In this document: one piece after another, positions 1 through 64,000 of the stretch
Position numbering within the stretch: the stretch's first letter is position 1
Layout of the letters: each line of letters begins with the position of its first letter
Assembly (NCBI GenBank): GCA_963924565.1
Contig: OZ004609.1
Location: forward strand, 5,208,001-5,272,000
Direction: 5' to 3'
DNA: 64,000 nucleotides
From: Ascidiella aspersa
Lineage: Eukaryota
Translations under genes and position numbers: made by a program
The notes under the pieces: model-generated
Database searches by the model: none
What the model was told of the DNA's origin: nothing
What the model saw: the letters and a program-made list of their open reading frames with translations, nothing else

Positions 1-1359
1 TTGGACTTTGCGCGGTTGACTAGTTTTAATGTGCTTTGTTACTTGTTGGGGTGCTATATTGGCCTTTTGAATTAGCTGTTTTGGGTGATGACATTTCGTA
101 GTTATAGTTATAAGTTTTAGACTTATATTAGTGTCATTGCGTTATATATATATATATATATAGGAATATTACACGGTTGGGTGATTTGCAGTATGCAGTT
201 TGAGATCTTATATTTGTGCAGACAGCCATTGCTTTATGTCCTACTACATTGCGCTATTTGAATGTATGATACTATGCTATGCTTTCAAGGTCGTTTATCA
301 CGGTAGGGTGGTTAGCGGTATGAAGGTTAAGATGTTATATTTATACTAACAGCTATTGCTTTATGTGCTATTGCGCTTAGGGCTATTTAGTTCAGGTTAT
401 TGCGAAAATTTAAGGTTGTCTGCGGCGGGGTTTGAACCCGCGGTCTCAGGACTTGAGGCTTAATATGCGTATTAAGGAAAGAAATGGCATTTAATCAACA
501 AAATAGGTACAGAAAAGCACAAAATATATACAAAAAAGCAATGGAGAATGAAATCTGCCCCTTGCCCAACCGGCAAGGGGTGGCGAATGACTTTTGGGAT
601 ATAAATAACTATGATGTTTATTAGGTCACGTGATTTAGCCTCATGTGCTTTTTCACAAAGGAAGTTTAGGCTAGGTTTTGGCTTATGGTACGGTTTGTGG
701 TAAGAAAATTAAGATAAATTTTGACCAGTAGAGCGTGACGTCACATTGTTTATAAACATTACAGCCACTAGGCAACAGCCAGCTGTGTTTTGATATTGTT
801 ATTGTTTTGGTTATATCAGCTGACCATTGCCTAGTGACGGCGGTTACATTTCAGGAAAATAGGCATAGGAAATAGGTGTACAATTGAATGAAATGAAGAA
901 CAAAATACGAAAATAATGTGGGATTGCCAAAATGTGTTCTCATGTTGGATTTTTTCTACAAGTGATAATTCATGGTGGAGTGAAACATGATTTTGGATAT
1001 AATTTTATGAGGTGGGTTTACTAGTTTACGGTAGGCCTACTCAATTAATATGTACACATGCAGAATAATTGCAAGAAATTTAAATAGATAATACATAGCA
1101 AAAAAACTTTAGTTTTAGTGTCCTAAAAGGTGGAGCTCAAGAAGGTTTTCAGCTCTCACAGGGACTGCCAGAGGCTGAGCAAATAAGAAAAGGTAATAAT
1201 ATTTAATTTAATTATGTTTACGACAGCAATATGAAGTATTAAGTATGGTTCAAAATCTGATAATAATGTTATAGTATAATTGAAGCGAATTAATTAAGAG
1301 GTGAATATTTAGAGAAGTAAGTGTTACATTAATTATTTAAGCGACAAAGATATAAATAT

Positions 1360-3208
1360 TTAAAATACTATGAGATTTTCGCTGCCGCTGTTAAAATCCA
1401 CAGAGGTGTCAAGGTTGTAAAACTTGACCAGTCGCTCTGGGGACAGAATGCTCGTGAATGATTTAAATTTAGTTCTAACTTTCCAGTATGTTTTTTTAAT
1501 AAATTTGGTTTGATCCCATATATATTCGTTTTCAAAATCTTGTTTTTTTTTGTTTTTTTTAGCTTTAATTAGGTTTATTTTAAAAATATTAGCTAGTTTA
1601 ATTGTAAAAGGGTGGGTGTTACCTTGGGCTGGGATGTTATATCGTAGAATGGACGTGGATAGTTCTTCAGCATAGCCTCTGTCCTCAAGGATGAATGCCT
1701 CGAGTCTTCGGGCCAAATTTAGCGGTTCATCCGATAATTGACTTCCCCTTCCGAATTGGTGTGAAAATATTTAACGTTATTATTCTTTAAGAGAATGGTA
1801 TTCTAACTGCATTGCGAGTCCTGCAGAGGGAGGGTGGTTGGAATATATTTATTTTCAATAATTTCTTTGTAGAGGTGTTTTTGCTTTGCTGCTTTCCAGT
1901 CAAAGCTGTTTCCGGTTTGGCTGTTGATTATATAATGGTTATAAATTTTATTGATCCATTCTGGCTTGGTTTGTAAGTTTTTTGGATAAGTTTGGTCGTA
2001 TAATTTGGGGTTTATTGTTTTTCCTTTCAATCCAATGTGGTATCTGACCCATGAGTGCCAGAAGTCGGAGATGGTGTCCAAATTTTTATAGTCTTTGAGC
2101 TGCTCGAGTTGAGCAGCTTCTATTTTTGCTCCGACGTCTGGCACACATAGGCCGCCTTCTTTTACCGGTGCGATTATTTTTTTTCTCTCTACGGGTTCCA
2201 TGGAGAGTGGAAACAACAAAAAGCCAAATATGAGGGTTTGAAATTGTTTAATGTATTTTTGCCTCATCGTTAAAATTCTAGCTGTATAGATAATTTGGGA
2301 CATGATGAGGGCTTGTATCAAATTTATTTTATCAAAGACCGAAAGGTTTCTATATTTGTGAATTTGGATTATTTTTTTAACTTTATCAATTTTTTTGGCC
2401 TGTTTAGCTTTTCGTGGTCTCCAGTCTCCCCGTAGCAGATACCTAGTATTTTAGATTCATTTTTGATGTAATCTGGGTACACAAGAGACACCCTATGTTT
2501 GAGTTCCTTGTTAAGGCAAATGATTAGACTCCACATCCGTAGTGAAGAATGTGGAGTCGTCAGCGTATTGTTCTAGTTTCAGTTCGGTTTTTCCAAATTT
2601 GGGGCCTTTTATGTTTTTGTTTTGAGTTATGATGTGGGTTAATATGTCGGAGATCGTGATGAAGAGAAGCATCGACAGGGAGCAGCCCTGTCGTATGCCT
2701 CTCCTCACCACGATCTCCTTAGTTAGCTTGCCGTTGATGTTGATTTGGCTTGTTATATTGTTATATATTATTTTTTATTTTTATTTATTATTTGTACTCT
2801 GTAAATTTGAAATCTCCAATTATGATGTGATTATGCTTATATGTGTTATGGTTATGGTTATGATTATGGCTACGGTTATGATTATGGTTATGCTGGGCTG
2901 ACTGCTTGATGTCGTTTAAGACATCATCAAGCATCAGCCCTTTGTTTTATTTTAATGGTTTAGTGTTTCCAAGAAGGGGCCGTAGACTAAAAAAGCCGTG
3001 CCGGCAAATTTAAATCTGTAGTCAGTTATATTAGAGAGTAAAGCTTATAGTTATTATGATTAAAATATTTACTTATATTATCTATGTTACAGTTATGTGT
3101 CTCCTGTATACCCAGAATACTTATTTTATTTAGTTTTACAAATGATAGAACACTGTCCAAAGAATTTACGTTGACAGAGGCTATCCTGATTTCGCCATCC
3201 ACGTCCAT
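1360..3208 (-). pseudogene. E1 ORF2 (EN-RT) remnant
   Basis: ORF fragments 1360-1716, 1803-2321, 2511-2711 and 3026-3208 match the E6 ORF2; a large deletion near 2770-2790 joins RT to EN. Confidence 0.9.
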
Positions 3209-3388
3209 TCCGTCCGGTGAGAGGGATCACTGTGGAAATGAAAGAAGATGAGCGACTGGCCAAGCACGGTTAAAGCACGCAGCATGCGAAAAATATTTCT
3301 ACTAGTTATGGTTATGATTAAATTTACGGTTATGGTTACGGTTATATACAATGTTGTGATTTTGGTGTATGAAATGACTCTAGCTGGG

Positions 3389-4558
3389 TCAACATTTTTT
3401 CTTCTTATGTCTTCGTTTTGATTTGGGGGGTGTAGGCGTTCCTGTGGTCTGAGTGTCAGATGTACTTAAATTCCGTTTGTTTGTAGAAGGGTCGTATTCA
3501 TGGGTGGAATATTCTTGAGATGATTCCTGCAATGTTGGGGGGTTTGAAAATTTAGTCATGAGATTCATCACTGGAGTAGGGCTAGGATATATAAATGATC
3601 CGCGGGGATTGGGTATCGGCGGGCGGCACTTGGTAGTGGCTGGGTGTATGGTAGGCGGAGTGGGATGATTGGTTAGTAGGTTGTCCGGGGGGGAGGGGGA
3701 GGTGGGGTAGAGGGGCCATGGCTTATTAAGGCTTGATGTTGGCTCGTGTTGTCGTCGCTTTCTATTTCCTCAGAGTTGTCGGAGGGATAATTTGTATTGT
3801 TGGTTTGCATCATTGCTGTTAAGGGTATTTGGTTTTTCGTTTAACGCTGGAAAGTTTTCTTGATAGTTTTGCTGTTCTTTGTTGGTTTGAATTGTAGTTT
3901 CTGTATTTGTAGAGGATGACGCACCCTCACAGTTTTCTTTAATTTCGCTAACTTGGCGTAGTTTCTGAGGGCACTGGTTTGACCAGTGGCCCCTCTGCCG
4001 GCAAAACCGGCAGTTGGGGCCAAAAGAATCGCCAGGCTTGATGACCTGGATGCGGTGGTGATATATTGATATTTCTGATGGGATGTTGACTGTTAATGGA
4101 TCTTCCAATTGAATATTAACGTAGCCATTTCTTATAGCCGGATAGTTTTTGTGAGAAAGCCATTGGTGGGAGCGGTAATTTCCCCATTTCTGTTGGGAGG
4201 GAAGGGATTGGAGGAGGGGGTCGGGTAATTCAAAGGGAACTGGGTACAGGGTAATACGGTAAAGGGGTTTTGTTGGAATAAAAGATTGGAGGAGGAATTG
4301 GGTGCCATCCACCTCAACCCTCTCCTCGCGGATAAATTTGTCGTGAAGCTGGTTTCTTGTCGGGTCTTGATTTTGTTAATGTTACTCTAAATATTTTTTT
4401 ACTCTGTTAAGTGTTCGGATTCCTATTATTTCTTTTTTGTAAACCTGAAGGGGTTGGCCATATTCTATAAGATTGAAGAAATTTTCCAGTGTAAAAGTTC
4501 CGTCTGTAGTAATTTGAAAGTTGATGGTTGAGTCTTGGGTGAGAGATGAGGTACTCAT
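3389..4558 (-). pseudogene. E1 ORF1 remnant
   Basis: ATG at 4558 (MSTSSLTQD); fragments 3770-4312 (zinc knuckle) and 3389-3571 (basic C-terminus KKKKC). Confidence 0.85.
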
Positions 4559-6045
4559 CTTGGCCCAGCTAGAGTTGAGTTTTATGTTTTTTGTTTTGTG
4601 CTGTGTGATGTACGGTTTGTTGTGTTAATTACAATTTTTTGCACACTTACTTTTTGTTTTTGAATAAACGGTTGATAGTGCATAAATAAATATAGGTTTG
4701 TTTACAATTGTAGGTTCAGGAGCATAGAAAGTTTTATAACAGAGAAACAAAATGGCGGACTTATGGTCTCACTTATAGGTTTTAGATAAAGGGCGTGGTC
4801 AGATACAAAATGGCGGACAAATTTACCAAGTAGGGAAGTTAACAAGGTTAGTTAATAGCCTCTTCGCCCTTCCGCCAGTAGGAGCCCAACGACCTCCGTC
4901 AGTCAAGCCGATGACGTCGGCAAGACTGACAGGGGGTCCAACTAGCGCTACCACCAACAAACGGAAAAAAAGGCTATTAATTGCGTTTAAGTTACAATAT
5001 TATTATGCTGGCTTTTTTTAAACATAAACACAAAAGCCTGCAAACTAAATAAGCTGCAAACACCCTGAACACAGGCTGCTGCAGCCGAACTAAATATGTA
5101 CACTCCACAAATGAAAAAAAACGGATGGAAAAAATTGGAAAAAAATGGAATAATCGGAAGAAAACAAAAAAAAACGCAAAAAGCAGCGGGCAGTGGGATT
5201 CCCTTTGAATCGGGTAGTTTTTTTTCTCTCTCTATGTGTTTATTCAACAATGAAAAATAATAATCACCGAAAAACAAGTAATTTTTCATATATTTTTTGA
5301 GCCGGTAGATGGCGGTGAGGTGGTTAATGGAGGGAAAGGTGGCATGGGAAATCGTAATTATAATTCTGTGTGTTCAGGGTTATTATTATTTCTATATGGT
5401 CTTAGTTGTGCTATCTTGGGTCTATGTTCTTCATTAGGTGCTGTATTGACAGTTAAACTAGGCGATTTTGGGAAAGGACAATTACATATATAGATTTAGT
5501 TGCTCTATGGGATTTTATGTACACTGGGTTTTTGACTGAAGCATTAGGTCTTATTATATCGGCGTTTGCTTATTATGTTGTTATATATTATTTTTATCCA
5601 GGTTATTATATACGGGGGTGTGCCGTACTTCTCCAAAACCCTGACCGCGAAGTCAATGTCAACGCGGTCAAAGGCCTTGGAGAAGTCGGTGAGGATAATG
5701 GCTAACGGGTGGTTGTGGGATTGGGCGTATTGGATGGCTGCTTTGATGTTGTAATGAATATGCTGAATTTGTCTGTGTTTTAAGCCGCATTTTTGGTTTG
5801 CATGAATTCTGAATATGTTGTGTAAGTCTGTTAGTGATGGATTTTGTTATGATTTTATAATCTGTGTTTAGAATAGAGATTTTTTATCTCCTTTTTTTGG
5901 TATCAGCTTAACGACGGCCGTTCGCATGGACTTTGGCATTATATTCTGTAGATAAATGCTGTTTACTAATTCTGTCAAGTCCAGTTTTAGATGGGGCCAA
6001 AAGGTTATATAGAATTCTATCGGTAGGCCGTCGCAGCCTGGAGAC

Positions 6046-7771
6046 CAGTGGTTCTCAACCTTTTTTGAGGCCAGAGCCAAATTTCGAACCTACGGTTGTG
6101 CAAGGAGCCGCATGAAAAACAACTGTCTAATTCTAAATAGAAACATTACTTAAGAAAGCAACAACACAAAAAAAATTGTTTAATGTGAAGTTTGACATGG
6201 ATTTTTGATTTTTTTTAAGTGTGTCAAAACGAGGCGTATCGGTTACGATACTGATTTTTTATTTTGACCATTTTGCTGAAATGTGCTTCACATACATAAG
6301 TTGAACCAAATACAGAGGCATTCTTCAGGGCATTACTTATCAAGTTGAGATATTTTTCCTCTGAAACTCGACCCCCAAAGTCGAGTAGACCTTCACTTTG
6401 AAATGCTTGTTTCAGCTCGACACCGGACTGCATGTCTATAGTAGCTCCAACTGAAACTTATCAGGGGCGGTGTCTGCCTCTATTGCCATAGGTGTAGCAA
6501 ATGTTTTCATCAAAGGCAAAAAAGAATGCATTCCGTTAATGCGACGTTCGAATTCATCAATCAAGTTGCTTATGAGTCTGTTATACGTATTAAATGATCC
6601 GCTGTCTCGATGATTTGAAAGAGCCGGAAAATGCGTTGTAGCACCTCTTGAAAGTTGCGTGTTCCAAAGGCAAAGCATTTTAATGAAGGCAGATGCTGTG
6701 CCATACAAATCATGACAAAACTTCATATTTCCTTGCAGGGTGCGATTTAGGAATGAAAGGTGGGTAGTGATATCAACCATAAATGCCAAATCAGCTACCC
6801 ATTGTTCATTGCCGAGCTGTGAGATGTCTTTCTTTCTTCGGCAAACAGTTTAATCTCCGGTAGAAGGTCATAAAATCTCTTGAGGCATTTAGCTCGGCTT
6901 AACCATCTTACAGCAGTGAACATGATAACGTCACCATAATCAGCATCAATATCTGCGAGAATCTTTTTAAACTTACGATGGTTAAGTGCATTTGTTCGAA
7001 TCCAATTTACTGTTGTTGTTACTACGTTTGTCACATTAGGCATGTTCAAAGACTTAGCAACGAGACTTTCTTGGTGTAAAATGCAGTGATGCCATGTCAC
7101 GGGAGCTAGGTTATCTTCTTCTCGCCATTTGTTGATGAGTCCTTGAAGTCCTTAATTTGCGCCAAGCATAGAAGGACACCCATCGGTTGCCACTGAAAAC
7201 AGCTTTGATGGATCCAAATGTGCTTCTTGAAGAGCAGCTTGAAATTCACGAAATATATCCGTTCCTTTGTTGAGCCATGAATGGAACGCATTTGTAGGCA
7301 TCATACTTTGCAGAATGAATTTTGTAGTGCCTCTCAGCGTTAAAAGCTTTTACACTACTAATCACCACAGGACACAAAAGGCAATGAAATTTGTTATCTA
7401 TTTCAATTTGAAAATATTTCTCTTCCCAATCCCTTTTGAAAGTCCGATTTTCTTGCTGAAAAGTGCGAGCTTTCTCGGTAGGCTGCTCTGACATATCGCT
7501 AGACTAGGCTAACTAATTAACACTGCTAAAATAGCTTTTTCTTATTGCCATAGCTTGTCGATCAAGACAAATTATATTATGACGTCACAAACCACAAAAT
7601 GATTTTACACAGCCAAGGTAGTAACCTGGTAAGATTAGTACTTCGTACACGGGATCCTTGCTGAGACAATTTGCTAATTCTTAACATGTTTTACTTACTT
7701 TGTTGCAATTCTGGTACAAGTAATTGAATTTCACTAAGTTAGTGAGAGCCGCAACATGTACAGTTGAGAGC
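6046..7771 (-). mobile_element. hAT DNA transposon (SPIN/Charlie-like), one TIR lost
   Basis: TIR CAGTGGTTCTCAACCT at 6046 interrupts the RT PGCDG motif; LINE sequence resumes near 7772 with no second TIR. Confidence 0.85.
6224..7494 (-). pseudogene. Frameshifted hAT transposase (GTF2IRD2/SPIN-like)
   Basis: BED-like ENRTFKRDWEEKYF...CLLC...RHYKIH, HCILHQESL, VRWLSR, LNRTLQG and FGSTYVCEAHFS motifs spread over 5 ORF fragments. Confidence 0.9.
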
Positions 7772-7861
7772 GTTGATTGATTTGAGGACTTGGGTTTGTT
7801 TCTTTTTGTTGACGGTGGGGTTTTGTCCCCAGATGTCATTGTAAAATTTGTATATGATATT

Positions 7862-8993
7862 TTAAATTTCTTCTTGGTTAGTGGTTATGGTATTTTGATT
7901 GTTTGTTAATTGGGAGATTTCGGTTTTTACTTTATGAATTTTTTCTGATAGATAAAATTGTTTATTTGGCTTTTCGTTCTCTTCAAAATCTTTTATTTTG
8001 GCTCTAATTTTGGCCCCTTCGAGGATTTGATTTTCATGGTTTTTGATTTTGTTTTTAATTTCAAGATATTTTTTATTTATTTCTTCATTTCCTGGGGTGA
8101 TTTGTTGTTGGATCTGTTCTAATTGTTTAATGAGTGTGTTTTGGGTGTGTATGTTTTGTTTTTTTAAATTGATGGAGAATGATATAGACTTTTTCCGAAT
8201 TGATGATTTAAGATCTTCCCACCAATTTGATATGTGATGATAGTCACATTTTTTTATTTGCCAATGCTCCAAATGGTCCCTTATTAATGTTTTGTAGTCA
8301 TCATTCTCCATCAATTGACAGTTCAGTTTCCATATGCCTTTTCCCCATTGGGCTTGGGAGCTGACCTTTATTTTAATATAGGGGGATTGGGAATGGTCCG
8401 AAAAGGCATATGGAAAATGACCTGCTTGTTTTATCCAGGATGACAGGCTCGTGGTATGGTAGATCCATCCTGTCAATCCTGGATGCTGATTTCTGTGTGA
8501 TGTAGGTGTATGTTTTTTTATGTGGGTAGGATAGTCGAAAGGAGTCAACTATTTCTAGTTGGCTCCTCTCGACTATCCACCTTCTAGTTTCCAAGTTTTG
8601 AGTTTGTTTTGTAGCTGTATTGTCTTTGGGGTACTCTGTAAAATTAAAATCTCCAAGTATGATGTGGTTATGCTTATATGTGTTATGATTATGGTTATGA
8701 TTATGTTGGGCTGACTGCTTGATGTCGTTTAAGACGTCATCAAGCATGTCAGCCCTTTGTTTTATTTTAATGGTTCCGTTCCCAGACGGCAAGTATACAT
8801 TGTATATGTTGAGTTGTTGTTGTTTTTCCTTGCCGCCTGGGTCCCATTCTATGGTTAATTTATGGATACGGTTATGGATTATTATTTTATGGGTTACGTT
8901 ATGGTTATTTATGGTGTCCAGGAAGGGGCCATGGACTAAAAAAGCAGTGCCGGCAAAGTTAAATCTGCAGTCTGTTATGTTACAGTAGAGCAT
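7862..8993 (-). pseudogene. E2 ORF2 endonuclease remnant
   Basis: GDFNF, RIDR, SDH and WKLN motifs in two frameshifted fragments. Confidence 0.85.
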
Positions 8994-9028
8994 ATAGTAA
9001 TTATTTTTAAAGAATTTAGTTATGTTAT

Positions 9029-10150
9029 CTATGTTTCTTGCTGGAATTTGGAGATTAGATTTGAAACTAGTGTTGGGCTTGGGATTATGATCCGCGGGGA
9101 TTGGATATCAGTGGACGGCAGGGGGTGGTGGGTAGGGGTGTGATAGGTGGAGTTAACGGATTGATTTTGTATGATTGCATGGGAGGTTGAAGGGCGTTTG
9201 GGTCGGGGCAGGGGGTGGAGGTGGGGGAGAGGGGGTGCTGCGGGAAGGGGACAGGTGATTGGGTTGTGAAGTGTGTAGCTGGTCTGGTTTAGGTTCATCA
9301 GGTTTGTTTGCTTGGTTGTGGTTGTTTTCGTTGTTGGAATTTGCTGGATTGGTTTTCATCGATTACGAGGTCAGAGTTGTTGTTGTCGGAAAGGTCGGAG
9401 GGTACGTCATCTTGCCTTAGGCTTTCAGAGGATTGGTTAGGATTTTTATTTGGTTTGTTTGCTGTATTTTGGTTTATAATAGCTGGGAATTCTTCATTGT
9501 ATTTTTCTTGGTTGGTGGTTTCTTCTGAATTTTTGTTGGTTGTCGCAGAGGATGACGTACCCTCTTGGCTTTTGTTTGGTCGGTTTGCGTTATTTTTTTG
9601 TGGACACTGGTTGGACCAGTGTCCCCTTTGGCGGCAGAAGCGGCAGTTCGGGCCGAAAGATTCGCCGGGTTTTATCACCTGTATGCGGTTTTGAAAGATT
9701 GAAATTTCAGTTGGGATATTTGAGATTATTGGTTCTTCCTTCTAGGCTGAAGTTGACGTAACCGTTTCGGATTTCTGGGTGGTTCCTGTGAGATAACCAT
9801 TGGTGATTTTTGGAAGTTCAAATGGGACGGGGAAGAGGGTTAGGCGGTATAGGGGTTTGGTTGGAATAAATGATTGGAGGAGGAGTTGGGTGCCGTCCAC
9901 CTCAACCCGCTCCCCGCGGATATATTTGTCATGGAGTAGGTTTCGTGGAGGTTTTGTTTGTTTTGTTAAGGGTTATGGTGAATATTTTTTTTTCTCTGTT
10001 AAGAGTACGTATTCCTATAATTTATTTTTTGTATTGGTGTAGAGGTTGTCCATATTCGATAAGGTTAAAGAATTGTTCTAAGTTGAAGGGTCCGTCAGTG
10101 GAAACTTGAAAGTTGATGGTATGATCCTGGGTCAACGATGAGGTGCTCAT
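9029..10150 (-). pseudogene. E2 ORF1 remnant
   Basis: ATG at 10150; CRFCRQRGHWSNQC knuckle; a deletion near 9030 removes the ORF1 end, spacer and ORF2 start. Confidence 0.85.
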
Positions 10151-10786
10151 GTTGACCCAGCTAGAGTTGTTTTTATTTTATTTATGTGTTTTGCAGTGTT
10201 GATTTTCGCTTTTTTGTTATGAATAAAATTGCACGGATATATGGTTTTGAATTATTGATATAAAAGTATATAAATAGATTAGCTTATGATGTATATATAT
10301 ATAATTTGACACAAAATGGCGGATTAAATGGTGTTAACAGTAGGTTTTAGGCGGAAAAACGGGGACAAATTTAGGACACAAAATGGCGGCAAATAAATTT
10401 TTATGTTTAAATTTGAAAAGCCTGGCAGCCCGTCGGCGGGAGCTAGAGGGACTGCTGTCAATCAAGCCGACTGCGTCGGCAAGACTGACAGGAGCCCACG
10501 CAGTAGCCGCACGCCCAACAAACGGGAGGCCAGTCTATTCTTGCTAAGTTTTTACTGTTATACTACTAATGATTGTTGACTTTTAAACACAAAAAACACT
10601 TGCAAAACTGCACACAACCTGAACACAAGGCTGCTGCAGCCGAACTAAACTTGTAAGCTCCACAAATAATAAAAAATAAATGGAAAAAATTGAAAAAAGA
10701 TGGAAAAAATGGAAAAACGGAAAAAAACGCAAAAATCAGCGGGCAGCGGGATTCCCTTTGAATCGGGTAGTTGCTGGGTCCAACGA

Positions 10787-10816
10787 GTGGAGCAATTTAC
10801 CTTATTCAAATAGAAT
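10787..10816 (-). ncRNA. SL RNA 5' part (exon + 14 nt intron) fused to E2
   Basis: ATTCTATTTGAATAAG|GTAAATTGCTCCAC followed by element sequence. Confidence 0.85.
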
Positions 10817-11363
10817 ACTTTAAAATCGCGCGGCTAAGGCTTTATGCGAAGGCCAACTTTCAAAAACGCCAGTTTACTCAATATACGATTGTATGACTTC
10901 ACCACCTATATAAGGGTGTCGCCAGAGAGGCGCTGGTAAGTATTCACCATGCTATGTGGTCACGTGGTACTTCGCGTTGTTCGAAATTTCTTGTCGCGCC
11001 CCGTTCGTTTCAACCGCGACATTTTTAACAAAAAATTAACGCTCAAAAAGCCAACTCAACATTGATCCCAATGCATATCGCGCGCTGTGGCACTTCAAAG
11101 GGCGGCCTACACGCAAGAGAGAAGCGCCCTACGGTAAGTTGGAGGAAGCGTCACCTGCGAAAGCCACGGGGGTCGGGCAGACTTGCAAAGGAGAGAGAGG
11201 AGCTGATTTTGGTTATGGGAGAGTGGGCCAGGGCTATACATGCATTTTCGCCATCTCTTAATTTGACAAAGGACGCGATTACGCGATTTGGGGATTTTGC
11301 TACATGAATGCAATACAGTGGGGGTAGCTTGGCTAAGCGATTGATTGGTTCTAAAAAATATTC
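10787..11363 (-). repeat. SL RNA gene repeat unit (1 copy of the 584-bp unit, split by insertions at both ends)
   Basis: Near-identical to the units at 43024-45357; SL exon at 10801-10816. Confidence 0.95.
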
Positions 11364-12096
11364 TTTTTGGTTAAGAAAAATAGAAATGAAGTACAGCGAA
11401 CGAGATAAAAGTCCAACGAAAAGTGGAGAAAAGAGGATAAAACAAGTCGGTATTGCGCTAAACGATATGGCGAGAGGGTCGATAATTGAGATATTGGCGA
11501 TATAACTGCGATTAGGGAATATAGGCGAACATATGAGATTTAGTCGATAATGTATAAGTTTATATCAACTAGGTACAGACATACTTTAATGAATTCACGC
11601 TTACATTCGGACGTACTAGCATATGCGAGTGTGTATATATTTGCTGGTCTGATGGGCAAGTGTTTTGTTAGTGGGTATAGTGGTGGCATAATCCGGCTGT
11701 GAGGGTAGTATGTAGTTTAGCATTGTTGCTACGCTCGAGCATTGTATGCGCTTTGAGGAATCCAGTTGTAGGTTTATTGATATAACGGTGAAGGTAGGGT
11801 AGTGTGTAGTTGGGTTATGTTTTAGGTTATAACCCTTTAGACAATGGAGATTCTGCTGCGCTCAGACATGTATGTGCTTATAGTATTATCATTGCATTGC
11901 AGTTGTAATGTCGTGCTTTGGCAGTGAAGGCAGTGTGTAATTTAGTTATAATGTAGATCATAACCTTTAGGCATATGGGGAGGGTGTGGTGACTGAAGAC
12001 TATTTTGTCTTTGATATTAATGCTATATTGGGTTGATTCGTTATACGGAACATGGGATTTTACGAAATAGCACTATTTGAATAGTATTAATTTACT

Positions 12097-12169
12097 GGAC
12101 TGACCCGGGGTTCGAACCCGGGCCCTATAGGTTACACTACCGGCGCTCTAGCCATTGTGCCATTGAGTC
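12097..12169 (-). promoter_or_regulatory. tRNA-derived Pol III internal promoter (A box + B box), family B-type 3' UTR
   Basis: A box TGGCACAATGG, B box GGTTCGAACCC, intact T-arm CCGGG/CCCGG; anticodon stem broken; resembles tRNA-Thr(TGT). Confidence 0.75.
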
Positions 12170-12266
12170 GGTTGGTGATGTCTCCGTGTTTGGAGTTGTT
12201 ATTCTAGCGTTGTGTTGGTTAGTGCGACTCGTTTTTGCTTTTTGTGCATTTGGCTGCGTTGTTGAG

Positions 12267-15200
12267 TTAATCAAGGTTATCGTCTGTGTTTAGTTGTGTT
12301 TGTATGAGGTTTATTATGTTTTTGAATTTGACTTTGATTTTCCATGTTGTTTCATTTACAAAGTCCTGTGCATTGTGTAGATATTCATTTTCAGCTGTTA
12401 GTTTGTTTTTTTCATTTATTAGGATTTGTTTTGTTAATATTAGCAGTTTTTGCTTGCTGAGGCTTTTTTCAAATTCTGCTGGGTTTTGGTTATAAATGGT
12501 TGCGTGGTGGTCGGGGATGAAGGTGTGGCCGTATTCGTTTACTGTTATTTGATTGAGTTTTGTGTAGATTTTTTTGGTGATGTTGCATTCATTTAGGAGG
12601 TGGTAGATGTTGTCTTTTGGTCCGTGGCAGAAGTTGCATCGATTAATTCTTAGTTGTCCTGTCGAAGTTCGATTTATATTTCTTGAGTTGCGGAAATCGC
12701 CCCATTTATAGCTTTGGTGTGCTGTTAAGTAGGAGGTTTCGCGTTCATTATTATTGTATAGCTTTTTGTGTTTCCGTCCGTTCAGATGTATGTGTGTCCA
12801 GTTGATTGGGATTCGATCCATTTTTAATTCTGCCGAGATTGCTTTATTTTGCATAAGGATGTTGTAAATTGCCCTCATTTTATTATGTTTCCAATCGAAG
12901 TCACCGTGTTCCTGTTGAATTTTGTTGAATTGTTCTATGATAGATTTCCAGGTGGGATTTATTTTGTCTGCTTTTGGGTAGTGGTTGCCAAAAAGATGAG
13001 GGATTATGTTTTTTCCTTTTGTTCCAAGGGCGTGCATGTACCATATATGGTATGGTTGGGTTGGCGTGTCCGTCTTTTTTAGGTGTGAAATTTTTTTCGA
13101 GTTGGGCAGCAGCGATTTTAGTTTCCAGATCCGGCATTTTGATTCCACCTTCTTGTTTTGTGTTTAAAAGTTTTAGCCGTTTAATTGGTTCAATTTTTTT
13201 TGGGTGCCACAGGAATTCGTACAGTAGTTTGTTTATTTCTTTTATTATTTTTTTTGTCGGTATGATAATACGTGCGATATGGATTATTTGTGAGATCATT
13301 AGAGCATTTATAATGTGTATTTTCCCGTAAATTGTTTGGTTGAGTTTATTGAATTTGTGTTGTATGGCTTGAATTTTGTTTTTCGCTTTTATCCAGTTAA
13401 TATTTATTAGTGAGTATTGAGTGTTGTAATGTATGCCTAGAATTTTAACTTGTTCTTTAATGTGTTGTGGGTATAATTCTAAAAGTTGTGTTTTTATGAA
13501 GGGTGTAAAGGTAATAATTTGAGTTTTGTCCATGTTAAGTTTTTGTCCTGTTATATTTTGGTAGATTTTGAGTTCCTTGAAGAGTTCCAGCGCACTGTTT
13601 TTGTCCGAGATATAAAATGTGTTGTCGTCCGCAAATTGCTGTATGACGATTTTTGTTTTGAAAAGTTTAAATCCTGTTATTTTTTTGTTCCTTTTTATCA
13701 TTTTGTTTAAGATTTCTCCTATACAGGTGTATAGCAGCATACTAAGGGGACATCCTTGGCGGAGGCCTCTTTTTATGGTGATTTTTTCAGTTAGTTCGCC
13801 GTTAACTTCCAGTTGGCTGTTTATGTCAGTGTATAATATTTCGATCCATTTGATGAGATTTTGGTTGATTCCAAAGGATGTGAGGGTTTTTATTATTAGT
13901 GCGTGGTCTACTCGGTCAAAAGCTTTCTCGAAGTCTGTGAGTACGATTGCTAGTTCCTCCGTTTTTGCTTTTGCGTACTCTATGACTGAAGTGGTATTGT
14001 AGTGGATATGTTCGATACGTCTGTCTTCTATGCCGCATTTCTGATCTATGTTTATTTTATCTTTTAATTTCTTTTTTAGCTTGTTTGTGATGATTTTGCT
14101 GAGAATTTTGTATTCTGTCGTTAGTACCGAGATCGGGCGCCAGTTTTTGATGTCTTCGGGGGGTCCTTTTTTTGGTAGAAGCTTGGTTAATGCGGTTTTC
14201 ATGGTTTCGGTCATGTTTTCCTTTAGGTATATGTTAATAAAAACTTCGTGCAGATCTTCTTTAAGATCTTTCCAAAAATGTTGATAGAATTCGGACGTAA
14301 GTCCGTCGATTCCCGGTGTTATATTCTTGTTTAGTTCTTTCATGGCTTTGGTGAGCTCTTGTGGGGTTAAATATTTTTCTTCCGTTTTTTCTCTAGCAGG
14401 TGAGTTGTTGAATTGTAGTATTTTGTCTTGTCCTTCGATGTCCAGATTGTCCTTTTTTCCCCATAGGTTGTGATAAAATTTTTGTATTTCTTTTTTTTTA
14501 TAGTTTTCTGTTTTTATGAGTGTTCCATTTTCATCTTTTAGATTTCCTATTTTTTGTTTTTCTCCGTTTGTTCTTTCCAATTGATAAAAGTGCCTGTCCG
14601 GGGTTTCGCTGTCAGTAAGATTTTTTATTCTTGCTCGAATTTTTGCTCCGAAGGTCCGTTTTCTGTCTATTTCTTTTAATTTTTCGATAGTGGTGATGTA
14701 TTCTTCGTTGTGTGTCGTATCTCTGTTATTTATTCTTGCATTTATTATTTTTAGTTTATTTTTGAGTTGATTTTCTTCTATGTTTTCCGTTCGTTTCTTT
14801 TCTATACAATATGTTATGGTTTCTTTTTTAATTTTTTTTTTAGGTGGTCCCACCACGCCAGTAGGTGTGGGTGATTGTTTTTTTTTGTTTTTTCGTTGGC
14901 TATGGTTTGTTTTATTAAGTTTGTATACTTTTCGTCTTTTAATATGTCGTTGTTTATTTTCCAGTGGTTGCTTATTTTTTTTTGGTTTGTAGTTTTGCCG
15001 AGTGTGATGTAGGGTGCTTGGGTGTGATCCGATAGAGTGTGAGTGATATGTCCTGTTTTGAAAATTTTACTTGTATTGTTATCTCTGTTGTATATACGGT
15101 CGATTCTGGTTGCCATTGTTTGGGTTATTCGCGTGTAGGTTATTGAATTTGGGTAGCGTTGTCTGAATGTGTCCTGAAGGTTTAACTGTGCTTTTGTGTC

Positions 15201-15767
15201 GCGCCATTGTTTTCGGTCCTTTGTATTATATATATTGGTATTAGTTGTATCGATGTCGTTTTCTATGAAATTGAAGTCCCCCATTAGGATGAGGTCGTCG
15301 TAATGGTTTGCGTTTTGGTTTAGGTATTTTTCTATCTCATGGATTTGGTTGGTTCTTTGTTTTATTTGTGCGTTTGCTTGGCCAGATTTTAGGTAGATAT
15401 TCAGGAGTCTTGTTTTTTTATGGTTCTTGATTTCGTTTTTGTGTGTTAGTGTAATTTCTTGTATCCAGTTTTGTAGTATTATGTTTTGTTCGATGTCCCA
15501 GTTTGAATTGATTTCTTCCTTATATAATACGAGCGTGCCTTGCCAGAAATGTTTTACATTTTCGTTTGTGTTAATGTTTAGTACGTATTTAAGTTTTTCC
15601 TTTTCGGCCCAATTTTTAAGACTGTTTTCGTTTATTTTGTGGGTTTCTTGCATAAGGCAGATATCGATTTCGTTTTGTTTGATGAATGTTCCTAGTTGGT
15701 GTAGTTTGTTGTGTATTCCGTTAATGTTTAGTGTGCATATCTTTAATGTTGTGTTGGTGTGTGACAT
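12267..15767 (-). pseudogene. E3 ORF2 (APE endonuclease-RT) with two homopolymer frameshifts
   Basis: Three overlapping ORFs; T10 versus T11 near 14832-14841 and T7 versus T6 near 13091 relative to E4; could be sequencing errors. Confidence 0.85.
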
Positions 15768-15822
15768 AATGTTCAAGAAAGAGGGGGAAGACGCAAAGAT
15801 TTAAAAGTACGATTTATATATA

Positions 15823-17595
15823 TTAACCAATGGTGGCGTTTACTTGGACTATTATACCGGATGAGTTAACACTAATTTCGGGTGGTGTGTTCTGTATATT
15901 TCTTCGTTTGTTTTCTTCATCGTCGGTGGATAGTTGTCGTTTTCTTTCGTTTTCCAGGGGTGTTGAGTGCTGTATGGGGTTTGGGTTATTTGGTGTCGGT
16001 AATTCATCTTCTTTGGATTCTTCTTGGTTGGCTTCTTTTTTTGGCGGTTTTTTTCTTCTGTGTTTTGGTCTTTTTCTTGTTTTTTTTGGATGGTAGTTTT
16101 CGTCATCAGAAGGTTCCGTGTTGGTTGTATTGAAGTTTGGATAAAGATTGAGGAAGACAGACGAGTAGTCGTCGCTAGAAAGAGGGGGTGAGGAAGAGGA
16201 GGAGGAGGAGTGGGAGAGGGAGGAGGAGGGAGGGTTGTAGTCGTTGTCATGGTCGTCTGGTAACGATGCGATGGTTGAGGGAACGGAGTCAGGTGGGTCG
16301 GATAGGTTTGGCGGTCCTAGGTAGGGTGATTCGATTTTTTCAGTTGGAGGTGTATTTTGTACGGGGATATTTGGGGTGGATGGTTTGATGTTTTGGTCTG
16401 GTTGGTTTCTTGCTTCTTCGTTGGTATGGTTAGATCCTGGGCTTATTGGCTTGTTATTTAGGTGGTCTGCGGAAGTTGACGGGATGTTTTCTTGTATGTC
16501 TTGGGGTGCCGGTAGATTGGTTCGTTGCGGGTTTTCGTTTATGTTTTCTGTGTCCATTTTTTCATTTCCGTTTTCGTTATCAGGGATTAGATTTTCTGCT
16601 ATCTCGATAATTTCATCTTTCTTGTGTAGCTCTTTTTCTTTGCTGTGGGAATGATTTGTTGCGTTGGATTCGTTGCTTTGGTTTAAGGTGTGATTCGGGG
16701 TTGCCATGAATCCTTGGTTGAAGATTTCCTGTTTTCTTAGTCTTTCTTCTAACTGTTTGATTACGGCTTCCAAGGAGGCCGTATTTTTTGGGTCGAAACG
16801 GTTTGCTGGTGTTGACGTTCTGAAACCTTGCAATTTTGGGAATTCTCTGTCAAAGATTTGGTCGTGTGTCTCGCTGGGTGGTTTGTTATGGAGGAGATCG
16901 CGGTCAAATTCTGGTGTTATAATTGGTTCGTTGGGGCAGTCTTTCATCAGGTGTCCTGTTTTAAAACAGAGGCGGCATGTTTGGGGGTTGGGACATTGGC
17001 TAGCCCAATGTCCCCTCTCGTTGCAATTTCTGCATACCGGTCCGAATGATTGGCCTGGTTTCACGATTTGTATCCTGTTTTTCTTGTAGAATATTTCCGG
17101 CTGGATGTTTTCAAGTTTAGGATCTACTAAGAATAGATTAACGTAGCCATTCATCTTATCTTGTCTTGATTTGTGTGTGCAAAATTGAGTACCTTTAGGT
17201 TTTCCCCATTGTAATTCAGACGCTATTTTAAAGATATGATCTTGTGTCCATTCAAACGGGATCGGGAATAGGGTAATTTTGGTTTGGGGGAGGGTGGGTT
17301 CGAAAGATTTCAATTCTATTATTTGTCTATCTGATGTTCGAATTTCTTTACCGTTTTCTAGTTCTTTGTGAAGTCTATCTCGGTTATATTGAAGGCGTGG
17401 ATTTTCCTTATTAAATGTTATTTGGTAGGTTTGGTTCTTTCTGTTGAGTGTCCTTGCTCCTGTGATATTTTCATCATATTTTTTCAGTGCTTGTTCCTCA
17501 TCGAACAATGATAGGAAGTTTATTATCGTAAAGTTCGATGTGTTACGAACTTGAATGTTTAGTGAACGTGTAGCAGTATATTCTAATATATTCAT
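15823..17595 (-). CDS. E3 ORF1 (family A), gag-like nucleic-acid-binding protein with two CCHC knuckles, 590 aa
   Basis: CRNCNERGHWASQC and CRLCFKTGHLMKDC; first ATG at 17595 matches the 590-aa E8 ORF1. Confidence 0.9.
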   Translation of the reverse strand: MNILEYTATRSLNIQVRNTSNFTIINFLSLFDEEQALKKYDENITGARTLNRKNQTYQITFNKENPRLQYNRDRLHKELENGKEIRTSDRQIIELKSFEPTLPQTKITLFPIPFEWTQDHIFKIASELQWGKPKGTQFCTHKSRQDKMNGYVNLFLVDPKLENIQPEIFYKKNRIQIVKPGQSFGPVCRNCNERGHWASQCPNPQTCRLCFKTGHLMKDCPNEPIITPEFDRDLLHNKPPSETHDQIFDREFPKLQGFRTSTPANRFDPKNTASLEAVIKQLEERLRKQEIFNQGFMATPNHTLNQSNESNATNHSHSKEKELHKKDEIIEIAENLIPDNENGNEKMDTENINENPQRTNLPAPQDIQENIPSTSADHLNNKPISPGSNHTNEEARNQPDQNIKPSTPNIPVQNTPPTEKIESPYLGPPNLSDPPDSVPSTIASLPDDHDNDYNPPSSSLSHSSSSSSSPPLSSDDYSSVFLNLYPNFNTTNTEPSDDENYHPKKTRKRPKHRRKKPPKKEANQEESKEDELPTPNNPNPIQHSTPLENERKRQLSTDDEENKRRNIQNTPPEISVNSSGIIVQVNATIG

Positions 17596-17686
17596 ACTTA
17601 TTTGTAGGGGAAAGGCGCAAAGGGAAGAAAGATACGGAGGGAAAGTGCGATACAAGAAAGGGTACAACAAACAATGTGGTGAGTGT

Positions 17687-17721
<35 letters not shown>

Positions 17722-18669
17722 TATTATTAAGTATTTTTATTATTTACCGTTAGACGGCGCTAGAGAGCAGTGGATTTTTTTGGGGTTCGGCACAAACTGT
17801 TTATTTTTTTATTAACCGCTAGACGGCGTGGTGTGTGTTTTTTTGATTTGTCGGTAGATGGCGCTAGTGTGGCAAATATTTGATCAGGGCTTCGCCTCAA
17901 ACGCTTAAAGGGTGGGGCGAAAAAACGACAGAGTACGAATACGATGACAGGCGGTAACAAGACAGTTAAGCTCCGCTGCAAGTTTTGGGATGTCAGGAAA
18001 AAAACAAACAAAAAGTACGAGCCAATTAGTGACGTCACTTCCGACGTCGAGGGATGAAAAATTTACAAGTATTAGAAAAGGTAGTACCACTAAGGGGCAG
18101 TAGAGATCTCGAAAATTTGCCGGGAGCTTCGCTGTATTTTTAAATACGAGTAGGCGGAAAAAGTTCTAAGTCCGTCAAGAGAGTCTCTGAGACTTCTCTC
18201 GGCGTACTTAGAAGCGCAAAAAACCACAAACACGACAAAAAATTAATAACGAGGCGAAAGAGGAGGCACCACTGATTGGCGCACTACTAGAACGTAGTTT
18301 ACCCAAGTTGAAACACTTGGCGAGAAAGATTACAAAGGCGCAAAAAATCTACAATACGATCAATAACAAACACACAATTAAAGTTTGATAGCGGTCTTTT
18401 GCTTAGAGCAAAGAGTTGGTTTTAGCACGATTAAGTACCACAAATAGTAGAAAAGTAACAACAGGTCCCTACAAAAGCCTGCCTGCCGCCCCTGCAACTG
18501 TTTGTTACAGCGGCTGCTGACTAATGCCTTCTAGTAAGGCCTGACACGAAAAGCGCAACAAAAAACCTCTAATAGGTTGAAATTACAAAAGAGTACGTCA
18601 CAAGGGTATATCCAAAAGGTTGAAAGGCTCGCAGTTGCGGGTGATTCTACGCAAATAAGATAAAGTCCG

Positions 18670-19247
18670 GGTGGAGCAACTTACCTTATTCAAATAGAAT
18701 ACTTTAAAATCGCGCGGCTAAGGCTTTATGCGAAGGCCAACTTTCAAAAACGCCAGTTTACTCAATATACGATTGTATGACTTCACCACCTATATAAGGG
18801 TGTCGCCAGAGAGGCGCTGGTAAGTATTCACCATGCTATGTGGTCACGTGGTACTTCGCGTTGTTCGAAATTTCTTGTCGCGCCCCGTTCGTTTCAACCG
18901 CGACATTTTGAACAAAAAATTAACGCTCAAAAAGCCAACTCAACATTGATCCCAATGCATATCGCGCGCTGTGGCACTTCAAAGGGCGGCCTACACGCAA
19001 GAGAGAAGCGCCCTACGGTAAGTTGGAGGAAGCGTCACCTGCGAAAGCCACGGGGGTCGGGCAGACTTGCAAAGGAGAGAGAGGAGCTGATTTTGGTTAT
19101 GGGAGAGTGGGCCAGGGCTATACATGCATTTTCGCCATCTCTTAATTTGACAAAGGACGCGATTACGCGATTTGGGGATTTTGCTACATGAATGCAATAC
19201 AGTGGGGGTAGCTTGGCTAAGCGATTGATTGGTTCTAAAAAATATTC
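18670..19247 (-). repeat. SL RNA gene repeat unit (1 copy); SL exon 18685-18700 fused to E3
   Basis: 584-bp unit sequence; donor GTAAGT retained here. Confidence 0.95.
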
Positions 19248-20006
19248 TTTTTTTTATATTATTTATTGGTTAAGAAAAATAGAAATGAAGTACAGCGAAC
19301 GAGATAAAAGTCCAACGAAAAGTGGAGAAAAGAGGATAAAACAAGTCGGTATTGCGCTAAACGATATGGCGAGAGGGTCGATAATTGAGATATTGGCGAT
19401 ATAACTGCGATTAGGGAATATAGGCGAACATATGAGATTTAAGTCGATAATGTATAAGTTTATATCAATTAGGTACAGACATACTTTAATGAATTCGCGC
19501 TTACATTCGGACGTACTAAGCATATGCATGTGCGAGTGTGTATATATCTACACTGGTATATTTGCTGGTCTGATGGGTAAGTGTTTTGTTAGTGGGTATA
19601 GTGGTGGCATAATCCGGCTGTGAGGGTAGTATGTAGTTTTAGCATTGTTGCTACGCTCGAGCATTGTATGCGCTTTGAGGGATCCAGTTGTAGGTTTATT
19701 GATATAACGGTGAAGGTAGTGTGTAGTTTGGTTATGTTTTAGGTCATAACCCTTTAGACAATGGAGATTCTGCTATGTTCAAACATGTATGTGCTTATAG
19801 TATTATCATTGCATTGCAGTTGTAATGTCGTGCTTTGGCAGTGAAGGCAGTGTGTAATTTGGTTATAATGTAGATAATAACCTTTCGGCATATGGGGAGG
19901 GTGTGGTGACTGATGACTATTTTGTCTTTGATATTAATGCTATATTGGGTTGATACGGAACATGGGATTTTACGAAATAGCACTATTTGAATAGTATTAA
20001 TTTACT

Positions 20007-20079
20007 GGACTGACCCGGGGTTCGAACCCGGGCCCTATAGGTCATACTACCGGCGCTCTAGCCATTGGGCCATTGAGTC
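20007..20079 (-). promoter_or_regulatory. tRNA-derived Pol III promoter in E4 3' UTR
   Basis: A box TGGCCCAATGG; B box GGTTCGAACCC. Confidence 0.75.
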
Positions 20080-20176
20080 GGTTGGTGATGTCTCCGTGTT
20101 TGGAGTTGTTATTCTAGCGTTGTGTTGGTTAGTGCGACTCGTTTTTGCTTTTTGTGCATTTGGCTGCGTTGTTGAG

Positions 20177-23100
20177 TTAATCAAGGTTATCGTCTGTGTT
20201 TAGTTGTGTTTGTATGAGGTTTATTATGTTTTTGAATTTGACTTTGATTTTCCATGTTGTTTCATTTACAAAGTCCTGTGCATTGTGTAGATATTCATTT
20301 TCAGCTGTTAGTTTGTTTTTTTCATTTATTAGGATTTGTTTTGTTAATATTAGCAGTTTTTGCTTGCTGAGGCTTTTTTCAAATTCTGCTGGGTTTTGGT
20401 TATAAATGGTTGCGTGGTGGTCGGGGATGAAGGTGTGGCCGTATTCGTTTACTGTCATTTGATTGAGTTTTGTGTAGATTTTTTTGGTGATGTTGCATTC
20501 ATTTAGGAGGTGGTAGATGTTGTCTTTTGGTCCGTGGCAGAAGTTGCATCGATTAATTCTTAGTTGTCCTGTCGAAGTTCGATTTATATTTCTTGAGTTG
20601 CGGAAATCGCCCCATTTATAGCTTTGGTGTGCTGTTAAGTAGGAGGTTTCGCGTTCTTGATTATTGTATAGCTTTTTGTGTTTCCGTCCGTTCAGATGTA
20701 TGTGTGTCCAGTTGATTGGGATTCGATCCATTTTTAATTCTGCCGAGATTGCTTTCTTTTGCATAAGGATGTTGTAAATTGCTCTCATTTTATTATGTTT
20801 CCAATCGAAGTCACCGTGTTCCTGTTGAATTTTGTTGAATTGTTCTATGATAAATTTCCAGGTGGGATTTATTTTGTCTGCTTTTGGGTAGTGGTTGCCA
20901 AAAAGATGAGGGATTATGTTTTTTCCTTTTGTTCCAAGGGCGTACATGTACCATATATGGTATGGTTGGGTTGGCGTGTCCGTCTTTTTTAGGTGTGAAA
21001 TTTTTTCGAGTTGGGCAGCAGCGATTTTAGTTTCCAGATCCGGCATTTTGATTCCACCTTCTTGTTTTGTGTTTAAAAGTTTTAGCCGTTTAATCGGTTC
21101 AATTTTTTTTGGGTGCCACAGGAATTCGTACAGTAATTTGTTTATTTCTTTTATTATTTTTTTTGTCGGGATGATTATTCTTGCTATATGGATGGTTTGA
21201 GCTATCATCAGTGTATTTATTATATGAATTTTGCCGTAGATGGTTAAGTTAAGTTTACTATATTTGTGTTGTATTGCTGTAATTTTATTTTTTGCCTTTG
21301 TCCAGTTTGCGTTGATTATATTATTTTTTGTATTGTATAGAAGGCCTAGTATTTTGATTTGTTCTTTTATATATTGGGGATAGATCTCTGTCATTTGGGA
21401 TTTAATGAATGGAGTGATGGCTAGTATTTGTGTTTTGTTCATGTTGAGTTTTTGTCCTGTTATTTTTTCATAATTGTTTAATTCTTTAAATAGTTCGGTT
21501 GCACTGTTTTTGTTGGGTATGTAGAATGTATTGTCGTCGGCAAATTGCTGTATTTTTATTTTTGTGTTAAATATTTTGATGGCATTTATTTTCTCGTTGT
21601 TTTTGATCATTTTGTTTAGTATTTCACCAATGCAGGTGTATAACACCATGCTCAGAGGGCATCCTTGTCTAAGACCTCGTTTTATTTTGATTGCTTCTGT
21701 GAAGTCTCCGTTTATTTCGATTTTGCTGCATATATTATTGTACATTATTCTGGTCCATTTGATTAGGCTGCTCGGGATTCCAAGAGATTTTAAGGTTTTC
21801 AATATTAGCTGGTGGTCAACGCGATCGAATGCCTTTTCAAAATCCGTTGTTATTATGGCTAGTTGTTGAGATTTTGCTATTGCGTAGTTAATTGCTGCTG
21901 TTGTGTTATAGTGGATTTCTTCGATTCTTCTTTTTTCTATTCCGCATTTTTGATCAATATTTATTTTGTCTTTTAATATTTTTTTAAATTTTGCCGTTAT
22001 TACTTTGCTTAATATTTTATATTCTGTTGTCAAAAGGGAGATCGGGCGCCAGTTTTTGATGTCTTCGAGGGGTCCTTTTTTTGGTAGAAGCTTGGTTAAT
22101 GCAGTTTTCATGGTTTCGGTCATGTTTTCCTTGAGGTATATGTTAATAAAAACTTCGTGCAGATCTTCTTTAAGATCTTTCCAAAAAAGTTGATAAAATT
22201 CGGACGTAAGTCCGTCGATTCCCGGTGTTATATTCTTGTTTAGTTCTTTCATGGCTTTGGTGAGCTCTTGTGGTGTTAAGTATTTTTCTTCCGTTTTTTC
22301 TCTAGCAGGTGAGTTGTCGGATTGTAGTATTTTGTCCTGTCCTTCGATGTCCAGATTGTCCTTTTTTCCCCATAGGTTGTGATAAAATTTTTGTATTTCT
22401 TTTTTTTTATCGTTTTCCGTTTTTATGAGTGTTCCATTTTCATCTTTTAGATTTCCTATTTTTTGTTTTTCTCCGTTTTGTCTTTCCATTTGATAAAAGT
22501 GCCTGTCCGGGGTTTCGCTGTCAGTAAGATTTTTGATTCTTGCTCGAATTTTTGCTCCTAAGGTCCGTTTTCTGTCTATTTCTTTTAATTTTTCGATAAT
22601 GGTGATGTACTCTTCGTTGTGTGTCGTATCTCTGTTATTTATTCTTGCATTTATTACTTTTAGTTTATTTTTGAGTTCATTTTCTTCTATGTTTTCCGTT
22701 CGTTTCTTTTCTATACAATATGTTATGGTTTCTTTTTTAATTTTTTTTTTTAGGTGGTCCCACCACGCCAGTAGGTGTGGGTGATTGTTTTTTTTTGTTT
22801 TTTCGTTGGCTATGGTTTGTTTTATTAAGTTTGTATACTTTTCGTCTTTTAATATGTCGTTGTTTATTTTCCAGTGGTTGTTTATTTTTTTTTGGTTTGT
22901 AGTTTTGCCGAGTGTGATGTAGGGTGCTTGGGTGTGATCCGATAGAGTGTGAGGGATATGTCCTGTTTTGAAAATTTTACTTGTATTGTTATCTTTGTTG
23001 TATATACGGTCAATTCTGGTTGCCATTGTTTGGGTTATTCGCGTGTAAGTTATTGAATTTGGGTAGCGTTGTCTGAATGTGTCCTGAAGGTTTAACTGTG

Positions 23101-23662
23101 CTTTTGTGTCGCGCCATTGTTTTCGGTCCTTTGTATTATATATGTTGGTATTGGTTGTATCGATGTCGTTTTCTATGAAATTGAAGTCTCCTAATAAGAG
23201 TAGATCGTCCTTATGATGGGCGTTTTGGTTTAGGTAGTTTTCTAGTTCATGCATTTGATTTGTTCTTTGTTTAATTTGAATGTTAGCTTGTCCCGATTTT
23301 AGGTAAATGTTTATAATTCTTGTTTTGTTTTGGTGCGTGGTTTCGTTTTTGGGTGTGAGTGTGATTTCCTGGATCCAGTTTTGTAAGATTATGTTATGTT
23401 CGATGTTCCAGTTTTTCTCTATTTTATCGTTGTATATTATCGCCGTTCCTTGCCAGAAATGTTTGATGTTGTCGTTTGTATCACTGTTTATCTTGTAGTG
23501 CATTTTGTCTTTTTCGGTCCAGGTTTTTAGTCTATTCTCATTAATTTTGTGTACTTCCTGGATTGCGCATATGTCTATTTTGTTTTGTTTGATGAAGGAT
23601 GTTAACTGTTGTATTTTGTTGTTTAGTCCGTTTATATTAATAGTGCAAATTTTGAGCTCCAT
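20177..23662 (-). CDS. E4 ORF2: APE endonuclease + reverse transcriptase + C-terminal CCHC, 1161 aa
   Basis: NING, QEVH, GDFNF, RIDR, SDH; PGIDG, NWRPIS, DFEKAFDRV, QGCPLS, FADD; CNFC...H....C. Confidence 0.97.
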   Translation of the reverse strand: MELKICTININGLNNKIQQLTSFIKQNKIDICAIQEVHKINENRLKTWTEKDKMHYKINSDTNDNIKHFWQGTAIIYNDKIEKNWNIEHNIILQNWIQEITLTPKNETTHQNKTRIINIYLKSGQANIQIKQRTNQMHELENYLNQNAHHKDDLLLLGDFNFIENDIDTTNTNIYNTKDRKQWRDTKAQLNLQDTFRQRYPNSITYTRITQTMATRIDRIYNKDNNTSKIFKTGHIPHTLSDHTQAPYITLGKTTNQKKINNHWKINNDILKDEKYTNLIKQTIANEKTKKNNHPHLLAWWDHLKKKIKKETITYCIEKKRTENIEENELKNKLKVINARINNRDTTHNEEYITIIEKLKEIDRKRTLGAKIRARIKNLTDSETPDRHFYQMERQNGEKQKIGNLKDENGTLIKTENDKKKEIQKFYHNLWGKKDNLDIEGQDKILQSDNSPAREKTEEKYLTPQELTKAMKELNKNITPGIDGLTSEFYQLFWKDLKEDLHEVFINIYLKENMTETMKTALTKLLPKKGPLEDIKNWRPISLLTTEYKILSKVITAKFKKILKDKINIDQKCGIEKRRIEEIHYNTTAAINYAIAKSQQLAIITTDFEKAFDRVDHQLILKTLKSLGIPSSLIKWTRIMYNNICSKIEINGDFTEAIKIKRGLRQGCPLSMVLYTCIGEILNKMIKNNEKINAIKIFNTKIKIQQFADDNTFYIPNKNSATELFKELNNYEKITGQKLNMNKTQILAITPFIKSQMTEIYPQYIKEQIKILGLLYNTKNNIINANWTKAKNKITAIQHKYSKLNLTIYGKIHIINTLMIAQTIHIARIIIPTKKIIKEINKLLYEFLWHPKKIEPIKRLKLLNTKQEGGIKMPDLETKIAAAQLEKISHLKKTDTPTQPYHIWYMYALGTKGKNIIPHLFGNHYPKADKINPTWKFIIEQFNKIQQEHGDFDWKHNKMRAIYNILMQKKAISAELKMDRIPINWTHIHLNGRKHKKLYNNQERETSYLTAHQSYKWGDFRNSRNINRTSTGQLRINRCNFCHGPKDNIYHLLNECNITKKIYTKLNQMTVNEYGHTFIPDHHATIYNQNPAEFEKSLSKQKLLILTKQILINEKNKLTAENEYLHNAQDFVNETTWKIKVKFKNIINLIQTQLNTDDNLD

Positions 23663-23710
23663 ATTGAAAGAGAGTAAGGGGAAGGCGTAAGTTTGAAATA
23701 ATATAACGAT

Positions 23711-25309
23711 TTAAAAGAGGTCGCGTTCGAAGTTTGTCGGTTGGTCGAGGTGCTTAGGCCCTTTTAGAGGGGTTTGTGTTCGGTTTATGATTTTGCGTTT
23801 GGCTTCAAGGTCCTGGGGAGAAAGTTCATCCGCAGGCCTTTTGTTTTTGTTCTTATTTTTTTGTTGTTGATCTTCTTCTTTTGGTTCTTCTTCTTCGTCG
23901 TCGTCGTTTTCGTTTTCGTTTTTCTCGTTTGCTTCCTTATTAAATTGTTGGTTGGGTTCGGGTGGTGTGTTAGGGATTAGTAGCAGGTCAGATGGGGAAG
24001 AGGAGGAGGAGGATGAGGGGGTGGGGGAGTTGGATGGGGAGGGGGAGGGGGGGTGGTTCATGGAGAAGAAGTGGTCCGAGGTTGATACCGTTCTTCCAGA
24101 TTTTATGTCGTTTGTGTTTTGGTGTTGTTGTTCTAGGGGTATTTCTATTGGGTTTTCTTTGTTTTCATCTTTTTCGGCAATGTCGTTTTCTTGTACCGTT
24201 TCAATAGAGTCTCTTGATTCGTCAATGATGAGTATTTTTGAGCGGTCATGGTTTTCGTCGGGTTGTTCATGGTTATTTTCCAAGTTTGGTAGATGTTCGT
24301 CGTGGGGGTTTGGCGGAGGTGGTATTGTATGAGGTTGGCCGTTTTCGTCTCTTTCCTTTAGTTGTTCTCTGGTTTGTTGTAATTTTTGTAGATTTCTTTC
24401 GGTGTCTTTTTGTGGGCTGATTTCTATCCTTCTATTAAGATTAATTTGGTTTTCATGATTTTGAATAATTCTATTTATATTGATTTTTCCTCCTGGGTTG
24501 TAGCGGTTGTTTGGTGTTGAGGTCTTCTTTTGTTTTAGCGGCGGATATTCGTTTTCTTGTCTGAGGTTGAGAGGGTCTTCGGATTGTTGTTGGTAGAGTT
24601 CCTTGTGGATGGAGGATGCCTCCGGACATTCTTTTATGAAGTGTCCGGGTTTGAAACAGAGTCGGCAGATTTTTTCCGCTGGGCAGTTGTTGGCCCAGTG
24701 GCCTCGTTCGCCGCAGTTGCGGCAGACGGGCCCAAAGGTTTCGCCTGGTTTAACGGTCTGTATCCTTTGGTTTGCCACTGTTATTTCGGGTTTAATATTG
24801 ATTGATTTTACATTTTCCAAAAATATATTGACGTAGCCATTGAAAATGTCCGGTCTGCTTTTGTGTGTGCAGAAGATGGTTTTTTTTATTTGACCCCACT
24901 GCAATTTCTGGGCGATATCTTTCAGATGGTTTTCTGTCCATTCGAGTGGGACGGGGTAGAGTGATACTTTATACAGGGGTTTACTGGGTTGTTGCGATGA
25001 TATTTTTATAATATGGTGGGAGGGTAATTTTATAGATTTGCCGTTTTCCAGTTCGGCGTGCAATTTGTTCATATTGAATTTTCCTCTGTGATGGTCGCTG
25101 TTGAAGGTTAGCTGGAAGATTTTTAGTTTGCGGTTGACGGTTCTTGCTCCAATTATATGGGGGTTATATGGTTTAAGGGCGTTTTCGAGTTCGAACAATT
25201 TTAGGAAGTCAATTATAGAGAAATTGTCTATGTCGTGAATTTGGACGTTAAGCGTCCGCTGTATCCTGTAGTCAGGTCCTGTTCCTTTTAAGGGGCTGTG
25301 GTGGTCCAT
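23711..25309 (-). CDS. E4 ORF1 (family B), two CCHC knuckles
   Basis: CRNCGERGHWANNC and CRLCFKPGHFIKEC; first ATG at 25309 (frame open to a GTG at 25411). Confidence 0.9.
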   Translation of the reverse strand: MDHHSPLKGTGPDYRIQRTLNVQIHDIDNFSIIDFLKLFELENALKPYNPHIIGARTVNRKLKIFQLTFNSDHHRGKFNMNKLHAELENGKSIKLPSHHIIKISSQQPSKPLYKVSLYPVPLEWTENHLKDIAQKLQWGQIKKTIFCTHKSRPDIFNGYVNIFLENVKSINIKPEITVANQRIQTVKPGETFGPVCRNCGERGHWANNCPAEKICRLCFKPGHFIKECPEASSIHKELYQQQSEDPLNLRQENEYPPLKQKKTSTPNNRYNPGGKININRIIQNHENQINLNRRIEISPQKDTERNLQKLQQTREQLKERDENGQPHTIPPPPNPHDEHLPNLENNHEQPDENHDRSKILIIDESRDSIETVQENDIAEKDENKENPIEIPLEQQHQNTNDIKSGRTVSTSDHFFSMNHPPSPSPSNSPTPSSSSSSSPSDLLLIPNTPPEPNQQFNKEANEKNENENDDDEEEEPKEEDQQQKNKNKNKRPADELSPQDLEAKRKIINRTQTPLKGPKHLDQPTNFERDLF

Positions 25310-25675
25310 TCTTTTCGTTTGTGGTTTGTTGACTGGCGAGCGTTTATGAGAAGGAAGGAGGGGACAGGAGGATCTGAGAGATTGTGGTATAGTGAGTGTC
25401 CCTGTACTCACGGTAGGAGTAGAGGGAAGGAAGCAAAGGGGCGCGGAAGCGATACGAGTTGGAGCTGGCGAGTGATTTTGTTTCAGTATCGGCGAACGCT
25501 GCTCAGAAATTAGGCGGGAAAATGCGAAAAAATTGTCGTTTGCGGGGAAGACGCCTAGCGTCTATGTGTTAGTTGTTTTTAGTTCAAGAGAAATGGCGGG
25601 AAAAGTTTGCCGTACAGGGGGTGACGTGTGCGTGACGTCACTTGCGCGAAAAAGGACGGGGCGAAAAATTTGCAG

Positions 25676-25932
25676 AGTACAAAAGTCAGTGGTCTCCACT
25701 AGATGGAGCTAGAGAGGCCAAAAAAATGCCGGGAGCTTCGCTGGAAAACGAAGACCGGGAGGGCGAAAAATAGACTAAGTACAGCGGGGCGAGAAAAAGG
25801 CGATGCGCAAAAACAACAAAGTACAAAGTCAGTGATCTCCACTAGATGGAGCTAAAGAGGCCAAAAAAATGCCGGGAGCTTCGCTACAAAAAGAAAAACG
25901 GGAAGGCGAAAAATACTCTAAGTACAGCGGGG
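25676..25932. repeat. Direct duplication of about 115 bp (period about 143) in the E4 5' UTR
   Basis: AGTACAAA(A)GTCAGTG..CCACTAGATGGAGCTA..GCCGGGAGCTTCGCT..CTAAGTACAGCGGGG occurs twice. Confidence 0.85.
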
Positions 25933-26422
25933 GAGTCCCTGTGACGTCACCCGGCGCACTTAGGTACGAAAAAGCTAACACTAATACACTAATAATACAC
26001 ACACAGGGTAGCCACTAGAGGGCTCCAAAGGGTTAGACGATAACGTTATTTGACCAAGTTAAAACACTTGGAGGTACACGAGTTAATAGGCGCAAAAGGT
26101 TACAATGAGGTGGCACTATGCAGTCAAACTACACGTTAGGAGGCGCTCTTTCGCTTAGGGCGAAGAGTACGATTTACAGCGATTTACAACAAGAGATAAG
26201 AGTAGTAAACACAAAGGCCCTACAACAGCCTGCCTGCCGCCCCTGTAACTGTTTGTTACAGCGGCTGCTGACTAATACCTTCTAGCAAGGTCTGACACAG
26301 AGAAACGCACAAGAACCTCTAACAGGTCGATAATACAAGAGAGAAAAAACGTCACAAGGTATATCCAAAAGGTTGAAAGGCTCGCAGTTGCGGGTGATTC
26401 TACGAAAATAAGATAAAGTCCG

Positions 26423-27000
26423 GGTGGAACAAGTTACCTTATTCAAATAGAATACTTTAAAATCGCGCGGCTAAGGCTTTATGCGAAGGCCAACTTTCAA
26501 AAACGCCAGTTTACTCAATATACGATTGTATGACTTCACCACCTATATAAGGGTGTCGCCAGAGAGGCGCTGGTAAGTATTCACCATGCTATGTGGTCAC
26601 GTGGTACTTCGCGTTGTTCGAAATTTCTTGTCGCGCCCCGTTCGTTTCAACCGCGACATTTTTAACAAAAAATTAACGCTCAAAAAGCCAACTCAACATT
26701 GATCCCAATGCATATCGCGCGCTGTGGCACTTCAAAGGGCGGCCTACACGCAAGAGAGAAGCGCCCTACGGTAAGTTGGAGGAAGCGTCACCTGCGAAAG
26801 CCACGGGGGTCGGGCAGACTTGCAAAGGAGAGAGAGAAGCTGATTTTGGTTATGGGAGAGTGGGCCAGGGCTATACATGCATTTTCGCCATCTCTTAATT
26901 TGACAAAGGACGCGATTACGCGATTTGGGGATTTTGCTACATGAATGCAATACAGTGGGGGTAGCTTGGATAAGCGATTGATTGGTTCTAAAAAATATTC
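26423..27000 (-). repeat. SL RNA gene repeat unit (1 copy); SL exon 26438-26453 fused to E4
   Basis: 584-bp unit sequence; donor GTAACT. Confidence 0.95.
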
Positions 27001-27663
27001 TTTTTTTTATCTTTTTTATTGGTAAGAAAAGAAATGAAAATACAGCGAAACAGGTTAAAAGTCCAACGTAAAGTGGAGAAACGAAAAGTAATAAAATGGC
27101 ATTGCGCTAAACGACGATGGGACAGGGCGATACGATCATAGTTACAGGCGAGAAATTGCGATTTTAGTAGGTAAGCGATAAGTTAACTAATTGAGCGATA
27201 TTCCATGGTTATACATTGACTAGAACATGAACATATAAGATTTTCAATCGTTACGGTTGCGATACATAAGTGAATGTGAAGGTGTGTGTAGGCAGGTTTA
27301 CTGCTCGAAAGGATGTGGATGGGGTTGCGAATACATTTACAGTTGTGAAGGTAGTGTGTAGGTAGCGTTATTGCTACGCACGAGCACACACAAGCGGAAG
27401 TGGGGACAGTTGTATTAATTTTTATACGGGTTGCATGGGAGTGAAGGTAGTATGTATATTGCGATGCTGCGCTCGAGCATACGCGGAAATACGAGAAGGG
27501 ATATTATTAATTTGCATTTTGATAATGCAGTCAGAGTGGTTCTGCTTTGGCCTTATTCATGGAGTATTGCAATTTGGGATAAGGCAATTTTTGTTTACTG
27601 TTGTTGCGAGATATGAGACTAATATATTAATGAAATAACATTTTATAGCGGAGAAATTTTGAT

Positions 27664-27735
27664 GGTTGCTCCGGGGTTCGAACCCGTGCCCTTAGGATTG
27701 CAGAGCTGGCGTTTTAACCATTAGGCCATTCGGTC
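27664..27735 (-). promoter_or_regulatory. tRNA-derived Pol III promoter in E5 3' UTR
   Basis: A box TGGCCTAATGG; B box GGTTCGAACCC at tRNA spacing. Confidence 0.75.
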
Positions 27736-27833
27736 GGCTAGTCTGTGGTCAGTATTTGGCGAAGTTATTTGTGCGTGGTAGTTGAGTGCGTCTCGTTGCT
27801 GCTTATTTTGCTTAGGGCTGTGATTTGATGTTT

Positions 27834-30800
27834 TTACTCGGGATTGTTCTCTGTGTTGGTTTGTGTTTGGATATCGTTTAAAATAGTTTTAAATTTAACT
27901 TTTATTTTCCAAGTTGTTTCGTTCACGAATTCTTGTGGGTTGTGCAGGTATTCGTTTTCTGTTGTAAGTTTGTTTTTTTCGGTTATTAGTATTTGCTTTG
28001 TGAGAACTAGTAATTTTTGTTTGCTCAGACTGTGTTGAAATTCTGTTGGGTTTTGATTGTATAGGATGGCGTAGTGGTCTGGGGTAAAAGTAAAGCCGTG
28101 TTCATGGGTTGCTATTTGATTGAGGTTTGTATATATTTTTTTTGTTATGTTGCATTGGTATAGAAGGTGTTTTATATTGTCGTTGGGCCCGTGGCAGTAG
28201 TTGCATCTGTTTATTCTAATTTTTCCTGTTGAGGTTCTGATTATGTTACGTGATTTTCGGAAGTCGCCCCATTTATATGCTTGGTGGGCCGTGAGGTAAG
28301 ATGTTTGCCGTTCTGTATTATTAAATATTTTTTTTTGTTTCGATTTAATAAGGTGTATATCTTTCCAGTTTATAATTTCGTTTTCCATTTTGATTTCGGT
28401 ATGTATTGTTTTCTTTTGGACCAGGATGTCGTAGATGGCTCGCATTTTATTATTTATCCAATCAAATTCGTTGTGTGTTTCATATATTATATTGTAGTGT
28501 TTGACGATAAATTGCCATTGTGAATTAATTTGCTGTTGTTTGGGGTAGTGATTGCCGAATAAGTGCGGGATGATGAGTTTTCCTTTAGTGCCCATTTGGT
28601 ACATGTACCAACTTTGATAGGGTTGGGTGGGCTCGATGGTGTTTTTCATTTGTGATATTTTTTCCAATTGAGCCGCAGCGATTTTAGTTTCGAGGTCTGG
28701 CATATGGATTCCACCGTTTTGTTTCGTATTTATGAGTTTAAGCCGCTTGATGGGTTCAATTTTTTTTGGGTGCCACAGGAATTCGTACAGTAATTTGTTT
28801 ATTTCTTTTATTATTTTTTTTGTCGGTATGATAATACGTGCGATATGGATTATTTGTGAGATCATTAGAGCATTTATCATGTGTATTTTCCCGTAAATTG
28901 TTTGGTTGAGTTTATTGAATTTGTGTTGTATGGCTTGAATTTTGTTTTTCGCTTTTATCCAGTTAATATTTATTAGTGAGTATTGAGTGTTGTAATGTAT
29001 GCCTAGAATTTTAACTTGTTCTTTAATGTGTTGTGGGTATAATTCTAAAAGTTGTGTTTTTATGAAGGGTGTAAAGGTAATAATTTGAGTTTTGTCCATG
29101 TTAAGTTTTTGTCCTGTTATCTTTTGGTAGTTTTTGAGTTCCTTGAAGAGTTCCAGCGCACTGTTTTTGTCCGAGATATAGAATGTGTTGTCGTCCGCAA
29201 ATTGTTGTATGACGATTTTTGTTTTGAATAGTTTAAATCCTGTTATTTTTTTGTTCCTTTTTATCATTTTGTTTAAGATTTCTCCTATACAGGTGTATAG
29301 CAGCATACTAAGGGGACATCCTTGGCGGAGGCCTCTTTTTATGGTGATTTTTTCAGTTAGTTCGCCGTTCACTTCCAGTTGGCTGTTTATGTCCGTGTAT
29401 AAGATTTCGATCCATTTGATGAGATTTTGGTTGATTCCGAAGGATGTGAGGGTTTTTATTATTAGTGCGTGGTCTACTCGGTCAAAAGCTTTCTCGAAGT
29501 CTGTGAGTACGATTGCCAGTTCCTCCGATTTTGCTTTTGCGTACTCTATGACTGAAGTGGTATTGTAATGGATATGTTCGATACGTCTGTCTTCTATGCC
29601 GCATTTCTGATCTATGTTTATTTTATCTTTTAATTTCTTTTTTAGCTTGTTTGTAATGATTTTGCTGAGAATTTTGTATTCCGTTGTTAAAACCGAAATC
29701 GGGCGCCAATTTTTAATTTCGTTTAGAGGTCCTTTTTTTGGTAGTAGTTTGGTTATTGCAGTTTTCATCGTTTGCGTTAGATTTCCTTGTAGTTGTATAT
29801 TTATAAAAAGCTCTTGTAGATCTTCCTTTAGTTGATGCCAAAAGTGTTGATAAAATTCCGAAGTCAGTCCGTCGATTCCCGGGGTCGTGATTTTGTTTAA
29901 ATCTTTCATTGCTTTTGTTAGGTCGGTTAGTGGAAAAAATTTATCTTCTATTTTTTCTGTATTTGAGGTTTGTTCCGTTTTGAGTATTTCGTTTTGTCCG
30001 TTTATGTTTAGGCTGTCTTTTTTTCCCCATAAGTTGTAGTAGAATTTGTGTATTTCTATTTTGATTTCCGCGTTGGTTTGTATTAGATTTCCTTTCTCGT
30101 CTTTAATTTTATCTATTTTTTGTTTTTCGCCGTTTTGTTTTTCTAGTTGATAAAAGTGTCTGTCTGGTGTTTCATTTTCTGCTAGGTTTTTGATTCTGGA
30201 TCGTATTTTCGCTCCCGCTGTGCGTTTTCTTTCCATTTCTTTCAGTTTTTCTATAATTGATATGTATTGTTCGTTATGGGTTGTGTTTCTGCTATTCATT
30301 TTTGCATGTATTGATTTTAGTTTGTTTCTGAGTTCATTTTCTTCGATGTTTTCTGTGCGTTTTTTTTCGATGCAGTAAGTTATGGTTTCTTTTTTGATTT
30401 TCTTTTTGAGGTGTTCCCACCACGCTAGTAGGTGTGGGTGTTCGTCTTTTTTTGTTTTTTCGTGTTCTATGGTTTGTTTTATTGCGTTTGTGTATTTTTC
30501 GTCTTTCAAGATATCATTGTTTAGTTTCCAGTGTCCGTTTATAATTTTTTTTTTGTTAATTTTACCAATTGTTATGAATGGTGCTTGAGTGTGATCTGAT
30601 ATTACATGTGGGATGTGTCCTGTTTGGTAGATTTTATTTGTGTTGTTGTCTTTGTTGTATATTCTGTCTATTCGTGTTGCTATTGTTGGGGTTACGCGTG
30701 TGTAGACTTTAGTATTGGGGTAGCGTTGCCTGAAGGTATCTTGTAAGCAGAATTGTGTTTTTGCTTGTCGCCATTGTTTTCGGTCTTTTGTGTTGTGTGT

Positions 30801-31334
30801 ATTTGTATTTGTAGAGTCGCTATCGTGTTCTGTGAAGTTGAAGTCCCCCATTAGAATGAGGTCGTCATAATGGTTTGCGTTTTGGTTTAGATATTTTTCT
30901 ATCTCATGGATTTGGTTGGTTCTTTGTTTTATTTGTGCATTTGCTTGGCCAGATTTTAGGTAGATATTCAGGAGTCTTGTTTTCTTATGGTTCTTGATTT
31001 CGTTTTTGTGTGTTAGTGTAATTTCTTGTATCCAGTTTTGTAGTATTATGTTTTGTTCAATGTCCCAGTTTGAATTGATTTCTTCCTTATATAATACGAG
31101 TGTGCCTTGCCAGAAATGTTTTACATTTTCGTTTGTGTTAATGTTTAGTACGTATTTAAGTTTTTCCTTTTCGGCCCAATTTTTAAGACTGTTTTCGTTT
31201 ATTTTGTGGGTTTCTTGCATAAGGCAGATATCGATTTCGTTTTGTTTGATGAATGTTCCTAGTTGGTGTAATTTGTTGTGTATTCCGTTAATGTTTAGTG
31301 TGCATATCTTTAATGTTGTTTTGGTGTGTGACAT
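27834..31334 (-). CDS. E5 ORF2: APE endonuclease-RT
   Basis: Complete EN, RT and CCHC motifs; ATG at 31334 (MSHTK). Confidence 0.97.
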   Translation of the reverse strand: MSHTKTTLKICTLNINGIHNKLHQLGTFIKQNEIDICLMQETHKINENSLKNWAEKEKLKYVLNINTNENVKHFWQGTLVLYKEEINSNWDIEQNIILQNWIQEITLTHKNEIKNHKKTRLLNIYLKSGQANAQIKQRTNQIHEIEKYLNQNANHYDDLILMGDFNFTEHDSDSTNTNTHNTKDRKQWRQAKTQFCLQDTFRQRYPNTKVYTRVTPTIATRIDRIYNKDNNTNKIYQTGHIPHVISDHTQAPFITIGKINKKKIINGHWKLNNDILKDEKYTNAIKQTIEHEKTKKDEHPHLLAWWEHLKKKIKKETITYCIEKKRTENIEENELRNKLKSIHAKMNSRNTTHNEQYISIIEKLKEMERKRTAGAKIRSRIKNLAENETPDRHFYQLEKQNGEKQKIDKIKDEKGNLIQTNAEIKIEIHKFYYNLWGKKDSLNINGQNEILKTEQTSNTEKIEDKFFPLTDLTKAMKDLNKITTPGIDGLTSEFYQHFWHQLKEDLQELFINIQLQGNLTQTMKTAITKLLPKKGPLNEIKNWRPISVLTTEYKILSKIITNKLKKKLKDKINIDQKCGIEDRRIEHIHYNTTSVIEYAKAKSEELAIVLTDFEKAFDRVDHALIIKTLTSFGINQNLIKWIEILYTDINSQLEVNGELTEKITIKRGLRQGCPLSMLLYTCIGEILNKMIKRNKKITGFKLFKTKIVIQQFADDNTFYISDKNSALELFKELKNYQKITGQKLNMDKTQIITFTPFIKTQLLELYPQHIKEQVKILGIHYNTQYSLININWIKAKNKIQAIQHKFNKLNQTIYGKIHMINALMISQIIHIARIIIPTKKIIKEINKLLYEFLWHPKKIEPIKRLKLINTKQNGGIHMPDLETKIAAAQLEKISQMKNTIEPTQPYQSWYMYQMGTKGKLIIPHLFGNHYPKQQQINSQWQFIVKHYNIIYETHNEFDWINNKMRAIYDILVQKKTIHTEIKMENEIINWKDIHLIKSKQKKIFNNTERQTSYLTAHQAYKWGDFRKSRNIIRTSTGKIRINRCNYCHGPNDNIKHLLYQCNITKKIYTNLNQIATHEHGFTFTPDHYAILYNQNPTEFQHSLSKQKLLVLTKQILITEKNKLTTENEYLHNPQEFVNETTWKIKVKFKTILNDIQTQTNTENNPE

Positions 31335-31389
31335 AATGTTCAAGAAAGGGGGGGAAGACGCAAAGATTTAAAAGTACGATTTATATATA

Positions 31390-33162
31390 TTAACCAATGG
31401 TGGCGTTTACTTGGACTATTATACCGGATGAGTTAACACTAATTTCGGGTGGTGTGTTCTGTATATTTCTTCGTTTGTTTTCTTCATCGTCGGTGGATAG
31501 TTGTCGTTTTCTTTCGTTATCCAGGGGTGTTGAGTGCTGTATGGGGTTTGGGTTATTTGGTGTCGGTAATTCATCTTCTTTGGATTCTTCTTGGTTGGCT
31601 TCTTTTTTTGGCGGTTTTTTTCTTCTGTGTTTTGGTCTTTTTCTTGTTTTTTTTGGATGGTAGTTTTCGTCATCAGAAGGTTCCGTGTTGGTTGTATTGG
31701 AGTTTGGAAAAGGATTGAGGAAGACAGACGAGTAGTCGTCGCTAGAAAGAGGGGGTGAGGAAGAGGAGGAGGAGGAGTGGGAGAGGGAGGAGGAGGGAGG
31801 GTTGTAGTCGTTGTCATGGTCGTCTGGTATCGATGCTATGGTTGAGGGAACGGAGTCAGGTGGGTCGGATAGGTTTGGCGGTCCTAGGTAGGGTGATTCG
31901 ATTTTTTCAATTGGAGATGTATTTTGTACGGGGATATTTGGGGTGGATGGTTTGCTGTTTTGGTCTGGTTGGTTTCTTGCTTCTTTGTTGGTATGGTTAG
32001 ATCCTGGGCTCATTGGCTTGTTATTTAGGTGGTTTGCGGAAGTTGACGGGGTGTTTTCTTGTATGTCTTGGGGTGCCGGTAGATTGGTTCGTTGCGGGTT
32101 TTCGTTTATGTTTTCTGTGTCCATTTTTTCATTTCCGTTTTCGTTATCAGGGATTAGATTTTCTGCTATCTCGATAATTTCATCTTTCTTGTGTAGCTCT
32201 TTTTCTTTGCTGTGGGAATGATTTGTTGCGTTGGATTCGTTGCTTTGGTTTAAGGTGTGATTCGGGGTTGCCATGAATCCTTGGTTGAAGATTTCCTGTT
32301 TTCTTAGTCTTTCTTCTAACTGTTTGATTACGGCTTCCAAGGAGGCCGTATTTTTTGGGTCGAAACGGTTTGCTGGTGTTGACGTTCTGAAACCTTGCAA
32401 TTTTGGGAATTCTCTGTCAAAGATTTGGTCGTGTGTCTCGCTGGGTGGTTTGTTATGGAGGAGATCGCGGTCAAATTCTGGTGTTATAATTGGTTCGTTG
32501 GGGCAGTCTTTCATCAGGTGTCCTGTTTTAAAACAAAGGCGGCATGTTTGGGGGTTGGGACATTGGCTAGCCCAATGTCCCCTCTCGTTGCAATTTCTGC
32601 ATACCGGTCCGAATGATTGGCCTGGTTTCACGATTTGTATCCTGTTTTTCTTGTAGAATATTTCCGGCTGGATGTTTTCAAGTTTAGGATCTACTAAGAA
32701 TAGATTAACGTAGCCATTCATCTTGTCTTGTCTAGATTTGTGAGTGCAAAATTGAGTACCTTTAGGTTTTCCCCATTGTAATTCAGACGCTATTTTAAAG
32801 ATATGATCTTGTGTCCATTCAAACGGGATCGGGAATAGGGTAATTTTGGTTTGGGGGAGGGTGGGTTCGAAAGATTTCAATTCTATTATTTGTCTATCTG
32901 ATGTTCGGATTTCTTTACCGTTTTCTAGTTCTTTGTGAAGTCTATCTCGGTTATATTGAAGGCGTGGATTTTCCTTATTAAATGTTATTTGGTAGGTTTG
33001 GTTCTTTCTGTTGAGTGTCCTTGCTCCTGTGATATTTTCATCATATTTTTTCAGTGCTTGTTCCTCATCGAATAATGATAGGAAGTTTATTATCGTAAAG
33101 TTCGATGTGTTACGAACTTGAATGTTTAGTGAACGTGTAGCATTATATTCTAATATATTCAT
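31390..33162 (-). CDS. E5 ORF1 (family A), 590 aa
   Basis: Two CCHC knuckles; ATG at 33162. Confidence 0.92.
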   Translation of the reverse strand: MNILEYNATRSLNIQVRNTSNFTIINFLSLFDEEQALKKYDENITGARTLNRKNQTYQITFNKENPRLQYNRDRLHKELENGKEIRTSDRQIIELKSFEPTLPQTKITLFPIPFEWTQDHIFKIASELQWGKPKGTQFCTHKSRQDKMNGYVNLFLVDPKLENIQPEIFYKKNRIQIVKPGQSFGPVCRNCNERGHWASQCPNPQTCRLCFKTGHLMKDCPNEPIITPEFDRDLLHNKPPSETHDQIFDREFPKLQGFRTSTPANRFDPKNTASLEAVIKQLEERLRKQEIFNQGFMATPNHTLNQSNESNATNHSHSKEKELHKKDEIIEIAENLIPDNENGNEKMDTENINENPQRTNLPAPQDIQENTPSTSANHLNNKPMSPGSNHTNKEARNQPDQNSKPSTPNIPVQNTSPIEKIESPYLGPPNLSDPPDSVPSTIASIPDDHDNDYNPPSSSLSHSSSSSSSPPLSSDDYSSVFLNPFPNSNTTNTEPSDDENYHPKKTRKRPKHRRKKPPKKEANQEESKEDELPTPNNPNPIQHSTPLDNERKRQLSTDDEENKRRNIQNTPPEISVNSSGIIVQVNATIG

Positions 33163-34203
33163 ACTTGTTTGTAGGGGAAAGGCGCAAAGGGAAGAAAGAT
33201 ACGGAGGGAATAGTGCGATACAAGAAAGGATACAAACAAACAATGTGGTGAGTGTGTTTTTATTTTATTTTTTTTATTTACCGCTAGACGGCGCTAGAGA
33301 GCAGTGGATTTTTTTGGGGTTCGCCACAAACTGTTTATTTTTTATTAACCGCTAGACGGCGTGGTGTGTGTTTTTTTGATTTGTCGGTAGATGGCGCTAG
33401 TGTGGCAAATATTTGATCAGGGCTTCGCCTCAAACGCTTAAAGGGTGGGGCGAAAAAACGACAGAGTACGAATACGATGACAGGCGGTAACAAGACAGTT
33501 AAGCTCCGCTGCAAGTTTTGGGATGTCAGGAAAAAAACAAACAAAAAGTACGAGCCAATTAGTGACGTCACTTCCGACGTCGAGGGATGAAAAATTTACA
33601 AGTATTAGAAAAGGTAGTACCACTAAGGGGCAGTAGAGATCTCGAAAATTTGCCGGGAGCTTCGCTGTATTTTTAAATACGAGTAGGCGGAAAAAGTTCT
33701 AAGTCCGTCAAGAGAGTCTCTGAGACTTCTCTCGGCGTACTTAGAAGCGCAAAAAACCACAAACACGACAAAAAATTAATAACGAGGCGAAAGAGGAGGC
33801 ACCACTAATTGGCGCACTACTAGAACGTAGTTTACCCAAGTTGAAACACTTGGCGAGAAAGATTACAAAGGCGCAAAAAATCTACAATACGATCAATAAC
33901 AAACACACAAATAAAATTAGATAGCGGTCTTTTGCTTAGAGCAAAGAGTCGGTTTTAGCACGATTAAGTACCACAAATAGTAGAAAAGTAACAACAGGTC
34001 CCTACAAAAGCCTGCCTGCCGCCCCTGCAACTGTTTGTTACAGCGGCTGCTGACTAATGCCTTCTAGTAAGGCCTGACACGAAAAGCGCAACAAAAAAAC
34101 CTCTAATAGGTTGAAATTACAAAAGAGTACGTCACAAGGGTATATCCAAAAGGTTGAAAGGCTCGCAGTTGCGGGTGATTCTACGCAAATAAGATAAAGT
34201 CCG

Positions 34204-35370
34204 GGTGGAACAAGTTACCTTATTCAAATAGAATACTTTAAAATCGCGCGGCTAAGGCTTTATGCGAAGGCCAACTTTCAAAAACGCCAGTTTACTCAAT
34301 ATACGATTGTATGACTTCACCACCTATATAAGGGTGTCGCCAGAGAGGCGCTGGTAAGTATTCACCATGCTATGTGGTCACGTGGTACTTCGCGTTGTTC
34401 GAAATTTCTTGTCGCGCCCCGTTCGTTTCAACCGCGACATTTTTAACAAAAAATTAACGCTCAAAAAGCCAACTCAACATTGATCCCAATGCATATCGCG
34501 CGCTGTGGCACTTCAAAGGGCGGCCTACACGCAAGAGAGAAGCGCCCTACGGTAAGTTGGAGGAAGCGTCACCTGCGAAAGCCACGGGGGTCGGGCAGAC
34601 TTGCAAAGGAGAGAGAGAAGCTGATTTTGGTTATGGGAGAGTGGGCCAGGGCTATACATGCATTTTCGCCATCTCTTAATTTGACAAAGGACGCGATTAC
34701 GCGATTTGGGGATTTTGCTACATGAATGCAATACAGTGGGGGTAGCTTGGCTAAGCGATTGATTGGTTCTAAAAAATATTCCACCGTGGTGGAGCAACTT
34801 ACCTTATTCAAATAGAATACTTTAAAATCGCGCGGCTAAGGCTTTATGCGAAGGCCAACTTTCAAAAACGCCAGTTTACTCAATATACGATTGTATGACT
34901 TCACCACCTATATAAGGGTGTCGCCAGAGAGGCGCTGGTAAGTATTCACCATGCTATGTGGTCACGTGGTACTTCGCGTTGTTCGAAATTTCTTGTCGCG
35001 CCCCGTTCGTTTCAACCGCGACATTTTTAACAAAAAATTAACGCTCAAAAAGCCAACTCAACATTGATCCCAATGCATATCGCGCGCTGTGCCACTTCAA
35101 AGGGCGGCCTACACGCAAGAGAGAAGCGCCCTACGGTAAGTTGGAGGAAGCGTCACCTGCGAAAGCCACGGGGGTCGGGCAGACTTGCAAAGGAGAGAGA
35201 GGAGCTGATTTTGGTTATGGGAGAGTGGGCCAGGGCTATACATGCATTTTCGCCATCTCTTAATTTGACAAAGGACGCGATTACGCGATTTGGGGATTTT
35301 GCTACATGAATGCAATACAGTGGGGGTAGCTTGGCTAAGCGATTGATTGGTTCTAAAAAATATTCCACCG
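34204..35370 (-). repeat. SL RNA gene tandem repeat, 2 x 584 bp
   Basis: SL exons at 34219-34234 (fused to E5) and 34803-34818 (intact). Confidence 0.95.
34769..34818 (-). ncRNA. Intact spliced-leader RNA gene
   Basis: ATTCTATTTGAATAAG|GTAAGTTGCTCCACCACGGTGGAATATTTTTTAG: Ciona-type SL exon, GT donor, TCCAC/GTGGA hairpin, Sm-like A-U6-AG; 3' end approximate. Confidence 0.9.
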
Positions 35371-35982
35371 TTTTTTTTCTCTCTCTATGGGTTTATTTAC
35401 ATTAAACAAACGATAAACAAAGGCAATATAACAAAAACGAAAAATAAGAAAAACCAAAACAAACGAAAGAATAATTTTTTATATAGTAGTTATGATAGAA
35501 ATATGCTTCGATTTTGGAGCCGGTATATATGCAGGCTATTTAATTGGGAGTCTTTTTTAAGGTAGTTTGGACTTCGCGCGGTTTTAATGTGCTGTGTTAC
35601 TTGTTGGGGAATTGGCTATTTTTGGAGATGGCATTTTATATTTTATACTAATAGCTAGGTTTTGGACTTATGTTTGTAATTGCGTTTTATATATATGTGT
35701 CGATGTTTCGCTCTTAGTTATAGGACTATGTTTTTAAGGGAATTTTATGTTTTTAAGGACTATGTTTTTAAGGGAATTTTACACGGTTGGGTGATTTGCA
35801 GTGGTATGCAGGTTGAGTTCTTATATTTATATGGACAACCATTGTTTTATATGCTACTACATCACGGTTGGGTGGTTAGCGGTATGTACGTTGATATGTT
35901 ATATGTATACTATCAGGTAATGCTTTATGTGCCACTGCACTTTGAACTATTTTAGTTCAAGTTGTTGTGAAAAGTTGAGATT

Positions 35983-36054
35983 TTCGTCGGCGGGGTTTGA
36001 ACCCGCGGTCTCAGGACTTGATACCCGGTGACTTAGCCACTCGGCTATTCAGTT
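35983..36054 (-). promoter_or_regulatory. tRNA-derived Pol III promoter in E6 3' UTR
   Basis: A box TAGCCGAGTGG; B box GGTTCAAACCC; T-arm GCGGG/CCCGC; TTTT shortly downstream. Confidence 0.75.
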
Positions 36055-37222
36055 ATTGTGAGGAGGCGGTGAAAAGAGCGTATACGAATGACTAGTTTTG
36101 AGTTAAGGGGCTGTTTAGGCTGGGCTAGCTGGAAGTCATCCGCGGTTTGCGGATAGACATTTGCGTAGGTTGCAAGGGGGGCGAAGAAAATAAAAGGCGA
36201 GGAAAACAAATGTTTTAATAAGTAATATAACATAAGGAAATTAAATCTATCTCTTGCCAAACCGACAAGGGACGGCAAAACATTAAGTAATGGTTAGGTA
36301 TTCATCCGCATTTGGCGGAGGCTTAATATGCGAATTAAAGCAATAAATGGCTTTTAATAAACAGGATAGGTACAAAAAGGCACAGAATATATATAAAAAA
36401 GCAATGTAGAATTAAGTCTGCCTCTTGCCTAACCGGCAAGGGGCGGCAAATGACTTTAGGAAATAAGTAAATAAGATATTTATTAAGTCACGTGGTTTAG
36501 CCTCATGTGCTTATTCACAAAGGAGGTTTAGGCAGTGAAATTTTTAGGCTAGGTTTTTGGATGGTTGTGTATATTAGTAAAGGGTTATGACTTATAGAGC
36601 GGTTTATGGTAAGAAGATTATGATAAGTATTATCCAGTAGAGACGGTGACGTCACATTGTTTATACACATTACAGTCACTAGGCAACAGCCAGCTGTGTT
36701 TTGTTATTGTTATTGTTTTGGTTATATCAGCTGACCATTGCCTAGTGACGGCGGTTACATTTCAGGGAAAAAGAAGAACATAGGAAGTAAGCATGTGAAA
36801 TAATAATAGCAGATGTAACAAAAAGAAAAGAGTATGGTTTAAAAGTTGTCAAATAATTTTTAAAAGTGGATTATTTCACCCAAGACTTATTTCTATGGAT
36901 TATTATGTGGATCAAGAGTTTTAAGCAAAATTTAGAGGTATGTTAAATTAAAATTCATTGTTTTAACGAAATATACATTTGTTATATAATCACAAAGCAA
37001 TTTAAAATATAGTTTTTAACAAGAAGAAAAAATTTTTTTGATAGGAATTGGGACAAAGGTCAAGTTTCGGACTCTCTGGTTATCGAGTAGAGGCTGATCA
37101 TTAAGATACAGGTATTAATATATTATGGTTATTATTATTTTTTTGAAAATTTAGCAATTGCAGTGTTAATAGTAAATGAAGTAACAGTAGAAATAATTAT
37201 TTAATCGACAAAGATATACATA

Positions 37223-40200
37223 TTAAAATATTATAAGATTTTCGCTGCCGCTGTTAAGTTCCGAAGAAGTGTCAAGGTTGTAGAACTTGACCAGTCGCTC
37301 TGGTGACAAAATGCTCGCGAAGGATTTAAATTTGGTTCTGATTTTCCAGTATGTTTTATTGATAAATTTCGTTTGATCCCATATATAATCGTTTTCGAGA
37401 TCTTGTTTTTGTTTTGCTTTAATTAGGGTAGTTTTAAAAATATTTGCTAGTTTTATTATAAAAGGGTGAGTGTTACCTTGGGCTGGGCAGTTGTATTGTA
37501 GAATGGACGTGGATAGTTCTTCAGTACAGCCTCTGTCCTCGAGGATGAATGCCTCGAGTCTTCGGGCCAATTGTTTAACTACTGGACAATGCTCTATCAT
37601 ATGTGTTATGGTGTCTTCCTCATCTCTGCAAAGCTTGCAGTGCAGTTTGAATACCCTGCCCGTTTCGTTTTGGAAAATTTGGCGGTTCATTTTGAACTTA
37701 CCCCAAAAATAGCCTTTTTGTGCTATCCGATAATTGATTTCCCGTTCCGAATTGGTGTGAAAATATTTAACGTTATTGTTCTTTAAGAGAATGGTATTCC
37801 AACTGCATTGCGAGTCCTGCAGAGGGAGGGTGGTTGGAATATATTTATTTTTAACTATTTCTTTATATAGATGCTTTTGTTTTGCTGTTTCCCAGTCAAA
37901 GCTGTTTGCAGTTTGGCTGTTGATGATGTTATGATTATATATTTTGTTGATCCATTCTGGCCTTGTTTGTAAATTTTTTGGATAAGATTGGTTATATAAT
38001 TTGGGGTTTATTGATTTAGCTTTGAATCCAAGATGGTATCTGACCCATGAGTGCCAGAAGTCGGAGATGGTGTCCAAATTTTTATAATCTTTGAGCTGCT
38101 CGAGTTGAGCAGCTTCTATTTTAGCTCCGACATCTGGCACCCATAGGCCGCCTTCTTTTACCGGTGCGATTATTTTTTTCCTCGCTACGGGTTCCATGGA
38201 GAGTGGAAACCACAAAAAGCCAAAAATGAGGGTTTGAAATTGTTTAATGTATTTTTGCCTCATCGTTAGAATTCTAGCTGTAAAGATAATTTGGGACATG
38301 ATGAGGGCTTGTATCAAGTTTATTTTACCAAAGACCGAAAGGTTTCTATATTTGTGAATTTGGATTATGTTTTTAATTTTATCAATTTTTTTTGGCCAGT
38401 TTAGCTTTTCGTGGTCTCCACTCTCCCCGTAGCAGATTCCCAGTATTTTACATTCGGTTTTTACATATTCTGGGTATACAGTGGTAACTCTATGTTTCAG
38501 GTCCTTGTTAAAAGCAATTATTTCCGTTTTTTCGACGTTGAGTTTTTGTCCGCTTATTGTTTCATATTGTTTCAAGTTTAATAAAATTTGATTAATCGAT
38601 TCTACGTTGGTGGTAAAAAAAGTGCAGTCGTCTGCATACTGTTCCAGTTTGATTTCAGTTTTTCCAAATTTTGGTCCATTGATTTTAGGGTTGTTTTTTA
38701 TTATGTGGGCTAGTACGTCGGCACTGGCTATAAAGAGTAGCATCGACAGGGAGCATCCCTGTCGTATGCCTCTTTTGATTTGAATTTCGTTGCCAAGTTT
38801 CCCGTTGATAAGTATTTGGCTGGTGATATTTTTGTATATGATTTTTATCCAGTTTATCAGGTAGTTGGGTATGCCGTACTTCTCCAAGACCCTGATCGCG
38901 AAGCCAATGTCGACGCGGTCAAAGGCCTTGGAGAAGTCGGTGAGAACTAAAGCAAGCGGTTGTGTGTGTGATTTAGCATATTGTGATGCGGCTTTAATGT
39001 TATAGTGTATGTGTTGTATTGATCTGTTTTTTAGGCCGCATTTTTGATTTAGTGAGATTTTTTGATCTAGGTGTTGTGTAAGTCTGTTTGTGAGTGTTTT
39101 AGTGATAATTTTGTAATCTGTGTTGAGAAGAGAGATTGGTCTCCAGTTTTTTATTTGATTTTTATCTCCTTTTTTTGGTATTAATTTAACGACGGCCTTT
39201 CTCATGGACTTTGGCATTACATTTTGTAGGTAAATATTATTCACTAATTCTGTCAAGTCCAGTTTTAGTTGGGGCCAAAAGGTTATATAGAATTCTACCG
39301 GTAGGCCGTCGCAACCTGGAGACGAACCTCTGTTCATTTTGTTTATTGCTTGCTTTAGTTCTCGGGTGGTTATAAATAGTTGAGTTTTTGATGTGGGGGA
39401 TGTTCTAATTGTTTTCAGGATTTTCTTTTGTTTTTTACGTTTTACTGTGGGGTTTTGTCCCCACAGTTCGTCGTAAAAGGTGTGGATTATGGTTTCAATT
39501 TTTTGTGGGTTTGTTGTTGGGTTTTGATTTATCGGGTCGGTTAATTTGTGGATGCCGGTGTTGGTATTTCGGGTTTTCTCTTTTAAATAGAATTGGGTAT
39601 TAGGTATTTCGTCATTTTCAAAGTTTATGATTTTGGCTCGTTTTTTGGCTCCTTCCAGGATATTGTTTTCGTAGTCTTTGATTTTTTGTTTTGTTTCTAG
39701 GTATGTTTTGTTTGTTTGTAATTGCTGAGGGTCTATTTTTTCCATTAATGATTTTAAAGTTTGGGCGTATACTCGTTGTTGTTTTTCTTGTTGTTTTTTA
39801 AAATTGATGGAGAATGTTTTGGATTTTTTCCGAATTGATGATTTAAGATCTTCCCACCAATTTGATATGTGATGGTAGTCACATTTTTTTGTTTGCCAAT
39901 GCGCCAAATGTTCCCTTATTAAAGTTTTGTATTCCTCATTCTCCATCAATTGACAGTTCAATTTCCATATGCCTTTTCCCCATTTGGTCTGGGAGTTAAG
40001 TTTGATTTTAATAAAAGGGGATTGGGAATGGTCCGAAAAGGCATATGGAAAGTGCCCTGCTTGGTTGATCCAGGATGACAGGCTCTTGGTGTGGTAGATC
40101 CTGTCAATCCTGGATGCGGCTTTCCGTGCTATATACGTGTATGTTTTTTTGTGGGGGTAGAATAGTCGAAAGGAGTCAACTAAATCAAGTTGACTCCTCT

Positions 40201-40813
40201 CGACTATCCACCTCCTGGTTGCGATGTTTTGCCGTTGCCTGGTTGCGGTGTTGTCCTTGGGGTATTCAGTAAAATTGAAATCACCAAGGACGATATGGTT
40301 ATGACTATATTTATGGTTATGGCTATGTTTACGGTTATGGTTATGATTATGTTTATGGGGCTGCTTGATATCGTCTAGGACGGTGTCAAGCATCTCAAAG
40401 CGGGTTTTGACTTTTATTGAGCCTTCCCCAGACGGCAGATATAGATTATATATATTTATTTGTTCGTTTTCTTGTTTGTCGTCTGGGGACCATTCTATTG
40501 TTATTTGTTGGATTCTATCCGGGATGATTATTTTATGTTTTATACTATGTTTATTTAATTTGTCGAGGAAGGAGCCGTTGACTAAAAAAGCCGTGCCGGC
40601 GAAATTTAGATTAGAGTTAGTAGTGTTAGGATAGAAGATTATATTATGTTTATTTAGGATTGCATTAAATTTGGTAATATTAAAGTTATGAGTTTCCTGT
40701 ATACCCAGAATATGTATATTGTTTAGATTTACAAATGATAGAACACTGTCCAGTTTCTTACTTAATGAATTTACGTTGACAGAGGCTATCCTGATTTCGC
40801 CATCCACGTCCAT
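37223..40813 (-). CDS. E6 ORF2: APE endonuclease-RT, 1196 aa
   Basis: NVNS, QETH, GDFNF, RIDR, SDH; PGCDG, NWRPIS, DFSKAFDRV, QGCSLS, YADD; CKLC...H....C. Confidence 0.97.
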   Translation of the reverse strand: MDVDGEIRIASVNVNSLSKKLDSVLSFVNLNNIHILGIQETHNFNITKFNAILNKHNIIFYPNTTNSNLNFAGTAFLVNGSFLDKLNKHSIKHKIIIPDRIQQITIEWSPDDKQENEQINIYNLYLPSGEGSIKVKTRFEMLDTVLDDIKQPHKHNHNHNRKHSHNHKYSHNHIVLGDFNFTEYPKDNTATRQRQNIATRRWIVERSQLDLVDSFRLFYPHKKTYTYIARKAASRIDRIYHTKSLSSWINQAGHFPYAFSDHSQSPFIKIKLNSQTKWGKGIWKLNCQLMENEEYKTLIREHLAHWQTKKCDYHHISNWWEDLKSSIRKKSKTFSINFKKQQEKQQRVYAQTLKSLMEKIDPQQLQTNKTYLETKQKIKDYENNILEGAKKRAKIINFENDEIPNTQFYLKEKTRNTNTGIHKLTDPINQNPTTNPQKIETIIHTFYDELWGQNPTVKRKKQKKILKTIRTSPTSKTQLFITTRELKQAINKMNRGSSPGCDGLPVEFYITFWPQLKLDLTELVNNIYLQNVMPKSMRKAVVKLIPKKGDKNQIKNWRPISLLNTDYKIITKTLTNRLTQHLDQKISLNQKCGLKNRSIQHIHYNIKAASQYAKSHTQPLALVLTDFSKAFDRVDIGFAIRVLEKYGIPNYLINWIKIIYKNITSQILINGKLGNEIQIKRGIRQGCSLSMLLFIASADVLAHIIKNNPKINGPKFGKTEIKLEQYADDCTFFTTNVESINQILLNLKQYETISGQKLNVEKTEIIAFNKDLKHRVTTVYPEYVKTECKILGICYGESGDHEKLNWPKKIDKIKNIIQIHKYRNLSVFGKINLIQALIMSQIIFTARILTMRQKYIKQFQTLIFGFLWFPLSMEPVARKKIIAPVKEGGLWVPDVGAKIEAAQLEQLKDYKNLDTISDFWHSWVRYHLGFKAKSINPKLYNQSYPKNLQTRPEWINKIYNHNIINSQTANSFDWETAKQKHLYKEIVKNKYIPTTLPLQDSQCSWNTILLKNNNVKYFHTNSEREINYRIAQKGYFWGKFKMNRQIFQNETGRVFKLHCKLCRDEEDTITHMIEHCPVVKQLARRLEAFILEDRGCTEELSTSILQYNCPAQGNTHPFIIKLANIFKTTLIKAKQKQDLENDYIWDQTKFINKTYWKIRTKFKSFASILSPERLVKFYNLDTSSELNSGSENLIIF

Positions 40814-41000
40814 TCCGTCCGGTGAGAGGGATCACTGTGGAGAAAATGAGTATGATGAGCGACTGGCCAAGGAGGAAGAATTATACATGAAATAAAAACT
40901 ACGATTACGGTTATGATTATAATTACAGTTACGTTTACGATTATGATATGCTTTGTTATGGAATTGGTGTTCGTGTGAATGTGTGTGATGCCTAGCTTGG

Positions 41001-42329
41001 TCAGCATCCTTTCTTTTTCTTTCTGTTTTTTCTTTTTTGGCGTTGGGGTGGGGTTCCGTCGGTTGGGGTGTCGGTGGTGCTGAGTGTTCTTTTGTTACTG
41101 CTAGGGTCATGGCCTTCAGATTCAGTGCTTTCAGATTCGTCGGAGCTGGGAGCTTCTTGCTGGAATTTGGAGATTAGATTTGAAACTAGTGTTGGGCTTG
41201 GGATTATGATCCGCGGGGATTGGACATCAGTGGACGACAGGGGGTGGTGGGTGGGGGTGTGATAGGTGGAGTTAACGGATTGATTTTGTATGATTGCATG
41301 GGAGGTTGAAGGGCGTTGGGGTCGGGGAGGTGGGGAGTTTTGGGCAGGGGGTGGAGGTGGGGGAGAGAGGGTGCTGCGGGAAGGGGACAGGTGATTGGGT
41401 TGCGAGGTGTGTAGCTGGTCTGGTTTGGGTTCATCAGGTTTGTTTGCTTGGTTGTGGTTGTTTTCGTTGTCGGAATTGCTGGATTGGTTTTCATCGATTA
41501 CGAGGTTAGAGTTGTTGTTGTCGGATAGGTCAGAGGGTACGTCATCTTGCCTTAGGCTTTCAGAGGATTGGTTAGGATTTTTATTTGGTTTGTTTGCTGC
41601 ATTTTGGTTTGTAATAGCTGGGAATTCTTCATTGTATTTTTCTTGGTTGGTGATTTCTTCTGGATTTTTGTTGGTTGTCGCAGAGGGTGATGTACCCTCT
41701 TGGCTTTTGTTTGGTTGGTTTGCGTTATTTTTTTGTGGACACTGGTTAGACCAGTGTCCCCTTTGGCGGCAGAATCGGCAGTTCGGGCCGAATGATTCGC
41801 CTGGTTTTATCACCTGTATGCGGTTTTGAAAGATTGAAATTTCAGTTGGGATATTTGAGATTATTGGTTCTTCTAGGCTGAGGTTGACGTAACCGTTTCG
41901 GATTTCTGGGTGGTTTCTGTGAGATAACCATTGGTGATTTTTATATTTTCCCCAGCTTAGCTTGCTGGGGAGGGCTTCTAATCGGTCGTCTGGTAGTTCA
42001 AATGGGACGGGGAAGAGGGTTATACGGTATAGGGGTTTGGAGGGGGTAAAGGATTGGAGGAGGATTTGGGTGCCGTCCACCTCAATCCTCTCCCCGCGGA
42101 TGTATTTTTCGTGTAGTTGGTTTCTAATGTGTTGTTGCTGGTTTTTGAAAGTAATTGTAAAGATTTTTTTTTCCCTGTTCAGAGTTCGAATGCCAATAAT
42201 TGATGTTTTATAGTGGTGCAGTGGTTGACGTTCTTGGATTAAATTGAAAAAGTTTTCTAGGGTGAATGGTCCGGTGGTCGAGATTTGAATGTTGATCGTA
42301 TGATCCTGGCATAGCGTAGAGGTCGCCAT
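41001..42329 (-). CDS. E6 ORF1 (family C), single CCHC knuckle, 442 aa
   Basis: CRFCRQRGHWSNQC; ATG at 42329 (MATSTL). Confidence 0.92.
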   Translation of the reverse strand: MATSTLCQDHTINIQISTTGPFTLENFFNLIQERQPLHHYKTSIIGIRTLNREKKIFTITFKNQQQHIRNQLHEKYIRGERIEVDGTQILLQSFTPSKPLYRITLFPVPFELPDDRLEALPSKLSWGKYKNHQWLSHRNHPEIRNGYVNLSLEEPIISNIPTEISIFQNRIQVIKPGESFGPNCRFCRQRGHWSNQCPQKNNANQPNKSQEGTSPSATTNKNPEEITNQEKYNEEFPAITNQNAANKPNKNPNQSSESLRQDDVPSDLSDNNNSNLVIDENQSSNSDNENNHNQANKPDEPKPDQLHTSQPNHLSPSRSTLSPPPPPPAQNSPPPRPQRPSTSHAIIQNQSVNSTYHTPTHHPLSSTDVQSPRIIIPSPTLVSNLISKFQQEAPSSDESESTESEGHDPSSNKRTLSTTDTPTDGTPPQRQKRKNRKKKKGC

Positions 42330-43587
42330 GCTGACCAAGCTAGAGTTGTTTTTATTTTATTTATGTGTTTTGCAGTGTTGATTTTCGCTTTTTTGTTATG
42401 AATAAAATTGCACGGATATATGGTTTTGAATTATTGATATAAAAGTATATAAAAGTATGTATGGGCAAAGATATAGTTGTATAAAAGTATATAAATAGAT
42501 TAGCTTATGATGTATAAATATATGATCTGACACAAAATGGCGGATTAAATGGTGTTAACAGTAGGTTTTAGGCGGGAAAACGGGGACAAATTTAGGACAC
42601 AAAATGGCGGCAAATAAATTTTTATGTTTAAATTTGAAGAGCCTGGCAGCCCTGCCGTCGGCGGGAGCTAGAGGGACTGCTGTCAATCAAGCCGACTACG
42701 TCGGCAAGACTGACAGGAGCCCACGCAGTAGCCGCACGCCCAACAAACGGGAGGCCAGTCTATTCTTGCTAAGTTTTTACTGTTATATTACTAATGGTTG
42801 TTGACTTTCAAACACAAAAAACACCTGCAAAACTGCACACAACCTGAACACAAGGCTGCTGCAGCCGAACTAAACTTGTAAGCTCCACAAATAATAAAAA
42901 ATAAATGGAAAAAATTGAAAAAAGATGGAAAAAATGGAAAAAACGGAAAAAAAAAAAAAAAAACGCAAAAAAGCAGCGGGCAGCGGGATTCCCTTTGAAT
43001 CGGGTAGTTGCTGGGTCCAACGAGTGGAGCAATTTACCTTATTCAAATAGAATACTTTAAAATCGCGCGGCTAAGGCTTTATGCGAAGGCCAACTTTCAA
43101 AAACGCCAGTTTACTCAATATACGATTGTATGACTTCACCACCTATATAAGGGTGTCGCCAGAGAGGCGCTGGTAAGTATTCACCATGCTATGTGGTCAC
43201 GTGGTACTTCGCGTTGTTCGAAATTTCTTGTCGCGCCCCGTTCGTTTCAACCGCGACATTTTTAACAAAAAATTAACGCTCAAAAAGCCAACTCAACATT
43301 GATCCCAATGCATATCGCGCGCTGTGCCACTTCAAAGGGCGGCCTACACGCAAGAGAGAAGCGCCCTACGGTAAGTTGGAGGAAGCGTCACCTGCGAAAG
43401 CCACGGGGGTCGGGCAGACTTGCAAAGGAGAGAGAGGAGCTGATTTTGGTTATGGGAGAGTGGGCCAGGGCTATACATGCATTTTCGCCATCTCTTAATT
43501 TGACAAAGGACGCGATTACGCGATTTGGGGATTTTGCTACATGAATGCAATACAGTGGGGGTAGCTTGGCTAAGCGATTGATTGGTT

Positions 43588-43637
43588 CTAAAAAATATTC
43601 CACCGTGGTGGAGCAACTTACCTTATTCAAATAGAAT
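43588..43637 (-). ncRNA. Intact spliced-leader RNA gene
   Basis: Identical to 34769-34818. Confidence 0.9.
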
Positions 43638-44171
43638 ACTTTAAAATCGCGCGGCTAAGGCTTTATGCGAAGGCCAACTTTCAAAAACGCCAGTTTACTC
43701 AATATACGATTGTATGACTTCACCACCTATATAAGGGTGTCGCCAGAGAGGCGCTGGTAAGTATTCACCATGCTATGTGGTCACGTGGTACTTCGCGTTG
43801 TTCGAAATTTCTTGTCGCGCCCCGTTCGTTTCAACCGCGACATTTTTAACAAAAAATTAACGCTCAAAAAGCCAACTCAACATTGATCCCAATGCATATC
43901 GCGCGCTGTGCCACTTCAAAGGGCGGCCTACACGCAAGAGAGAAGCGCCCTACGGTAAGTTGGAGGAAGCGTCACCTGCGAAAGCCACGGGGGTCGGGCA
44001 GACTTGCAAAGGAGAGAGAGGAGCTGATTTTGGTTATGGGAGAGTGGGCCAGGGCTATACATGCATTTTCGCCATCTCTTAATTTGACAAAGGACGCGAT
44101 TACGCGATTTGGGGATTTTGCTACATGAATGCAATACAGTGGGGGTAGCTTGGCTAAGCGATTGATTGGTT

Positions 44172-44221
44172 CTAAAAAATATTCCACCGTGGTGGAGCAA
44201 CTTACCTTATTCAAATAGAAT
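44172..44221 (-). ncRNA. Intact spliced-leader RNA gene
   Basis: Identical to 34769-34818. Confidence 0.9.
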
Positions 44222-44755
44222 ACTTTAAAATCGCGCGGCTAAGGCTTTATGCGAAGGCCAACTTTCAAAAACGCCAGTTTACTCAATATACGATTGTATG
44301 ACTTCACCACCTATATAAGGGTGTCGCCAGAGAGGCGCTGGTAAGTATTCACCATGCTATGTGGTCACGTGGTACTTCGCGTTGTTCGAAATTTCTTGTC
44401 GCGCCCCGTTCGTTTCAACCGCGACATTTTTAACAAAAAATTAACGCTCAAAAAGCCAACTCAACATTGATCCCAATGCATATCGCGCGCTGTGGCACTT
44501 CAAAGGGCGGCCTACACGCAAGAGAGAAGCGCCCTACGGTAAGTTGGAGGAAGCGTCACCTGCGAAAGCCACGGGGGTCGGGCAGACTTGCAAAGGAGAG
44601 AGAGAAGCTGATTTTGGTTATGGGAGAGTGGGCCAGGGCTATACATGCATTTTCGCCATCTCTTAATTTGACAAAGGACGCGATTACGCGATTTGGGGAT
44701 TTTGCTACATGAATGCAATACAGTGGGGGTAGCTTGGATAAGCGATTGATTGGTT

Positions 44756-44805
44756 CTAAAAAATATTCCACCGTGGTGGAGCAACTTACCTTATTCAAAT
44801 AGAAT
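44756..44805 (-). ncRNA. Intact spliced-leader RNA gene
   Basis: Identical to 34769-34818. Confidence 0.9.
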
Positions 44806-45955
44806 ACTTTAAAATCGCGCGGCTAAGGCTTTATGCGAAGGCCAACTTTCAAAAACGCCAGTTTACTCAATATACGATTGTATGACTTCACCACCTATAT
44901 AAGGGTGTCGCCAGAGAGGCGCTGGTAAGTATTCACCATGCTATGTGGTCACGTGGTACTTCGCGTTGTTCGAAATTTCTTGTCGCGCCCCGTTCGTTTC
45001 AACCGCGACATTTTTAACAAAAAATTAACGCTCAAAAAGCCAACTCAACATTGATCCCAATGCATATCGCGCGCTGTGGCACTTCAAAGGGCGGCCTACA
45101 CACAAGAGAGAAGCGCCCTACGGTAAGTTGGAGGAAGCGTCACCTGCGAAAGCCACGGGGGTCGGGCAGACTTGCAAAGGAGAGAGAGAAGCTGATTTTG
45201 GTTATGGGAGAGTGGGCCAGGGCTATACATGCATTTTCGCCATCTCTTAATTTGACAAAGGACGCGATTACGCGATTTGGGGATTTTGCTACATGAATGC
45301 AATACAGTGGGGGTAGCTTGGATAAGCGATTGATTGGTTCTAAAAAATATTCCACCGTTTTTTTTTCTCTCTCTATGGGTTTATTTACATTAAACAAACG
45401 ATAAACAAAGGCAATATAACAAGAACGAAAAATAAGAAAAACCAAAACAAACGAAAGAATAATTTTTTATATAGTAGTTATGATAGAAATATGCTTCGAT
45501 TTTGGAGCCGGTATATATGCAGGCTATTTAATTGGGAGTCTTTTTTAAGGTAGTTTGGACTTCGCGCGGTTTTAATGTGCTGTGTTACTTGTTGGGGAAT
45601 TGGCTATTTTTGGAGATGGCATTTTATATTTTATACTAATAGCTAGGTTTTGGACTTATGTTTGTAATTGCGTTTTATATATATGTGTCGATGTTTCGCT
45701 CTTAGTTATAGGACTATGTTTTTAAGGGAATTTTATGTTTTTAAGGGAATTTTACACGGTTGGGTGATTTGCAGTGGTATGCAGGTTGAGTTCTTATATT
45801 TATATGGACAACCATTGTTTTATATGCTACTACATCACGGTTGGGTGGTTAGCGGTATGTACGTTGATATGTTATATGTATACTATCAGGTAATGCTTTA
45901 TGTGCCACTGCACTTTGAACTATTTTAGTTCAAGTTGTTGTGAAAAGTTGAGATT

Positions 45956-46027
45956 TTCGGCGGCGGGGTTTGAACCCGCGGTCTCAGGACTTGATACCCG
46001 GTGACTTAGCCACTCGGCTATTCAGTT
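45956..46027 (-). promoter_or_regulatory. tRNA-derived Pol III promoter in E7 3' UTR
   Basis: Same A and B boxes as E6. Confidence 0.75.
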
Positions 46028-47195
46028 ATTGTGAGGAGGCGGTGAAAAGAGCGTATACGAATGACTAGTTTTGAGTTAAGGGGCTGTTTAGGCTGGGCTA
46101 GCTGGAAGTCATCCGCGGTTTGCGGATAGACATTTGCGTAGGTTGCAAGGGGGGCGAAGAAAATAAAAGGCGAGGAAAACAAATGTTTTAATAAGTAATA
46201 TAACATAAGGAAATTAAATCTATCTCTTGCCAAACCGACAAGGGACGGCAAAACATTAAGTAATGGTTAGGTATTCATCCGCATTTGGCGGAGGCTTAAT
46301 ATGCGTATTAAAGCAATAAATGGCTTTTAATAAACAGGATAGGTACAAAAAGGCACAGAATATATATAAAAAAGCAATGTAGAATTAAGTCTGCCTCTTG
46401 CCTAACCGGCAAGGGGCGGCAAATGACTTTAGGAAATAAGTAAATAAGATATTTATTAAGTCACGTGGTTTAGCCTCATGTGCTTATTCACAAAGGAGGT
46501 TTAGGCAGTGAAATTTTTAGGCTAGGTTTTTGGATGGTTGTGTATATTAGTAAAGGGTTATGACTTATAGAGCGGTTTATGGTAAGAAGATTATGATAAG
46601 TATTATCCAGTAGAGACGGTGACGTCACATTGTTTATACACATTACAGTCACTAGGCAACAGCCAGCTGTGTTTTGTTATTGTTATTGTTTTGGTTATAT
46701 CAGCTGACCATTGCCTAGTGACGGCGGTTACATTTCAGGGAAAAAGAAGAACATAGGAAGTAAGCATGTGAAATAATAATAGCAGATGTAACAAAAAGAA
46801 AAGAGTATGGTTTAAAAGTTGTCAAATAATTTTTAAAAGTGGATTATTTCACCCAAGACTTATTTCTATGGATTATTATGTGGATCAAGAGTTTTAAGCA
46901 AAATTTAGAGGTATGTTAAATTAAAATTCATTGTTTTAACGAAATATACATTTGTTATATAATCACAAAGCAATTTAAAATATAGTTTTTAACAAGAAGA
47001 AAAAATTTTTTTGATAGGAATTGGGACAAAGGTCAAGTTTCGGACTCTCTGGTTATCGAGTAGAGGCTGATCATTAAGATACAGGTATTAATATATTATG
47101 GTTATTATTATTTTTTTGAAAATTTAGCAATTGCAGTGTTAATAGTAAATGAAGTAACAGTAGAAATAATTATTTAATCGACAAAGATATACATA

Positions 47196-50100
47196 TTAAA
47201 ATATTATAAGATTTTCGCTGCCGCTGTTAAGTTCCGAAGAAGTGTCAAGGTTGTAGAACTTGACCAGTCGCTCTGGTGACAAAATGCTCGCGAAGGATTT
47301 AAATTTGGTTCTGATTTTCCAGTATGTTTTATTGATAAATTTCGTTTGATCCCATATATAATCGTTTTCGAGATCTTGTTTTTGTTTTGCTTTAATTAGG
47401 GTAGTTTTAAAAATATTTGCTAGTTTTATTATAAAAGGGTGAGTGTTACCTTGGGCTGGGCAGTTGTATTGTAGAATGGACGTGGATAGTTCTTCAGTAC
47501 AGCCTCTGTCCTCGAGGATGAATGCCTCGAGTCTTCGGGCCAATTGTTTAACTACTGGACAATGCTCTATCATATGTGTTATGGTGTCTTCCTCATCTCT
47601 GCAAAGCTTGCAGTGCAGTTTGAATACCCTGCCCGTTTCGTTTTGGAAAATTTGGCGGTTCATTTTGAACTTACCCCAAAAATAGCCTTTTTGTGCTATC
47701 CGATAATTGATTTCCCGTTCCGAATTGGTGTGAAAATATTTAACGTTATTGTTCTTTAAGAGAATGGTATTCCAACTGCATTGCGAGTCCTGCAGAGGGA
47801 GGGTGGTTGGAATATATTTATTTTTAACTATTTCTTTATATAGATGCTTTTGTTTTGCTGTTTCCCAGTCAAAGCTGTTTGCAGTTTGGCTGTTGATGAT
47901 GTTATGATTATATATTTTGTTGATCCATTCTGGCCTTGTTTGTAAATTTTTTGGATAAGATTGGTTATATAATTTGGGGTTTATTGATTTAGCTTTGAAT
48001 CCAAGATGGTATCTGACCCATGAGTGCCAGAAGTCGGAGATGGTGTCCAAATTTTTATAATCTTTGAGCTGCTCGAGTTGAGCAGCTTCTATTTTAGCTC
48101 CGACATCTGGCACCCATAGGCCGCCTTCTTTTACCGGTGCGATTATTTTTTTCCTCGCTACGGGTTCCATGGAGAGTGGAAACCACAAAAAGCCAAAAAT
48201 GAGGGTTTGAAATTGTTTAATGTATTTTTGCCTCATCGTTAGAATTCTAGCTGTAAAGATAATTTGGGACATGATGAGGGCTTGTATCAAGTTTATTTTA
48301 CCAAAGACCGAAAGGTTTCTATATTTGTGAATTTGGATTATGTTTTTAATTTTATCAATTTTTTTTGGCCAGTTTAGCTTTTCGTGGTCTCCACTCTCCC
48401 CGTAGCAGATTCCCAGTATTTTACATTCGGTTTTTACATATTCTGGGTATACAGTGGTAACTCTATGTTTCAGGTCCTTGTTAAAAGCAATTATTTCCGT
48501 TTTTTCGACGTTGAGTTTTTGTCCGCTTATTGTTTCATATTGTTTCAAGTTTAATAGAATTTGATTAATCGATTCTACGTTGGTGGTAAAAAAAGTGCAG
48601 TCGTCTGCATACTGTTCCAGTTTGATTTCAGTTTTTCCAAATTTTGGTCCATTGATTTTAGGGTTGTTTTTTATTATGTGGGCTAGTACGTCGGCACTGG
48701 CTATAAAGAGTAGCATCGACAGGGAGCATCCCTGTCGTATGCCTCTTTTGATTTGAATTTCGTTGCCAAGTTTCCCGTTGATAAGTATTTGGCTGGTGAT
48801 ATTTTTGTATATGATTTTTATCCAGTTTATCAGGTAGTTGGGTGTGCCGTACTTCTCCAAGACCCTGATCGCGAAGCCAATGTCGACGCGGTCAAAGGCC
48901 TTGGAGAAGTCGGTGAGAACTAAAGCAAGCGGTTGTGTGTGTGATTTAGCATATTGTGATGCGGCTTTAATGTTATAGTGTATGTGTTGTATTGATCTGT
49001 TTTTTAGGCCGCATTTTTGATTTAGTGAGATTTTTTGATCTAGGTGTTGTGTAAGTCTGTTTGTGAGTGTTTTAGTGATAATTTTGTAATCTGTGTTGAG
49101 AAGAGAGATTGGTCTCCAGTTTTTTATTTGATTTTTATCTCCTTTTTTTGGTATTAATTTAACGACGGCCTTTCTCATGGACTTTGGCATTACATTTTGT
49201 AGGTAAATATTATTCACTAATTCTGTCAAGTCCAGTTTTAGTTGGGGCCAAAAGGTTATATAGAATTCTACCGGTAGGCCGTCGCAACCTGGAGACGAAC
49301 CTCTGTTCATTTTGTTTATTGCTTGCTTTAGTTCTCGGGTGGTTATAAATAGTTGAGTTTTTGATGTGGGGGATGTTCTAATTGTTTTCAGGATTTTCTT
49401 TTGTTTTTTACGTTTTACTGTGGGGTTTTGTCCCCACAGTTCGTCGTAAAAGGTGTGGATTATGGTTTCAATTTTTTGTGGGTTTGTTGTTGGGTTTTGA
49501 TTTATCGGGTCGGTTAATTTGTGGATGCCGGTGTTGGTATTTCGGGTTTTCTCTTTTAAATAGAATTGGGTATTAGGTATTTCGTCATTTTCAAAGTTTA
49601 TGATTTTGGCTCGTTTTTTGGCTCCTTCCAGGATATTGTTTTCGTAGTCTTTGATTTTTTGTTTTGTTTCTAGGTATGTTTTGTTTGTTTGTAATTGCTG
49701 AGGGTCTATTTTTTCCATTAATGATTTTAAAGTTTGGGCGTATACTCGTTGTTGTTTTTCTTGTTGTTTTTTAAAATTGATGGAGAATGTTTTGGATTTT
49801 TTCCGAATTGATGATTTAAGATCTTCCCACCAATTTGATATGTGATGGTAGTCACATTTTTTTGTTTGCCAATGCGCCAAATGTTCCCTTATTAAAGTTT
49901 TGTATTCCTCATTCTCCATCAATTGACAGTTCAATTTCCATATGCCTTTTCCCCATTTGGTCTGGGAGTTAAGTTTGATTTTAATAAAAGGGGATTGGGA
50001 ATGGTCCGAAAAGGCATATGGAAAGTGCCCTGCTTGGTTGATCCAGGATGACAGGCTCTTGGTGTGGTAGATCCTGTCAATCCTGGATGCGGCTTTCCGT

Positions 50101-50786
50101 GCTATATACGTGTATGTTTTTTTGTGGGGGTAGAATAGTCGAAAGGAGTCAACTAAATCAAGTTGACTCCTCTCGACTATCCACCTCCTGGTTGCGATGT
50201 TTTGCCGTTGCCTGGTTGCGGTGTTGTCCTTGGGGTATTCAGTAAAATTGAAATCACCAAGGACGATATGGTTATGACTATATTTATGGTTATGGCTATG
50301 TTTACGGTTATGGTTATGATTATGTTTATGGGGCTGCTTGATATCGTCTAGGACGGTGTCAAGCATCTCAAAGCGGGTTTTGACTTTTATTGAGCCTTCC
50401 CCAGACGGCAGATATAGATTATATATATTTATTTGTTCGTTTTCTTGTTTGTCGTCTGGGGACCATTCTATTGTTATTTGTTGGATTCTATCCGGGATGA
50501 TTATTTTATGTTTTATACTATGTTTATTTAATTTGTCGAGGAAGGAGCCGTTGACTAAAAAAGCCGTGCCGGCGAAATTTAGATTAGAGTTAGTAGTGTT
50601 AGGATAGAAGATTATATTATGTTTATTTAGGATTGCATTAAATTTGGTAATATTAAAGTTATGAGTTTCCTGTATACCCAGAATATGTATATTGTTTAGA
50701 TTTACAAATGATAGAACACTGTCCAGTTTCTTACTTAATGAATTTACGTTGACAGAGGCTATCCTGATTTCGCCATCCACGTCCAT
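47196..50786 (-). CDS. E7 ORF2: APE endonuclease-RT, 1196 aa
   Basis: Essentially identical to E6 ORF2 (KYGTP versus KYGIP). Confidence 0.97.
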   Translation of the reverse strand: MDVDGEIRIASVNVNSLSKKLDSVLSFVNLNNIHILGIQETHNFNITKFNAILNKHNIIFYPNTTNSNLNFAGTAFLVNGSFLDKLNKHSIKHKIIIPDRIQQITIEWSPDDKQENEQINIYNLYLPSGEGSIKVKTRFEMLDTVLDDIKQPHKHNHNHNRKHSHNHKYSHNHIVLGDFNFTEYPKDNTATRQRQNIATRRWIVERSQLDLVDSFRLFYPHKKTYTYIARKAASRIDRIYHTKSLSSWINQAGHFPYAFSDHSQSPFIKIKLNSQTKWGKGIWKLNCQLMENEEYKTLIREHLAHWQTKKCDYHHISNWWEDLKSSIRKKSKTFSINFKKQQEKQQRVYAQTLKSLMEKIDPQQLQTNKTYLETKQKIKDYENNILEGAKKRAKIINFENDEIPNTQFYLKEKTRNTNTGIHKLTDPINQNPTTNPQKIETIIHTFYDELWGQNPTVKRKKQKKILKTIRTSPTSKTQLFITTRELKQAINKMNRGSSPGCDGLPVEFYITFWPQLKLDLTELVNNIYLQNVMPKSMRKAVVKLIPKKGDKNQIKNWRPISLLNTDYKIITKTLTNRLTQHLDQKISLNQKCGLKNRSIQHIHYNIKAASQYAKSHTQPLALVLTDFSKAFDRVDIGFAIRVLEKYGTPNYLINWIKIIYKNITSQILINGKLGNEIQIKRGIRQGCSLSMLLFIASADVLAHIIKNNPKINGPKFGKTEIKLEQYADDCTFFTTNVESINQILLNLKQYETISGQKLNVEKTEIIAFNKDLKHRVTTVYPEYVKTECKILGICYGESGDHEKLNWPKKIDKIKNIIQIHKYRNLSVFGKINLIQALIMSQIIFTARILTMRQKYIKQFQTLIFGFLWFPLSMEPVARKKIIAPVKEGGLWVPDVGAKIEAAQLEQLKDYKNLDTISDFWHSWVRYHLGFKAKSINPKLYNQSYPKNLQTRPEWINKIYNHNIINSQTANSFDWETAKQKHLYKEIVKNKYIPTTLPLQDSQCSWNTILLKNNNVKYFHTNSEREINYRIAQKGYFWGKFKMNRQIFQNETGRVFKLHCKLCRDEEDTITHMIEHCPVVKQLARRLEAFILEDRGCTEELSTSILQYNCPAQGNTHPFIIKLANIFKTTLIKAKQKQDLENDYIWDQTKFINKTYWKIRTKFKSFASILSPERLVKFYNLDTSSELNSGSENLIIF

Positions 50787-50973
50787 TCCGTCCGGTGAGA
50801 GGGATCACTGTGGAGAAAATGAGTATGATGAGCGACTGGCCAAGGAGGAAGAATTATACATGAAATAAAAACTACGATTACGGTTATGATTATAATTACA
50901 GTTACGTTTACGATTATGATATGCTTTGTTATGGAATTGGTGTTCGTGTGAATGTGTGTGATGCCTAGCTTGG

Positions 50974-52302
50974 TCAGCATCCTTTCTTTTTCTTTCTGTT
51001 TTTTCTTTTTTGGCGTTGGGGTGGGGTTCCGTCGGTTGGGGTGTCGGTGGTGCTGAGTGTTCTTTTGTTACTGCTAGGGTCATGGCCTTCAGATTCAGTG
51101 CTTTCAGATTCGTCGGAGCTGGGAGCTTCTTGCTGGAATTTGGAGATTAGATTTGAAACTAGTGTTGGGCTTGGGATTATGATCCGCGGGGATTGGACAT
51201 CAGTGGACGACAGGGGGTGGTGGGTGGGGGTGTGATAGGTGGAGTTAACGGATTGATTTTGTATGATTGCATGGGAGGTTGAAGGGCGTTGGGGTCGGGG
51301 AGGTGGGGAGTTTTGGGCAGGGGGTGGAGGTGGGGGAGAGAGGGTGCTGCGGGAAGGGGACAGGTGATTGGGTTGCGAGGTGTGTAGCTGGTCTGGTTTG
51401 GGTTCATCAGGTTTGTTTGCTTGGTTGTGGTTGTTTTCGTTGTCGGAATTGCTGGATTGGTTTTCATCGATTACGAGGTTAGAGTTGTTGTTGTCGGATA
51501 GGTCAGAGGGTACGTCATCTTGCCTTAGGCTTTCAGAGGATTGGTTAGGATTTTTATTTGGTTTGTTTGCTGCATTTTGGTTTGTAATAGCTGGGAATTC
51601 TTCATTGTATTTTTCTTGGTTGGTGATTTCTTCTGGATTTTTGTTGGTTGTCGCAGAGGGTGATGTACCCTCTTGGCTTTTGTTTGGTTGGTTTGCGTTA
51701 TTTTTTTGTGGACACTGGTTAGACCAGTGTCCCCTTTGGCGGCAGAATCGGCAGTTCGGGCCGAATGATTCGCCTGGTTTTATCACCTGTATGCGGTTTT
51801 GAAAGATTGAAATTTCAGTTGGGATATTTGAGATTATTGGTTCTTCTAGGCTGAGGTTGACGTAACCGTTTCGGATTTCTGGGTGGTTTCTGTGAGATAA
51901 CCATTGGTGATTTTTATATTTTCCCCAGCTTAGCTTGCTGGGGAGGGCTTCTAATCGGTCGTCTGGTAGTTCAAATGGGACGGGGAAGAGGGTTATACGG
52001 TATAGGGGTTTGGAGGGGGTAAAGGATTGGAGGAGGATTTGGGTGCCGTCCACCTCAATCCTCTCCCCGCGGATGTATTTTTCGTGTAGTTGGTTTCTAA
52101 TGTGTTGTTGCTGGTTTTTGAAAGTAATTGTAAAGATTTTTTTTTCCCTGTTCAGAGTTCGAATGCCAATAATTGATGTTTTATAGTGGTGCAGTGGTTG
52201 ACGTTCTTGGATTAAATTGAAAAAGTTTTCTAGGGTGAATGGTCCGGTAGTCGAGACTTGAATGTTGATCGTATGATCCTGGCATAGCGTAGAGGTCGCC
52301 AT
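50974..52302 (-). CDS. E7 ORF1 (family C)
   Basis: Single CCHC knuckle; ATG at 52302. Confidence 0.92.
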   Translation of the reverse strand: MATSTLCQDHTINIQVSTTGPFTLENFFNLIQERQPLHHYKTSIIGIRTLNREKKIFTITFKNQQQHIRNQLHEKYIRGERIEVDGTQILLQSFTPSKPLYRITLFPVPFELPDDRLEALPSKLSWGKYKNHQWLSHRNHPEIRNGYVNLSLEEPIISNIPTEISIFQNRIQVIKPGESFGPNCRFCRQRGHWSNQCPQKNNANQPNKSQEGTSPSATTNKNPEEITNQEKYNEEFPAITNQNAANKPNKNPNQSSESLRQDDVPSDLSDNNNSNLVIDENQSSNSDNENNHNQANKPDEPKPDQLHTSQPNHLSPSRSTLSPPPPPPAQNSPPPRPQRPSTSHAIIQNQSVNSTYHTPTHHPLSSTDVQSPRIIIPSPTLVSNLISKFQQEAPSSDESESTESEGHDPSSNKRTLSTTDTPTDGTPPQRQKRKNRKKKKGC

Positions 52303-53064
52303 GCTGACCAAGCTAGGAGTGTATTTTATGTATATTTTGTTGTGATGTTGCGATTATTTTTTGGTGTTATATTCAATAAATACAAAAATGGGTTAATTTT
52401 CAAGGGTGTTTTTGTGTTTTACACGATTTGCATATAGTTTTACAGAGCACGAATAGGGTGTTGTTATTTAAATAAGTGTATAAATATTAAGAGTTATGAA
52501 TATATATAAATATATATATATATATTAGATTATATAAATCAATTTGAAGTTTTCTGATAGAAAATGGCGGACTTATGGTCCCACCAATAAGTTAAAGTTG
52601 TGAAAAAAATGGCGGCAAAGCAGAAACAAAATGGCGGCCGAACAGCGGCGTTAAATATAATTAAAGAACAAAGGACTAAGATAGAAGCCCCCTAAGCCCA
52701 CCGCTGGTGGGAGCCAACGGACCGCCGCCAGTCAAGCCGACGACGTCGGCAAGACTGACAGAGGTCCAAGGACTTTTGCCACCCACAAATGGGAAAAAAA
52801 GGCCGCTAGCTGTCTAATAACAATAACAGTAAGGCTGCTTCTACTTTTATACATAAAAGAAAAAACTGCACACTGCAACTGAAAACACAACTTAAGCACA
52901 ACCTGAAAACCAGGGCTGCTACAGCCACTAAATCTCCACAAACTATAATAAATAATTCTAAAAAAATTGGAAAAACTGGAAAAAATGGAAAACAGGAAAA
53001 AAAAGCAAAAAAGCAGCGGGCAGCGCGATTCCGTTTGAATTGGGTAGTTGCTAGGGTCCAACAC

Positions 53065-53641
53065 GTGGAGCAAATTACCTTATTCAAATAGAATACTTTA
53101 AAATCGCGCGGCTAAGGCTTTATGCGAAGGCCAACTTTCAAAAACGCCAGTTTACTCAATATACGATTGTATGACTTCACCACCTATATAAGGGTGTCGC
53201 CAGAGAGGCGCTGGTAAGTATTCACCATGCTATGTGGTCACGTGGTACTTCGCGTTGTTCGAAATTTCTTGTCGCGCCCCGTTCGTTTCAACCGCGACAT
53301 TTTTAACAAAAAATTAACGCTCAAAAAGCCAACTCAACATTGATCCCAATGCATATCGCGCGCTGTGGCACTTCAAAGGGCGGCCTACACGCAAGAGAGA
53401 AGCGCCCTACGGTAAGTTGGAGGAAGCGTCACCTGCGAAAGCCACGGGGGTCGGGCAGACTTGCAAAGGAGAGAGAGAAGCTGATTTTGGTTATGGGAGA
53501 GTGGGCCAGGGCTATACATGCATTTTCGCCATCTCTTAATTTGACAAAGGACGCGATTACGCGATTTGGGGATTTTGCTACATGAATGCAATACAGTGGG
53601 GGTAGCTTGGATAAGCGATTGATTGGTTCTAAAAAATATTC
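53065..53641 (-). repeat. SL RNA gene repeat unit (1 copy); SL exon 53079-53094 fused to E7
   Basis: 584-bp unit sequence; donor GTAATT. Confidence 0.95.
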
Positions 53642-54311
53642 TTTTTTTTTTTTTTTTTTTTTTTTATCTTTTTTATTGGTAAGAAAAGAAATGAAAATAC
53701 AGCGAAACAGGTTAAAAGTCCAACGTAAAGTGGAGAAACGAAAAGTAATAAAATGGCATTGCGCTAAACGACGATGGGACAGGGCGATACGATCATAGAT
53801 ACAGGCGAGAAATTGCGATTTTAGTAGGTAAGCGATAAGTTAACTAATTGAGCGATATTCCATGGTTATACAATGACTAGAACATGAACATATAAGATTT
53901 TCAATCGTTACGGTTGCGATACATAAGTGAATGTGAAGGTGTGTGTAGGCAGGTTTACTGCTCGAAAGGATGTGGATGGGATTGCGAATACATTTACAGT
54001 TGTAAAGGTAGTGTGTAGGTAGCGTTATTGCTACGCACGAGCACACACACACACACACGCGGAAGTGGGGACAGTTGTATTATTTTTTATGCGGGTTGCA
54101 TGGGAGTGAAGGTAGTATGTATATTGCGATGCTGCGCTCGAGCATACGCGGAAATACGAGAAGGGATATTGTTAATTTGCATTTTGATAATGCAGTCAGA
54201 GTGGTTCTGCTTAGGCCTTATTCATGGAGTATTGCAATTTGGGATAAGGCAATTTTTGTTTACTGTTGTTGCGAGATATGAGACTAATTTATTATTAACG
54301 GAGAATTTTGA

Positions 54312-54383
54312 GGTAGCTCAGGGGTTCGAACCCGTGCCCTTAGGATTGCAGAGCTGGCGCTTTAACCATTAAGCCAATCGGTC
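54312..54383 (-). promoter_or_regulatory. tRNA-derived Pol III promoter in E8 3' UTR
   Basis: A box TGGCTTAATGG; B box GGTTCGAACCC. Confidence 0.72.
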
Positions 54384-54481
54384 GGTTAGTCCGTGGTCAG
54401 TATTTTGCAATGTTATTTGTGCGAGGTAGTTGAGTGTGTTTCCTTATTGCTTATTATGCTTAGGGCTGTGATTTGATGTTA

Positions 54482-57400
54482 TTACTCGGGGTTGTTTTCT
54501 ATGTTCGTTTGTGTTTGGATGTCATTTAATATGGTTTTAAATTTTACTTTTATTTTCCAAGTTGTTTCGTTTACAAATTCTTGTGGGTTATGCAGGTATT
54601 CGTTTTCTGTTGTAAGTTTGTTTTTTTCGGTTATTAGTATATGCTTTGTGAGAACCAGTAATTTTTGTTTGCTCAGACTGTGTTGAAATTCTGTTGGGTT
54701 TTGATTGTATAGGATGGCGTAGTGGTCTGGGGTAAAGGTGAATCCGTGTTCATGGGTTGCTATTTGATTAAGGTTTGTATATATTTTTTTTGTTATGTTG
54801 CATTGGCTTAGCAGGTGTTTTATATTGTCGTTGGGCCCGTGGCAGTAGTTGCATCTGTTTATTCGAATTTTTCCTGTTGATGTCCTGATTATGTTACGTG
54901 ATTTTCGGAAGTCGCCCCATTTGTATGCTTGGTGAGCCGTGAGGTAAGATGTTTGCCGTTCTGTATTATTAAATATTTTTTTTTGTTTCGGTTTGATTAA
55001 GTGTATATTTTCCCAGTTTATTGTTTTGTTTTCCATTTTTATTTCAGTATGTATTGCTTTTTTTTGGATAAGGATGTCGTAGATGGCTCGCATTTTGTTA
55101 TTTATCCAGTCGAAGTCGTTATGTGTTTCGTATATTGTATTGTAGTGTTTGATAATGAGTTGCCATTGTGGGTTAACTTGCTGCTGTTTAGGGTAGTGAT
55201 TGCCGAATAAGTGCGGGATGATGTGTTTTGCTTTAGTGCCCATTTGGTACATATACCAACTTTGAAAGGGTTGTGTGGGCTCGATGGTGTTTTTCATTTG
55301 TGATATTTTTTCCAGTTGAGCCGCAACAATTTTAGTTTCGAGGTCTGGCATTTGAATCCCACCGTTTCGTTTCGTGTTTATGAGTTTACGTCGCTTAATA
55401 GGTTCAATTTTTTTAGGGTGCCACAGGAATTCGTACAGTAATTTGTTTATTTCTTTTATTATTTTTTTTGTCGGTATGATAATACGTGCGATATGGATTA
55501 TTTGTGAGATCATTAGAGCATTTATAATGTGTATTTTCCCGTAAATTGTTTGGTTGAGTTTATTGAATTTGTGTTGTATGGCTTGTATTTTGTTTTTCGC
55601 TTTTATCCAGTTAATATTTATTAGTGAGTATTGCGTGTTGTAGTATATGCCTAGAATTTTAACTTGTTCTTTAATGTGTTGTGGGTATAGTTCTGAAAGT
55701 TGCGTTTTTATGAAGGGTGTAAAGGTAATAATTTGAGTTTTGTCCATGTTTAGTTTTTGTCCTGTTATATTTTGGTAGTTTTTGAGTTCCTTGAAGAGTT
55801 CCAGCGCACTGTTTTTGTCCGAGATATAGAATGTGTTGTCATCCGCAAATTGTTGTATAAAGATTTTTGTTTTGAATAGTTTAAAGCCTGTTATTTTTTT
55901 GTTCCTTTTTATCATTTTGTTTAAGATTTCTCCTATACAGGTGTATAGCAGCATACTAAGGGGACATCCTTGACGGAGGCCTCTTTTTATTGTGATTTTT
56001 TCAGTTAGCTCGCCGTTCACTTCCAGTTGGCTATTAATGTCTGTATATAAGATTTCTATCCATTTGATGAGGTTTTGATTGATTCCAAAAGATGTGAGGA
56101 TTTTTATGATTAGTTCGTGGTCTACTCGGTCAAAGGCTTTCTCAAAGTCTGTAAGTACGATTGCCAGTTCTTCTGATTTTGTTTTTGCGTACTCTATGGC
56201 TGAGGTGGTATTGTAATGGATATGTTCGATACGTCTGTCTTCTATGCCGCATTTCTGATCTATGTTTATTTTATCCTTTAATTTCTTTTTTAGCTTGTTT
56301 GTAATGATTTTGCTGAGAATTTTGTATTCCGTTGTTAAAACCGAAATCGGGCGCCAATTTTTAATTTCGTTTAGAGGTCCTTTTTTTGGTAGTAATTTGG
56401 TTATTGCAGTTTTCATCGTTTGCGTTAGATTTCCTTGTAGTTGTATATTAATGAAAAGCTCATGTAGATCTTCCTTTAGTTGTTGCCAAAAGTGTTGATA
56501 AAATTCCGAAGTCAGTCCATCGATTCCCGGGGTCGTGTTTTTGTTTAAATCTTTCATTGCTTTTGTTAGGTCGGTTAGTGGAAAAAATTTATCTTCTATT
56601 TTTTCTGTATTTGAGGTTTGTTCTGTTTTGAGTATTTTGTTTTGTCCGTTTATGTCTAGGTTGTCTTTTTTTCCCCATAAGTTGTAGTAGAAGTTGTGTA
56701 TTTCTGTTTTGATTTCCGCGTTGGTTTGTATTAAATTTCCTTTCTCGTCCTTGATTTTATCTATTTTTTGTTTTTCGCCGTTTTGTTTTTCTATTTGATA
56801 AAAGTGTCTGTCTGGTGTTTCATTTTCTGCTAGGTTTTTGATTCTGGAACGTATTTTCGCTCCCGCTGTGCGTTTTCTTTCCATTTCTTTCAGTTTTTCT
56901 ATAATTGATATGTATTGTTCGTTATGGGTTGTGTTTCTGCTATTCATTTTTGCATGTATTGATTTTAGTTTGTTTCTGAGTTCATTTTCTTCGATGTTTT
57001 CTGTGCGTTTTTTTTCGATGCAGTAAGTTATGGTTTCTTTTTTGATTTTCTTTTTGAGGTGTTCCCACCACGCTAGTAGGTGTGGGTGTTCGTCTTTTTT
57101 TGTTTTTTCGTGTTCTATGGTTTGTTTTATTGCGTTTGTGTATTTTTCGTCTTTCAAGATATCATTGTTTAGTTTCCAGTGTCCGTTTATAATTTTTTTT
57201 TTGTTAATTTTACCAATTGTTATGAATGGTGCTTGAGTGTGATCTGATAGTACATGTGGGATGTGTCCTGTTTGGTAGATTTTATTTGTGTTGTTGTCTT
57301 TGTTGTATATTCTGTCTATTCGTGTTGCTATTGTTGGGGTTACGCGTGTGTAGACTTTAGTATTGGGGTAGCGTTGCCTGTAGGTATCTTGTAAGCTAAG

Positions 57401-57982
57401 TTGTGTTTTTGCTTGTCGCCATTGTTTTCGGTCTTGTGTGTTGTGTGTATTTGTGTTTGTAGAGTCGCTATCGTGTTCTGTGAAGTTGAAGTCCCCCATT
57501 AGAATGAGGTCGTCGTAATAGTTTGCGTTTTGGTTTAGATATTTTTCTATCTCATGGATTTGGTTGGTTCTTTGTTTTATTTGTGCATTTGCTTGGCCAG
57601 ATTTTAGGTAGATATTCAGGAGTCTTGTTTTTTTATGGTTCTTGATTTCGTTTTTGTGTGTAAGTGTAATTTCTTGTATCCAGTTTTGTAGTATTATGTT
57701 TTGTTCGATGTCCCAGTTTGAATTGATTTCTTCCTTATATAATACGAGCGTGCCTTGCCAGAAATGTTTTACATTTTCGTTTGTGTTAATGTTTAGTATG
57801 TATTTAAGTTTTTCCTTTTCGGCCCAATTTTTAAGACTGTTTTCGTTTATTTTGTGGGTTTCTTGTATAAGGCAGATATCGATTTCGTTTTGTTTCATGA
57901 ATGTTCCTATTTGGTGTAGTTTCTTGTGTATTCCGTTAATGTTTAGTGTGCATATCTTTAATGTTGTGTTGGTGTGTGACAT
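54482..57982 (-). CDS. E8 ORF2: APE endonuclease-RT
   Basis: Complete motifs; ATG at 57982. Confidence 0.97.
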   Translation of the reverse strand: MSHTNTTLKICTLNINGIHKKLHQIGTFMKQNEIDICLIQETHKINENSLKNWAEKEKLKYILNINTNENVKHFWQGTLVLYKEEINSNWDIEQNIILQNWIQEITLTHKNEIKNHKKTRLLNIYLKSGQANAQIKQRTNQIHEIEKYLNQNANYYDDLILMGDFNFTEHDSDSTNTNTHNTQDRKQWRQAKTQLSLQDTYRQRYPNTKVYTRVTPTIATRIDRIYNKDNNTNKIYQTGHIPHVLSDHTQAPFITIGKINKKKIINGHWKLNNDILKDEKYTNAIKQTIEHEKTKKDEHPHLLAWWEHLKKKIKKETITYCIEKKRTENIEENELRNKLKSIHAKMNSRNTTHNEQYISIIEKLKEMERKRTAGAKIRSRIKNLAENETPDRHFYQIEKQNGEKQKIDKIKDEKGNLIQTNAEIKTEIHNFYYNLWGKKDNLDINGQNKILKTEQTSNTEKIEDKFFPLTDLTKAMKDLNKNTTPGIDGLTSEFYQHFWQQLKEDLHELFINIQLQGNLTQTMKTAITKLLPKKGPLNEIKNWRPISVLTTEYKILSKIITNKLKKKLKDKINIDQKCGIEDRRIEHIHYNTTSAIEYAKTKSEELAIVLTDFEKAFDRVDHELIIKILTSFGINQNLIKWIEILYTDINSQLEVNGELTEKITIKRGLRQGCPLSMLLYTCIGEILNKMIKRNKKITGFKLFKTKIFIQQFADDNTFYISDKNSALELFKELKNYQNITGQKLNMDKTQIITFTPFIKTQLSELYPQHIKEQVKILGIYYNTQYSLININWIKAKNKIQAIQHKFNKLNQTIYGKIHIINALMISQIIHIARIIIPTKKIIKEINKLLYEFLWHPKKIEPIKRRKLINTKRNGGIQMPDLETKIVAAQLEKISQMKNTIEPTQPFQSWYMYQMGTKAKHIIPHLFGNHYPKQQQVNPQWQLIIKHYNTIYETHNDFDWINNKMRAIYDILIQKKAIHTEIKMENKTINWENIHLIKPKQKKIFNNTERQTSYLTAHQAYKWGDFRKSRNIIRTSTGKIRINRCNYCHGPNDNIKHLLSQCNITKKIYTNLNQIATHEHGFTFTPDHYAILYNQNPTEFQHSLSKQKLLVLTKHILITEKNKLTTENEYLHNPQEFVNETTWKIKVKFKTILNDIQTQTNIENNPE

Positions 57983-58037
57983 GGTGTTCAAGAAAGAGGG
58001 GGAAGACGCAAAGGTTTAAAAATACGATTTATATATA

Positions 58038-59810
58038 TTAACCAATGGTGGCGTTTACTTGGACTATTATACCGGATGAGTTAACACTAATTTCGGGTGG
58101 TGTGTTCTGTATATTTCTTCGTTTGTTTTCTTCATCGTCGGTGGATAGTTGTCGTTTTCTTTCGTTTTCCAGGGGTGTTGAGTGCTGTATGGGGTTTGGG
58201 TTATTTGGTGTCGGTAATTCATCTTCTTTGGATTCTTCTTGGTTGGCTTCTTTTTTTGGCGGTTTTTTTCTTCTGTGTTTTGGTCTTTTTCTTGTTTTTT
58301 TTGGATGGTAGTTTTCGTCATCAGAAGGTTCCGTGTTGGTTGTATTGAAGTTTGGATAAAGATTGAGGAAGACAGACGAGTAGTCGTCGCTAGAAAGAGG
58401 GGGTGAGGAAGAGGAGGAGGAGGAGTGGGAGAGGGAGGAGGAGGGAGGGTTGTAGTCGTTGTCATGGTCGTCTGGTAACGATGCGATGGTTGAGGGAACG
58501 GAGTCAGGTGGGTCGGATAGGTTTGGCGGTCCTAGGTAGGGTGATTCGATTTTTTCAGTTGGAGGTGTATTTTGTACGGGGATATTTGGGGTGGATGGTT
58601 TGCTGTTTTGGTCTGGTTGGTTTCTTGCTTCTTCGTTGGTATGGTTAGATCCTGGGCTTATTGGCTTGTTATTTAGGTGGTCTGCGGAAGTTGACGGGAT
58701 GTTTTCTTGTATGTCTTGGGGTGCCGGTAGATTGGTTCGTTGCGGGTTTTCGTTTATGTTTTCTGTGTCCATTTTTTCATTTCCGTTTTCGTTATCAGGG
58801 ATTAGATTTTCTGCTATCTCGATAATTTCATCTTTCTTGTGTAGTTCTTTTTCTTTGCTGTGGGAATGATTTGTTGCGTTGGATTCGTTGCTTTGGTTTA
58901 AGGTGTGATTCGGGGTTGCCATGAATCCTTGGTTGAAGATTTCCTGTTTTCTTAGTCTTTCTTCTAACTGTTTGATTACGGCTTCCAAGGAGGCCGTATT
59001 TTTTGGGTCGAAACGGTTTGCTGGTGTTGACGTTCTGAAACCTTGCAATTTTGGGAATTCTCTGTCAAAGATTTGATCGTGTGTCTCGCTGGGTGGTTTG
59101 TTATGGAGGAGATCGCGGTCAAATTCTGGTGTTATAATTGGTTCGTTGGGGCAGTCTTTCATCAGGTGTCCTGTTTTAAAACAGAGGCGGCATGTTTGGG
59201 GGTTGGGACATTGGCTAGCCCAATGTCCCCTCTCGTTGCAATTTCTGCATACCGGTCCGAATGATTGGCCTGGTTTCACGATTTGTATCCTGTTTTTCTT
59301 GTAGAATATTTCCGGCTGGATGTTGTCAAGCTTAGGATCTACTAAGAATAGATTGACGTAGCCATTCATCTTATCTTGTCTTGATTTGTGCGTGCAAAAT
59401 TGAGTGCCTTTAGGTTTTCCCCATTGTAATTCAGACGCTATTTTAAAGATATGGTCTTGTGTCCATTCAAACGGGATCGGGAATAGGGTAATTTTGGTTT
59501 GGGGGAGGGTGGGTTCGAAAGATTTCAATTCTATTATTTGTCTATCTGATGTTCGGATTTCTTTACCGTTTTCTAGTTCTTTGTGAAGTCTATCTCGGTT
59601 ATATTGAAGGCGTGGATTTTCCTTATTAAATGTTATTTGGTAGGTTTGGTTCTTTCTGTTGAGTGTCCTTGCTCCTGTGATATTTTCATCATATTTTTTC
59701 AGTGCTTGTTCCTCATCGAACAATGATAGGAAGTTTATTATCGTAAAGTTCGATGTGTTACGAACTTGAATGTTTAGTGAACGTGTAGCATTATATTCTA
59801 ATATATTCAT
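58038..59810 (-). CDS. E8 ORF1 (family A), 590 aa
   Basis: Two CCHC knuckles. Confidence 0.93.
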   Translation of the reverse strand: MNILEYNATRSLNIQVRNTSNFTIINFLSLFDEEQALKKYDENITGARTLNRKNQTYQITFNKENPRLQYNRDRLHKELENGKEIRTSDRQIIELKSFEPTLPQTKITLFPIPFEWTQDHIFKIASELQWGKPKGTQFCTHKSRQDKMNGYVNLFLVDPKLDNIQPEIFYKKNRIQIVKPGQSFGPVCRNCNERGHWASQCPNPQTCRLCFKTGHLMKDCPNEPIITPEFDRDLLHNKPPSETHDQIFDREFPKLQGFRTSTPANRFDPKNTASLEAVIKQLEERLRKQEIFNQGFMATPNHTLNQSNESNATNHSHSKEKELHKKDEIIEIAENLIPDNENGNEKMDTENINENPQRTNLPAPQDIQENIPSTSADHLNNKPISPGSNHTNEEARNQPDQNSKPSTPNIPVQNTPPTEKIESPYLGPPNLSDPPDSVPSTIASLPDDHDNDYNPPSSSLSHSSSSSSSPPLSSDDYSSVFLNLYPNFNTTNTEPSDDENYHPKKTRKRPKHRRKKPPKKEANQEESKEDELPTPNNPNPIQHSTPLENERKRQLSTDDEENKRRNIQNTPPEISVNSSGIIVQVNATIG

Positions 59811-60850
59811 ACTTGTTTGTAGGGGAAAGGCGCAAAGGGAAGAAAGATACGGAGGGAATAGTGCGATACAAGAAAGGATACAACAAACAATGTGGTGAGT
59901 GTGTTTTTATTTTTTTTATTATTTACCGCTAGACGGCGCTAGAGAGCAGTGGATTTTTTTTGGGGTTCGCCACAAACTGTTTATTTTTTATTAACCGCTA
60001 GACGGCGTGGTGTGTGTTTTTTTGATTTGTCGGTAGATGGCGCTAGAGTGGCAAAAATTTGATCAGGGCTTCGCCTCAAACGCTTAAAAGGGTGGGGCGA
60101 AAAAACGACAGAGTACGAATACGATGACAGGCGGTAACAAGACAGTTAAGCTCCGCTGCAAGTTTTGGGATGTCAGGAAAAAAACAAACAAAAAGTACGA
60201 GCCAAATAGTGACGTCACTTCCGACGTCGAGGAATGAAAAATTTACAAGTATTAGAAACAGTAGTACCACTAAGGGGCAGTAGAGATCTCGAAAATTTGC
60301 CGGGAGCTTCGCTGTATTTTTAAATACGAGTAGGCGGAAAAAGTTCTAAGTCCGTCAAGAGAGTCTCTGAGACTTCTCTCGGCGTACTTAGAAGCGCAAA
60401 AAGCCACAAACACGACAAAAAATTAATAACGAGGCGAAAGAGGAGGCACCACTAATTGGCGCACTACTAGAACGTAGTTTACCCAAGTTGAAACACTTGG
60501 CGAGAAAGATTACAAAGGCGCAAAAAATCTACAATACGGTCAATAACAAACACACGATTAAAGTTAGATAGCGGTCTTTTGCTTAGAGCAAAGAGTCGGT
60601 TTTAGCACGATTAAGTACCACAAATAGTAGAAAAGTAACAACAGGTCCCTACAAAAGCCTGCCTGCCGCCCCTGCAACTGTTTGTTACAGCGGCTGCTGA
60701 CTAATGCCTTCTAGTAAGGCCTGACACACGAAGAGCGCAACAAAAACCTCTAATAGGTTGAAATTACAAAAGAGTACGTCACAAAGGTATATCCAAAAGG
60801 TTGAAAGGCTCGCAGTTGCGGGTGATTCTACGCAAATAAGATAAAGTCCG

Positions 60851-62017
60851 GGTGGAACAAGTTACCTTATTCAAATAGAATACTTTAAAATCGCGCGGCT
60901 AAGGCTTTATGCGAAGGCCAACTTTCAAAAACGCCAGTTTACTCAATATACGATTGTATGACTTCACCACCTATATAAGGGTGTCGCCAGAGAGGCGCTG
61001 GTAAGTATTCACCATGCTATGTGGTCACGTGGTACTTCGCGTTGTTCGAAATTTCTTGTCGCGCCCCGTTCGTTTCAACCGCGACATTTTTAACAAAAAA
61101 TTAACGCTCAAAAAGCCAACTCAACATTGATCCCAATGCATATCGCGCGCTGTGCCACTTCAAAGGGCGGCCTACACGCAAGAGAGAAGCGCCCTACGGT
61201 AAGTTGGAGGAAGCGTCACCTGCGAAAGCCACGGGGGTCGGGCAGACTTGCAAAGGAGAGAGAGGAGCTGATTTTGGTTATGGGAGAGTGGGCCAGGGCT
61301 ATACATGCATTTTCGCCATCTCTTAATTTGACAAAGGACGCGATTACGCGATTTGGGGATTTTGCTACATGAATGCAATACAGTGGGGGTAGCTTGGCTA
61401 AGCGATTGATTGGTTCTAAAAAATATTCCACCGTGGTGGAGCAACTTACCTTATTCAAATAGAATACTTTAAAATCGCGCGGCTAAGGCTTTATGCGAAG
61501 GCCAACTTTCAAAAACGCCAGTTTACTCAATATACGATTGTATGACTTCACCACCTATATAAGGGTGTCGCCAGAGAGGCGCTGGTAAGTATTCACCATG
61601 CTATGTGGTCACGTGGTACTTCGCGTTGTTCGAAATTTCTTGTCGCGCCCCGTTCGTTTCAACCGCGACATTTTTAACAAAAAATTAACGCTCAAAAAGC
61701 CAACTCAACATTGATCCCAATGCATATCGCGCGCTGTGCCACTTCAAAGGGCGGCCTACACGCAAGAGAGAAGCGCCCTACGGTAAGTTGGAGGAAGCGT
61801 CACCTGCGAAAGCCACGGGGGTCGGGCAGACTTGCAAAGGAGAGAGAGGAGCTGATTTTGGTTATGGGAGAGTGGGCCAGGGCTATACATGCATTTTCGC
61901 CATCTCTTAATTTGACAAAGGACGCGATTACGCGATTTGGGGATTTTGCTACATGAATGCAATACAGTGGGGGTAGCTTGGCTAAGCGATTGATTGGTTC
62001 TAAAAAATATTCCACCG
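60851..62017 (-). repeat. SL RNA gene tandem repeat, 2 x 584 bp
   Basis: SL exons at 60866-60881 (fused to E8) and 61450-61465 (intact). Confidence 0.95.
61416..61465 (-). ncRNA. Intact spliced-leader RNA gene
   Basis: Identical to 34769-34818. Confidence 0.9.
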
Positions 62018-64000
62018 TTTTTTTCTCTCTCTATGGGTTTATTTACATTAAACAAACGATAAACAAAGGCAATATAACGAAAACGAAAAATAAGAAAGAC
62101 CAAAACAAACGAAAGAATAATTTTTTATATAGTAGAAATGATAGAAATATGCTTCGATATTTGAGCCGGTATATTTGCAGGCTATTTAATTGGGAGTCTT
62201 TTTTAAGGTAGTTTGGACTTCGCGCGGTTTTAATGTGCTGTGTTACTTGTTACTAATAGCTAGGTTTTGGACTTATATTTGTAGTTGCGTTTTATATATA
62301 TGTGTCGATGTTTCGCTCTTAGTTATAGGACTATGTTTTTAAGGGAATTTTACACGGTTGGGTGATTTGCAGTGGTATGCAGGTTGAGTTCTTATATTTA
62401 TATGGACAACCATTGTTTTATATGCTACTACATCACGGTTGGGTGGTTAGCGGTATGTACGTTGATATGTTATATGTATACTATCAGGTAATGCTTTTTG
62501 TGCCACTGCACTTTGAGCTATTTTAGTTCAAGTTGTTGTGAAAAGGTAAGATTTTCGGCGGCGGGGTTTGAACCCGCGGTCTCAGGACTTGATACCCGGT
62601 GACTTAGCCACTCGGCTATTCAGTTATTGTGAGGAGGCGGTGAAAAGAGCGTATACGAATGACTAGTTTTGAGTTAAGGGGCTGTTTAGGCTGGGCTAGC
62701 TGGAAGTCATCCGCGGTTTGCGGATAGACATTTGCGTAGGTTGCAAGGGTGGCGAAGAAAACAAAAGGCGAGGAAAACAAATGTTTTAATAAGTAATATA
62801 ACATAAGGAAATTAAATCTATCTCTTGCCAAACCGACAAGGGACGGCAAAACATTAAGTAATGGTTAGGTATTCATCCGCATTTGGCGGAGGCTTAATAT
62901 GCGTATTAAAGCAATAAATGGCTTTTAATAAACAGGATAGGTACAAAAAGGCACAGAATATATATAAAAAAGCAATGTAGAATTAAATCTGCCCCTTGCC
63001 TAACCGGCAAGGGGCGGCAAATGACTTTAGGAAATAAGTAAATAAGATATTTATTAAGTCACGTGATTTAGCCTCATGTGCTTATTCACAAAAGAGGTTT
63101 AGGCAGTGAAATTTTTAGGCTAGGTTTTTGGATGGTTGTGTATATTAGTAAAGGGTTATGACTTATAGAGCGGTTTATGGTAAGAAGATTATGATAAGTA
63201 TTATCCAGTAGAGACGGTGACGTCACATTGTTTATACACATTACAGTCACTAGGCAACAGCCAGCTGTGTTTTGTTATTGTTATTGTTTTGGTTATATCA
63301 GCTGACCATTGCCTAGTGACGGCGGTTACATTTCAGGAAAATAGGCGTAAGAAATAAGTGTACAATTGAAAGAAATGAAGAATAAAATACGAAAACAATA
63401 TGGGATTGTCAAGAAGTATTCTCATGTTGGAATATTTCTGCAAGTGATAATTTAATAGGATTATTTCATGGTGGAGGGATACAAGATTTTGGATTTACTT
63501 TTATGAGGTGAGTTTTCTCTAGTTTTACGCCTACTCAATTAATATGTACACGCGCAAAAAAATATACAGGAAATTTTTAGTAGGTAATAAAGGCAAAAAA
63601 TTATTTTTAGTGTCTTAAAAGATGGAGCACAAGAAGAAGGTATTTCAGCTCTCACAGGGACTGCCAGAGGCTAAGCGGAATAAGAAAAGGTAATAATATT
63701 TAATTTAATTATTTTTACATTATGTAATTTTTGTTTTTATGGTTAAAGTATATTAATAACAATGTCAATTAGAGCAATATGATAAATGTGATGATAATGA
63801 ACATGGTAATGAATATTAGATAAGGTTTAAAAGCTGATAAAAGAGTTATAATAGAATTGAAGCGAATTAATTAAGGGGTGAATATTTGGAAAAGTAAGGG
63901 TTATATTAATTATTTAAGCGAGAGAGATATACATATTAAAATACTATAAGATTTTCGCTGCCGCTGTTAAATTCCACAGGAGTGTCAAGGTTGTAGAACT
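62018..64000 (-). mobile_element. E9: 3' part of a family C element (3' UTR and last ORF2 codons; continues beyond window)
   Basis: Same tail and junction as E6 and E7; tRNA-like box at about 62554-62625; ORF2 stop at 63936 (…NSGSENLIVF). Confidence 0.92.

What the first reader, a model, noticed from the sequence alone, without database searches (positions are those of the whole stretch)
10787..62017. APE-type (L1/Tx1-like) retrotransposons that site-specifically colonise chordate spliced-leader RNA genes
Seen: seven 5' junctions and seven 3' junctions all fall within intron nt +14 to +22 of the SL RNA gene in the 584-bp repeat. Every element is co-directional with SL transcription, and 7 of 12 SL copies are occupied by three protein families. 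Known: the SL-targeting retroelements I know (CRE/SLACS/CZAR in trypanosomatids, NeSL in nematodes) use restriction-like endonucleases. Tx1-clade APE elements are known to target other multicopy RNA genes such as U2, tRNA clusters and 5S. Inference: this is an independent, possibly undescribed origin of SL targeting. Insertion separates the SL promoter and exon from the Sm site and U-tract, so the element RNA would be a read-through transcript starting with the capped SL exon.
Basis: partly seen in the sequence, partly recalled or inferred. Interest (0 to 1): 0.93.

Follow-up and report, generated by a model that had tools for sequence, protein, structure and literature searches.

The report
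LINE retrotransposons living in spliced-leader genes
In this sea-squirt-like genome, several old but still intact lineages of L1-like jumping genes insert at one spot inside the tandem spliced-leader RNA genes and carry the start of that gene as their own 5' end. This implies they are transcribed from the host gene's promoter, and I found no published example of this for this type of element.

Summary
The window (G000:C3:5208001-5272000) holds 12 copies of a 584-bp unit on the minus strand. Each has the exact 16-nt Ciona-type spliced leader followed by GTAAGT. Seven copies are interrupted after intron +14/+15 and resume at +16 or +22. All eight elements (two run off the window) are 7.1-7.8 kb, co-oriented with the SL gene and poly(A)-tailed, with a CCHC ORF1 and an APE+RT ORF2.

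Genome-wide:
- About 338 SL units sit in one array, with 18 insertions, all at this site.
- Full-length copies of both clades are otherwise found once, on C2.
- Co-resident lineages differ by dS of 0.02 to saturation with dN/dS of 0.08-0.25, and 16 of 18 keep both ORFs. These are therefore repeated independent insertions, not array duplication.

New here:
- The C2 copy has perfect 11-bp target duplications and begins exactly at SL nucleotide 1, so the template RNA starts at the SL transcription start.
- 17 of 18 occupied heads, and 0 of 163 empty units, have lost the +5 G of the splice donor. It is C, A or T depending on lineage, and both ectopic copies found carrying a changed head (C2, C7) have the clade-A variant.

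RNA-seq gave no verdict. The L1 versus Tx1 clade was not resolved. I found no paper describing this; Repbase could not be checked.

The parts
43638..44221 (-). Reference intact 584-bp SL RNA gene unit. It runs: 16-nt SL exon, GTAAGT donor, hairpin TCCAC-CACG-GTGGA, U-rich Sm-like tract, then spacer and promoter of the next unit. Other intact units lie at 60882-61465, 44222-44805, 43054-43637 and 34235-34818.
62019..64000 (-). E1 (= I08), clade B, 3' part only. The element runs off the window end. Its 3' junction is (GA)nA(n) joined to unit position 32.
53642..60850 (-). E2 (= I07), clade A1, 7209 bp. ORF1 at 58038-59810, ORF2 at 54482-57991, both open. Head at 60851-60881 reads GTAACTTGTTCCACC. 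The poly(A) tail joins unit position 38.
45359..53064 (-). E3 (= I06), clade B, 7706 bp. ORF1 at 50974-52311, ORF2 at 47196-50786, both open. Head at 53065-53094 has T at intron +5.
35372..43023 (-). E4 (= I05), clade B, 7652 bp. ORF1 at 41001-42338, ORF2 at 37223-40813, both open. Head at 43024-43053 has A at intron +5.
27001..34203 (-). E5 (= I04), clade A1, 7203 bp. ORF1 at 31390-33243, ORF2 at 27834-31343, both open. Head at 34204-34234 has C at +5 and T at +9.
19248..26422 (-). E6 (= I03), clade A2, 7175 bp, with a distinct ORF1 module. ORF1 at 23711-25411, ORF2 at 20177-23662, both open. Head at 26423-26453 has C at +5 and T at +9.
11364..18669 (-). E7 (= I02), clade A1, 7306 bp. ORF1 at 15823-17670 is open. 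ORF2 is broken into pieces (12267-15776). This is the only occupied copy whose head (18670-18700) keeps the wild-type GTAAGT.
1..10786 (-). E8 (= I01), a decayed composite of two clade-B copies, 11137 bp in all. It runs 351 bp past the window start to a unit remnant only 89.5% identical to the reference, at the edge of the array. Head at 10787-10816 has A at +5.
10787..11363 (-). Example of an occupied unit: the head (unit 1-30, 10787-10816) belongs to E8 and the remnant (unit 38-584, 10817-11363) follows E7. The other 3' remnants are at 18701-19247, 26454-27000, 34819-35371, 44806-45358, 53095-53641 and 61466-62018.

Best explanation
These are autonomous non-LTR (LINE) retrotransposons of the L1/Tx1 group. 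ORF1 carries CCHC knuckles. ORF2 has an apurinic-type endonuclease, a reverse transcriptase and a C-terminal Cys/His motif. They are specialised on the tandem spliced-leader RNA genes of an ascidian-type genome.

Shown:
- Two deep clades (A and B, 37% ORF2 identity), each with several long-lived, recombining lineages under purifying selection, insert at one 8-nt window in the loop and 3' arm of the only SL RNA hairpin (intron +14 to +22).
- Insertions are always in the sense orientation and always full length. There is no target duplication; 1-6 bp of target are lost.
- The element as copied includes the SL exon and the first 12-15 intron nucleotides. An ectopic copy flanked by target duplications begins at SL nucleotide 1, and ectopic copies carry the clade-specific head variant.

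Inferred:
- The genomic RNA is made by the upstream SL gene promoter and reads from the capped SL exon through the element to its own AATAAA/poly(A) site. The Sm site and U-tract are left downstream.
- After the ORF2 endonuclease nicks the bottom strand and reverse transcription is primed from the target, the end of the cDNA that is complementary to the SL head pairs with the target's own SL head. This would explain exact, full-length 5' junctions and the replacement of the target head by the element's head.
- Loss of the +5 G of the donor site (C, A or T by lineage) weakens use of the chimeric RNA as an SL donor, which would otherwise cut off its cap.
For: Site and orientation. All 18 insertions in 264 kb lie at unit position 30/31 to 32/38, and all are sense.

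Protein type.

Genome-wide restriction:
- The 3' ends and ORF2s of A and B are found in the C3 array, plus one intact copy on C2 and decayed fragments near the array and on C5/C7.
- Exact pattern search finds 348 SL heads, about 338 of them in array context.

Independent insertions:
- Elements are 74-100% identical to each other while their flanking units are about 100% identical.
- dN/dS is 0.08-0.25 with dS up to saturation, and 16 of 18 copies have both ORFs open.

Head is part of the element:
- At C2, TATGAATAATT flanks an SL head plus a 7.2-kb A copy. The same 11-mer then flanks a second SL-headed 1.4-kb element.
- Intron +5 is changed in 17 of 18 occupied heads and 0 of 163 empty units (Fisher p = 6e-23).
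- Genome-wide, 19 heads match a pattern that requires a non-G at +5 and otherwise allows only C/T at +9. The two outside the array (C2, C7) carry the clade-A C/T variant, and each is followed by clade-A 5' sequence.
- A decayed A-like copy on C5 also aligns through the head.

Other: there is no ribozyme or any other Rfam family in the window. AATAAA lies just before the tails.
Against: - No RNA evidence. A raw RNA-seq run of the same species label gave only 6 reads on 6 kb around a 5' junction.
- snRNA-type promoters are, from general knowledge, poorly suited to long polyadenylated transcripts.
- The 5' UTR contains promoter-like motifs: a TGACGTCA palindrome and CCAAT-like boxes about 150-400 nt upstream of ORF1. 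An internal promoter that fixes the start at element nucleotide 1 is therefore not excluded.
- The non-autonomous element D and one clade-A copy keep GTAAGT, so loss of +5 G is not obligatory.
- Endonuclease specificity is not tested.
- The nearest relatives of A by ORF2 identity are not B but copies at other loci: C8 60%, C7 42-49%, C1 40%. SL specificity is therefore not obviously a single origin within this genome.
Confidence: 0.82

Rival explanations
1. One or two ancient insertions were simply amplified with the array by unequal crossing-over. The shared junctions reflect common descent of the DNA, not site-specific integration.
For: I11 and I12 are identical and spaced by exactly one element plus two units (8242 bp). 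I13 and I15 are identical. Tandem arrays do turn over in this way.
Against: Copies differ by dS of 0.02 to more than 1 while their flanks are about 100% identical. dN/dS is 0.08-0.25 and 16 of 18 copies are intact, which neutral in-place decay would not give. Poly(A) lengths differ between copies. Two clades with different junctions (31/38 versus 30/32) use the same hairpin. Ectopic copies with target duplications show real retrotransposition.
Confidence: 0.05
2. The elements are site-specific, but they are transcribed from their own internal promoter, which places the start at element nucleotide 1. The SL head is only a fossil of the first insertion, kept because it helps 5' joining by homology.
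For: The 5' UTR is long (0.7-1.1 kb) and holds a TGACGTCA palindrome and CCAAT-like boxes. Many LINEs have internal promoters. The SL start matches an initiator-like sequence.
Against: In the array every copy sits directly behind an SL promoter region identical to that of working units. Transcription from it must enter the element unless it is stopped within 15 nt. The head ends exactly at SL nucleotide 1 in the ectopic copies, as expected for the SL start site. The repeated loss of +5 G only makes sense if the donor site is present in a functional RNA.
Confidence: 0.12
3. The SL at the 5' end was added to the element RNA by ordinary trans-splicing, as for host mRNAs, and then copied back into DNA.
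For: Other notes on this genome report SL-capped cDNA copies (unchecked leads).
Against: The heads contain 12-15 nucleotides of the SL intron after the exon. Trans-splicing removes these.
Confidence: 0.01

Closest known systems
CRE1/CRE2, SLACS, CZAR (trypanosomatids) and NeSL-1 (Caenorhabditis): SL-gene-specific non-LTR retrotransposons
   Same: They have the same kind of target (tandem spliced-leader RNA genes) and insert in sense orientation at one fixed position. The logic is the same: a multicopy RNA gene is a safe site.
   Different: Those elements use a restriction-like (PD-(D/E)xK) endonuclease placed after the RT and belong to the early-branching CRE/NeSL groups (PMC4640811). The elements here have an N-terminal apurinic-type endonuclease and resemble L1 ORF2p. 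They insert in the intron-like part of the gene, not the exon (exon insertion for the known ones is from memory), and the host is a chordate.
Tx1-clade target-specific LINEs (Tx1L, Keno in U2 snRNA genes, Dewa in tRNA arrays, Mutsu in 5S genes; Kojima and Fujiwara 2004, from memory and as cited in PMC4640811)
   Same: They are APE-type, L1-related two-ORF LINEs with strict specificity for multicopy small RNA genes.
   Different: No SL-gene-specific member is reported in the papers I could search. Clade membership of the present elements was not tested by phylogeny. An element that carries the host gene's transcribed 5' end with a disabled splice donor is not, to my knowledge, described for them.
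R1/R2 elements of rDNA
   Same: Several old lineages coexist in one tandem array. The element depends on the host gene's promoter (co-transcription in R2). Decayed copies lie at array edges. Target sequence at the RNA 5' end helps 5' joining.
   Different: R2 has a restriction-like endonuclease and frees itself from the co-transcript with an HDV-like ribozyme. No ribozyme is found here, and the host-derived head stays on the RNA. R1 is APE-type but belongs to another clade and another target.
LINEs at histone gene starts in this same genome (earlier scan finding s1-790814)
   Same: They are L1-like LINEs associated with a tandem, highly transcribed gene array and are said to use its promoters. 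The closest relative of clade A (60% ORF2 identity) lies 5 kb from the histone array on C8.
   Different: The target is different. I could not fetch that DNA, so the relation rests on identity values and coordinates only.

Membership tests
Target-specific non-LTR retrotransposon | RT plus endonuclease ORF, a 3' poly(A) or simple-repeat tail, and no LTRs | tested here: met
   Pfam RVT_1 and Exo_endo_phos are found in all ORF2s tested. A(n) or (GA)nA(n) tails are present at every 3' junction.
Target-specific non-LTR retrotransposon | The large majority of copies lie at one defined sequence position | tested here: met
   All 18 in-array copies lie at intron +14/+15 to +16/+22. Only one other intact copy (C2) was found genome-wide, plus decayed fragments.
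Target-specific non-LTR retrotransposon | Copies arise by repeated integration, not only by duplication of the target array | tested here: met
   dS runs from 0.02 to saturation with dN/dS of 0.08-0.25. 16 of 18 copies are intact. Flanks are about 100% identical.
Target-specific non-LTR retrotransposon | The element's endonuclease cuts the target sequence specifically | not testable with these tools
   This needs recombinant protein. The only hint is two independent insertions at one identical ectopic 11-bp site that contains GAATA, as the SL target does.
L1 group (L1/Tx1 clades) | N-terminal APE domain with its catalytic residues, an L1-like RT, and a C-terminal Cys/His motif | tested here: met
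   Human L1 ORF2p is the best PDB match over residues 5-890 (E 4e-72). The alignment shows QETH, GDFN, RIDRIY, SDH, F/YADD and a C-terminal C-x2-C...H...C motif.
Tx1 clade | Placement inside the Tx1 clade in an RT phylogeny with reference elements | not tested
   No named Tx1 or L1 reference sequences could be obtained. Homologue and atlas searches returned unnamed proteins of at most 36% identity.
CRE/NeSL SL-specific elements | A restriction-like endonuclease C-terminal to the RT, and no APE domain | tested here: not met
   An APE domain lies at residues of about 6-260 and no other nuclease family is detected.
R2-type co-transcribed elements | A self-cleaving ribozyme at the 5' end releases the element RNA from the host transcript | tested here: not met
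   No Rfam family reaches threshold anywhere in the window. The host-derived head is retained in retrocopies.
SL RNA gene (target identity) | SL exon identical to a known SL, GT donor, stem-loop, Sm-like U-rich site, tandem multicopy arrangement | tested here: met
   The exact Ciona 16-mer is present, followed by GTAAGT, a hairpin and an ATATTTTTTA tract. About 338 tandem copies were found.
SL RNA gene (target identity) | The 16-mer is found on this species' mRNAs | not tested

The most novel reading that the evidence does not exclude
A chordate LINE clade has made the host spliced-leader gene's promoter, cap site and exon into its own 5' end, and has repeatedly disabled the SL splice donor (+5 G changed to C, A or T in separate lineages) so that its genomic RNA is not consumed by trans-splicing. 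Its close relatives in the same genome have moved between different tandem gene arrays (SL genes and histone genes), forming a guild of LINEs that live on host promoters.
Probability: 0.45. Interest if true: 0.8.

Novelty: new variant of a known kind. Interest (0 to 1): 0.7.

Why it matters
- SL-gene-specific retrotransposons are known only from trypanosomatids and nematodes, and there they use a restriction-like endonuclease. An APE-type, L1-related lineage doing the same in a chordate would be a clear case of convergent choice of niche.
- The copies also give a readable genetic record of how a LINE borrows a host small-RNA promoter: the host-derived head is retained, ectopic copies mark its exact 5' end, and the splice donor is repeatedly lost.
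- A short palindromic target, two clades with nick sites a few bases apart, and many intact natural variants make this a workable system for studying how APE endonucleases acquire sequence specificity and how full-length 5' joining works.
- For genome annotation, about 5% of the assembled SL genes here (7 of 12 in this window) are interrupted in this way.

Tried and rejected
- RNA support: the look-up of sequencing runs found one raw RNA-seq run with the same species label. Read laying on window:55500-61480 laid only 6 reads, 4 of them partial. This gives no verdict on expression or on the transcript start.
The ectopic SL-headed sites on C1, C3, C4, C5, C6 and C7, the C7 cluster and most of the C8 locus were seen only as coordinates and identities.
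- Clade naming: the search for homologous proteins, the listing of cluster members and the protein-atlas search gave only unnamed relatives of at most 36% identity. No L1-versus-Tx1 tree was made.
- Rfam: no SL RNA, ribozyme or other family was found in the window. A weak tRNA hit in the 3' UTR of the C8 element (33.7 bits) was not confirmed by ARAGORN.
- Flank variants: I looked for variants in the flanking units that track element lineage and found none. The few variants mark the array edge only.
- Rejected readings: trans-spliced SL, pure array amplification, and assembly artefact. The same junctions recur in many diverged copies and at an unlinked locus.
Copies were only compared pairwise.


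Full report
**1. What is in the window**

A 584-bp unit is repeated 12 times. Read on the minus strand, each copy starts with the exact 16-mer ATTCTATTTGAATAAG followed by GTAAGT. This 16-mer is the published spliced leader of Ciona intestinalis (PMC1488885, PMC7986045).

After the donor site comes the only stable hairpin, TCCAC-CACG-GTGGA, and then ATATTTTTTA, an Sm-like U-rich tract. Rfam has no model that matches it. The unit is best read as an ascidian-type SL RNA gene. The intron-like part differs from that of C. intestinalis, so this is another species.

**2. The junctions**

BLAST of one unit against the window gives five uninterrupted units, seven heads and seven tails.
- The heads end at unit position 30 or 31, which is intron +14/+15.
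- The tails resume at unit position 32 or 38, which is intron +16/+22.
- Every tail is preceded by A(n) or (GA)nA(n), with AATAAA a few bases upstream.

Between them lie elements of 7.1-7.8 kb whose ORFs run in the same direction as the SL gene. One element runs off each end of the window.

**3. What the elements are**

- ORF1 is 442-590 aa. It has a conserved N-terminal domain followed by one to three CCHC knuckles.
- ORF2 is 1161-1204 aa, with an N-terminal Exo_endo_phos (APE) domain and a central RVT_1 domain.
- The best solved relative is human L1 ORF2p, aligned over residues 5-890 (E 4e-72). R2 proteins match only in the RT domain.
- The A/B alignment shows the APE catalytic motifs, F/YADD, and a C-terminal Cys/His motif.

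These are therefore APE-type LINEs of the L1/Tx1 group, not restriction-like-endonuclease elements. I could not decide between the L1 and Tx1 clades. No named references could be brought in, and outside relatives are unnamed and at most 36% identical.

**4. The whole array**

The window is G000:C3:5208001-5272000 in a 308.6-Mb assembly. I read 264 kb around it.
- It holds 181 exact SL heads, four 200-N gaps and two changes of orientation at gaps.
- It holds 18 insertions, every one at position 30/31 to 32/38 and every one in sense, including the two in the inverted part.
- Genome-wide there are 348 exact heads. About 338 are in array context and about 10 lie elsewhere.
- A pattern for heads changed at +5 finds no further occupied units beyond the 264 kb, so about 5% of assembled units are occupied. 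This pattern would miss an occupied head that keeps GTAAGT.

**5. Site-specific integration, not array duplication**

The 18 copies fall into two clades.
- Clade A has 8 copies, with junctions at 31/38.
- Clade B has 10 copies, with junctions at 30/32.
- The two clades share 37% ORF2 identity.

Within a clade, nucleotide identity ranges from 74% to 100%, and the copies are mosaic. The flanking units are about 100% identical away from the array edge.

Sixteen of 18 copies keep both ORFs open. Between co-resident lineages, dS runs from 0.02 to saturation while dN/dS stays at 0.08-0.25. This is the signature of lineages that keep transposing, not of dead DNA carried along by unequal crossing-over.

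ORF1 and ORF2 give discordant distances. For I03 versus I11, ORF1 dS is 0 and ORF2 dS is 1.45. The lineages therefore recombine.

Only two pairs are identical (I11 = I12, one element plus two units apart; I13 = I15). These may be duplications or very recent events.

Searches with the 3' ends, 5' ends and ORF2s of A and B find the following:
- the array copies;
- one intact copy on C2;
- decayed pieces just outside the array (C3:5.08-5.21 Mb);
- decayed pieces on C5 and a short 5' piece on C7.

**6. The element includes the SL head (new here)**

At C2:36.74 Mb the minus strand reads as follows:
- TATGAATAATT;
- SL exon plus 15 intron nucleotides plus a 7.2-kb clade-A copy (ORF2 97% identical, open) plus a long poly(A);
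- TATGAATAATT;
- SL exon plus 12 intron nucleotides plus a 1.4-kb element plus poly(A);
- TATGAATAATT.

The 1.4-kb element (D) encodes only an ORF1-like N-terminal domain and ends with a clade-A-like tail, so it is probably non-autonomous.

Perfect 11-bp duplications with a 5' end exactly at SL nucleotide 1 mean that the RNA that was copied began at the SL transcription start. Because intron nucleotides are present, the SL was not added by trans-splicing. Two separate insertions at the identical ectopic position also argue for a sequence-specific nick. That site contains GAATA, as the SL target does, but this is a single case.

**7. The splice donor is hit (new here)**

Of 163 empty units in the 264 kb, none differs at intron +5. 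Of 18 occupied heads, 17 do (Fisher p = 6e-23).
- Clade A has C at +5 (with T at +9).
- Clade B lineages have A or T at +5, in step with their 5' UTR type.

Genome-wide, 19 heads match a pattern that requires a non-G at +5 and otherwise allows only C/T at +9. The two outside the array (C2, C7) carry the clade-A C/T pair and continue into clade-A 5' sequence. The head is therefore inherited with the element and replaces the target's own head on integration.

At least three independent changes have hit the same base, while the exon, GT and nearly all other head positions stay fixed. This points to selection for a weakened donor. I infer that this protects the chimeric RNA from being used as an SL donor, which would remove its capped exon. 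This is inference. Element D and one broken clade-A copy keep GTAAGT.

**8. Proposed mechanism**

Shown: the target position, orientation, full-length state, loss of 1-6 target bases without duplication in the array, the head carried in the RNA, and poly(A) tails.

Inferred:
- Transcription starts from the upstream SL promoter. In occupied units this promoter is identical to that of working units.
- The RNA is polyadenylated at the element's own signal. It therefore lacks the Sm site and U-tract, which lie beyond the insertion.
- The APE domain nicks the bottom strand opposite +21/+22 (A) or +15/+16 (B), in the hairpin-coding palindrome.
- Reverse transcription runs to SL nucleotide 1. The cDNA end then pairs with the target's SL head to complete the 5' junction.

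A possible internal promoter in the 5' UTR (TGACGTCA palindrome, CCAAT-like boxes) is not excluded and is kept as a rival. RNA-seq gave only six reads.

**9. Relatives in the same genome**

By ORF2 identity, clade A is closer to copies elsewhere than it is to clade B:
- C8:18.236 Mb, 60%, intact;
- C7:14.2-14.8 Mb, 42-49%, some intact;
- C1:37.77 Mb, 40%.

The C8 copy lies 5 kb from a tandem histone array at C8:18.248-18.301 Mb. This fits an earlier scan note on LINEs at histone gene starts (s1-790814). I tested that note only to this extent.

The 5' UTRs of the C7 and C8 copies align to clade A only from about position 113-154 onward, so no SL head was seen there. Either SL specificity arose more than once, or relatives have changed target. 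I could not fetch those loci.

**10. Comparison and novelty**

Known SL-specific elements (CRE/SLACS/CZAR, NeSL) use a restriction-like endonuclease (PMC4640811), and that membership test fails here. Tx1-clade elements target U2, tRNA and 5S genes, and SL genes are not among their reported targets.

Seven full-text searches found no description of an APE-type SL-specific LINE or of any SL-gene LINE in tunicates. Repbase Reports, including a 2012 entry on Ciona savignyi non-LTR elements cited in PMC4640811, are not in the library. Prior cataloguing therefore cannot be excluded.

I rate this a new variant of a known kind: a site-specific LINE in a multicopy RNA gene, with two features I did not find described. 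These are the retained host head and the repeated loss of the donor's +5 G.

**11. Limits**

- The single read-laying run was uninformative.

Noticed in passing
L025:60-1470 (G000:C2:36739871-36741281, minus strand): This is a 1.4-kb element D. It has an SL exon plus 12 intron nucleotides, a 193-aa ORF resembling only the N-terminal domain of ORF1, and a clade-A-like tail, and it is flanked by the same 11-bp duplication as the neighbouring clade-A copy. It is probably a non-autonomous partner. A D-like head (80% over 184 nt) also abuts the diverged terminal SL unit at about C3:5206954-5207140.
   Followed up: partly
G000:C8:18247660-18301164 and C8:18231215-18242412: A tandem histone gene array has irregular spacings that suggest insertions. 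The closest relative of clade A (60% ORF2 identity, open frame) lies 5 kb from its edge. This links to earlier scan finding s1-790814.
   Followed up: partly
G000:C7:14199856-14812691: This is a 0.6-Mb cluster of related LINE copies (33-50% ORF2 identity to A). It includes two identical intact copies 15,960 bp apart and one SL-headed clade-A 5' fragment at C7:14748040. The target or array there is unknown.
   Followed up: no
window 59930-60240 (minus strand), 5' UTR of E2; also L028:1280-1500 and L025:1020-1150: A shared block of promoter-like motifs (TGACGTCA palindrome, GGCGAAGCC...CCAATTTTT, repeated CTCTAGCGCC) recurs in the 5' UTRs of several lineages and next to the C8 element. It may be an internal promoter or a protein-binding module.
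   Followed up: no
L028:2242-2314 (minus strand; C8:18236356-18236428): Rfam gives a weak tRNA match (33.7 bits, E 0.0016) inside the 3' UTR of the C8 LINE. ARAGORN does not confirm it.
   Followed up: yes
window 1-10786 and C3:5207146-5207649: The array edge holds a composite of two decayed clade-B copies and a unit remnant only 89.5% identical to the array units. Further decayed clade-B fragments lie at C3:5083000-5105300 and C3:5154010. This resembles the element graveyards at the edges of rDNA arrays.
   Followed up: partly
Read laying on window:55500-61480, run X2: Contig word depth is about 25,000-36,000 on the SL unit against about 140-250 on element E2. The real array is probably much larger than the roughly 338 assembled units, which fits the four assembly gaps inside it.
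   Followed up: no

What the first reader, a model, noticed from the sequence alone, without database searches (positions are those of the whole stretch)
10796..60861. SL splice-donor +5G is changed in three different ways, only in element-fused copies
Seen: all 5 intact SL genes have GTAAGT. Fused copies read GTAAAT (10796, 43033), GTAACT (26433, 34214, 60861) and GTAATT (53074). Only E3 (18680) keeps G. The variant tracks the element 5' UTR type. Known: +5G is a key U1/U6-pairing position of 5' splice sites. Inference: (1) the elements carry their own SL-derived 5' sequence and overwrite the target on integration, as R2 does with co-transcribed 28S sequence, with E3 resolving downstream of +5; (2) the donor is selected to be weak so that full-length RNA survives.
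Basis: partly seen in the sequence, partly recalled or inferred. Interest (0 to 1): 0.85.

Follow-up and report, generated by a model that had tools for sequence, protein, structure and literature searches.

The report
Retrotransposon leaders carry altered SL donor
In this sea-squirt-type genome, LINE-like retrotransposons that live inside the spliced-leader RNA gene array start their RNA at the first base of the leader. They carry their own copy of its first 30 bases, in which the +5 base of the splice donor is changed according to element lineage; whether that change is adaptive or just tolerated could not be settled.

Summary
All 12 SL copies in the window read as described. Genome-wide, 0 of 320 uninserted SL genes have a non-G at +5, against 19 of 20 family A/B element-fused copies (A x7, C x9, T x3).

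Interpretation 1 (the element carries its own SL-derived 5' sequence) is strongly supported.
- Insertions outside the array on C2 and C1 have target-site duplications and poly(A) tails. Each begins exactly at SL nucleotide 1 and keeps its own lineage's +5 base.
- In the array, all 18 insertions are full length and in register. They show a small target deletion instead of a duplication, which fits homology-guided 5' joining.
- E3 is a recombinant (G21 and C25 restored together) and is one of only two decayed copies.

Interpretation 2 (the donor is selected to be weak) remains open, at about 0.45.
- +5 sits in an unpaired bulge or loop of a conserved leader hairpin that buries the SL exon and GUAA. 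All other leader variation is also at unpaired positions.
- A third lineage (family E, 5 copies outside the array) transposed with GTAAGT intact; there +5G is base-paired.

This is a new variant of a known kind. The same scan noted the elements themselves on this window.

The parts
60852..60881 (-). SL-derived leader (SL nt 1-30) of a family B1 element; +5 = C at 60861, C25T at 60857
53642..60881 (-). Family B1 element including leader (7240 nt). ORF1 (CCHC) and ORF2 (APE+RT) are both open; poly(A) 24; 3' junction at SL-unit nt 38
53065..53094 (-). Leader of a family A' element; +5 = T at 53074
45359..53094 (-). Family A' element (7737 nt), both ORFs open; 3' junction at SL-unit nt 32/33
43024..43053 (-). 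Leader of a family A element; +5 = A at 43033
42987..43053 (-). A-type leader hairpin (67 nt, -19.2 kcal/mol, z -3.6). SL nt 1-5, 7-13 and G16-A19 pair with an element-encoded arm; nt 20-21 (+4, +5) form a 2-nt bulge
35372..43053 (-). Family A element (7683 nt), both ORFs open. Its body is 0% divergent from the A' copy beyond about nt 1000
34205..34234 (-). Leader of a B1 element; +5 = C at 34214
27001..34234 (-). Family B1 element (7234 nt), both ORFs open
26424..26453 (-). Leader of a B2 element; +5 = C at 26433
19248..26453 (-). Family B2 element (7206 nt), both ORFs open
18671..18700 (-). Leader of E3: B1-type UTR, but +5 = G (18680) and nt 25 = C, both in the SL state
11364..18700 (-). 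E3 element (7337 nt). ORF2 is broken into three stop-free pieces; 3.3% from C3:5304561, which has +5C
10787..10816 (-). Leader of a family A element; +5 = A at 10796
1..10816 (-). Decayed family A copy with about 3.5 kb of extra DNA (11168 nt in all). It runs off the window to C3:5207649; ORFs are fragmented
60824..60881 (-). B-type leader hairpin (58 nt, -16.7 kcal/mol, z -4.4). SL nt 1-7 and 9-20 pair with the arm; nt 21-23 (+5 to +7) form an internal loop; T25 pairs with A35
43054..44805 (-). Three uninserted 584-bp SL units (SL nt 1 at 44805, 44221, 43637), all GTAAGT. The native donor is predicted unpaired
60882..61465 (-). Uninserted SL unit (GTAAGT) that also supplies the promoter region for the fused leader at 60881
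34235..34818 (-). Uninserted SL unit (GTAAGT)
62019..64000 (-). 3' part of a further A-type element (its leader lies at C3:5277834, with +5T)

Best explanation
The +5 substitutions are heritable marks of the retrotransposons' own leader, not mutations of the host gene.

What the elements are (shown): two related families (A and B, ORF2 37% identical) plus a third lineage (E) of L1/Tx1-like LINEs. They have a CCHC ORF1, an APE endonuclease plus RT in ORF2, and a poly(A) tail. They insert in the SL orientation into the SL intron, with the bottom-strand nick after SL-unit nt 31/32 (family A) or nt 37 (family B).

How the leader is inherited (RNA start shown for B and E, inferred for A):
- The RNA starts at SL nt 1, presumably from the SL gene promoter.
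- It therefore carries the 16-nt SL exon plus the first 14-15 intron bases as its own 5' leader.
- After target-primed reverse transcription, the cDNA end that is complementary to this leader pairs with the identical 30 nt of the target just upstream of the nick (inferred).
- The junction is resolved in register. This deletes 1-6 target bases instead of making a target-site duplication, and usually leaves the element's version of nt 21-30 in place.
- E3 is the rare case where the host version was kept through nt 25, or was restored later by gene conversion.

The leader hairpin (predicted, supported by the pattern of variation): an element-encoded arm pairs with the SL exon and with GUAA of the donor. 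+5 lies in a bulge (family A) or internal loop (family B).

Why +5 is not G: of the readings I weighed, the one I rate highest (about 0.45) is that G is kept out of this exposed position because a perfect AAG|GUAAGU near the cap would recruit U1 or the spliceosome to an RNA that must stay full length. In that view the hairpin is the main protection and +5 a second one. Family E keeps G, but pairs it in an apical stem.

My odds: about 0.85 that the leader is element-borne and installed by homology; about 0.45 that non-G is adaptive. The single confidence figure given (0.55) is for the whole statement.
For: - Census: 0 of 320 uninserted copies versus 19 of 20 A/B-fused copies have a non-G at +5.
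- RNA-borne leader, C2 locus: flank, 14-bp target-site duplication, B1 element (leader with +5C and T25, poly(A) 45), the same 14 bp, short family E element (GTAAGT leader, poly(A)), the same 14 bp, flank.
- RNA-borne leader, other loci: the C1 family E copy has a 13-bp duplication and starts at SL nt 1. The C7 copy starts at SL nt 1 in unrelated DNA.
- Array junctions: 18 insertions with matching 5' and 3' junction counts. All are full length, none has a duplication, and each has a small target deletion.
- E3: positions 21 and 25 are switched together. Its closest relative has C/T, and E3 is one of only 2 of 19 copies with broken ORFs.
- Hairpin: z -3.1 to -4.4, against -0.6 for the native SL RNA. 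Arm-shuffle controls reached the observed energy in 0-3 of 1000 trials. Across the three A-type leaders, 0 of 48 paired columns vary against 10 of 21 unpaired (p 1e-6); for element-encoded columns only, 0 of 24 against 8 of 13 (p 3e-5).
- Special status of +5: modules about 25% divergent in the first 500 nt share 29 of 30 SL-derived bases. No other donor position is ever changed. G at +5 would add about 4 kcal/mol to the A and A' hairpins yet is absent.
- Inference: a one-way re-supply of G from targets (as in E3) should fix G unless copies carrying G propagate poorly.
Against:
- +5 behaves like any other unpaired leader position, where 8 of 13 arm positions vary. A/T variation within family A may therefore be drift.
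- Counting lineages, G is kept in 1 of about 5 (family E), close to the neutral 25%.
- Five family E copies, two with target-site duplications, transposed with GTAAGT intact.
- GTAAAT, GTAACT and GTAATT keep 8 of 9 positions complementary to U1, so they are probably still usable donors (general knowledge; not computed for this species).
- The fused RNA lacks the nearby Sm-like site, so it is unlikely to act as an SL donor in trans.
- Copies in the array also exchange blocks at the DNA level (0% versus 20-45% mosaics). Part of the spread of each +5 state may therefore be recombination or duplication rather than new integration.
- E3's G may be post-insertion gene conversion in a dead copy.
- Family A has no ectopic copy, so its RNA-borne leader is inferred.
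Confidence: 0.55

Rival explanations
1. Neutral drift. The leader is element-borne, but +5 is simply the first SL-derived position that is neither base-paired in the leader hairpin nor otherwise constrained. Having once lost G, it wanders among A, C and T, and each state hitch-hikes with its 5' UTR module. No selection on donor strength is involved.
For: - All variable positions in the A-type leaders are unpaired, +5 included.
- Family E keeps G where it is paired.
- About 1 in 5 lineages has G, as expected by chance.
- The +5 variants remain near-consensus donors.
- The Sm-like site is separated from the leader by the 7-kb element.
Against: - The other unpaired SL-derived positions (nt 6, 8, 14, 15, 20, 22, 23, 30) never vary in A/B leaders.
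- At least 3 of about 5 substitution events in the 28 shared SL-derived positions hit +5. My rough binomial gives about 4e-4 for a prespecified site and about 0.01 for any site.
- G would stabilise the A-type hairpin but is absent.
- Recurrent re-supply of G from targets (E3-type events) should erase neutral variants.
Confidence: 0.38
2. Regulated use of the donor rather than silencing. The leader donor is cis-spliced to an internal acceptor, giving an mRNA that looks SL-trans-spliced and is used for translation. The unspliced RNA is the transposition template. The +5 base and the hairpin set the ratio, as suboptimal splice sites do in retroviruses.
For: - The donor core (AAG|GTAA, +6T) is strictly kept in all 25 fused leaders.
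- Pyrimidine-rich tracts follow the A-type leaders, and A' has an acceptor-like site near nt 120.
- An earlier first-reader note reports a conserved acceptor upstream of ORF2. I did not test it.
Against: - The acceptor-like sites found by a crude scan are not conserved between 5' modules.
- Conservation of nt 1-20 is equally explained by hairpin pairing and by homology to the target.
- There are no RNA data.
Confidence: 0.1
3. DNA-level history only. The variants arose as point mutations in a few fused genes and spread inside the array by unequal crossing-over and gene conversion. The RNA does not carry the leader.
For: - Two pairs of copies are exact duplicates, and there is regular 8242-bp spacing.
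- Copies are sharp-edged mosaics.
Against: - Ectopic copies on other chromosomes, with target-site duplications, carry the leader from SL nt 1 together with lineage-specific +5 and nt 25 bases.
- Poly(A) lengths differ between array copies, from 2 to 24.
Confidence: 0.05
4. Assembly or polishing artefact in a repetitive array.
For: Tandem arrays are error-prone in assemblies.
Against: - The same base recurs in every copy of a given 5' module, on two strands of the array and on three other chromosomes.
- It is linked to a second change (C25T).
Confidence: 0.02

Closest known systems
SLACS / CZAR / CRE1-2 (CRE clade) of trypanosomatids
   Same: They are site-specific for tandem SL RNA genes and inserted in the SL orientation. 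From my memory of Patrick et al. 2008 (not checked here), SLACS RNA starts at +1 of the interrupted SL gene from the SL promoter. PMC4640811 lists spliced-leader exons as a known LINE target.
   Different: Those elements have a restriction-like endonuclease and insert inside the SL exon (nt 11/12), so no splice donor is carried. Here the endonuclease is APE-type and the site is in the intron at +15 or +21. The whole exon plus the donor becomes the element's 5' end, which creates the donor problem discussed here.
NeSL-1 of nematodes
   Same: It is an SL1-gene-specific non-LTR element.
   Different: It belongs to the RLE-type NeSL/Utopia lineage and targets the exon. No donor-bearing leader has been described for it.
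R2 (28S rDNA) with upstream 28S sequence on its RNA
   Same: The element is co-transcribed with the host gene. Host sequence at the RNA 5' end is thought to guide uniform 5' junctions (my memory of Eickbush et al. 2013; not checked here).
   Different: R2 is freed from the co-transcript by a self-cleaving ribozyme and has an RLE endonuclease. Here the 5' end is the host gene's own start and no ribozyme family was found. The carried host segment holds a functional signal (a splice donor) that differs from the host at one position.
Site-specific L1/Tx1-group LINEs (Tx1, Keno on U2 snRNA genes, Mutsu on 5S rDNA)
   Same: They have an APE+RT ORF2 and a CCHC ORF1, end in poly(A), and target multicopy small-RNA genes. 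The ORF2 here is most like L1 ORF2p among solved structures (4e-72), and relatives in the protein database often carry zf-RVT.
   Different: I found no SL RNA gene target for this group in the papers searched. The clade was not placed by phylogeny here.
Retroviral major splice donor control (suboptimal sites, donor in a stem-loop)
   Same: A full-length RNA that must escape splicing carries a donor near its 5' end, buried in a hairpin (general knowledge).
   Different: Here the donor is inherited from a host SL gene and splicing has not been shown.

Membership tests
L1/Tx1-group APE-type non-LTR retrotransposon | ORF2 with an N-terminal APE endonuclease followed by a reverse transcriptase | tested here: met
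   Pfam Exo_endo_phos plus RVT_1 in both families. Human L1 ORF2p is the best solved relative, 4e-72 over residues 5-890.
L1/Tx1-group APE-type non-LTR retrotransposon | Poly(A) 3' end and target-site duplication at insertion | tested here: met
   Every copy has poly(A), 2-45 nt. Ectopic sites have 12-14 bp duplications. In the SL array a small deletion replaces the duplication.
L1/Tx1-group APE-type non-LTR retrotransposon | Placement in the clade by RT phylogeny with reference elements | not tested
   No reference set was at hand. The only indirect hints are zf-RVT in database relatives and a CCHC-like motif at the ORF2 C-terminus.
SL-gene-specific retrotransposons of the CRE or NeSL type | Restriction-like endonuclease C-terminal to the RT | tested here: not met
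   An APE domain sits at the N-terminus and no RLE was detected.
SL-gene-specific retrotransposons of the CRE or NeSL type | Insertion within the SL exon | tested here: not met
   The 5' junction lies after SL-unit nt 30/31 and the 3' junction at nt 32/33 or 38, both in the intron.
Host-promoter co-transcribed, homology-joined element (works like R2 or SLACS) | The element RNA 5' end coincides with the host gene start and carries host sequence | tested here: met
   Shown for lineages B and E by ectopic copies with target-site duplications that start at SL nt 1. Inferred for family A. Not confirmed at the RNA level.
Host-promoter co-transcribed, homology-joined element (works like R2 or SLACS) | Uniform, in-register 5' junctions at the specific target | tested here: met
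   All 18 array insertions are full length and in register, with none 5'-truncated.
Host-promoter co-transcribed, homology-joined element (works like R2 or SLACS) | Self-cleaving ribozyme that frees the 5' end (R2) | tested here: not met
   No Rfam family matched in the window. A ribozyme is not needed if the RNA starts at the SL transcription start.
Weakened splice donor under selection | Lower use of the variant donor than of GTAAGT in vivo | not testable with these tools

The most novel reading that the evidence does not exclude
A chordate LINE lineage has captured the SL gene's promoter, exon and splice donor as its own leader. It controls that donor in two ways, a hairpin and the +5 base, so that the same transcript can either stay unspliced as the transposition template or be cis-spliced into an mRNA indistinguishable from an SL-trans-spliced host message. 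That would be retrovirus-like splicing control and molecular mimicry of trans-splicing by a non-LTR element.
Probability: 0.1. Interest if true: 0.85.

Novelty: new variant of a known kind. Interest (0 to 1): 0.6.

Why it matters
SL-gene-specific retrotransposons are known from trypanosomatids and nematodes, but those cut the SL exon with a restriction-like nuclease. Here an APE-type, L1-like lineage in a chordate relative sits in the SL intron, so its RNA inherits a complete SL exon and a consensus donor.

That gives a natural experiment on how a mobile element handles a strong host splice signal at its 5' end. It also gives sequence markers (+5 and nt 25) that show which strand's information survives 5' junction formation in target-primed reverse transcription, a step that is still poorly understood.

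If non-G at +5 proves to be selected, it would be a clear case of a LINE editing a captured host signal. If it does not, the markers still document homology-guided 5' joining.

Tried and rejected
I could not check whether the nearest database relative (31% identical) also has an SL leader in another species.
- The 'variant SL gene' next to the C2 insertion turned out not to be an uninserted SL gene. It is the leader of a short family E element.
- I first read the C2 junction as homology-mediated, with a 32-bp duplication. I rejected this: three copies of the same 14-bp target show two ordinary insertions at one site.
- Is +5 chosen for hairpin stability? No. G would be as good (B, E) or better (A, A') (single-base swaps were used for folding only).
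- A crude scan for acceptor-like sites downstream of the leader gave a few sites that are not conserved between modules. This is inconclusive.
- C7 copy: no target-site duplication or poly(A) was found, and its ORFs are only 63-72% like family B. I use it only as a weak example.
- C5 orphan SL+GTAAAT: no similarity to any element. Its nature is unknown.
- Rfam gave nothing.
- Two further G-bearing SL copies differ from the native context only at nt 33-38 and were not inspected.

Full report
**What is in the window**

The 16-nt motif is the Ciona-type spliced leader (the exact string occurs in Ciona SL papers). It occurs 12 times, always on the minus strand. The SL unit is 584 bp.
- Five copies are uninserted and read GTAAGT followed by the native intron.
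- Seven are followed, after SL-unit nt 30/31, by elements of 7.2-7.7 kb that end in poly(A). The rest of the SL unit then resumes.

**The elements**

All lie in the SL orientation. Each has an ORF1 with CCHC knuckles and an ORF2 with an N-terminal APE endonuclease and a reverse transcriptase.
- Among solved structures, ORF2 is most like human L1 ORF2p (4e-72).
- The nearest proteins in the large database are only 31-36% identical, and many carry zf-RVT.
- Families A and B share 37% ORF2 identity.
- Family A resumes the SL unit at nt 32/33 and family B at nt 38. There is no target-site duplication, only a loss of 1-6 target bases.

**Genome-wide census**

The window is C3:5208001-5272000 of a 308.6-Mb assembly.
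- 342 copies match SL+GTAANTTG.
- 320 have G with the exact native context.
- None has a non-G with the native context.
- 19 are non-G: A x7, C x9, T x3. Each sits on a family A or B 5' UTR.
- No A-type leader has G, and E3 is the only B-type leader with G.
- Allowing 3 mismatches over the 30-mer gives 345 hits. No fused copy therefore has changes in GTAA, in +6 or in the SL exon.

**The variant is a marker of the 5' module**

An alignment of the first 260 nt gives five leader types:

| Type | +5 base | Copies |
|---|---|---|
| A | A | 6 |
| A'' | A | 2 |
| A' | T | 3 |
| B1 and B2 | C, always with C25T | 9 |
| E3 (B1 UTR) | G, with C25 | 1 |

The bodies are mosaics. In 500-nt bins, pairs of copies are either 0-2% or 20-45% divergent, with sharp boundaries. 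For example, the A' copy at 53094 and the A copy at 43053 differ only in the first ~700 nt. So +5 travels with the 5' UTR module, not with the whole element.

Two pairs of copies are exact duplicates. Seventeen of 19 copies have both ORFs open. The exceptions are the 11.2-kb copy at 10816 and E3.

**Proof that the leader is carried by the RNA**

- On C2, a B1 copy with a 45-nt poly(A) and a short family E element lie head to tail. Three copies of the same 14-bp target separate them from each other and from the flanks, which means two ordinary insertions at one site. Each begins exactly at SL nt 1. The B1 copy has +5C and T25, and the E copy has GTAAGTTT.
- On C1, a second E copy (1668 nt) has a 13-bp duplication and starts at SL nt 1 after two extra bases.
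- On C7, a copy with a B2-like UTR starts at SL nt 1 in unrelated DNA, but I found no duplication there.
- On C4, a 42-nt retro-copy of the SL RNA itself, with poly(A) and a 12-bp duplication, shows the same machinery acting on the native RNA.
- The ectopic targets share G^(G/A)AAT with the array site of family B.

The full-length RNA of lineages B and E therefore starts at the SL transcription start and carries the lineage's own nt 21-30. For family A this is inferred.

**How the array junctions form (inferred)**

At ectopic sites the two nicks are 12-14 bp apart and give a duplication. In the array, all 18 insertions are full length and in register, with a deletion and no duplication.

That is what one expects if the cDNA end complementary to leader nt 1-30 pairs with the identical target segment just upstream of the nick, and the overhang is trimmed. 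The element's nt 21 and nt 25 usually survive.

E3 has both back in the host state while its closest relative (3.3% divergent) has C/T. This means either a crossover between nt 25 and nt 30 at integration, or later gene conversion of a decaying copy. I cannot tell which.

**Leader structure**

Earlier first-reader notes on this window proposed an anti-SL arm, and I tested that.
- The first 58-68 nt of every lineage fold so that the SL exon and GUAA pair with an element-encoded arm: A -19.2 kcal/mol (z -3.6), A' z -3.1, B1 -16.7 (z -4.4), E3 z -3.7.
- The native SL RNA region gives z -0.6, with the donor unpaired.
- Shuffling only the arm reached the observed energy in 0-3 of 1000 trials.
- Across the three A-type leaders, all 10 variable columns are unpaired and none of the 48 paired columns varies (p 1e-6). 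Within element-encoded columns the split is 0 of 24 against 8 of 13 (p 3e-5).
- +5 lies in a 2-nt bulge (family A) or a 3-nt internal loop (family B).
- T25 of family B pairs with A35.
- In family E, +5G is paired in a small apical stem, with C32 or U32 opposite it in different copies.

**Is non-G selected?**

In favour:
- Modules about 25% divergent over the first 500 nt share 29 of the 30 SL-derived bases.
- On a lineage tree, at least 3 of about 5 substitution events in the 28 shared positions hit +5 (my rough binomial: about 4e-4 for a prespecified site, about 0.01 for any site).
- Other unpaired SL-derived positions never vary.
- G would stabilise the A and A' hairpins by about 4 kcal/mol but is absent.
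- The only array copy with G is decayed.
- One-way re-supply of G from targets should fix G unless such copies fail to propagate (inference).

Against:
- +5 behaves like any unpaired leader position.
- Counting lineages, G is kept in about 1 of 5.
- Five family E copies keep GTAAGT, two of them with clean duplications.
- The variants still match U1 at 8 of 9 positions (general knowledge).
- The fused RNA has lost the adjacent Sm-like site, so it should not act as an SL donor in trans.
- Block exchange at the DNA level spreads modules without new integration.

I put the adaptive reading at about 0.45, neutral drift at about 0.38, and regulated cis-splicing at about 0.1.

**Comparison with known systems**

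Papers found here list SL exons as targets of the CRE clade and of NeSL elements, both with restriction-like endonucleases. I found no report of SL-gene-specific LINEs in tunicates. That search covers open-access papers only; Repbase reports were not searchable.

The system works like SLACS (host promoter, from memory) and like R2 (host sequence on the RNA guiding 5' joining, from memory). It is a member of neither: it has APE instead of RLE, an intron instead of an exon site, and no ribozyme.

**Limits**

- The clade was not placed by phylogeny.
- The species was not identified.

Noticed in passing
G000:C4:1836733-1836800 (L048, about 1534-1600): A retro-pseudogene of the SL RNA itself: SL nt 1-42 followed by an A-rich tail, flanked by a 12-bp duplication (GAATAGGTTGTC). 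It sits at a G^GAAT site like the family B target, so the LINE machinery also copies the native SL RNA.
   Followed up: partly
G000:C2:36741200-36748600 (L031 plus L001): Two successive insertions (a B1 element, then or before it a short family E element) into the same 14-bp target, leaving three copies of that 14-mer. This shows a reproducible 14-bp stagger and a short endonuclease motif.
   Followed up: yes
window 11364-60881 and C3:5269500-5440000 (L034-L044): Element copies are mosaics of sharply bounded blocks that are either 0-2% or 20-45% divergent (5' UTR, ORF1, parts of ORF2, 3' UTR), yet 17 of 19 keep both ORFs open. This suggests several deep lineages that recombine freely, by template switching or array gene conversion.
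   Followed up: partly
G000:C1:1767157-1768824 (L046); also C8:18730668, C9:16621255, C9:25657292 (L049-L051): Family E: short (1.4-1.7 kb) elements with an SL leader, an ORF1-like frame only and a B-like 3' end. They are found only outside the SL array and are probably non-autonomous, mobilised in trans. Older copies have mutated SL exons but still read GTAAGT.
   Followed up: partly
G000:C5:26522778-26522801 (L047): An orphan SL exon followed by GTAAATTTTCTCGC, with no similarity to any of the elements and no duplication or poly(A) found. Its nature is unknown; it could be a relic or a variant SL-like gene.
   Followed up: partly
G000:C3, about 5.396-5.408 Mb: The SL array changes orientation. 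Copies are on the minus strand up to about 5,395,444 and on the plus strand from 5,407,926. Further array pieces lie on unplaced contigs such as C21.
   Followed up: no
window 1-10816: The first family A copy is 11.2 kb instead of 7.7 kb and has fragmented ORFs. It carries about 3.5 kb of extra DNA that I did not identify.
   Followed up: no
window 42900-42980 and 52950-53020 (minus strand): Long T-rich or pyrimidine tracts, variable in length between copies, directly follow the A-type leader hairpin. In A' they end in an acceptor-like CAG near element nt 120.
   Followed up: partly
window 35372-35420, 53642-53690 (minus strand): Both families have an AATAAA-like signal 10-20 nt before the poly(A). 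This suggests ordinary cleavage and polyadenylation of a transcript that starts at an SL (snRNA-like) promoter.
   Followed up: no

Follow-up and report, generated by a model that had tools for sequence, protein, structure and literature searches.

The window analysed here, a stretch of 64 kb of Ascidiella aspersa DNA, is an array of SL RNA genes that is broken up by LINEs of the APE+RT kind. The SL exon starts at 12 places in it, and its sequence is the same as that of the Ciona SL (PMC1488885, Table 1). The 3′ junctions of the LINEs fall at a constant place within the SL unit and, judged by their 5′ and 3′ junctions together, the elements are inserted at a fixed site of a multicopy target. 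The C3 array comprises 198 SL exons, and in 18 of these an element-type junction follows the exon. The features are compiled in Table 1.

Table 1. Features of the window (all on the minus strand; Pol III units are predictions)
Feature	Position	Strand	Remarks
3′ half of type C head	418..457	-	decayed copy, B box kept
Predicted Pol III unit, second B-type copy	11439..12169	-	transcription inferred
tRNA-derived head, type B	12097..12169	-	A box 12152-12162, B box 12108-12118; in mosaic copy
ORF2 of mosaic copy	12267..15800	-	frameshifted, spread over three frames; ORF
Predicted Pol III unit, family B	19338..20079	-	transcription inferred
tRNA-derived head, type B	20007..20079	-	A box 20062-20072, B box 20018-20028
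Family B ORF2	20177..23710	-	1177 aa, APE + RT; ORF + Pfam
Family B ORF1	23711..25561	-	CCHC zinc knuckles; ORF + Pfam
Family A pyrimidine-rich 3′ tail and short poly(A)	27001..27096	-	outside the predicted Pol III RNA
Predicted Pol III unit, family A	27093..27735	-	head + TTTT-free body to first TTTT; transcription inferred
tRNA-derived head, type A	27663..27735	-	A box 27718-27728, B box 27674-27684
Family A ORF2	27834..31367	-	1177 aa stop to stop, APE + RT; ORF + Pfam
Family A ORF1	31390..33264	-	CCHC zinc knuckles; ORF + Pfam
SL RNA gene unit, LINE target	34235..34818	-	intact, 584 bp; sequence
SL exon, then GT donor	34803-34818	-	16 nt, within 34235..34818 unit
tRNA-derived head, type C	35982..36054	-	A box 36037-36047, B box 35993-36003; TTTT 35970-35973
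Family C ORF2	37223..40831	-	1202 aa, APE + RT; ORF + Pfam
Family C ORF1	41001..42356	-	single CCHC match; ORF + Pfam
tRNA-derived head, type C	45955..46027	-	A box 46010-46020, B box 45966-45976; TTTT 45943-45946
Second family C copy, ORF2	47196..50804	-	1202 aa; ORF
Predicted Pol III unit, second A copy	53750..54383	-	transcription inferred
tRNA-derived head, type A	54311..54383	-	A box 54366-54376, B box 54322-54332
Second family A copy, ORF2	54482..58015	-	1177 aa; ORF
tRNA-derived head, type C	62553..62625	-	A box 62608-62618, B box 62564-62574; TTTT 62541-62544

The host LINE is autonomous. It is 7–8 kb long and consists of ORF1, an ORF2 with APE and RT, and poly(A). In families A, B and C, Pfam recognises PF03372 and PF00078 in ORF2 and the CCHC motif PF00098 in ORF1. 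This is the layout of L1/Tx1-type elements (APE and RT in ORF2, CCHC knuckles in ORF1), and the L1/Tx1 clade is the one to which they presumably belong. The closest database proteins are unnamed and 31–36% identical; a close relative from another species with DNA context was not found. Self-comparison of the window revealed no LTR pair. The ORF2s of families A and B are mosaics, which implies that recombination is frequent.

Behind ORF2, the LINEs of the window carry a tRNA-derived sequence, here called the head. A sequence-only reading had placed seven of them in sense orientation after ORF2 and a half copy near position 421, and all are indeed found there. The boxes were assigned by what we take to be their consensus. 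Each of the seven heads has an exact A box and an exact B box, the starts of which are 44 nt apart; this pair occurs seven times on the minus strand of the window, never on the plus strand and never in 6,000,000 nt of first-order Markov simulated DNA. In the half head, a deletion of about 300 nt took the A box, and the deletion joint recurs in contigs of two other public runs. The distance from the ORF2 stop to the head is 1,172–1,322 nt in family C versus 104–105 nt in intact A and B; that from the head to the 3′ end of the element is 605–996 nt in all 21 head-bearing elements examined. The heads of the window had been described as three different tRNA-like sequences. They can, however, be aligned without a gap, and homology is more probable than separate captures.

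An A box and a B box at tRNA spacing make up the layout of a type 2 Pol III promoter, and 44 nt is also the spacing in the tRNA-Arg genes of the host. The head is not a functional tRNA gene, as it lacks a cloverleaf with an acceptor stem and a canonical anticodon loop. Neither ARAGORN nor Rfam calls a tRNA in the window; the head D1, which lies outside the window, passes the gathering score of Rfam for tRNA (33.7 bits versus 29). When seven isoacceptors were scored with a head model, Arg(CCT) came first with 39.5 bits; lower scores were obtained for Arg-TCG (28.3), Glu (22.0) and Lys (17.6 bits). Ser tRNA genes have the D arm in common with the heads, but possess a long variable arm.

The boxes had been said to keep tRNA spacing while the acceptor and anticodon stems have decayed. 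This is correct for the boxes, their spacing and the acceptor stem: the 13 canonical box positions are kept in all 7 representative heads, and acceptor stem pairing is at chance level (18 of 49 pairs over the 7 heads, 1–5 of 7 per head). The anticodon stem, however, is lost only in part, with 4 of 5 pairs remaining in type C, and most of the T stem persists; U33 is absent from all 7 heads. The remaining fold could also be put to use without any Pol III. As part of the full-length transcript of the LINE, the hairpin of the T arm might combine with the box residues into a tRNA-like element that serves stability, export or the binding of a protein or modification enzyme. In an alignment of 11 heads the T stem is 89% paired, and two of its pairs have changed on both sides; the outer three pairs are kept in 17 of 21 cases, G30-C40 in 10 of 11, and the whole cloverleaf is 57% paired versus 22–41% for slid controls, the shuffle control ignoring relatedness. 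Such leftover pairing, however, is to be expected from tRNA ancestry, and the folding energies of the heads are ordinary (z −1.9 to +0.7). Processing of the mascRNA type, i.e., by RNase P/Z, is unlikely because the acceptor stem is at chance level. A role of the head within the LINE transcript is, in our opinion, improbable.

Conservation was compared in 7 representative heads from 6 elements. Between families, the fourfold sites of ORF2 are saturated (0.27–0.40 identity versus 0.30–0.35 expected), the exception being C and its variant Cv with 0.74. The boxes, by contrast, are 0.64–0.95 identical between families, contain no indel and keep the 44-nt spacing in all of them, while the sequence between the boxes reaches 0.27–0.73 and that of the flanks 0.20–0.63. 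The boxes thus range far above flanks and silent sites. Between C and Cv, similarity is confined to the head and the TTTT behind it (75% over 85 nt); the sequence on either side no longer aligns. Among the differences listed for contigs from three DNA-type or unlabelled runs (A and C heads), none changes a box. Of 21 heads in elements with an ORF2 of at least 1,100 aa, 20 are perfect, versus 0 of 6 in decayed copies; this control is circular in part, since any old copy has accumulated many changes.

Of course, a functionless relic, be it a fused SINE or a tRNA pseudogene, could mimic conservation if modules had been swapped recently. The mosaic ORF2s of A and B would fit, as would a decayed E-like ORF2 that bears a D1-like head and the rejection of the head-bearing families as a single clade (AU p = 0.0075). 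Swaps, however, would have brought the flanks and the inter-box sequence along, yet these have diverged and the boxes and their spacing have not. The heads also match the best host tRNA at 36–45 of 73 positions overall, but at 16–20 of 22 in the boxes. The contrast between boxes and flanks has largely refuted a relic, which we consider very improbable. A retained function, as had been proposed, is supported, because the boxes outlast flanks and silent sites and because the heads are not dispersed SINE copies (see below).

Two more distant families, located elsewhere in the genome, carry heads as well. The claim that every family has one is true of the window, not of the whole lineage. The related families F (which has an intact ORF2 of 1,221 aa), G and H lack a head, and the decayed C-like copy L087 lacks it too; the head is therefore dispensable for the lineage. 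No sense-strand box pair was found in 28 distant metagenome relatives (22–37% identity), many of which have little DNA past the ORF. Family D has two heads, and its stop codon abuts the head. The hairpin motif that is terminal in the headless F, G and H is preserved in family E, just after the stop and 270 nt before the head; in family C this hairpin is not significant (best P 0.06). The head may have started as part of a SINE-like module that became joined onto a pre-existing LINE 3′ end; since then, families would have exchanged it, and some would have lost it.

Genome searches with heads and modules did not detect a solo head; in this repeat-rich genome they yield lower bounds, and very diverged solo heads are possible. 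Head A has at least 6 genome matches, B at least 4 and C at least 9, all inside LINE copies. A tight 44-nt box pattern has 35 matches in the genome: 14 LINE heads, 17 of tRNA-Arg type, 1 of Gly type and 3 unrelated relics. A looser pattern gave 3,640 matches, and the 100 of them that were listed all lie in tandem tRNA-type arrays. A recent insertion of a dispersed SINE was rejected by the tight pattern. Also considered was that the head is the target of the LINE rather than its cargo; this was rejected because of an isolated A copy on contig C2, where a duplication of up to 34 bp surrounds the whole unit, head included, and because the stop codon of D abuts the head.

The head had further been discussed as an active SINE progenitor. 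Pol III would read through to poly(A), and ORF2p would insert the resulting RNAs of head, body and tail. The module is indeed SINE-like in layout and in its size of 605–996 nt, and family A has no T5 before the element ends. However, 2–5 TTTT runs occupy the last 160 nt of every family, the conserved tail lies beyond the end of the predicted RNA, and solo copies were not found within the bounds mentioned. The proposal is unsupported and deserves hardly any credence.

In A and B, the first TTTT behind the head was said to lie about 90 nt before poly(A), in type C almost directly after the head. The actual values are 88 nt (27093-27096) and 86 nt (19338-19341) before the 3′ end in A and B, respectively, and 74 nt past the A-box start in C. 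In one intact B copy from outside the window, a TTTT comes as early as +79. In the bodies of 0.4–0.6 kb behind the heads, TTTT is absent from 3,191 nt, versus 11.6 expected at the ORF2 rate (78 in 21,372 nt, or 3.6 per kb), in a pooled test whose boundaries were chosen after seeing the data and which includes the mutually related bodies of A, B and D. The 1,175 nt that precede the C head contain 17 TTTT, and the UTR of the headless H has 7 in 843 nt. T-runs resume 86–152 nt ahead of poly(A) in A, B, D and E, in which the pyrimidine-rich tail is conserved. That the sense strand is T-poor anyway had been raised as a caveat. T-poverty fails to explain the missing TTTT, since ORF2 is T-poorer and still has its share; dinucleotide shuffles, however, reveal no significant depletion (P 0.21–0.77).

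A short motif is repeated 2–3 times in the A, B and D bodies and is absent from those of E and C. The bodies do not share any strong fold (best window z −0.8 to −2.6), and duplex energies for antisense pairing of body and SL RNA do not exceed those of shuffles (P 0.08–1.0). Among 8 tests, an 11-nt word in B (P 0.015) and a 10-nt word in the headless F (P 0.005) emerged. Neither a ribozyme nor a snoRNA was recognised by Rfam in the window or the D, E, F and H regions.

Most plausibly, the head is a retained internal Pol III RNA cassette, although we would call this an even bet. TFIIIC would bind the boxes, and Pol III would make an RNA of about 0.55–0.9 kb; in family C, the RNA would measure about 85 nt, extending to about 0.6 kb should Pol III pass one TTTT. 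Ending ahead of the conserved tail, such an RNA would not be copied by the reverse transcriptase, which may be the reason why no solo copies were found. The weakest step is the benefit: the RNA, as a decoy or scaffold, might assist the element in trans, an idea suggested by the motif that recurs in the A, B and D bodies. A bolder version, tentative but conceivable, is that autonomous LINEs of this ascidian lineage carry, within the 3′ UTR, a Pol III gene of their own for a non-coding RNA. It would be a domesticated SINE that stops short of the tail and so cannot live off its host LINE as a parasite, its role being that of a virus-like helper or counter-silencing RNA. Overall, the interpretation in the sequence-only reading is partly supported.

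The boxes may also act at the DNA level. Bound by TFIIIC, with or without Pol III, they could be a chromatin barrier or positioning signal that shields the next SL promoter from spreading silencing of the LINE or maintains the element in an open state, any RNA being a by-product. TFIIIC-bound boxes have boundary activity (PMC3159450), and TFIIIC binds SINEs and thereby controls gene position (PMC3744447). The persistence of the boxes in the face of decaying acceptor and anticodon stems would agree with this, and in all 17 heads of the C3 array the A box lies 1,152–1,543 nt upstream of the next SL exon. This constancy, however, results from the constant distance between head and 3′ end. Nor does a barrier account for the absence of TTTT from the body. 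An SL-type array on C7 also houses headless F and ORF1-only elements, and because F has an intact ORF2 there, a barrier is possible but not required. In the vicinity of family D, finally, which carries two heads, no SL exon was found. We consider a DNA-level role rather unlikely.

LINEs are regarded as Pol II units, and tRNA-type promoters as belonging to their non-coding parasites. A tRNA promoter that is kept in the 3′ UTR of families with an ORF2 identity of only 36–72% points to a use of Pol III by the LINE itself. What looks like a stable LINE-SINE fusion would be an intermediate bearing on how SINEs gain LINE tails. The system is directly testable: copies are few, the predicted 5′ and 3′ ends are sharp, and headless sister families can serve as controls.

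The proposed internal cassette resembles several known systems and differs from each. In Helenus, Ajax and Cassandra (TRIMp3; Kojima 2024, PMC10886601), a tRNA-derived sequence within a retroelement is read as a Pol III promoter, in Helenus without experiment. There, too, conservation centres around boxes A and B and the tRNA fold is lost. TRIMp3, however, are short non-autonomous LTR elements, in which the Pol III RNA is the template for copying (PMC10886601); two LTRs, a PBS and a PPT define them. The present LINE is autonomous, showed no LTR pair, carries its promoter after ORF2, and the predicted RNA has no tail. Head, body, LINE-type tail and poly(A), 0.6–1 kb in all, recall SINE2 elements with LINE tails (PMC3747384, PMC5786205, PMC4494074), which likewise begin with a tRNA-derived head with A and B boxes. 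Unlike SINE2, the module makes up the 3′ part of a coding LINE in every case, no independent copies starting at the head were found in searches that give lower bounds, and T-runs precede the tail.

The miRNA cluster of BLV (PMC12498455) is another case of an autonomous retroelement with type 2 A/B-box promoters that yields small RNAs besides its Pol II RNA, the RNA being predicted in our case. The boxes of BLV, however, are degenerate, its B box follows the terminator, and the products are pre-miRNA hairpins (PMC12498455). Here, a whole tRNA-derived unit is present, strong hairpins were not found, and the RNA is a prediction. The miRNAs of simian foamy virus reportedly represent another internal Pol III cassette of a retrovirus.

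As APE-type LINEs with a fixed site in a multicopy small-RNA gene, the elements are reminiscent of Keno, Kibi and Koshi of the Tx1 clade (PMC4494074, PMC4640811), but their target is the ascidian SL gene. NeSL, the SL-specific family of nematodes, belongs to the group with a restriction-like endonuclease (PMC4494074, PMC4640811). A 3′ tRNA head is not mentioned in the available text of these two articles, and Repbase entries may already describe the elements. The last relative in kind is TRE5-A of Dictyostelium (PMC3159450), again a LINE tied to TFIIIC and B boxes and endowed with a modular 3′ UTR, the terminal part of which is essential there. For TRE5-A, however, the B boxes of the host are integration targets (PMC3159450), whereas here the boxes are cargo of the element.

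The tandem repeat of the window (G000:C3:5208001-5272000) has a unit of 584 bp on the minus strand, with a 16-nt exon and a following GT; the exon has the same sequence as the main Ciona spliced leader (SL) given in Table 1 of PMC1488885, which points to an ascidian host. LINEs with a CCHC-type ORF1 and an ORF2 of 1,177-1,202 aa (APE and RT) interrupt this repeat. In 284 kb of the array on contig C3, 198 exons are followed by the native unit (179), an element (18) or a one-base native variant (1). At the element 5' junctions of this array the SL donor position +5 is C, A or T, not G, in 17 of 18 cases, which might prevent splicing of the SL exon off the LINE transcript.

In the 3' UTR, behind ORF2, the LINE families A, B and C carry a tRNA-derived sequence in sense orientation, here called the head. 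All seven heads in the window have an exact A box and B box, 44 nt apart, scored against what we take to be the consensus. The box cores in the Helenus paper (PMC10886601) agree with the latter. Box pairs in the window number seven on the sense strand and none on the opposite one, and 6 Mb of simulated DNA contained none. Neither ARAGORN nor Rfam detected a tRNA in the window. The seven heads claimed by the sequence-only reading are present, and their coordinates and TTTT positions agree with ours.

Relatives beyond the window were found by an RT search of the genome. Family D (contig C8) has two tandem heads, the first of which (D1) adjoins the ORF2 stop and scores above the Rfam tRNA cut-off; each of the two identical copies of family E (C7) has a single head; none is present in families F, G and H. 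That every family has a head is therefore true of the window, but not of F, G and H. ORF2 identity to A is 72% in B, 59% in D, 49% in E, 42% in F, 41% in H and 36% in C. In an LG+G4 tree of 18 rows, 11 of them flagged for unusual letter composition, A, B, D and E group together to the exclusion of C, and the AU test rejects the union of all head-bearing families in one clade (p = 0.0075). This implies that the head was gained early and then lost in some families, that it was gained twice, or that the module was transferred. The ORF2s of A and B are mosaics, so exchange between families does occur. The heads had been taken for three different tRNA-like sequences; a common origin is favoured by the head of the decayed copy L096, which resembles both C (23/33 inter-box positions) and D1 (21/33).

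In the 308.6 Mb searched, heads A, B and C have at least 6, 4 and 9 matches. Each of these sits in the 3' UTR of a LINE; one belongs to a decayed copy on C5, and another is the half copy in the window. Among at least 13, 9 and 13 pieces matching the 3' modules of A, E and C, the genome-wide search for solo copies revealed no free head. A tight box pattern occurs at no fewer than 35 places: 14 LINE heads, 18 of tRNA-Arg or Gly type and three unrelated relics. A dispersed SINE is ruled out, since every head match lies within a LINE 3' UTR and free heads are absent from these lower-bound searches. An active SINE source, which the sequence-only reading had listed as a progenitor, likewise fits poorly and is highly improbable. 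On C2 a solitary A copy is flanked by a duplication of up to 34 bp, and between the two repeats lie its ORF1, ORF2, head, body (the TTTT-poor stretch behind the head) and poly(A); the head was thus copied along with the element. On the features compared here, the head-bearing module is neither a SINE, a TRIM nor a tRNA. At a spacing of 42-45 nt, 3,640 box pairs exist genome-wide, and all those among the matches listed fall in tandem tRNA-type arrays; very large tandem tRNA gene arrays lie on C1, C2, C3, C5 and C9.

Conservation was judged from seven representative heads of six elements. Between families, fourfold-degenerate ORF2 sites are 0.27-0.40 identical, against 0.30-0.35 expected at random; C and its variant Cv are the sole unsaturated pair (0.74). 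Across the heads, identity is 0.64-0.95 in the boxes, 0.27-0.73 between them, without any indel, and 0.20-0.63 in the 40-nt flanks; the boxes are hence more conserved than their flanks. All 13 canonical box positions are kept in all seven heads. U33 is found in none of them, and pairing amounts to 18/49 in the acceptor stem (chance about 0.30), 14/28 in the D, 16/35 in the anticodon and 17/21 in the outer T stem. In a set of 11 heads, pairing reaches 89% in the T helix and 44-57% in the remaining helices. The retained T arm would be consistent with an RNA element inside the LINE mRNA, a reading we consider unlikely. The best host tRNAs among those fetched match the heads at 36-45 of 73 positions overall and at 16-20 of 22 box positions. 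For the first 1,085 nt of the UTR, C shows 96% identity to Cv; beyond, they have only the head and its TTTT in common. Of 21 heads in elements with long ORF2, 20 are perfect, against none of six heads in decayed copies, classed by eye. Judged from sequence, this is the pattern expected from a selected type 2 promoter and neither that of a tRNA nor of a neutral relic; the head in the LINE is real and, on this evidence, under selection. A functionless relic fits poorly and is improbable.

The A box follows the ORF2 stop at 1-1,322 nt but precedes the 3' end by 605-996 nt (21/21 elements), which ties the head to the 3' end. In A, B, D and E the first TTTT follows the A box by 632, 731, 666 and 650 nt, respectively, 86-152 nt before the end, consistent with the 90 nt or so before the poly(A) noticed earlier in A and B. 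The early TTTT noticed in C was found in C and Cv, 74-75 nt past the A box; one intact B copy has a TTTT at +79. The pooled bodies, with a boundary chosen after inspection of the data, contain no TTTT in 3,191 nt versus 11.6 expected from the ORF2 rate (78 in 21,372 nt), an effect absorbed by dinucleotide shuffles (P 0.21-0.77). A T-poor sense strand, the earlier caveat, does not explain the missing runs, since the bodies are T-richer than ORF2. The last 160 nt contain 2-5 TTTT runs per family. The pyrimidine-rich tail at the 3' terminus can be aligned between A, B, D and E and, by analogy with other LINEs such as TRE5-A with its C-module (PMC3159450), is probably the RT recognition site. In E a hairpin motif lies directly past the stop, and in the headless F, G and H the same motif precedes the poly(A) by 105-218 nt, which suggests that the module was joined behind an older 3' end; in C the motif is not significant. 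In F, G and E (L032, L028, L034; the set also includes H, L038) a small hairpin with a four-base loop is followed by a purine-rich stretch, a candidate older 3'-end signal.

The most likely reading, in which we place about half of our confidence, is that an internal RNA is transcribed by Pol III from these boxes. It would end before the tail, would hence not be retrotransposed, and would be retained for its service to the element, perhaps as decoy or scaffold. A TFIIIC barrier at the boxes is a tentative alternative; it would account for the boxes but not for the TTTT-free body, and the headless F is found in an SL-type array. As to a retained function, the boxes, compared with silent sites and flanks, argue for selection. 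What the predicted Pol III RNA might do is the weakest step, its sole basis being a motif repeated in A, B and D. This motif, about 11 nt long and in many cases with a small hairpin ahead of it, recurs 2-3 times per body in these families and in decayed L093 and L096, and is kept between families.

Coordinates of features in the window and in the genome (G000; C, contigs; L, fetched loci)
Feature	Location	Remark
Half copy of head	window 418-457	3' half of C-type head, decayed element
Element 5' junctions	window 10816, 26453, 34234, 43053, 53094, 60881	minus strand
A/B mosaic elements	window 12267-18700; G000:C3:5298136, 5306525, 5314767, 5389046	swap ORF1, parts of ORF2 and head between families
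Orientation flips of SL array	G000:C3 about 5407500 and 5451300	
Full-length A copy (L022)	G000:C2:36741279-36748584	outside array, at lone SL-exon-like site; unlike array junctions
D upstream of G-type element (L027-L029)	G000:C8:18.223-18.247 Mb	immediately adjacent; between degenerate 5S rRNA array and histone genes
E-type tail	C7:14762028-14762514	without head or adjacent ORF2
Second homogeneous tandem array, 429-bp unit (L031-L036, L101)	G000:C7 about 14.77-14.83 Mb	different 16-nt SL-like exon, GTAAG donor, T-rich Sm-like site; hosts E, F and ORF1-only elements; candidate second SL RNA class
Short elements, single 330-340-aa ORF, own poly(A) (L030-L033)	G000:C7:14.75-14.79 Mb	target site shared with C7-array LINEs; likely non-autonomous ORF1-only derivatives
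Degenerate low-copy tRNA-like sequences, 44-nt box spacing	L050:5537-5610; L050:6686-6760; L051 about 5200-5270	not related to LINE heads; downstream sequence common to two of them, which may represent an old SINE
tRNA-Thr-like ARAGORN call	L021:1926-2002	weak Rfam score (31.8 bits), no neighbours

The literature searched, including the accessible text of PMC3747384, PMC5786205, PMC4494074, PMC4640811 and PMC3744447, yielded no report of a LINE with a tRNA-derived promoter in its 3' UTR, nor one of ascidian Tx1-type elements that target SL genes; Repbase and most subscription papers lay outside this search. The head, whose activity is predicted, would work like the tRNA-derived promoter of Helenus (PMC10886601) and like the Pol III cassette inside BLV (PMC12498455).

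What the first reader, a model, noticed from the sequence alone, without database searches (positions are those of the whole stretch)
34178..34234. Families A and B have a different anti-SL arm, a possibly convergent solution
Seen: ATTCTATTTGAATAAG-GTAA-CTTGTTCCACCCGGACT-TTAT-CTTATTTGCGTAGAAT. The arm CTTATT-TGCG-TAGAAT pairs 15 of 16 SL exon nt, three of them by G-U. TTAT pairs the GTAA donor and GTTC/GGAC closes an inner stem. It recurs at 18644-18700, 26397-26453 (B variant TTCG) and 60825-60881. The mismatches differ from those in the family C arm, and the G-U pairs work only on the sense strand, which points to RNA-level selection.
Basis: partly seen in the sequence, partly recalled or inferred. 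Interest (0 to 1): 0.85.

Follow-up and report, generated by a model that had tools for sequence, protein, structure and literature searches.

The report
Hairpin hiding a hijacked spliced leader
Jumping genes living inside a sea squirt's spliced-leader RNA genes start their RNA with the host's leader exon and splice site, then fold an element-encoded arm over them, probably to stop the splicing machinery beheading the RNA.

Summary
Nt 1-57 form a hairpin in which the 16-nt Ciona-type SL exon pairs at 15 of 16 positions (3 G-U) with an arm, and GUAA pairs with UUAU (-16.6 kcal/mol, z -4.4).

It is the 5' end of a 7.2-kb L1-group LINE (APE+RT ORF2, CCHC ORF1). The LINE sits in the intron hairpin of tandem 584-bp SL RNA genes. 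Off-array copies begin exactly at SL nt 1, so exon, donor and arm all belong to the RNA template.

Nt 36-95 differ at 1 of 60 positions between A and B, which are 68% identical overall. Only the sense strand of A/B folds well.

Family C (37% ORF2 identity) is the sister lineage. It inserts 5 nt away and has a different arm, and its variation falls only in loops.

Related elements in two other ascidian hosts (metagenome contigs) carry arms matching their own host's intron. The +5 G of the donor is lost in 17 of 18 elements here.

Best reading: RNA-level neutralisation of the inherited splice donor. Convergence is not supported; common descent is more parsimonious but unproven. RNA-seq was uninformative.

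The scan had already noted the family C arm and the two insertion registers on this window.

The parts
34178..34234 (-). The finding: 5'-terminal hairpin of a family A element (SL exon nt 1-16, donor GUAA 17-20, inner stem 24-27/33-36, UUAU 38-41, anti-SL arm 42-57)
   Evidence: MFE -16.6, z -4.4; donor GU pairing probability 1.00 in a 300-nt context
60825..60881 (-). Identical family A hairpin
26397..26453 (-). Family B hairpin; G49U turns the U9-G49 pair into U/U
   Evidence: -16.0, z -4.05
18644..18700 (-). A-type hairpin whose leader carries the canonical G21 and C25 (probably target-derived); its ORF2 is broken
34140..34177 (-). Block just after the hairpin (nt 58-95); columns 61-90 are invariant in all 8 A/B copies; holds a small stem CGC-AACU-GCG and CCUUUUGG
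27001..34234 (-). Full family A element (7.2 kb): 5' UTR about 1.07 kb, ORF1 31390-33243 (CCHC), ORF2 27834-31343 (APE+RT), 3' UTR, A-tail
26990..27008 (-). 3' junction of family A: A-rich tail followed by the SL gene resuming at g38, just before the U-run
19248..26453 (-). Family B element (ORF2 73% identical to A)
11364..18700 (-). A-type element with fragmented ORF2
53642..60881 (-). Second family A element
34235..34818 (-). Uninterrupted canonical 584-bp SL RNA gene unit (SL RNA about 34771-34818; its 3' part is the promoter for the element at 34234)
   Evidence: (no hairpin: -8.7, z -0.4)
42988..43053 (-). Family C hairpin (comparison): exon, donor and intron nt 22-25 paired with a different arm
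   Evidence: (-19.2, z -3.4)
53029..53094 (-). Family C2 hairpin variant; all its differences from C1 lie at unpaired positions
35371..43053 (-). Family C element; at its 3' junction the SL gene resumes at c33

Best explanation
The 57-nt feature is the 5' end of a site-specific L1-group LINE that lives inside the tandem spliced-leader (SL) RNA genes of an ascidian.

Shown: the element sits in the small hairpin of the SL RNA intron, just upstream of the U-rich Sm-like site. The gene is kept up to nt 31-35 and resumes at g38. The element's RNA template starts at SL nt 1, so it begins with a complete SL exon and a 5' splice site.

Shown: the next element-encoded nucleotides fold back on exon and donor as a 20-bp helix with a 4-bp inner stem. 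This fold is conserved and works on the sense strand.

Inferred: the hairpin acts on the RNA to keep the inherited exon and donor away from the splicing machinery. Trans-splicing, or cis-splicing to any downstream acceptor, would cut the leader off the 7-kb RNA. Loss of the +5 G of the donor would be a second device to the same end.
For: Anatomy:
- 12 SL sites share an identical upstream promoter. Five are canonical and seven run into two-ORF elements.
- ORF2 has APE and RT domains and ORF1 has CCHC knuckles. The closest solved protein is human L1 ORF2p (E 5e-72).
- All 17 3' junctions found in 264 kb are precise.

The leader is in the RNA: off-array copies L010 and L011 lack the promoter and start exactly at SL nt 1.

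Structure:
- z = -4.0 to -4.4 for A/B, against -0.4 for the canonical gene.
- Sense -16.6 versus antisense -8.8 kcal/mol.
- Donor GU pairing probability is 1.00 in a 300-nt context.

Constraint:
- A and B differ at 1 of 60 positions in nt 36-95, against 32% overall (P 3e-9).
- Three of four arm variants keep pairing.
- In sister family C, all 7-10 variant events fall at unpaired positions (P 1e-3 to 7e-5).

Generality:
- Relatives D (L058) and E (L055), from other ascidian hosts, sit at the same kind of site.
- Their arms are complementary to their own host's intron.
- The D stem shows one compensatory U-A to C-G change.

Donor:
- +5 is G in 188 of 189 canonical genes and non-G in 17 of 18 elements, with three different substitutions.
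- The C arm still keeps the partner of the lost G.
- D and E keep the +5 G but bury +5/+6 in a stem (probability 0.88-1.0).
Against: - No functional data. RNA-seq gave only 6 reads, so neither the transcription start, nor persistence of unspliced RNA, nor absence of splicing is shown directly.
- In D and E the GU itself is largely unpaired, so full masking of the donor is not universal.
- From my own knowledge, the donor is base-paired in stem-loop I of nematode and trypanosome SL RNAs, which still splice. Pairing alone need not block use.
- The insertion already separates the donor from the Sm-like site, which may suffice to inactivate it as a trans-splice donor.
- Elements are mosaic, so part of the A/B conservation could reflect recombination or array homogenisation.
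- The +5 site is unpaired in both hairpins and hence the least constrained.
Confidence: 0.5

Rival explanations
1. The hairpin is a selected RNA structure, but its role is not splicing. It could define or protect the 5' end (stability, a cap-proximal structure that limits translation of the full-length RNA). It could be a recognition site for the element's own proteins. Or it could organise the host-derived leader for formation of the 5' junction at integration.
For: - The whole first ~95 nt, not only the arm, is nearly invariant, and the 1.07-kb 5' UTR has other conserved blocks.
- Nearly all array copies are full length at the 5' end: 18 full ends against 2 truncated. That fits a leader with a role in 5' junction formation, as proposed for co-transcribed R2 (PMC4494074).
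- In D and E the helix covers the intron, not the GU.
Against: - It does not explain the recurrent loss of the +5 G at the cost of a base pair.
- It does not explain why every lineage covers or alters positions +1 to +6.
- Off-array copies integrate with a precise nt-1 end without any target homology.
Confidence: 0.25
2. The arm is a functionless by-product. It would be an inverted duplication of the leader made once (for example by snap-back during cDNA or second-strand synthesis). It would then be carried along and kept similar by recency, recombination and array homogenisation.
For: - The reverse complements of the arms are 75-80% identical to the leader, as expected of old inverted duplications.
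- Elements are mosaic, and some copies are 100% identical segmental duplicates.
Against: - The hairpin persists in lineages with 73%, 37%, 29% and 22% ORF2 identity, while the flanking UTR is unalignable.
- Family C variants avoid stems.
- The D stem has a compensatory change.
- Arms match each host's own intron.
- In A/B, 3 of the 4 changes away from a perfect complement to the exon give G-U pairs, so only the sense strand still folds.
Confidence: 0.1
3. One reading: the A/B and C arms are independent (convergent) inventions of the same solution.
For: - No sequence similarity between the A/B and C 5' UTRs beyond the shared leader (P 0.28).
- Different helix geometry, different spacer, and insertion sites 5 nt apart.
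- Family E, an outgroup to A/B+C within the 100%-supported clade, has no exon arm at all (P 0.58). So exon pairing is not universal in the clade.
Against: - A/B and C are sisters in the same host and the same gene.
- The pairing constraint itself erases the signal of homology.
- C has both exon and intron pairing and could represent the ancestral state from which A/B is derived.
Confidence: 0.35

Closest known systems
SLACS / CZAR / CRE elements of trypanosomatid SL RNA genes
   Same: Site-specific non-LTR retrotransposons that live in tandem SL RNA genes and lie downstream of the host gene's promoter.
   Different: They insert between nt 11 and 12 of the SL exon (PMC5814959) and belong to the groups with a restriction-like endonuclease (PMC4640811). 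Here the endonuclease is APE-type and the insertion is in the intron. The element RNA therefore keeps an intact exon plus donor and carries a hairpin over them.
NeSL-1 of nematodes
   Same: An SL-gene-specific LINE in a metazoan.
   Different: It targets spliced-leader exons and has a restriction-like endonuclease (PMC4640811). No leader-masking arm is known to me.
Tx1-clade target-specific LINEs (e.g. Keno in U2 snRNA genes)
   Same: APE-type L1-group LINEs that target multicopy small-RNA genes (PMC4494074). They share the two-ORF layout, and ORF2 is closest to L1 ORF2p.
   Different: An SL RNA gene target in tunicates was not found in the papers searched. Placement in the Tx1 clade was not tested against reference sequences. 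No 5' anti-leader hairpin is described for these elements.
R2 co-transcription with 28S rRNA and its 5' HDV-like ribozyme
   Same: Both depend on the host gene's promoter, and both must deal with host sequence at the 5' end of the co-transcript (PMC4494074).
   Different: R2 cuts the host part off with a ribozyme. Here the host leader is kept from nt 1 and folded away. No ribozyme family was found.
HIV-1 major splice donor stem-loop (own knowledge, not checked here)
   Same: A retroelement 5' leader in which the splice donor sits in a hairpin, thought to balance spliced RNA against full-length RNA.
   Different: An unrelated element. Its donor is its own rather than a hijacked host spliced leader.
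Stem-loop I of nematode and trypanosome SL RNAs (own knowledge)
   Same: The SL exon pairs with sequence around its own donor.
   Different: That is a feature of functional SL RNAs. The canonical SL RNA of this host shows no such fold (z -0.4), and the arm here is supplied by the element.

Membership tests
L1-group (L1/Tx1-like) non-LTR retrotransposon | N-terminal APE-type endonuclease followed by a reverse transcriptase in ORF2 | tested here: met
   Pfam Exo_endo_phos 4e-14 and RVT_1 1e-32; human L1 ORF2p 5e-72 over residues 8-889
L1-group (L1/Tx1-like) non-LTR retrotransposon | Separate ORF1 encoding a nucleic-acid-binding protein, and an A-rich 3' tail | tested here: met
   ORF1 has CCHC knuckles; 3' ends carry A-tails of variable length
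L1-group (L1/Tx1-like) non-LTR retrotransposon | C-terminal zinc-binding motif after the RT (zf-RVT) | tested here: inconclusive
   18.1 bits, below the 27.5 cut-off, in family A; 29.4 bits, above the cut-off, in relative D
Tx1 clade specifically | Groups with reference Tx1/Keno sequences in an RT phylogeny | not tested
The tree holds only unnamed database relatives.
Site-specific LINE of SL RNA genes | Copies occupy one defined position of the target gene with precise junctions | tested here: met
   18 5' and 17 3' junctions in 264 kb. A/B always resume at g38 and C at c33. Rare off-target copies exist.
NeSL / CRE (known SL-specific LINEs) | Restriction-like endonuclease C-terminal to the RT; insertion within the SL exon | tested here: not met
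   The endonuclease is an N-terminal APE domain. Insertion is at intron nt 31-38.
Functional SL RNA gene | SL exon, GU donor, a short hairpin and the U-rich Sm-like site within about 50 nt | tested here: not met
   Element-bearing copies keep exon and donor. They lose the native hairpin and have the U-run displaced by about 7 kb.
Selected RNA secondary structure | Folds better than shuffles, is conserved, and variation preserves pairing or is compensated | tested here: met
   z -4.0 to -4.4. 1 difference in 60 nt between A and B. Loop-only variation in C. One compensatory pair in D. The 5' strand is host-fixed, so classical covariation within A/B itself cannot be tested.
5' self-cleaving ribozyme (R2/L1Tc type) | HDV-like ribozyme fold at the element's 5' end that removes upstream host RNA | tested here: not met
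   No Rfam family at gathering threshold in the window. Retrotransposed copies keep the host leader from nt 1.

The most novel reading that the evidence does not exclude
The hairpin could be a switch rather than a lock, making the element a LINE that carries its own spliced leader. When closed, the full-length RNA survives as the template for retrotransposition. When open, the element's own SL exon is cis-spliced onto acceptors upstream of its ORFs. The resulting mRNAs would be indistinguishable from normal SL-trans-spliced host mRNAs. This would be a retrovirus-like balance of spliced and unspliced RNA, built from a hijacked host SL gene.
Probability: 0.12. Interest if true: 0.85.

Novelty: new variant of a known kind. 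Interest (0 to 1): 0.62.

Why it matters
Site-specific LINEs that depend on a host gene's promoter must deal with the host RNA fused to their 5' end. R2 cuts that RNA off with a ribozyme, and the known SL-gene elements split the exon.

These ascidian elements appear to use a third solution. They keep the whole spliced leader and its splice donor, then neutralise them by folding an element-encoded arm over them and by changing the +5 G.

If confirmed, this would do three things:
- Add the chordate SL RNA gene to the list of LINE targets.
- Give a natural, multi-lineage example of splice-donor masking by RNA structure.
- Offer a simple system for asking which features make an SL RNA a trans-splice donor.

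It may also account for some of the many SL RNA 'pseudogenes' reported in Ciona genomes, although no Ciona genome was examined here.

Tried and rejected
- **Rfam, TRF, ARAGORN.** Rfam at gathering threshold found nothing in the window. TRF found nothing because the period exceeds 500. ARAGORN found no tRNA.
- **Arm as a diverged copy of canonical downstream sequence.** I considered that the A/B arm derives from the canonical gene's downstream sequence, since UAGAA there pairs with UUCUA. Rejected: no significant similarity (P 0.96).
- **Shared GAATC-CCGC motif.** The motif after the A/B and C arms looked like homology but is not significant (P 0.28).
- **RNA-seq.** One raw-read run of the same species label gave 6 reads from about 6% of the run. 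Two lie over the hairpin. There were no joints and no start pile-ups, so it is uninformative either way.
- **Rest of the array.** The census therefore covers 264 kb, with 800 N left untouched.
- **Papers not held.** Yeats et al. 2010 and Vandenberghe et al. 2001 are not in the library. What I recall of them is unverified.
- **Pol III transcription of the SL gene.** Considered and set aside by inference only. The family C 5' UTR has long T-runs right after the hairpin, which would terminate Pol III.
- **G-U enrichment as proof of RNA-level selection.** By hand calculation, 3 of 4 changes being pair-preserving has P of about 0.02-0.07 in A/B, and only 1 of 4 is pair-preserving in C. This is suggestive, not decisive.

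Full report
**1. What is at the coordinates**

It begins with ATTCTATTTGAATAAG, the 16-nt spliced leader of Ciona (PMC1488885, PMC7986045), followed by GTAA.

SL+GTAA occurs 12 times in the window, all on the minus strand, with 0 expected by chance. It occurs 365 times in the 308.6-Mb genome, nearly all in one array on contig C3.

An alignment of the 12 sites shows that the 100 nt upstream are identical in all of them. Five sites continue as a canonical SL RNA gene in a 584-bp unit: exon, GUAAGU, a short hairpin CCACCACGGUGG, then a U-run. Seven sites diverge about 30 nt into the gene and run into 7.1-7.9-kb elements.

This host is not C. intestinalis, whose SL RNA lies on a 264-bp repeat with Sm motif AGCUUUGG (PMC7986045).

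**2. What the elements are**

Each element has an ORF1 with CCHC knuckles and an ORF2 with an N-terminal APE-type endonuclease and a reverse transcriptase. The closest solved protein is human LINE-1 ORF2p (E 5e-72).

The 3' ends are A-tails of variable length, followed by the rest of the SL gene. In A/B the gene resumes at g38, and in C at c33. At the 5' side, A/B share the gene to c31 (or to g35 with one deletion) and C shares it to c30.

Two lineages therefore insert about 5 nt apart, inside the SL RNA's own hairpin and just before the U-run.

In 264 kb of contiguous array (window plus L024-L043) there are 189 canonical genes and 18 element 5' ends: 8 A/B and 10 C. There is no third arm type. 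There are 17 precise 3' junctions.

Copies are 67-100% identical and mosaic. Two pairs are 100% identical, so part of the copy number comes from duplication within the array. ORF2 is 73% identical between A and B and 37% between A and C.

**3. The leader is part of the RNA**

Copies outside the array (L010 on C7, L011 on C2) have unrelated DNA upstream and start exactly at SL nt 1. An old decayed copy on C5 (L009) also starts at nt 1.

The simplest reading is that transcription starts at the SL gene's +1, and that the SL exon, the donor and the arm are all reverse-transcribed. This is an inference from DNA. RNA-seq gave only 6 reads.

**4. The hairpin**

For A/B the fold pairs 15 of 16 exon nucleotides (three G-U pairs, one U/C mismatch). 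GUAA pairs with UUAU, and a 4-bp inner stem forms.

| RNA | MFE (kcal/mol) | z-score |
|---|---|---|
| A/B 5' end | -16.0 to -16.6 | -4.0 to -4.4 |
| Family C 5' end | -17.9 to -19.2 | -3.2 to -3.4 |
| Canonical SL RNA region | -8.7 | -0.4 |

The hairpin persists in 95-nt and 300-nt contexts. The donor GU has a pairing probability of 1.00 in A/B and 0.99-1.00 in C.

It does not hold for C, whose antisense folds as well or better.

**5. Evidence of constraint**

- The first ~95 nt are the most conserved part of A/B elements: 98-100% mean pairwise identity against 44-88% over the ORFs and 3' UTR.
- A and B differ at 1 of 60 positions in nt 36-95 but at 32% overall (P 3e-9). Recombination could contribute to this.
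- Of four arm variants seen genome-wide, three keep pairing (U-A to U-G, G-C to G-U, U-G to U-A) and one (B) loses a G-U pair.
- In family C, three hairpin alleles differ by 7-10 events in nt 31-69, and all fall at unpaired positions (P 1e-3 to 7e-5). These alleles sit on backbones that are 97-98% identical, so they are old modules that have been shuffled.

**6. Other hosts**

An exact-pattern scan of metagenome contigs returned 29 contigs. Many carry SL RNA genes with the same exon but different introns and promoters.

Two further element lineages were found at the equivalent site:

- **D:** L058 holds a complete 7.1-kb copy, with the gene kept to C31 and resuming at G35. ORF2 is 22% identical to A.
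- **E:** L055, with ORF2 29% identical to A over its full length.

Both lineages start with exon, donor and 10-15 nt of their host's intron. An element-encoded arm complementary to that host-specific intron follows: a 12-bp stem in D and a 9-bp stem in E. D additionally pairs SL nt 2-9 with the sequence just after the stem.

The D stem is 97% paired in register, against 25-50% when slid. It has one compensatory U-A to C-G change and two one-sided changes that keep pairing, from only 3 distinct sequences.

In a cross-test, each arm that uses the intron pairs best with its own host's leader:

| Arm | Own host's intron (kcal/mol) | Other hosts' introns |
|---|---|---|
| C | -11.0 | -6.1, -8.7 |
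| D | -18.9 | -9.4, -8.2 |
| E | -16.3 | -7.0, -6.8 |

The A/B arm is the extreme case. It pairs almost only with exon plus GUAA (-14.9 kcal/mol; 0 of 500 shuffles as good). E does not pair with the exon at all (P 0.58).

The common theme is an element-encoded arm that pairs with the host-derived leader. Which part of the leader is covered differs between lineages.

**7. The donor**

Position +5 of the donor is G in 188 of 189 canonical genes. It is C, A or U in 17 of 18 elements.

Within leader nt 1-30, three of the four substitution events hit this one site. By hand calculation, P is about 0.004.

The site is unpaired in both hairpins, so drift is a possible explanation. Two observations argue against drift:
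- The family C arm still carries the C that would pair with the lost G.
- In A/B, a G21 would pair with U37, as it does in copy 18700.

The change therefore cost a base pair in both lineages. D and E keep the +5 G but bury +5/+6 in their stem (probability 0.88-1.0).

Every lineage thus either alters or sequesters the +1 to +6 region.

**8. Mechanism**

Known SL-gene LINEs insert within the exon (SLACS/CZAR between nt 11 and 12, PMC5814959; NeSL in SL exons, PMC4640811). They therefore never carry an intact exon plus donor.

The ascidian elements insert in the intron, so their 7-kb co-transcript begins with a near-consensus 5' splice site. I infer that the hairpin and the +5 change protect the RNA from losing its leader. 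The threat would be trans-splicing, or cis-splicing to downstream acceptors.

| Claim | Confidence |
|---|---|
| It is a selected RNA structure | about 0.8 |
| It has this specific function | about 0.45-0.5 |

Caveats:
- Donor pairing does not stop natural SL RNAs of nematodes from splicing (own knowledge).
- The Sm-like site is already displaced by the insertion.
- In D and E the GU is not itself paired.

Rival explanations are a role in 5'-end protection, protein recognition or integration, and a functionless inverted duplication. The second is poorly compatible with sections 5 and 6.

**9. Convergent or inherited?**

On a quick ORF2 tree:
- A/B and C are sisters (SH-aLRT 96).
- They lie within a 100%-supported clade that also holds E and three database proteins of unknown context (P0001-P0003).
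- D lies further out.

Both arms look like decayed inverted copies of the leader (15/20 and 20/26 identity), but they share nothing beyond what pairing forces.

Common descent is more parsimonious (about 0.6) and convergence is not excluded (about 0.35).

**10. Novelty**

The papers I could search list U2 snRNA genes, microsatellites and transposons as Tx1-clade targets (PMC4494074). [quoted passage not shown] I found nothing on SL-gene LINEs in tunicates, nor on a leader-masking arm.

Repbase and Yeats et al. 2010 could not be consulted. That paper is cited for SL RNA pseudogenes being "rife" in Ciona. I therefore rate this a new variant of a known kind, not categorically new.

The scan had already noted the family C arm (s1-801588) and the two insertion registers (s1-802414) on this window.

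**Limits**

- 800 N in the fetched part were left as they are.

Noticed in passing
window 27665-27735 (-) and 35985-36050 (-): Both lineages (only 37% ORF2 identity) carry a tRNA-like stretch with a GGTTCGAACCC / GGTTCAAACCCC T-arm in the 3' UTR. ARAGORN calls no tRNA. Rfam tRNA scores 19 bits (E 0.14, below threshold) for the family C copy and finds nothing for A/B. It may be a conserved 3' UTR module.
   Followed up: partly
window 33995-34060 (-), element nt ~176-240: A second block of the A/B 5' UTR is 97-98% conserved. It can form a hairpin (GCCGC-UGUAAC ... GUUGCA-GGG-GCGGC), with a G/A variant opposite a U. The 5' UTR is about 1.07 kb long and has several such blocks.
   Followed up: no
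window 5190-5245 (-); L023: Head-to-tail junctions of family C elements. In the window, a C 3' end with its A-tail is followed directly by a 5'-truncated C that starts inside its own arm. In L023, the A-tail is followed by TGTTGGAC, the part of the C 5' end that resembles the canonical target CGGTGGA. So C seems able to insert into another C's retained pseudo-target.
   Followed up: partly
C3:5312803 and C3:5321045 (element 5' ends, 8,242 bp apart); likewise C3:5329922 and C3:5373942: Two pairs of elements are 100% identical over more than 7 kb. Part of the element copy number therefore comes from unequal crossing-over or segmental duplication within the SL array, not from new insertions.
   Followed up: no
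L045, L066, L070, L064, L059, L046, L061, L050, L053 (metagenome contigs): Other sequences begin with SL+GTAA followed by A, C or T at +5, then A-rich sequence and ORFs with CCHC knuckles. Some have dispersed, unrelated upstream DNA, and none shows a convincing 5' hairpin. They may be other retroelements carrying the leader, or retrocopies of trans-spliced RNAs. My search pattern selected for GTAA.
   Followed up: partly
L052, L054, L055, L056, L060, L063, L065, L068, L069, L071, L072: About seven different SL RNA gene types share the identical 16-nt exon and GTAAGT. They have different intron hairpins, U-runs and promoters. The Ciona-type SL therefore seems widely conserved among the organisms (probably ascidians) in these samples.
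   Followed up: no
window 34140-34177 (-): The block after the A/B hairpin, invariant over columns 61-90, contains ACCUUUUGGA. Family C has U6 and U8-17 runs at the same place. These resemble Sm-type U-rich sites, so the element RNA might partly mimic an SL RNA. This is untested.
   Followed up: no

Follow-up and report, generated by a model that had tools for sequence, protein, structure and literature searches.

We analysed a window of 64,000 nt of the Ascidiella aspersa genome (contig OZ004609.1, 5208001-5272000), which belongs to an array of SL RNA genes. In the 384 kb of the array that was read, there were 207 exact SL exons in 584-nt units. Of these exons, 189 were free and 18 were fused to a LINE, always at the same position of the SL intron. 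That is, 18 of the 207 SL genes carry an element at one and the same place, the kind of target-specific insertion that characterises the L1 group / Tx1 clade. A few remnants of the LINE family C were found outside SL genes in the 308.6-Mb genome. The site that we describe here lies in the spacer between ORF1 and ORF2 of such an L1/Tx1-type LINE inserted in the SL RNA gene array, and its features in the element E6 are listed in Table 1.

The ORF2 of the array LINEs contained an APE endonuclease domain (PF03372) and an RT domain (PF00078), both above the cut-off, and a separate ORF1 bore a zinc knuckle; these features also agree with the L1 group / Tx1 clade. The zf-CCHC match was above the cut-off in families A and B and just under the Pfam cut-off in family C (E 0.00048; 20.5 bits against a cut-off of 20.8). 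The best solved relative of the family C ORF2 was human L1 ORF2 (E 5.5e-61), and a protein search matched 62 relatives, all with 33% identity or less. One distant match bears a TX1 name. In a quick tree, which contained no named Tx1 references, family C grouped with families A and B, L054-L057 and P0001-P0003. Family C is likely a member of the Tx1 clade.

The Tx1 clade includes target-specific LINEs such as Keno, which is found in U2 snRNA genes (PMC4494074). Like Keno and Tx1, family C has an ORF2 with APE and RT, an ORF1 with a zinc knuckle and one site in a multicopy small RNA gene, and it is likely co-transcribed with its target. In contrast, the target of family C is the intron of the SL RNA gene, and SL is not among the Tx1 targets described in the available part of PMC4494074. 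The SL-specific NeSL elements are described as RLE-type in the available part of PMC4640811. Unlike its Tx1 relatives, family C adds a spacer of 187-202 nt, a bridging frame and predicted nested helices. We found no account of an ascidian SL-targeting family C in the literature searched; subscription papers and Repbase lay outside the search, and the family may be catalogued there.

Family C gave 14 matches genome-wide, and ORF2 was open in nine of them. Its types share 77-97% identity, and they are mosaics in part. E6 and E7 form a duplicated pair (99.6% identity over 8.2 kb), and E1 is a broken copy of subfamily 2 (L011). Mosaic elements also occur at 5.27-5.44 Mb of the contig, where an A-type ORF1 is joined to a B-like ORF2 and a B-type ORF1 to an A-like ORF2; one family C copy in the same region is 98% identical to E6 in ORF2 and only 58% identical in ORF1. 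The SL array switches strand twice (5407122-5407926 and 5451013-5451513 of the contig). A family B copy lies between SL exons on another contig (L057; G000:C2:36740000-36749500), which makes a second SL locus. A perfect 192-bp inverted repeat in a decayed LINE (L059:5088-5624) is probably a fold-back insertion.

Rfam gave no match on positions 40000-46000 of the window, and ARAGORN called no tRNA anywhere in the window. The family C 3' UTR (around 35975-36045, - strand) contains tRNA-like A-box and B-box motifs. At the C-terminus of the family C ORF1 (41001-41030), a polybasic run and a terminal Cys are present in all intact types; we can only speculate whether this is a consequence of the overlapping ATG or a lipidation-like signal. 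One type of six-base repeat occurs twice, in the spacer (40890-40960) and in a His-Asn run of the endonuclease domain (40290-40360).

Table 1. Features of E6 and the corresponding sites in E7 and E1 (window coordinates).
Feature	Position	Strand	Remark
SL exon, 16 nt, at the head of E6	43038..43053	-	Donor 43037-43032 is GTAAAT; GTAAGT in free genes
E6, full-length family C LINE (APE + RT)	35371..43023	-	In SL intron, after the donor and before the putative Sm site; A-rich 3' end
ORF1, 442 aa, one zinc knuckle	41001..42329	-	
ORF1 start-stop helix, 5' arm (predicted)	42328..42344	-	Covers AU of ORF1 AUG; partner 41007-40991
ORF1 start-stop helix, 3' arm (predicted)	40991..41007	-	Holds overlapping spacer-ORF ATG and ORF1 stop
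Spacer (bridging) ORF, 73 codons	40786..41007	-	ATG overlaps ORF1 stop; TAG 22 nt after ORF2 AUG
H1 5' arm, 15 bp (predicted)	40857..40871	-	Partner 37300-37286; CTCAT overlaps 3' edge
Pyrimidine tract and CAG, candidate 3' splice acceptor	40835..40859	-	AG 40836-40835; tract predicted unpaired
H2 5' arm, 17 bp (predicted)	40800..40816	-	Contains ORF2 AUG; partner 37516-37500; 17/17 pairs kept in 6/6 types
H3 5' arm, 15-16 bp (predicted)	40778..40794	-	Contains spacer-ORF stop; partner 37537-37521
H4 5' arm, 20-23 bp (predicted)	40731..40754	-	Partner 37604-37581
H5 5' arm, 20/20 Watson-Crick pairs (predicted)	40697..40716	-	Partner 38481-38462; other end extended in subfamily 2
ORF2, 1196 aa, APE endonuclease and RT	37223..40813	-	10 strong helices in coding sequence
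H1-H4 3' arms, near ORF2 end (predicted)	37286..37604	-	
Putative antisense intron, 3671 nt, GT-AG	37112..40782	+	Would remove nearly all of ORF2; 4 RNA reads
Tract and CAG in E7 (E6 duplicate)	50808..50833	-	AG 50809-50808
Tract and CAG in E1 (broken subfamily-2 copy)	3230..3254	-	AG 3231-3230; shorter tract

The acceptor-like site before ORF2

The preliminary description of this DNA had noticed a pyrimidine tract followed by CAG before ORF2 and had read it as a conserved 3' splice acceptor. In E6 the tract and its CAG indeed lie exactly 21 nt before the ORF2 ATG (40813), and the same tract, CAG and 21-nt layout were found in E7 and, with a shorter tract, in E1. Because E6 and E7 arose by duplication, two independent sequences stand behind this three-copy observation. 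We also confirmed that the tract varies in sequence among the copies yet remains pyrimidine-rich. The statement that the CAG is fixed holds for the 11 aligned copies, all of which have it, and L014 has TTTTCAG; it does not hold for the family in full, as L012 has TAG and L013 has no such site. A YAG is present in 13 of the 14 family C copies.

In order to see how unusual such a site is, the YAGs of four elements were ranked by a crude count of pyrimidines. Only 2-6 of the 159-161 YAGs per element were as good, the site itself included. A branch-point-like CTCAT lies about 23 nt upstream of the CAG. Judged from its sequence, the site thus resembles an acceptor beyond chance.

We weighed the proposal that the CAG is a working acceptor, at which SL trans-splicing would give ORF2 its own capped mRNA; this route could coexist with the helices described below as a minor one. 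As far as the letters go, the site matches the operons of Ciona that are resolved by SL trans-splicing (PMC2760879, PMC11155486): an acceptor-like YAG stands shortly before a downstream AUG, in an animal that uses SL. The available parts of these papers report 1,310 candidate operons so resolved in Ciona (PMC2760879) and SL trans-splicing favoured by weak upstream donors (PMC11155486). The retention of the YAG next to a changing tract speaks for the proposal, as do the predicted unpaired state of the tract and the fact that no consistent long-range helix accounts for the CAG. Unlike the Ciona operons, the spacer has no poly(A) signal before the AG (AATAAA and ATTAAA were absent from 4 of 4 spacers). 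Moreover, the available Ciona accounts describe a preference for the first acceptor, and good YAGs occur earlier, in the 5' UTR or ORF1. SL joined to ORF2 was found in none of the 14 genomic family C copies, that is, there was no such retrocopy among them.

The comparison with related LINEs also bears on this proposal. The spacers of families A and B are 48 and 55 nt long, consist of 69-73% pyrimidine and contain no AG, and L054, L055, L057 and L058 likewise have a tract without AG before the AUG. In these five sister lineages the tract stands directly before the AUG, which argues against a role in splicing, and by sequence comparison the tract is a spacer feature of the whole clade. On the other side, the decayed relative L060 has both a tract and a CAG, and three relatives named below have no AUG before the endonuclease domain. 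On the reading that we favour, the tract would be no more than the usual spacer tract of this clade, and the CAG would serve as a minor acceptor at best.

The surroundings of the CAG are conserved on both sides in the 11 copies. In the block that has the CAG at its 5' end, 63 of 67 columns do not vary, and an invariant block of 16 nt lies on the other, upstream side of the tract. There are 20 invariant positions on the exon side of the CAG, which an acceptor does not explain. The 23 nt from the CAG to position -4 are conserved without a consistent pairing partner; in E6, 5 of 40 shuffles gave a better duplex than the best one of this stretch, and in C5292 0 of 40 did so. We had considered that the CAG lies inside a long-range helix and rejected this, since no consistent helix was found over it.

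Two other readings of the site were also rejected. The first took CAG-TGA as the true end of ORF1; however, a conserved ORF1 stop lies 166-181 nt before the AG, and a path in the ORF2 frame to the CAG-TGA is blocked by stops in subfamily 2. The second, a fusion of ORF1 and ORF2 through splicing at the AG, was rejected because of an in-frame TGA after the AG in 10 of 11 copies.

SL donors and RNA reads

The donors of the fused SL genes differ from those of the free genes. GTAAGT was found in 188 of the 189 free SL genes, whereas the G at +5 was lost in 17 of the 18 fused copies (7 to A, 7 to C and 3 to T), in different families, within 5.22-5.47 Mb. The pattern suggests that the donor was weakened several times in the fused SL genes, and the elements seem to bring along, and to degrade, an SL 5' end of their own.

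These donors are important for another variant of the splicing interpretation, in which the fused SL donor would be cis-spliced to the AG and give an RNA with ORF2 only, like human SpORF2. All 18 fused SL copies retain the GT itself, and a translatable spliced ORF2 RNA of human L1 is described in the available part of PMC2896524. There is thus a precedent for a LINE that obtains an mRNA with ORF2 alone by splicing, although SpORF2 is a product of cis-splicing and not of SL trans-splicing. The loss of the G at +5 speaks against the cis-splicing variant, and we consider this variant very improbable.

One RNA run, chosen by its species label, was used, of which 7,793,684 records (about 6% of the run) were read; coverage was low, and the depth says nothing on expression. 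A 5.9-kb stretch received 19 reads, none of which was of the sense type in the bin holding the AG (no first-mate-plus depth). None of these 19 reads carried an SL loose end or a sense joint at the AG, whether from SL trans-splicing or from the fused donor, at a coverage too low to decide between the readings.

Four of the reads cross the site with a 63-nt loose end at 40779, and this end maps to 37078-37107 in the 3' UTR of the element, a little beyond the 5.9-kb stretch. Our first impression of a chimeric locus was dropped, because the end is the element's own 3' UTR. The interval between reads GT...AG on the + strand only. The first mates of the four joint reads are on the - strand, as would be expected of antisense RNA provided that the library was made with the common stranded protocol. 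The genomic matches across the joint were contiguous in 5 of 5 cases, no ORF spans the joint, and the antisense donor is present in 5 of 9 intact copies. We infer an antisense GT-AG intron that would remove nearly all of ORF2; the alternative is that the animal sampled carried a deletion allele. The acceptor of this putative intron sits in the H3 arm, and the fold may bring the intron ends nearer. For Drosophila TART, likewise a target-specific LINE, an antisense RNA has been described that has GT-AG introns and lacks a long ORF (PMC1636488). The TART introns in the available part of that paper are 53-489 nt long, in contrast to the single putative intron of 3671 nt here.

Predicted long-range helices

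The family C elements contain many inverted repeats of 15-27 bp. The top inverted-repeat scores of E6 were 62, 52, 51, 47, 45, 41 and 40, compared with a best score of 41 in 40 block shuffles, and four A/B copies reached only 32-38. In ORF2 there were 10, 9 and 10 helices scoring at least 32 in three family C types; synonymous shuffles gave means of 0.13-0.20, and none of 100 reached these numbers. No helix of this strength was found in ORF2 of three A/B copies or of L054, L055 and L057, and there was no strong helix within the ORF1 coding sequence alone. The z values of the duplex between the 5' and 3' parts of ORF2 were -6.5 to -7.8 in family C and +1.2 and +1.8 in A/B.

The predicted fold is nested. 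Helices of 15-23 bp would join the spacer and the ORF2 AUG to the 3' end of ORF2, 3.2-3.6 kb away. A global fold of 5.2 kb recovered every nested helix, and co-folds of six types agreed. In this prediction, H1 joins the last 80 nt of ORF2 to the block on the upstream side of the tract, H2 buries the ORF2 AUG, H3 and H4 come next in the nest, and H5 reaches the middle of ORF2; a separate helix pairs the ORF1 start with the ORF1 stop. That is, both AUGs and both relevant stops lie inside predicted helix arms. All six family C types retain a 22-bp hairpin in the 3' UTR (36675-36749).

At fourfold-degenerate sites, 9-14% were changed in the arms and 29-36% outside them (Fisher p 0.003, 1.5e-6 and 0.0008). 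The ORF1 start-stop helix has two pairs with compensatory changes on both sides between subfamilies, one of them with a G-U intermediate. Overall, there is little covariation: the 19 candidate helices comprise 340 pairs, of which 12 changed on both sides, 21 changed on one side and 78 were broken in some type. Some of the 19 candidate helices are due to chance or are lineage-specific. H1, H2 and H4 hardly vary; because the subfamilies are mosaic, recent exchange may be part of the reason. The decayed relatives keep most of the arm pairs: 133 of 137 mapped pairs in L012, 130 of 136 in L010, 96 of 111 in L013 (70% identical) and 16 of 22 in L014. On this model, the predicted long-range helices explain most of the conservation around the acceptor-like site. 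If an SL-ORF2 mRNA were made, H2-H5 would still bury its AUG, which also stands against SL trans-splicing. Taken comprehensively, the evidence leans against the splicing interpretation of the preliminary description, which has become less likely, and we regard SL trans-splicing at this AG as unlikely.

The helices may instead have been selected for another role, such as RNP assembly and cis-preference, compaction for reverse transcription, repression of ORF2, or IRES-like initiation or shunting, with the bridging frame and the CAG being incidental. Strong helices are also present well inside ORF2 and in the 3' UTR, remote from the start codons, as this reading would expect. The related LINEs L056, L060 and L061 have an ORF2 without an AUG before the endonuclease domain. 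L056 (G000:C7:14763300-14772800), which has an open frame of 1221 codons overlapping ORF1, still has three strong helices, and this also favours another role. In contrast, the position of both AUGs and both stops in the arms would be left without a reason. We think that another role of the helices is rather unlikely as the full explanation. The rival readings of the site are partly compatible and not fully exclusive.

We found no earlier account of kilobase-range nested pairing in a LINE ORF2 in the literature searched; most subscription papers lay outside this search.

The bridging frame and a proposed route of ORF2 translation

A frame of 73, 75 or 78 codons starts at an ATG that overlaps the stop of ORF1, and it ends 22 nt past the ORF2 AUG. 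All nine copies whose ORF2 is open keep this bridging frame open as well (5 distinct sequences), and it is interrupted in each of the three decayed copies that could be aligned (L010, L011 and L012). It survives an indel of 2 nt in the tract, which is offset upstream; a frameshift compensated in this way speaks against an incidental frame. When the same changes were simulated in three comparisons, the frame stayed open in 0.57, 0.12 and 0.82 of the trials, so that this statistic is moderate (about 0.06 combined). Further AUGs are present in the spacer.

The spacer peptide drifts, with 5 synonymous and 18 non-synonymous codons, as is expected if translation matters and the product does not. A conserved membrane peptide was considered for its hydropathy peak of 2.0-3.4 and is unsupported by the codon changes. 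The CAG falls within His-Ser codons of the bridging frame, and the variants of L005 and L012 there are silent; these silent variants fit the bridging-frame and acceptor readings equally.

The overlaps AUG-n1-UGA and AUG-n22-UAG were found in 9 of 9 intact copies. In both, the restart codon comes before a nearby stop, as in the coupled termination-reinitiation of SART1 and caliciviruses, although these two spacings are not among the usual viral ones. UGGGA, the TURBS motif 1 of the calicivirus type, was absent within 100 nt before either stop/overlap in 4 of 4 copies. This absence and the lack of conservation of the spacer peptide can be counted for another role of the helices. The coupling in SART1 requires a structure downstream of the stop-start (PMC5972666 and PMC3894237, in their available parts), and such a structure is predicted in family C as H1-H5. 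Like SART1 and L1 termination-reinitiation, family C therefore combines a bicistronic LINE RNA, an overlapping stop-start and a predicted downstream RNA structure. Unlike them, family C has two successive overlaps through a frame of 73-78 codons, no UAAUG and no TURBS motif, and its predicted structure uses sequence 3.2-3.6 kb away and contains the AUG itself.

From these findings we tentatively favour structure-gated translational coupling via the bridging frame, in which the helices would bury the ORF2 AUG; on the predicted fold, we give this explanation a chance a little short of even. It starts from the target-specific insertion, the excess of inverted repeats over the nulls, the lower synonymous change in the arms, the open bridging frame and the weakened donors. 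The element would be transcribed from the SL gene promoter. In its RNA, the ORF1 start would pair with the ORF1 stop, and the spacer and the ORF2 AUG would pair with the 3' end of ORF2. Ribosomes that finish ORF1 at the AUG-N-UGA overlap would restart on the frame of 73-78 codons, and their elongation through it would unwind H1-H3. They would then stop 22 nt beyond the ORF2 AUG and re-initiate backwards on the freed AUG. As a result, ORF2p would be scarce and tied to full-length RNA.

We also considered a larger picture that contains this coupling. In it, each ORF would be closed into a loop, and the ORF2 AUG would be locked by its own 3' end 3.3 kb away and opened only through the relay of the bridging frame. 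The exposed SL acceptor might open another way to ORF2, similar to that of an operon, and the spliced antisense RNA would skip ORF2 as a whole. We regard this picture in its entirety as possible, if somewhat unlikely.

Tx1 elements in small RNA genes, SART1/L1 reinitiation, SpORF2 and the Ciona operons are already known; what is new is the set of predicted nested helices in the family C ORF2. If SL trans-splicing at the AG were true, it would mean that a retrotransposon exploits an operon mechanism of its host. How ORF2 is translated from a bicistronic LINE RNA is described as an open question in the available part of PMC3894237. Family C offers a natural test case for this question, with named helix arms, a bridging frame and a candidate acceptor, while the sister families in the same array have none of these.
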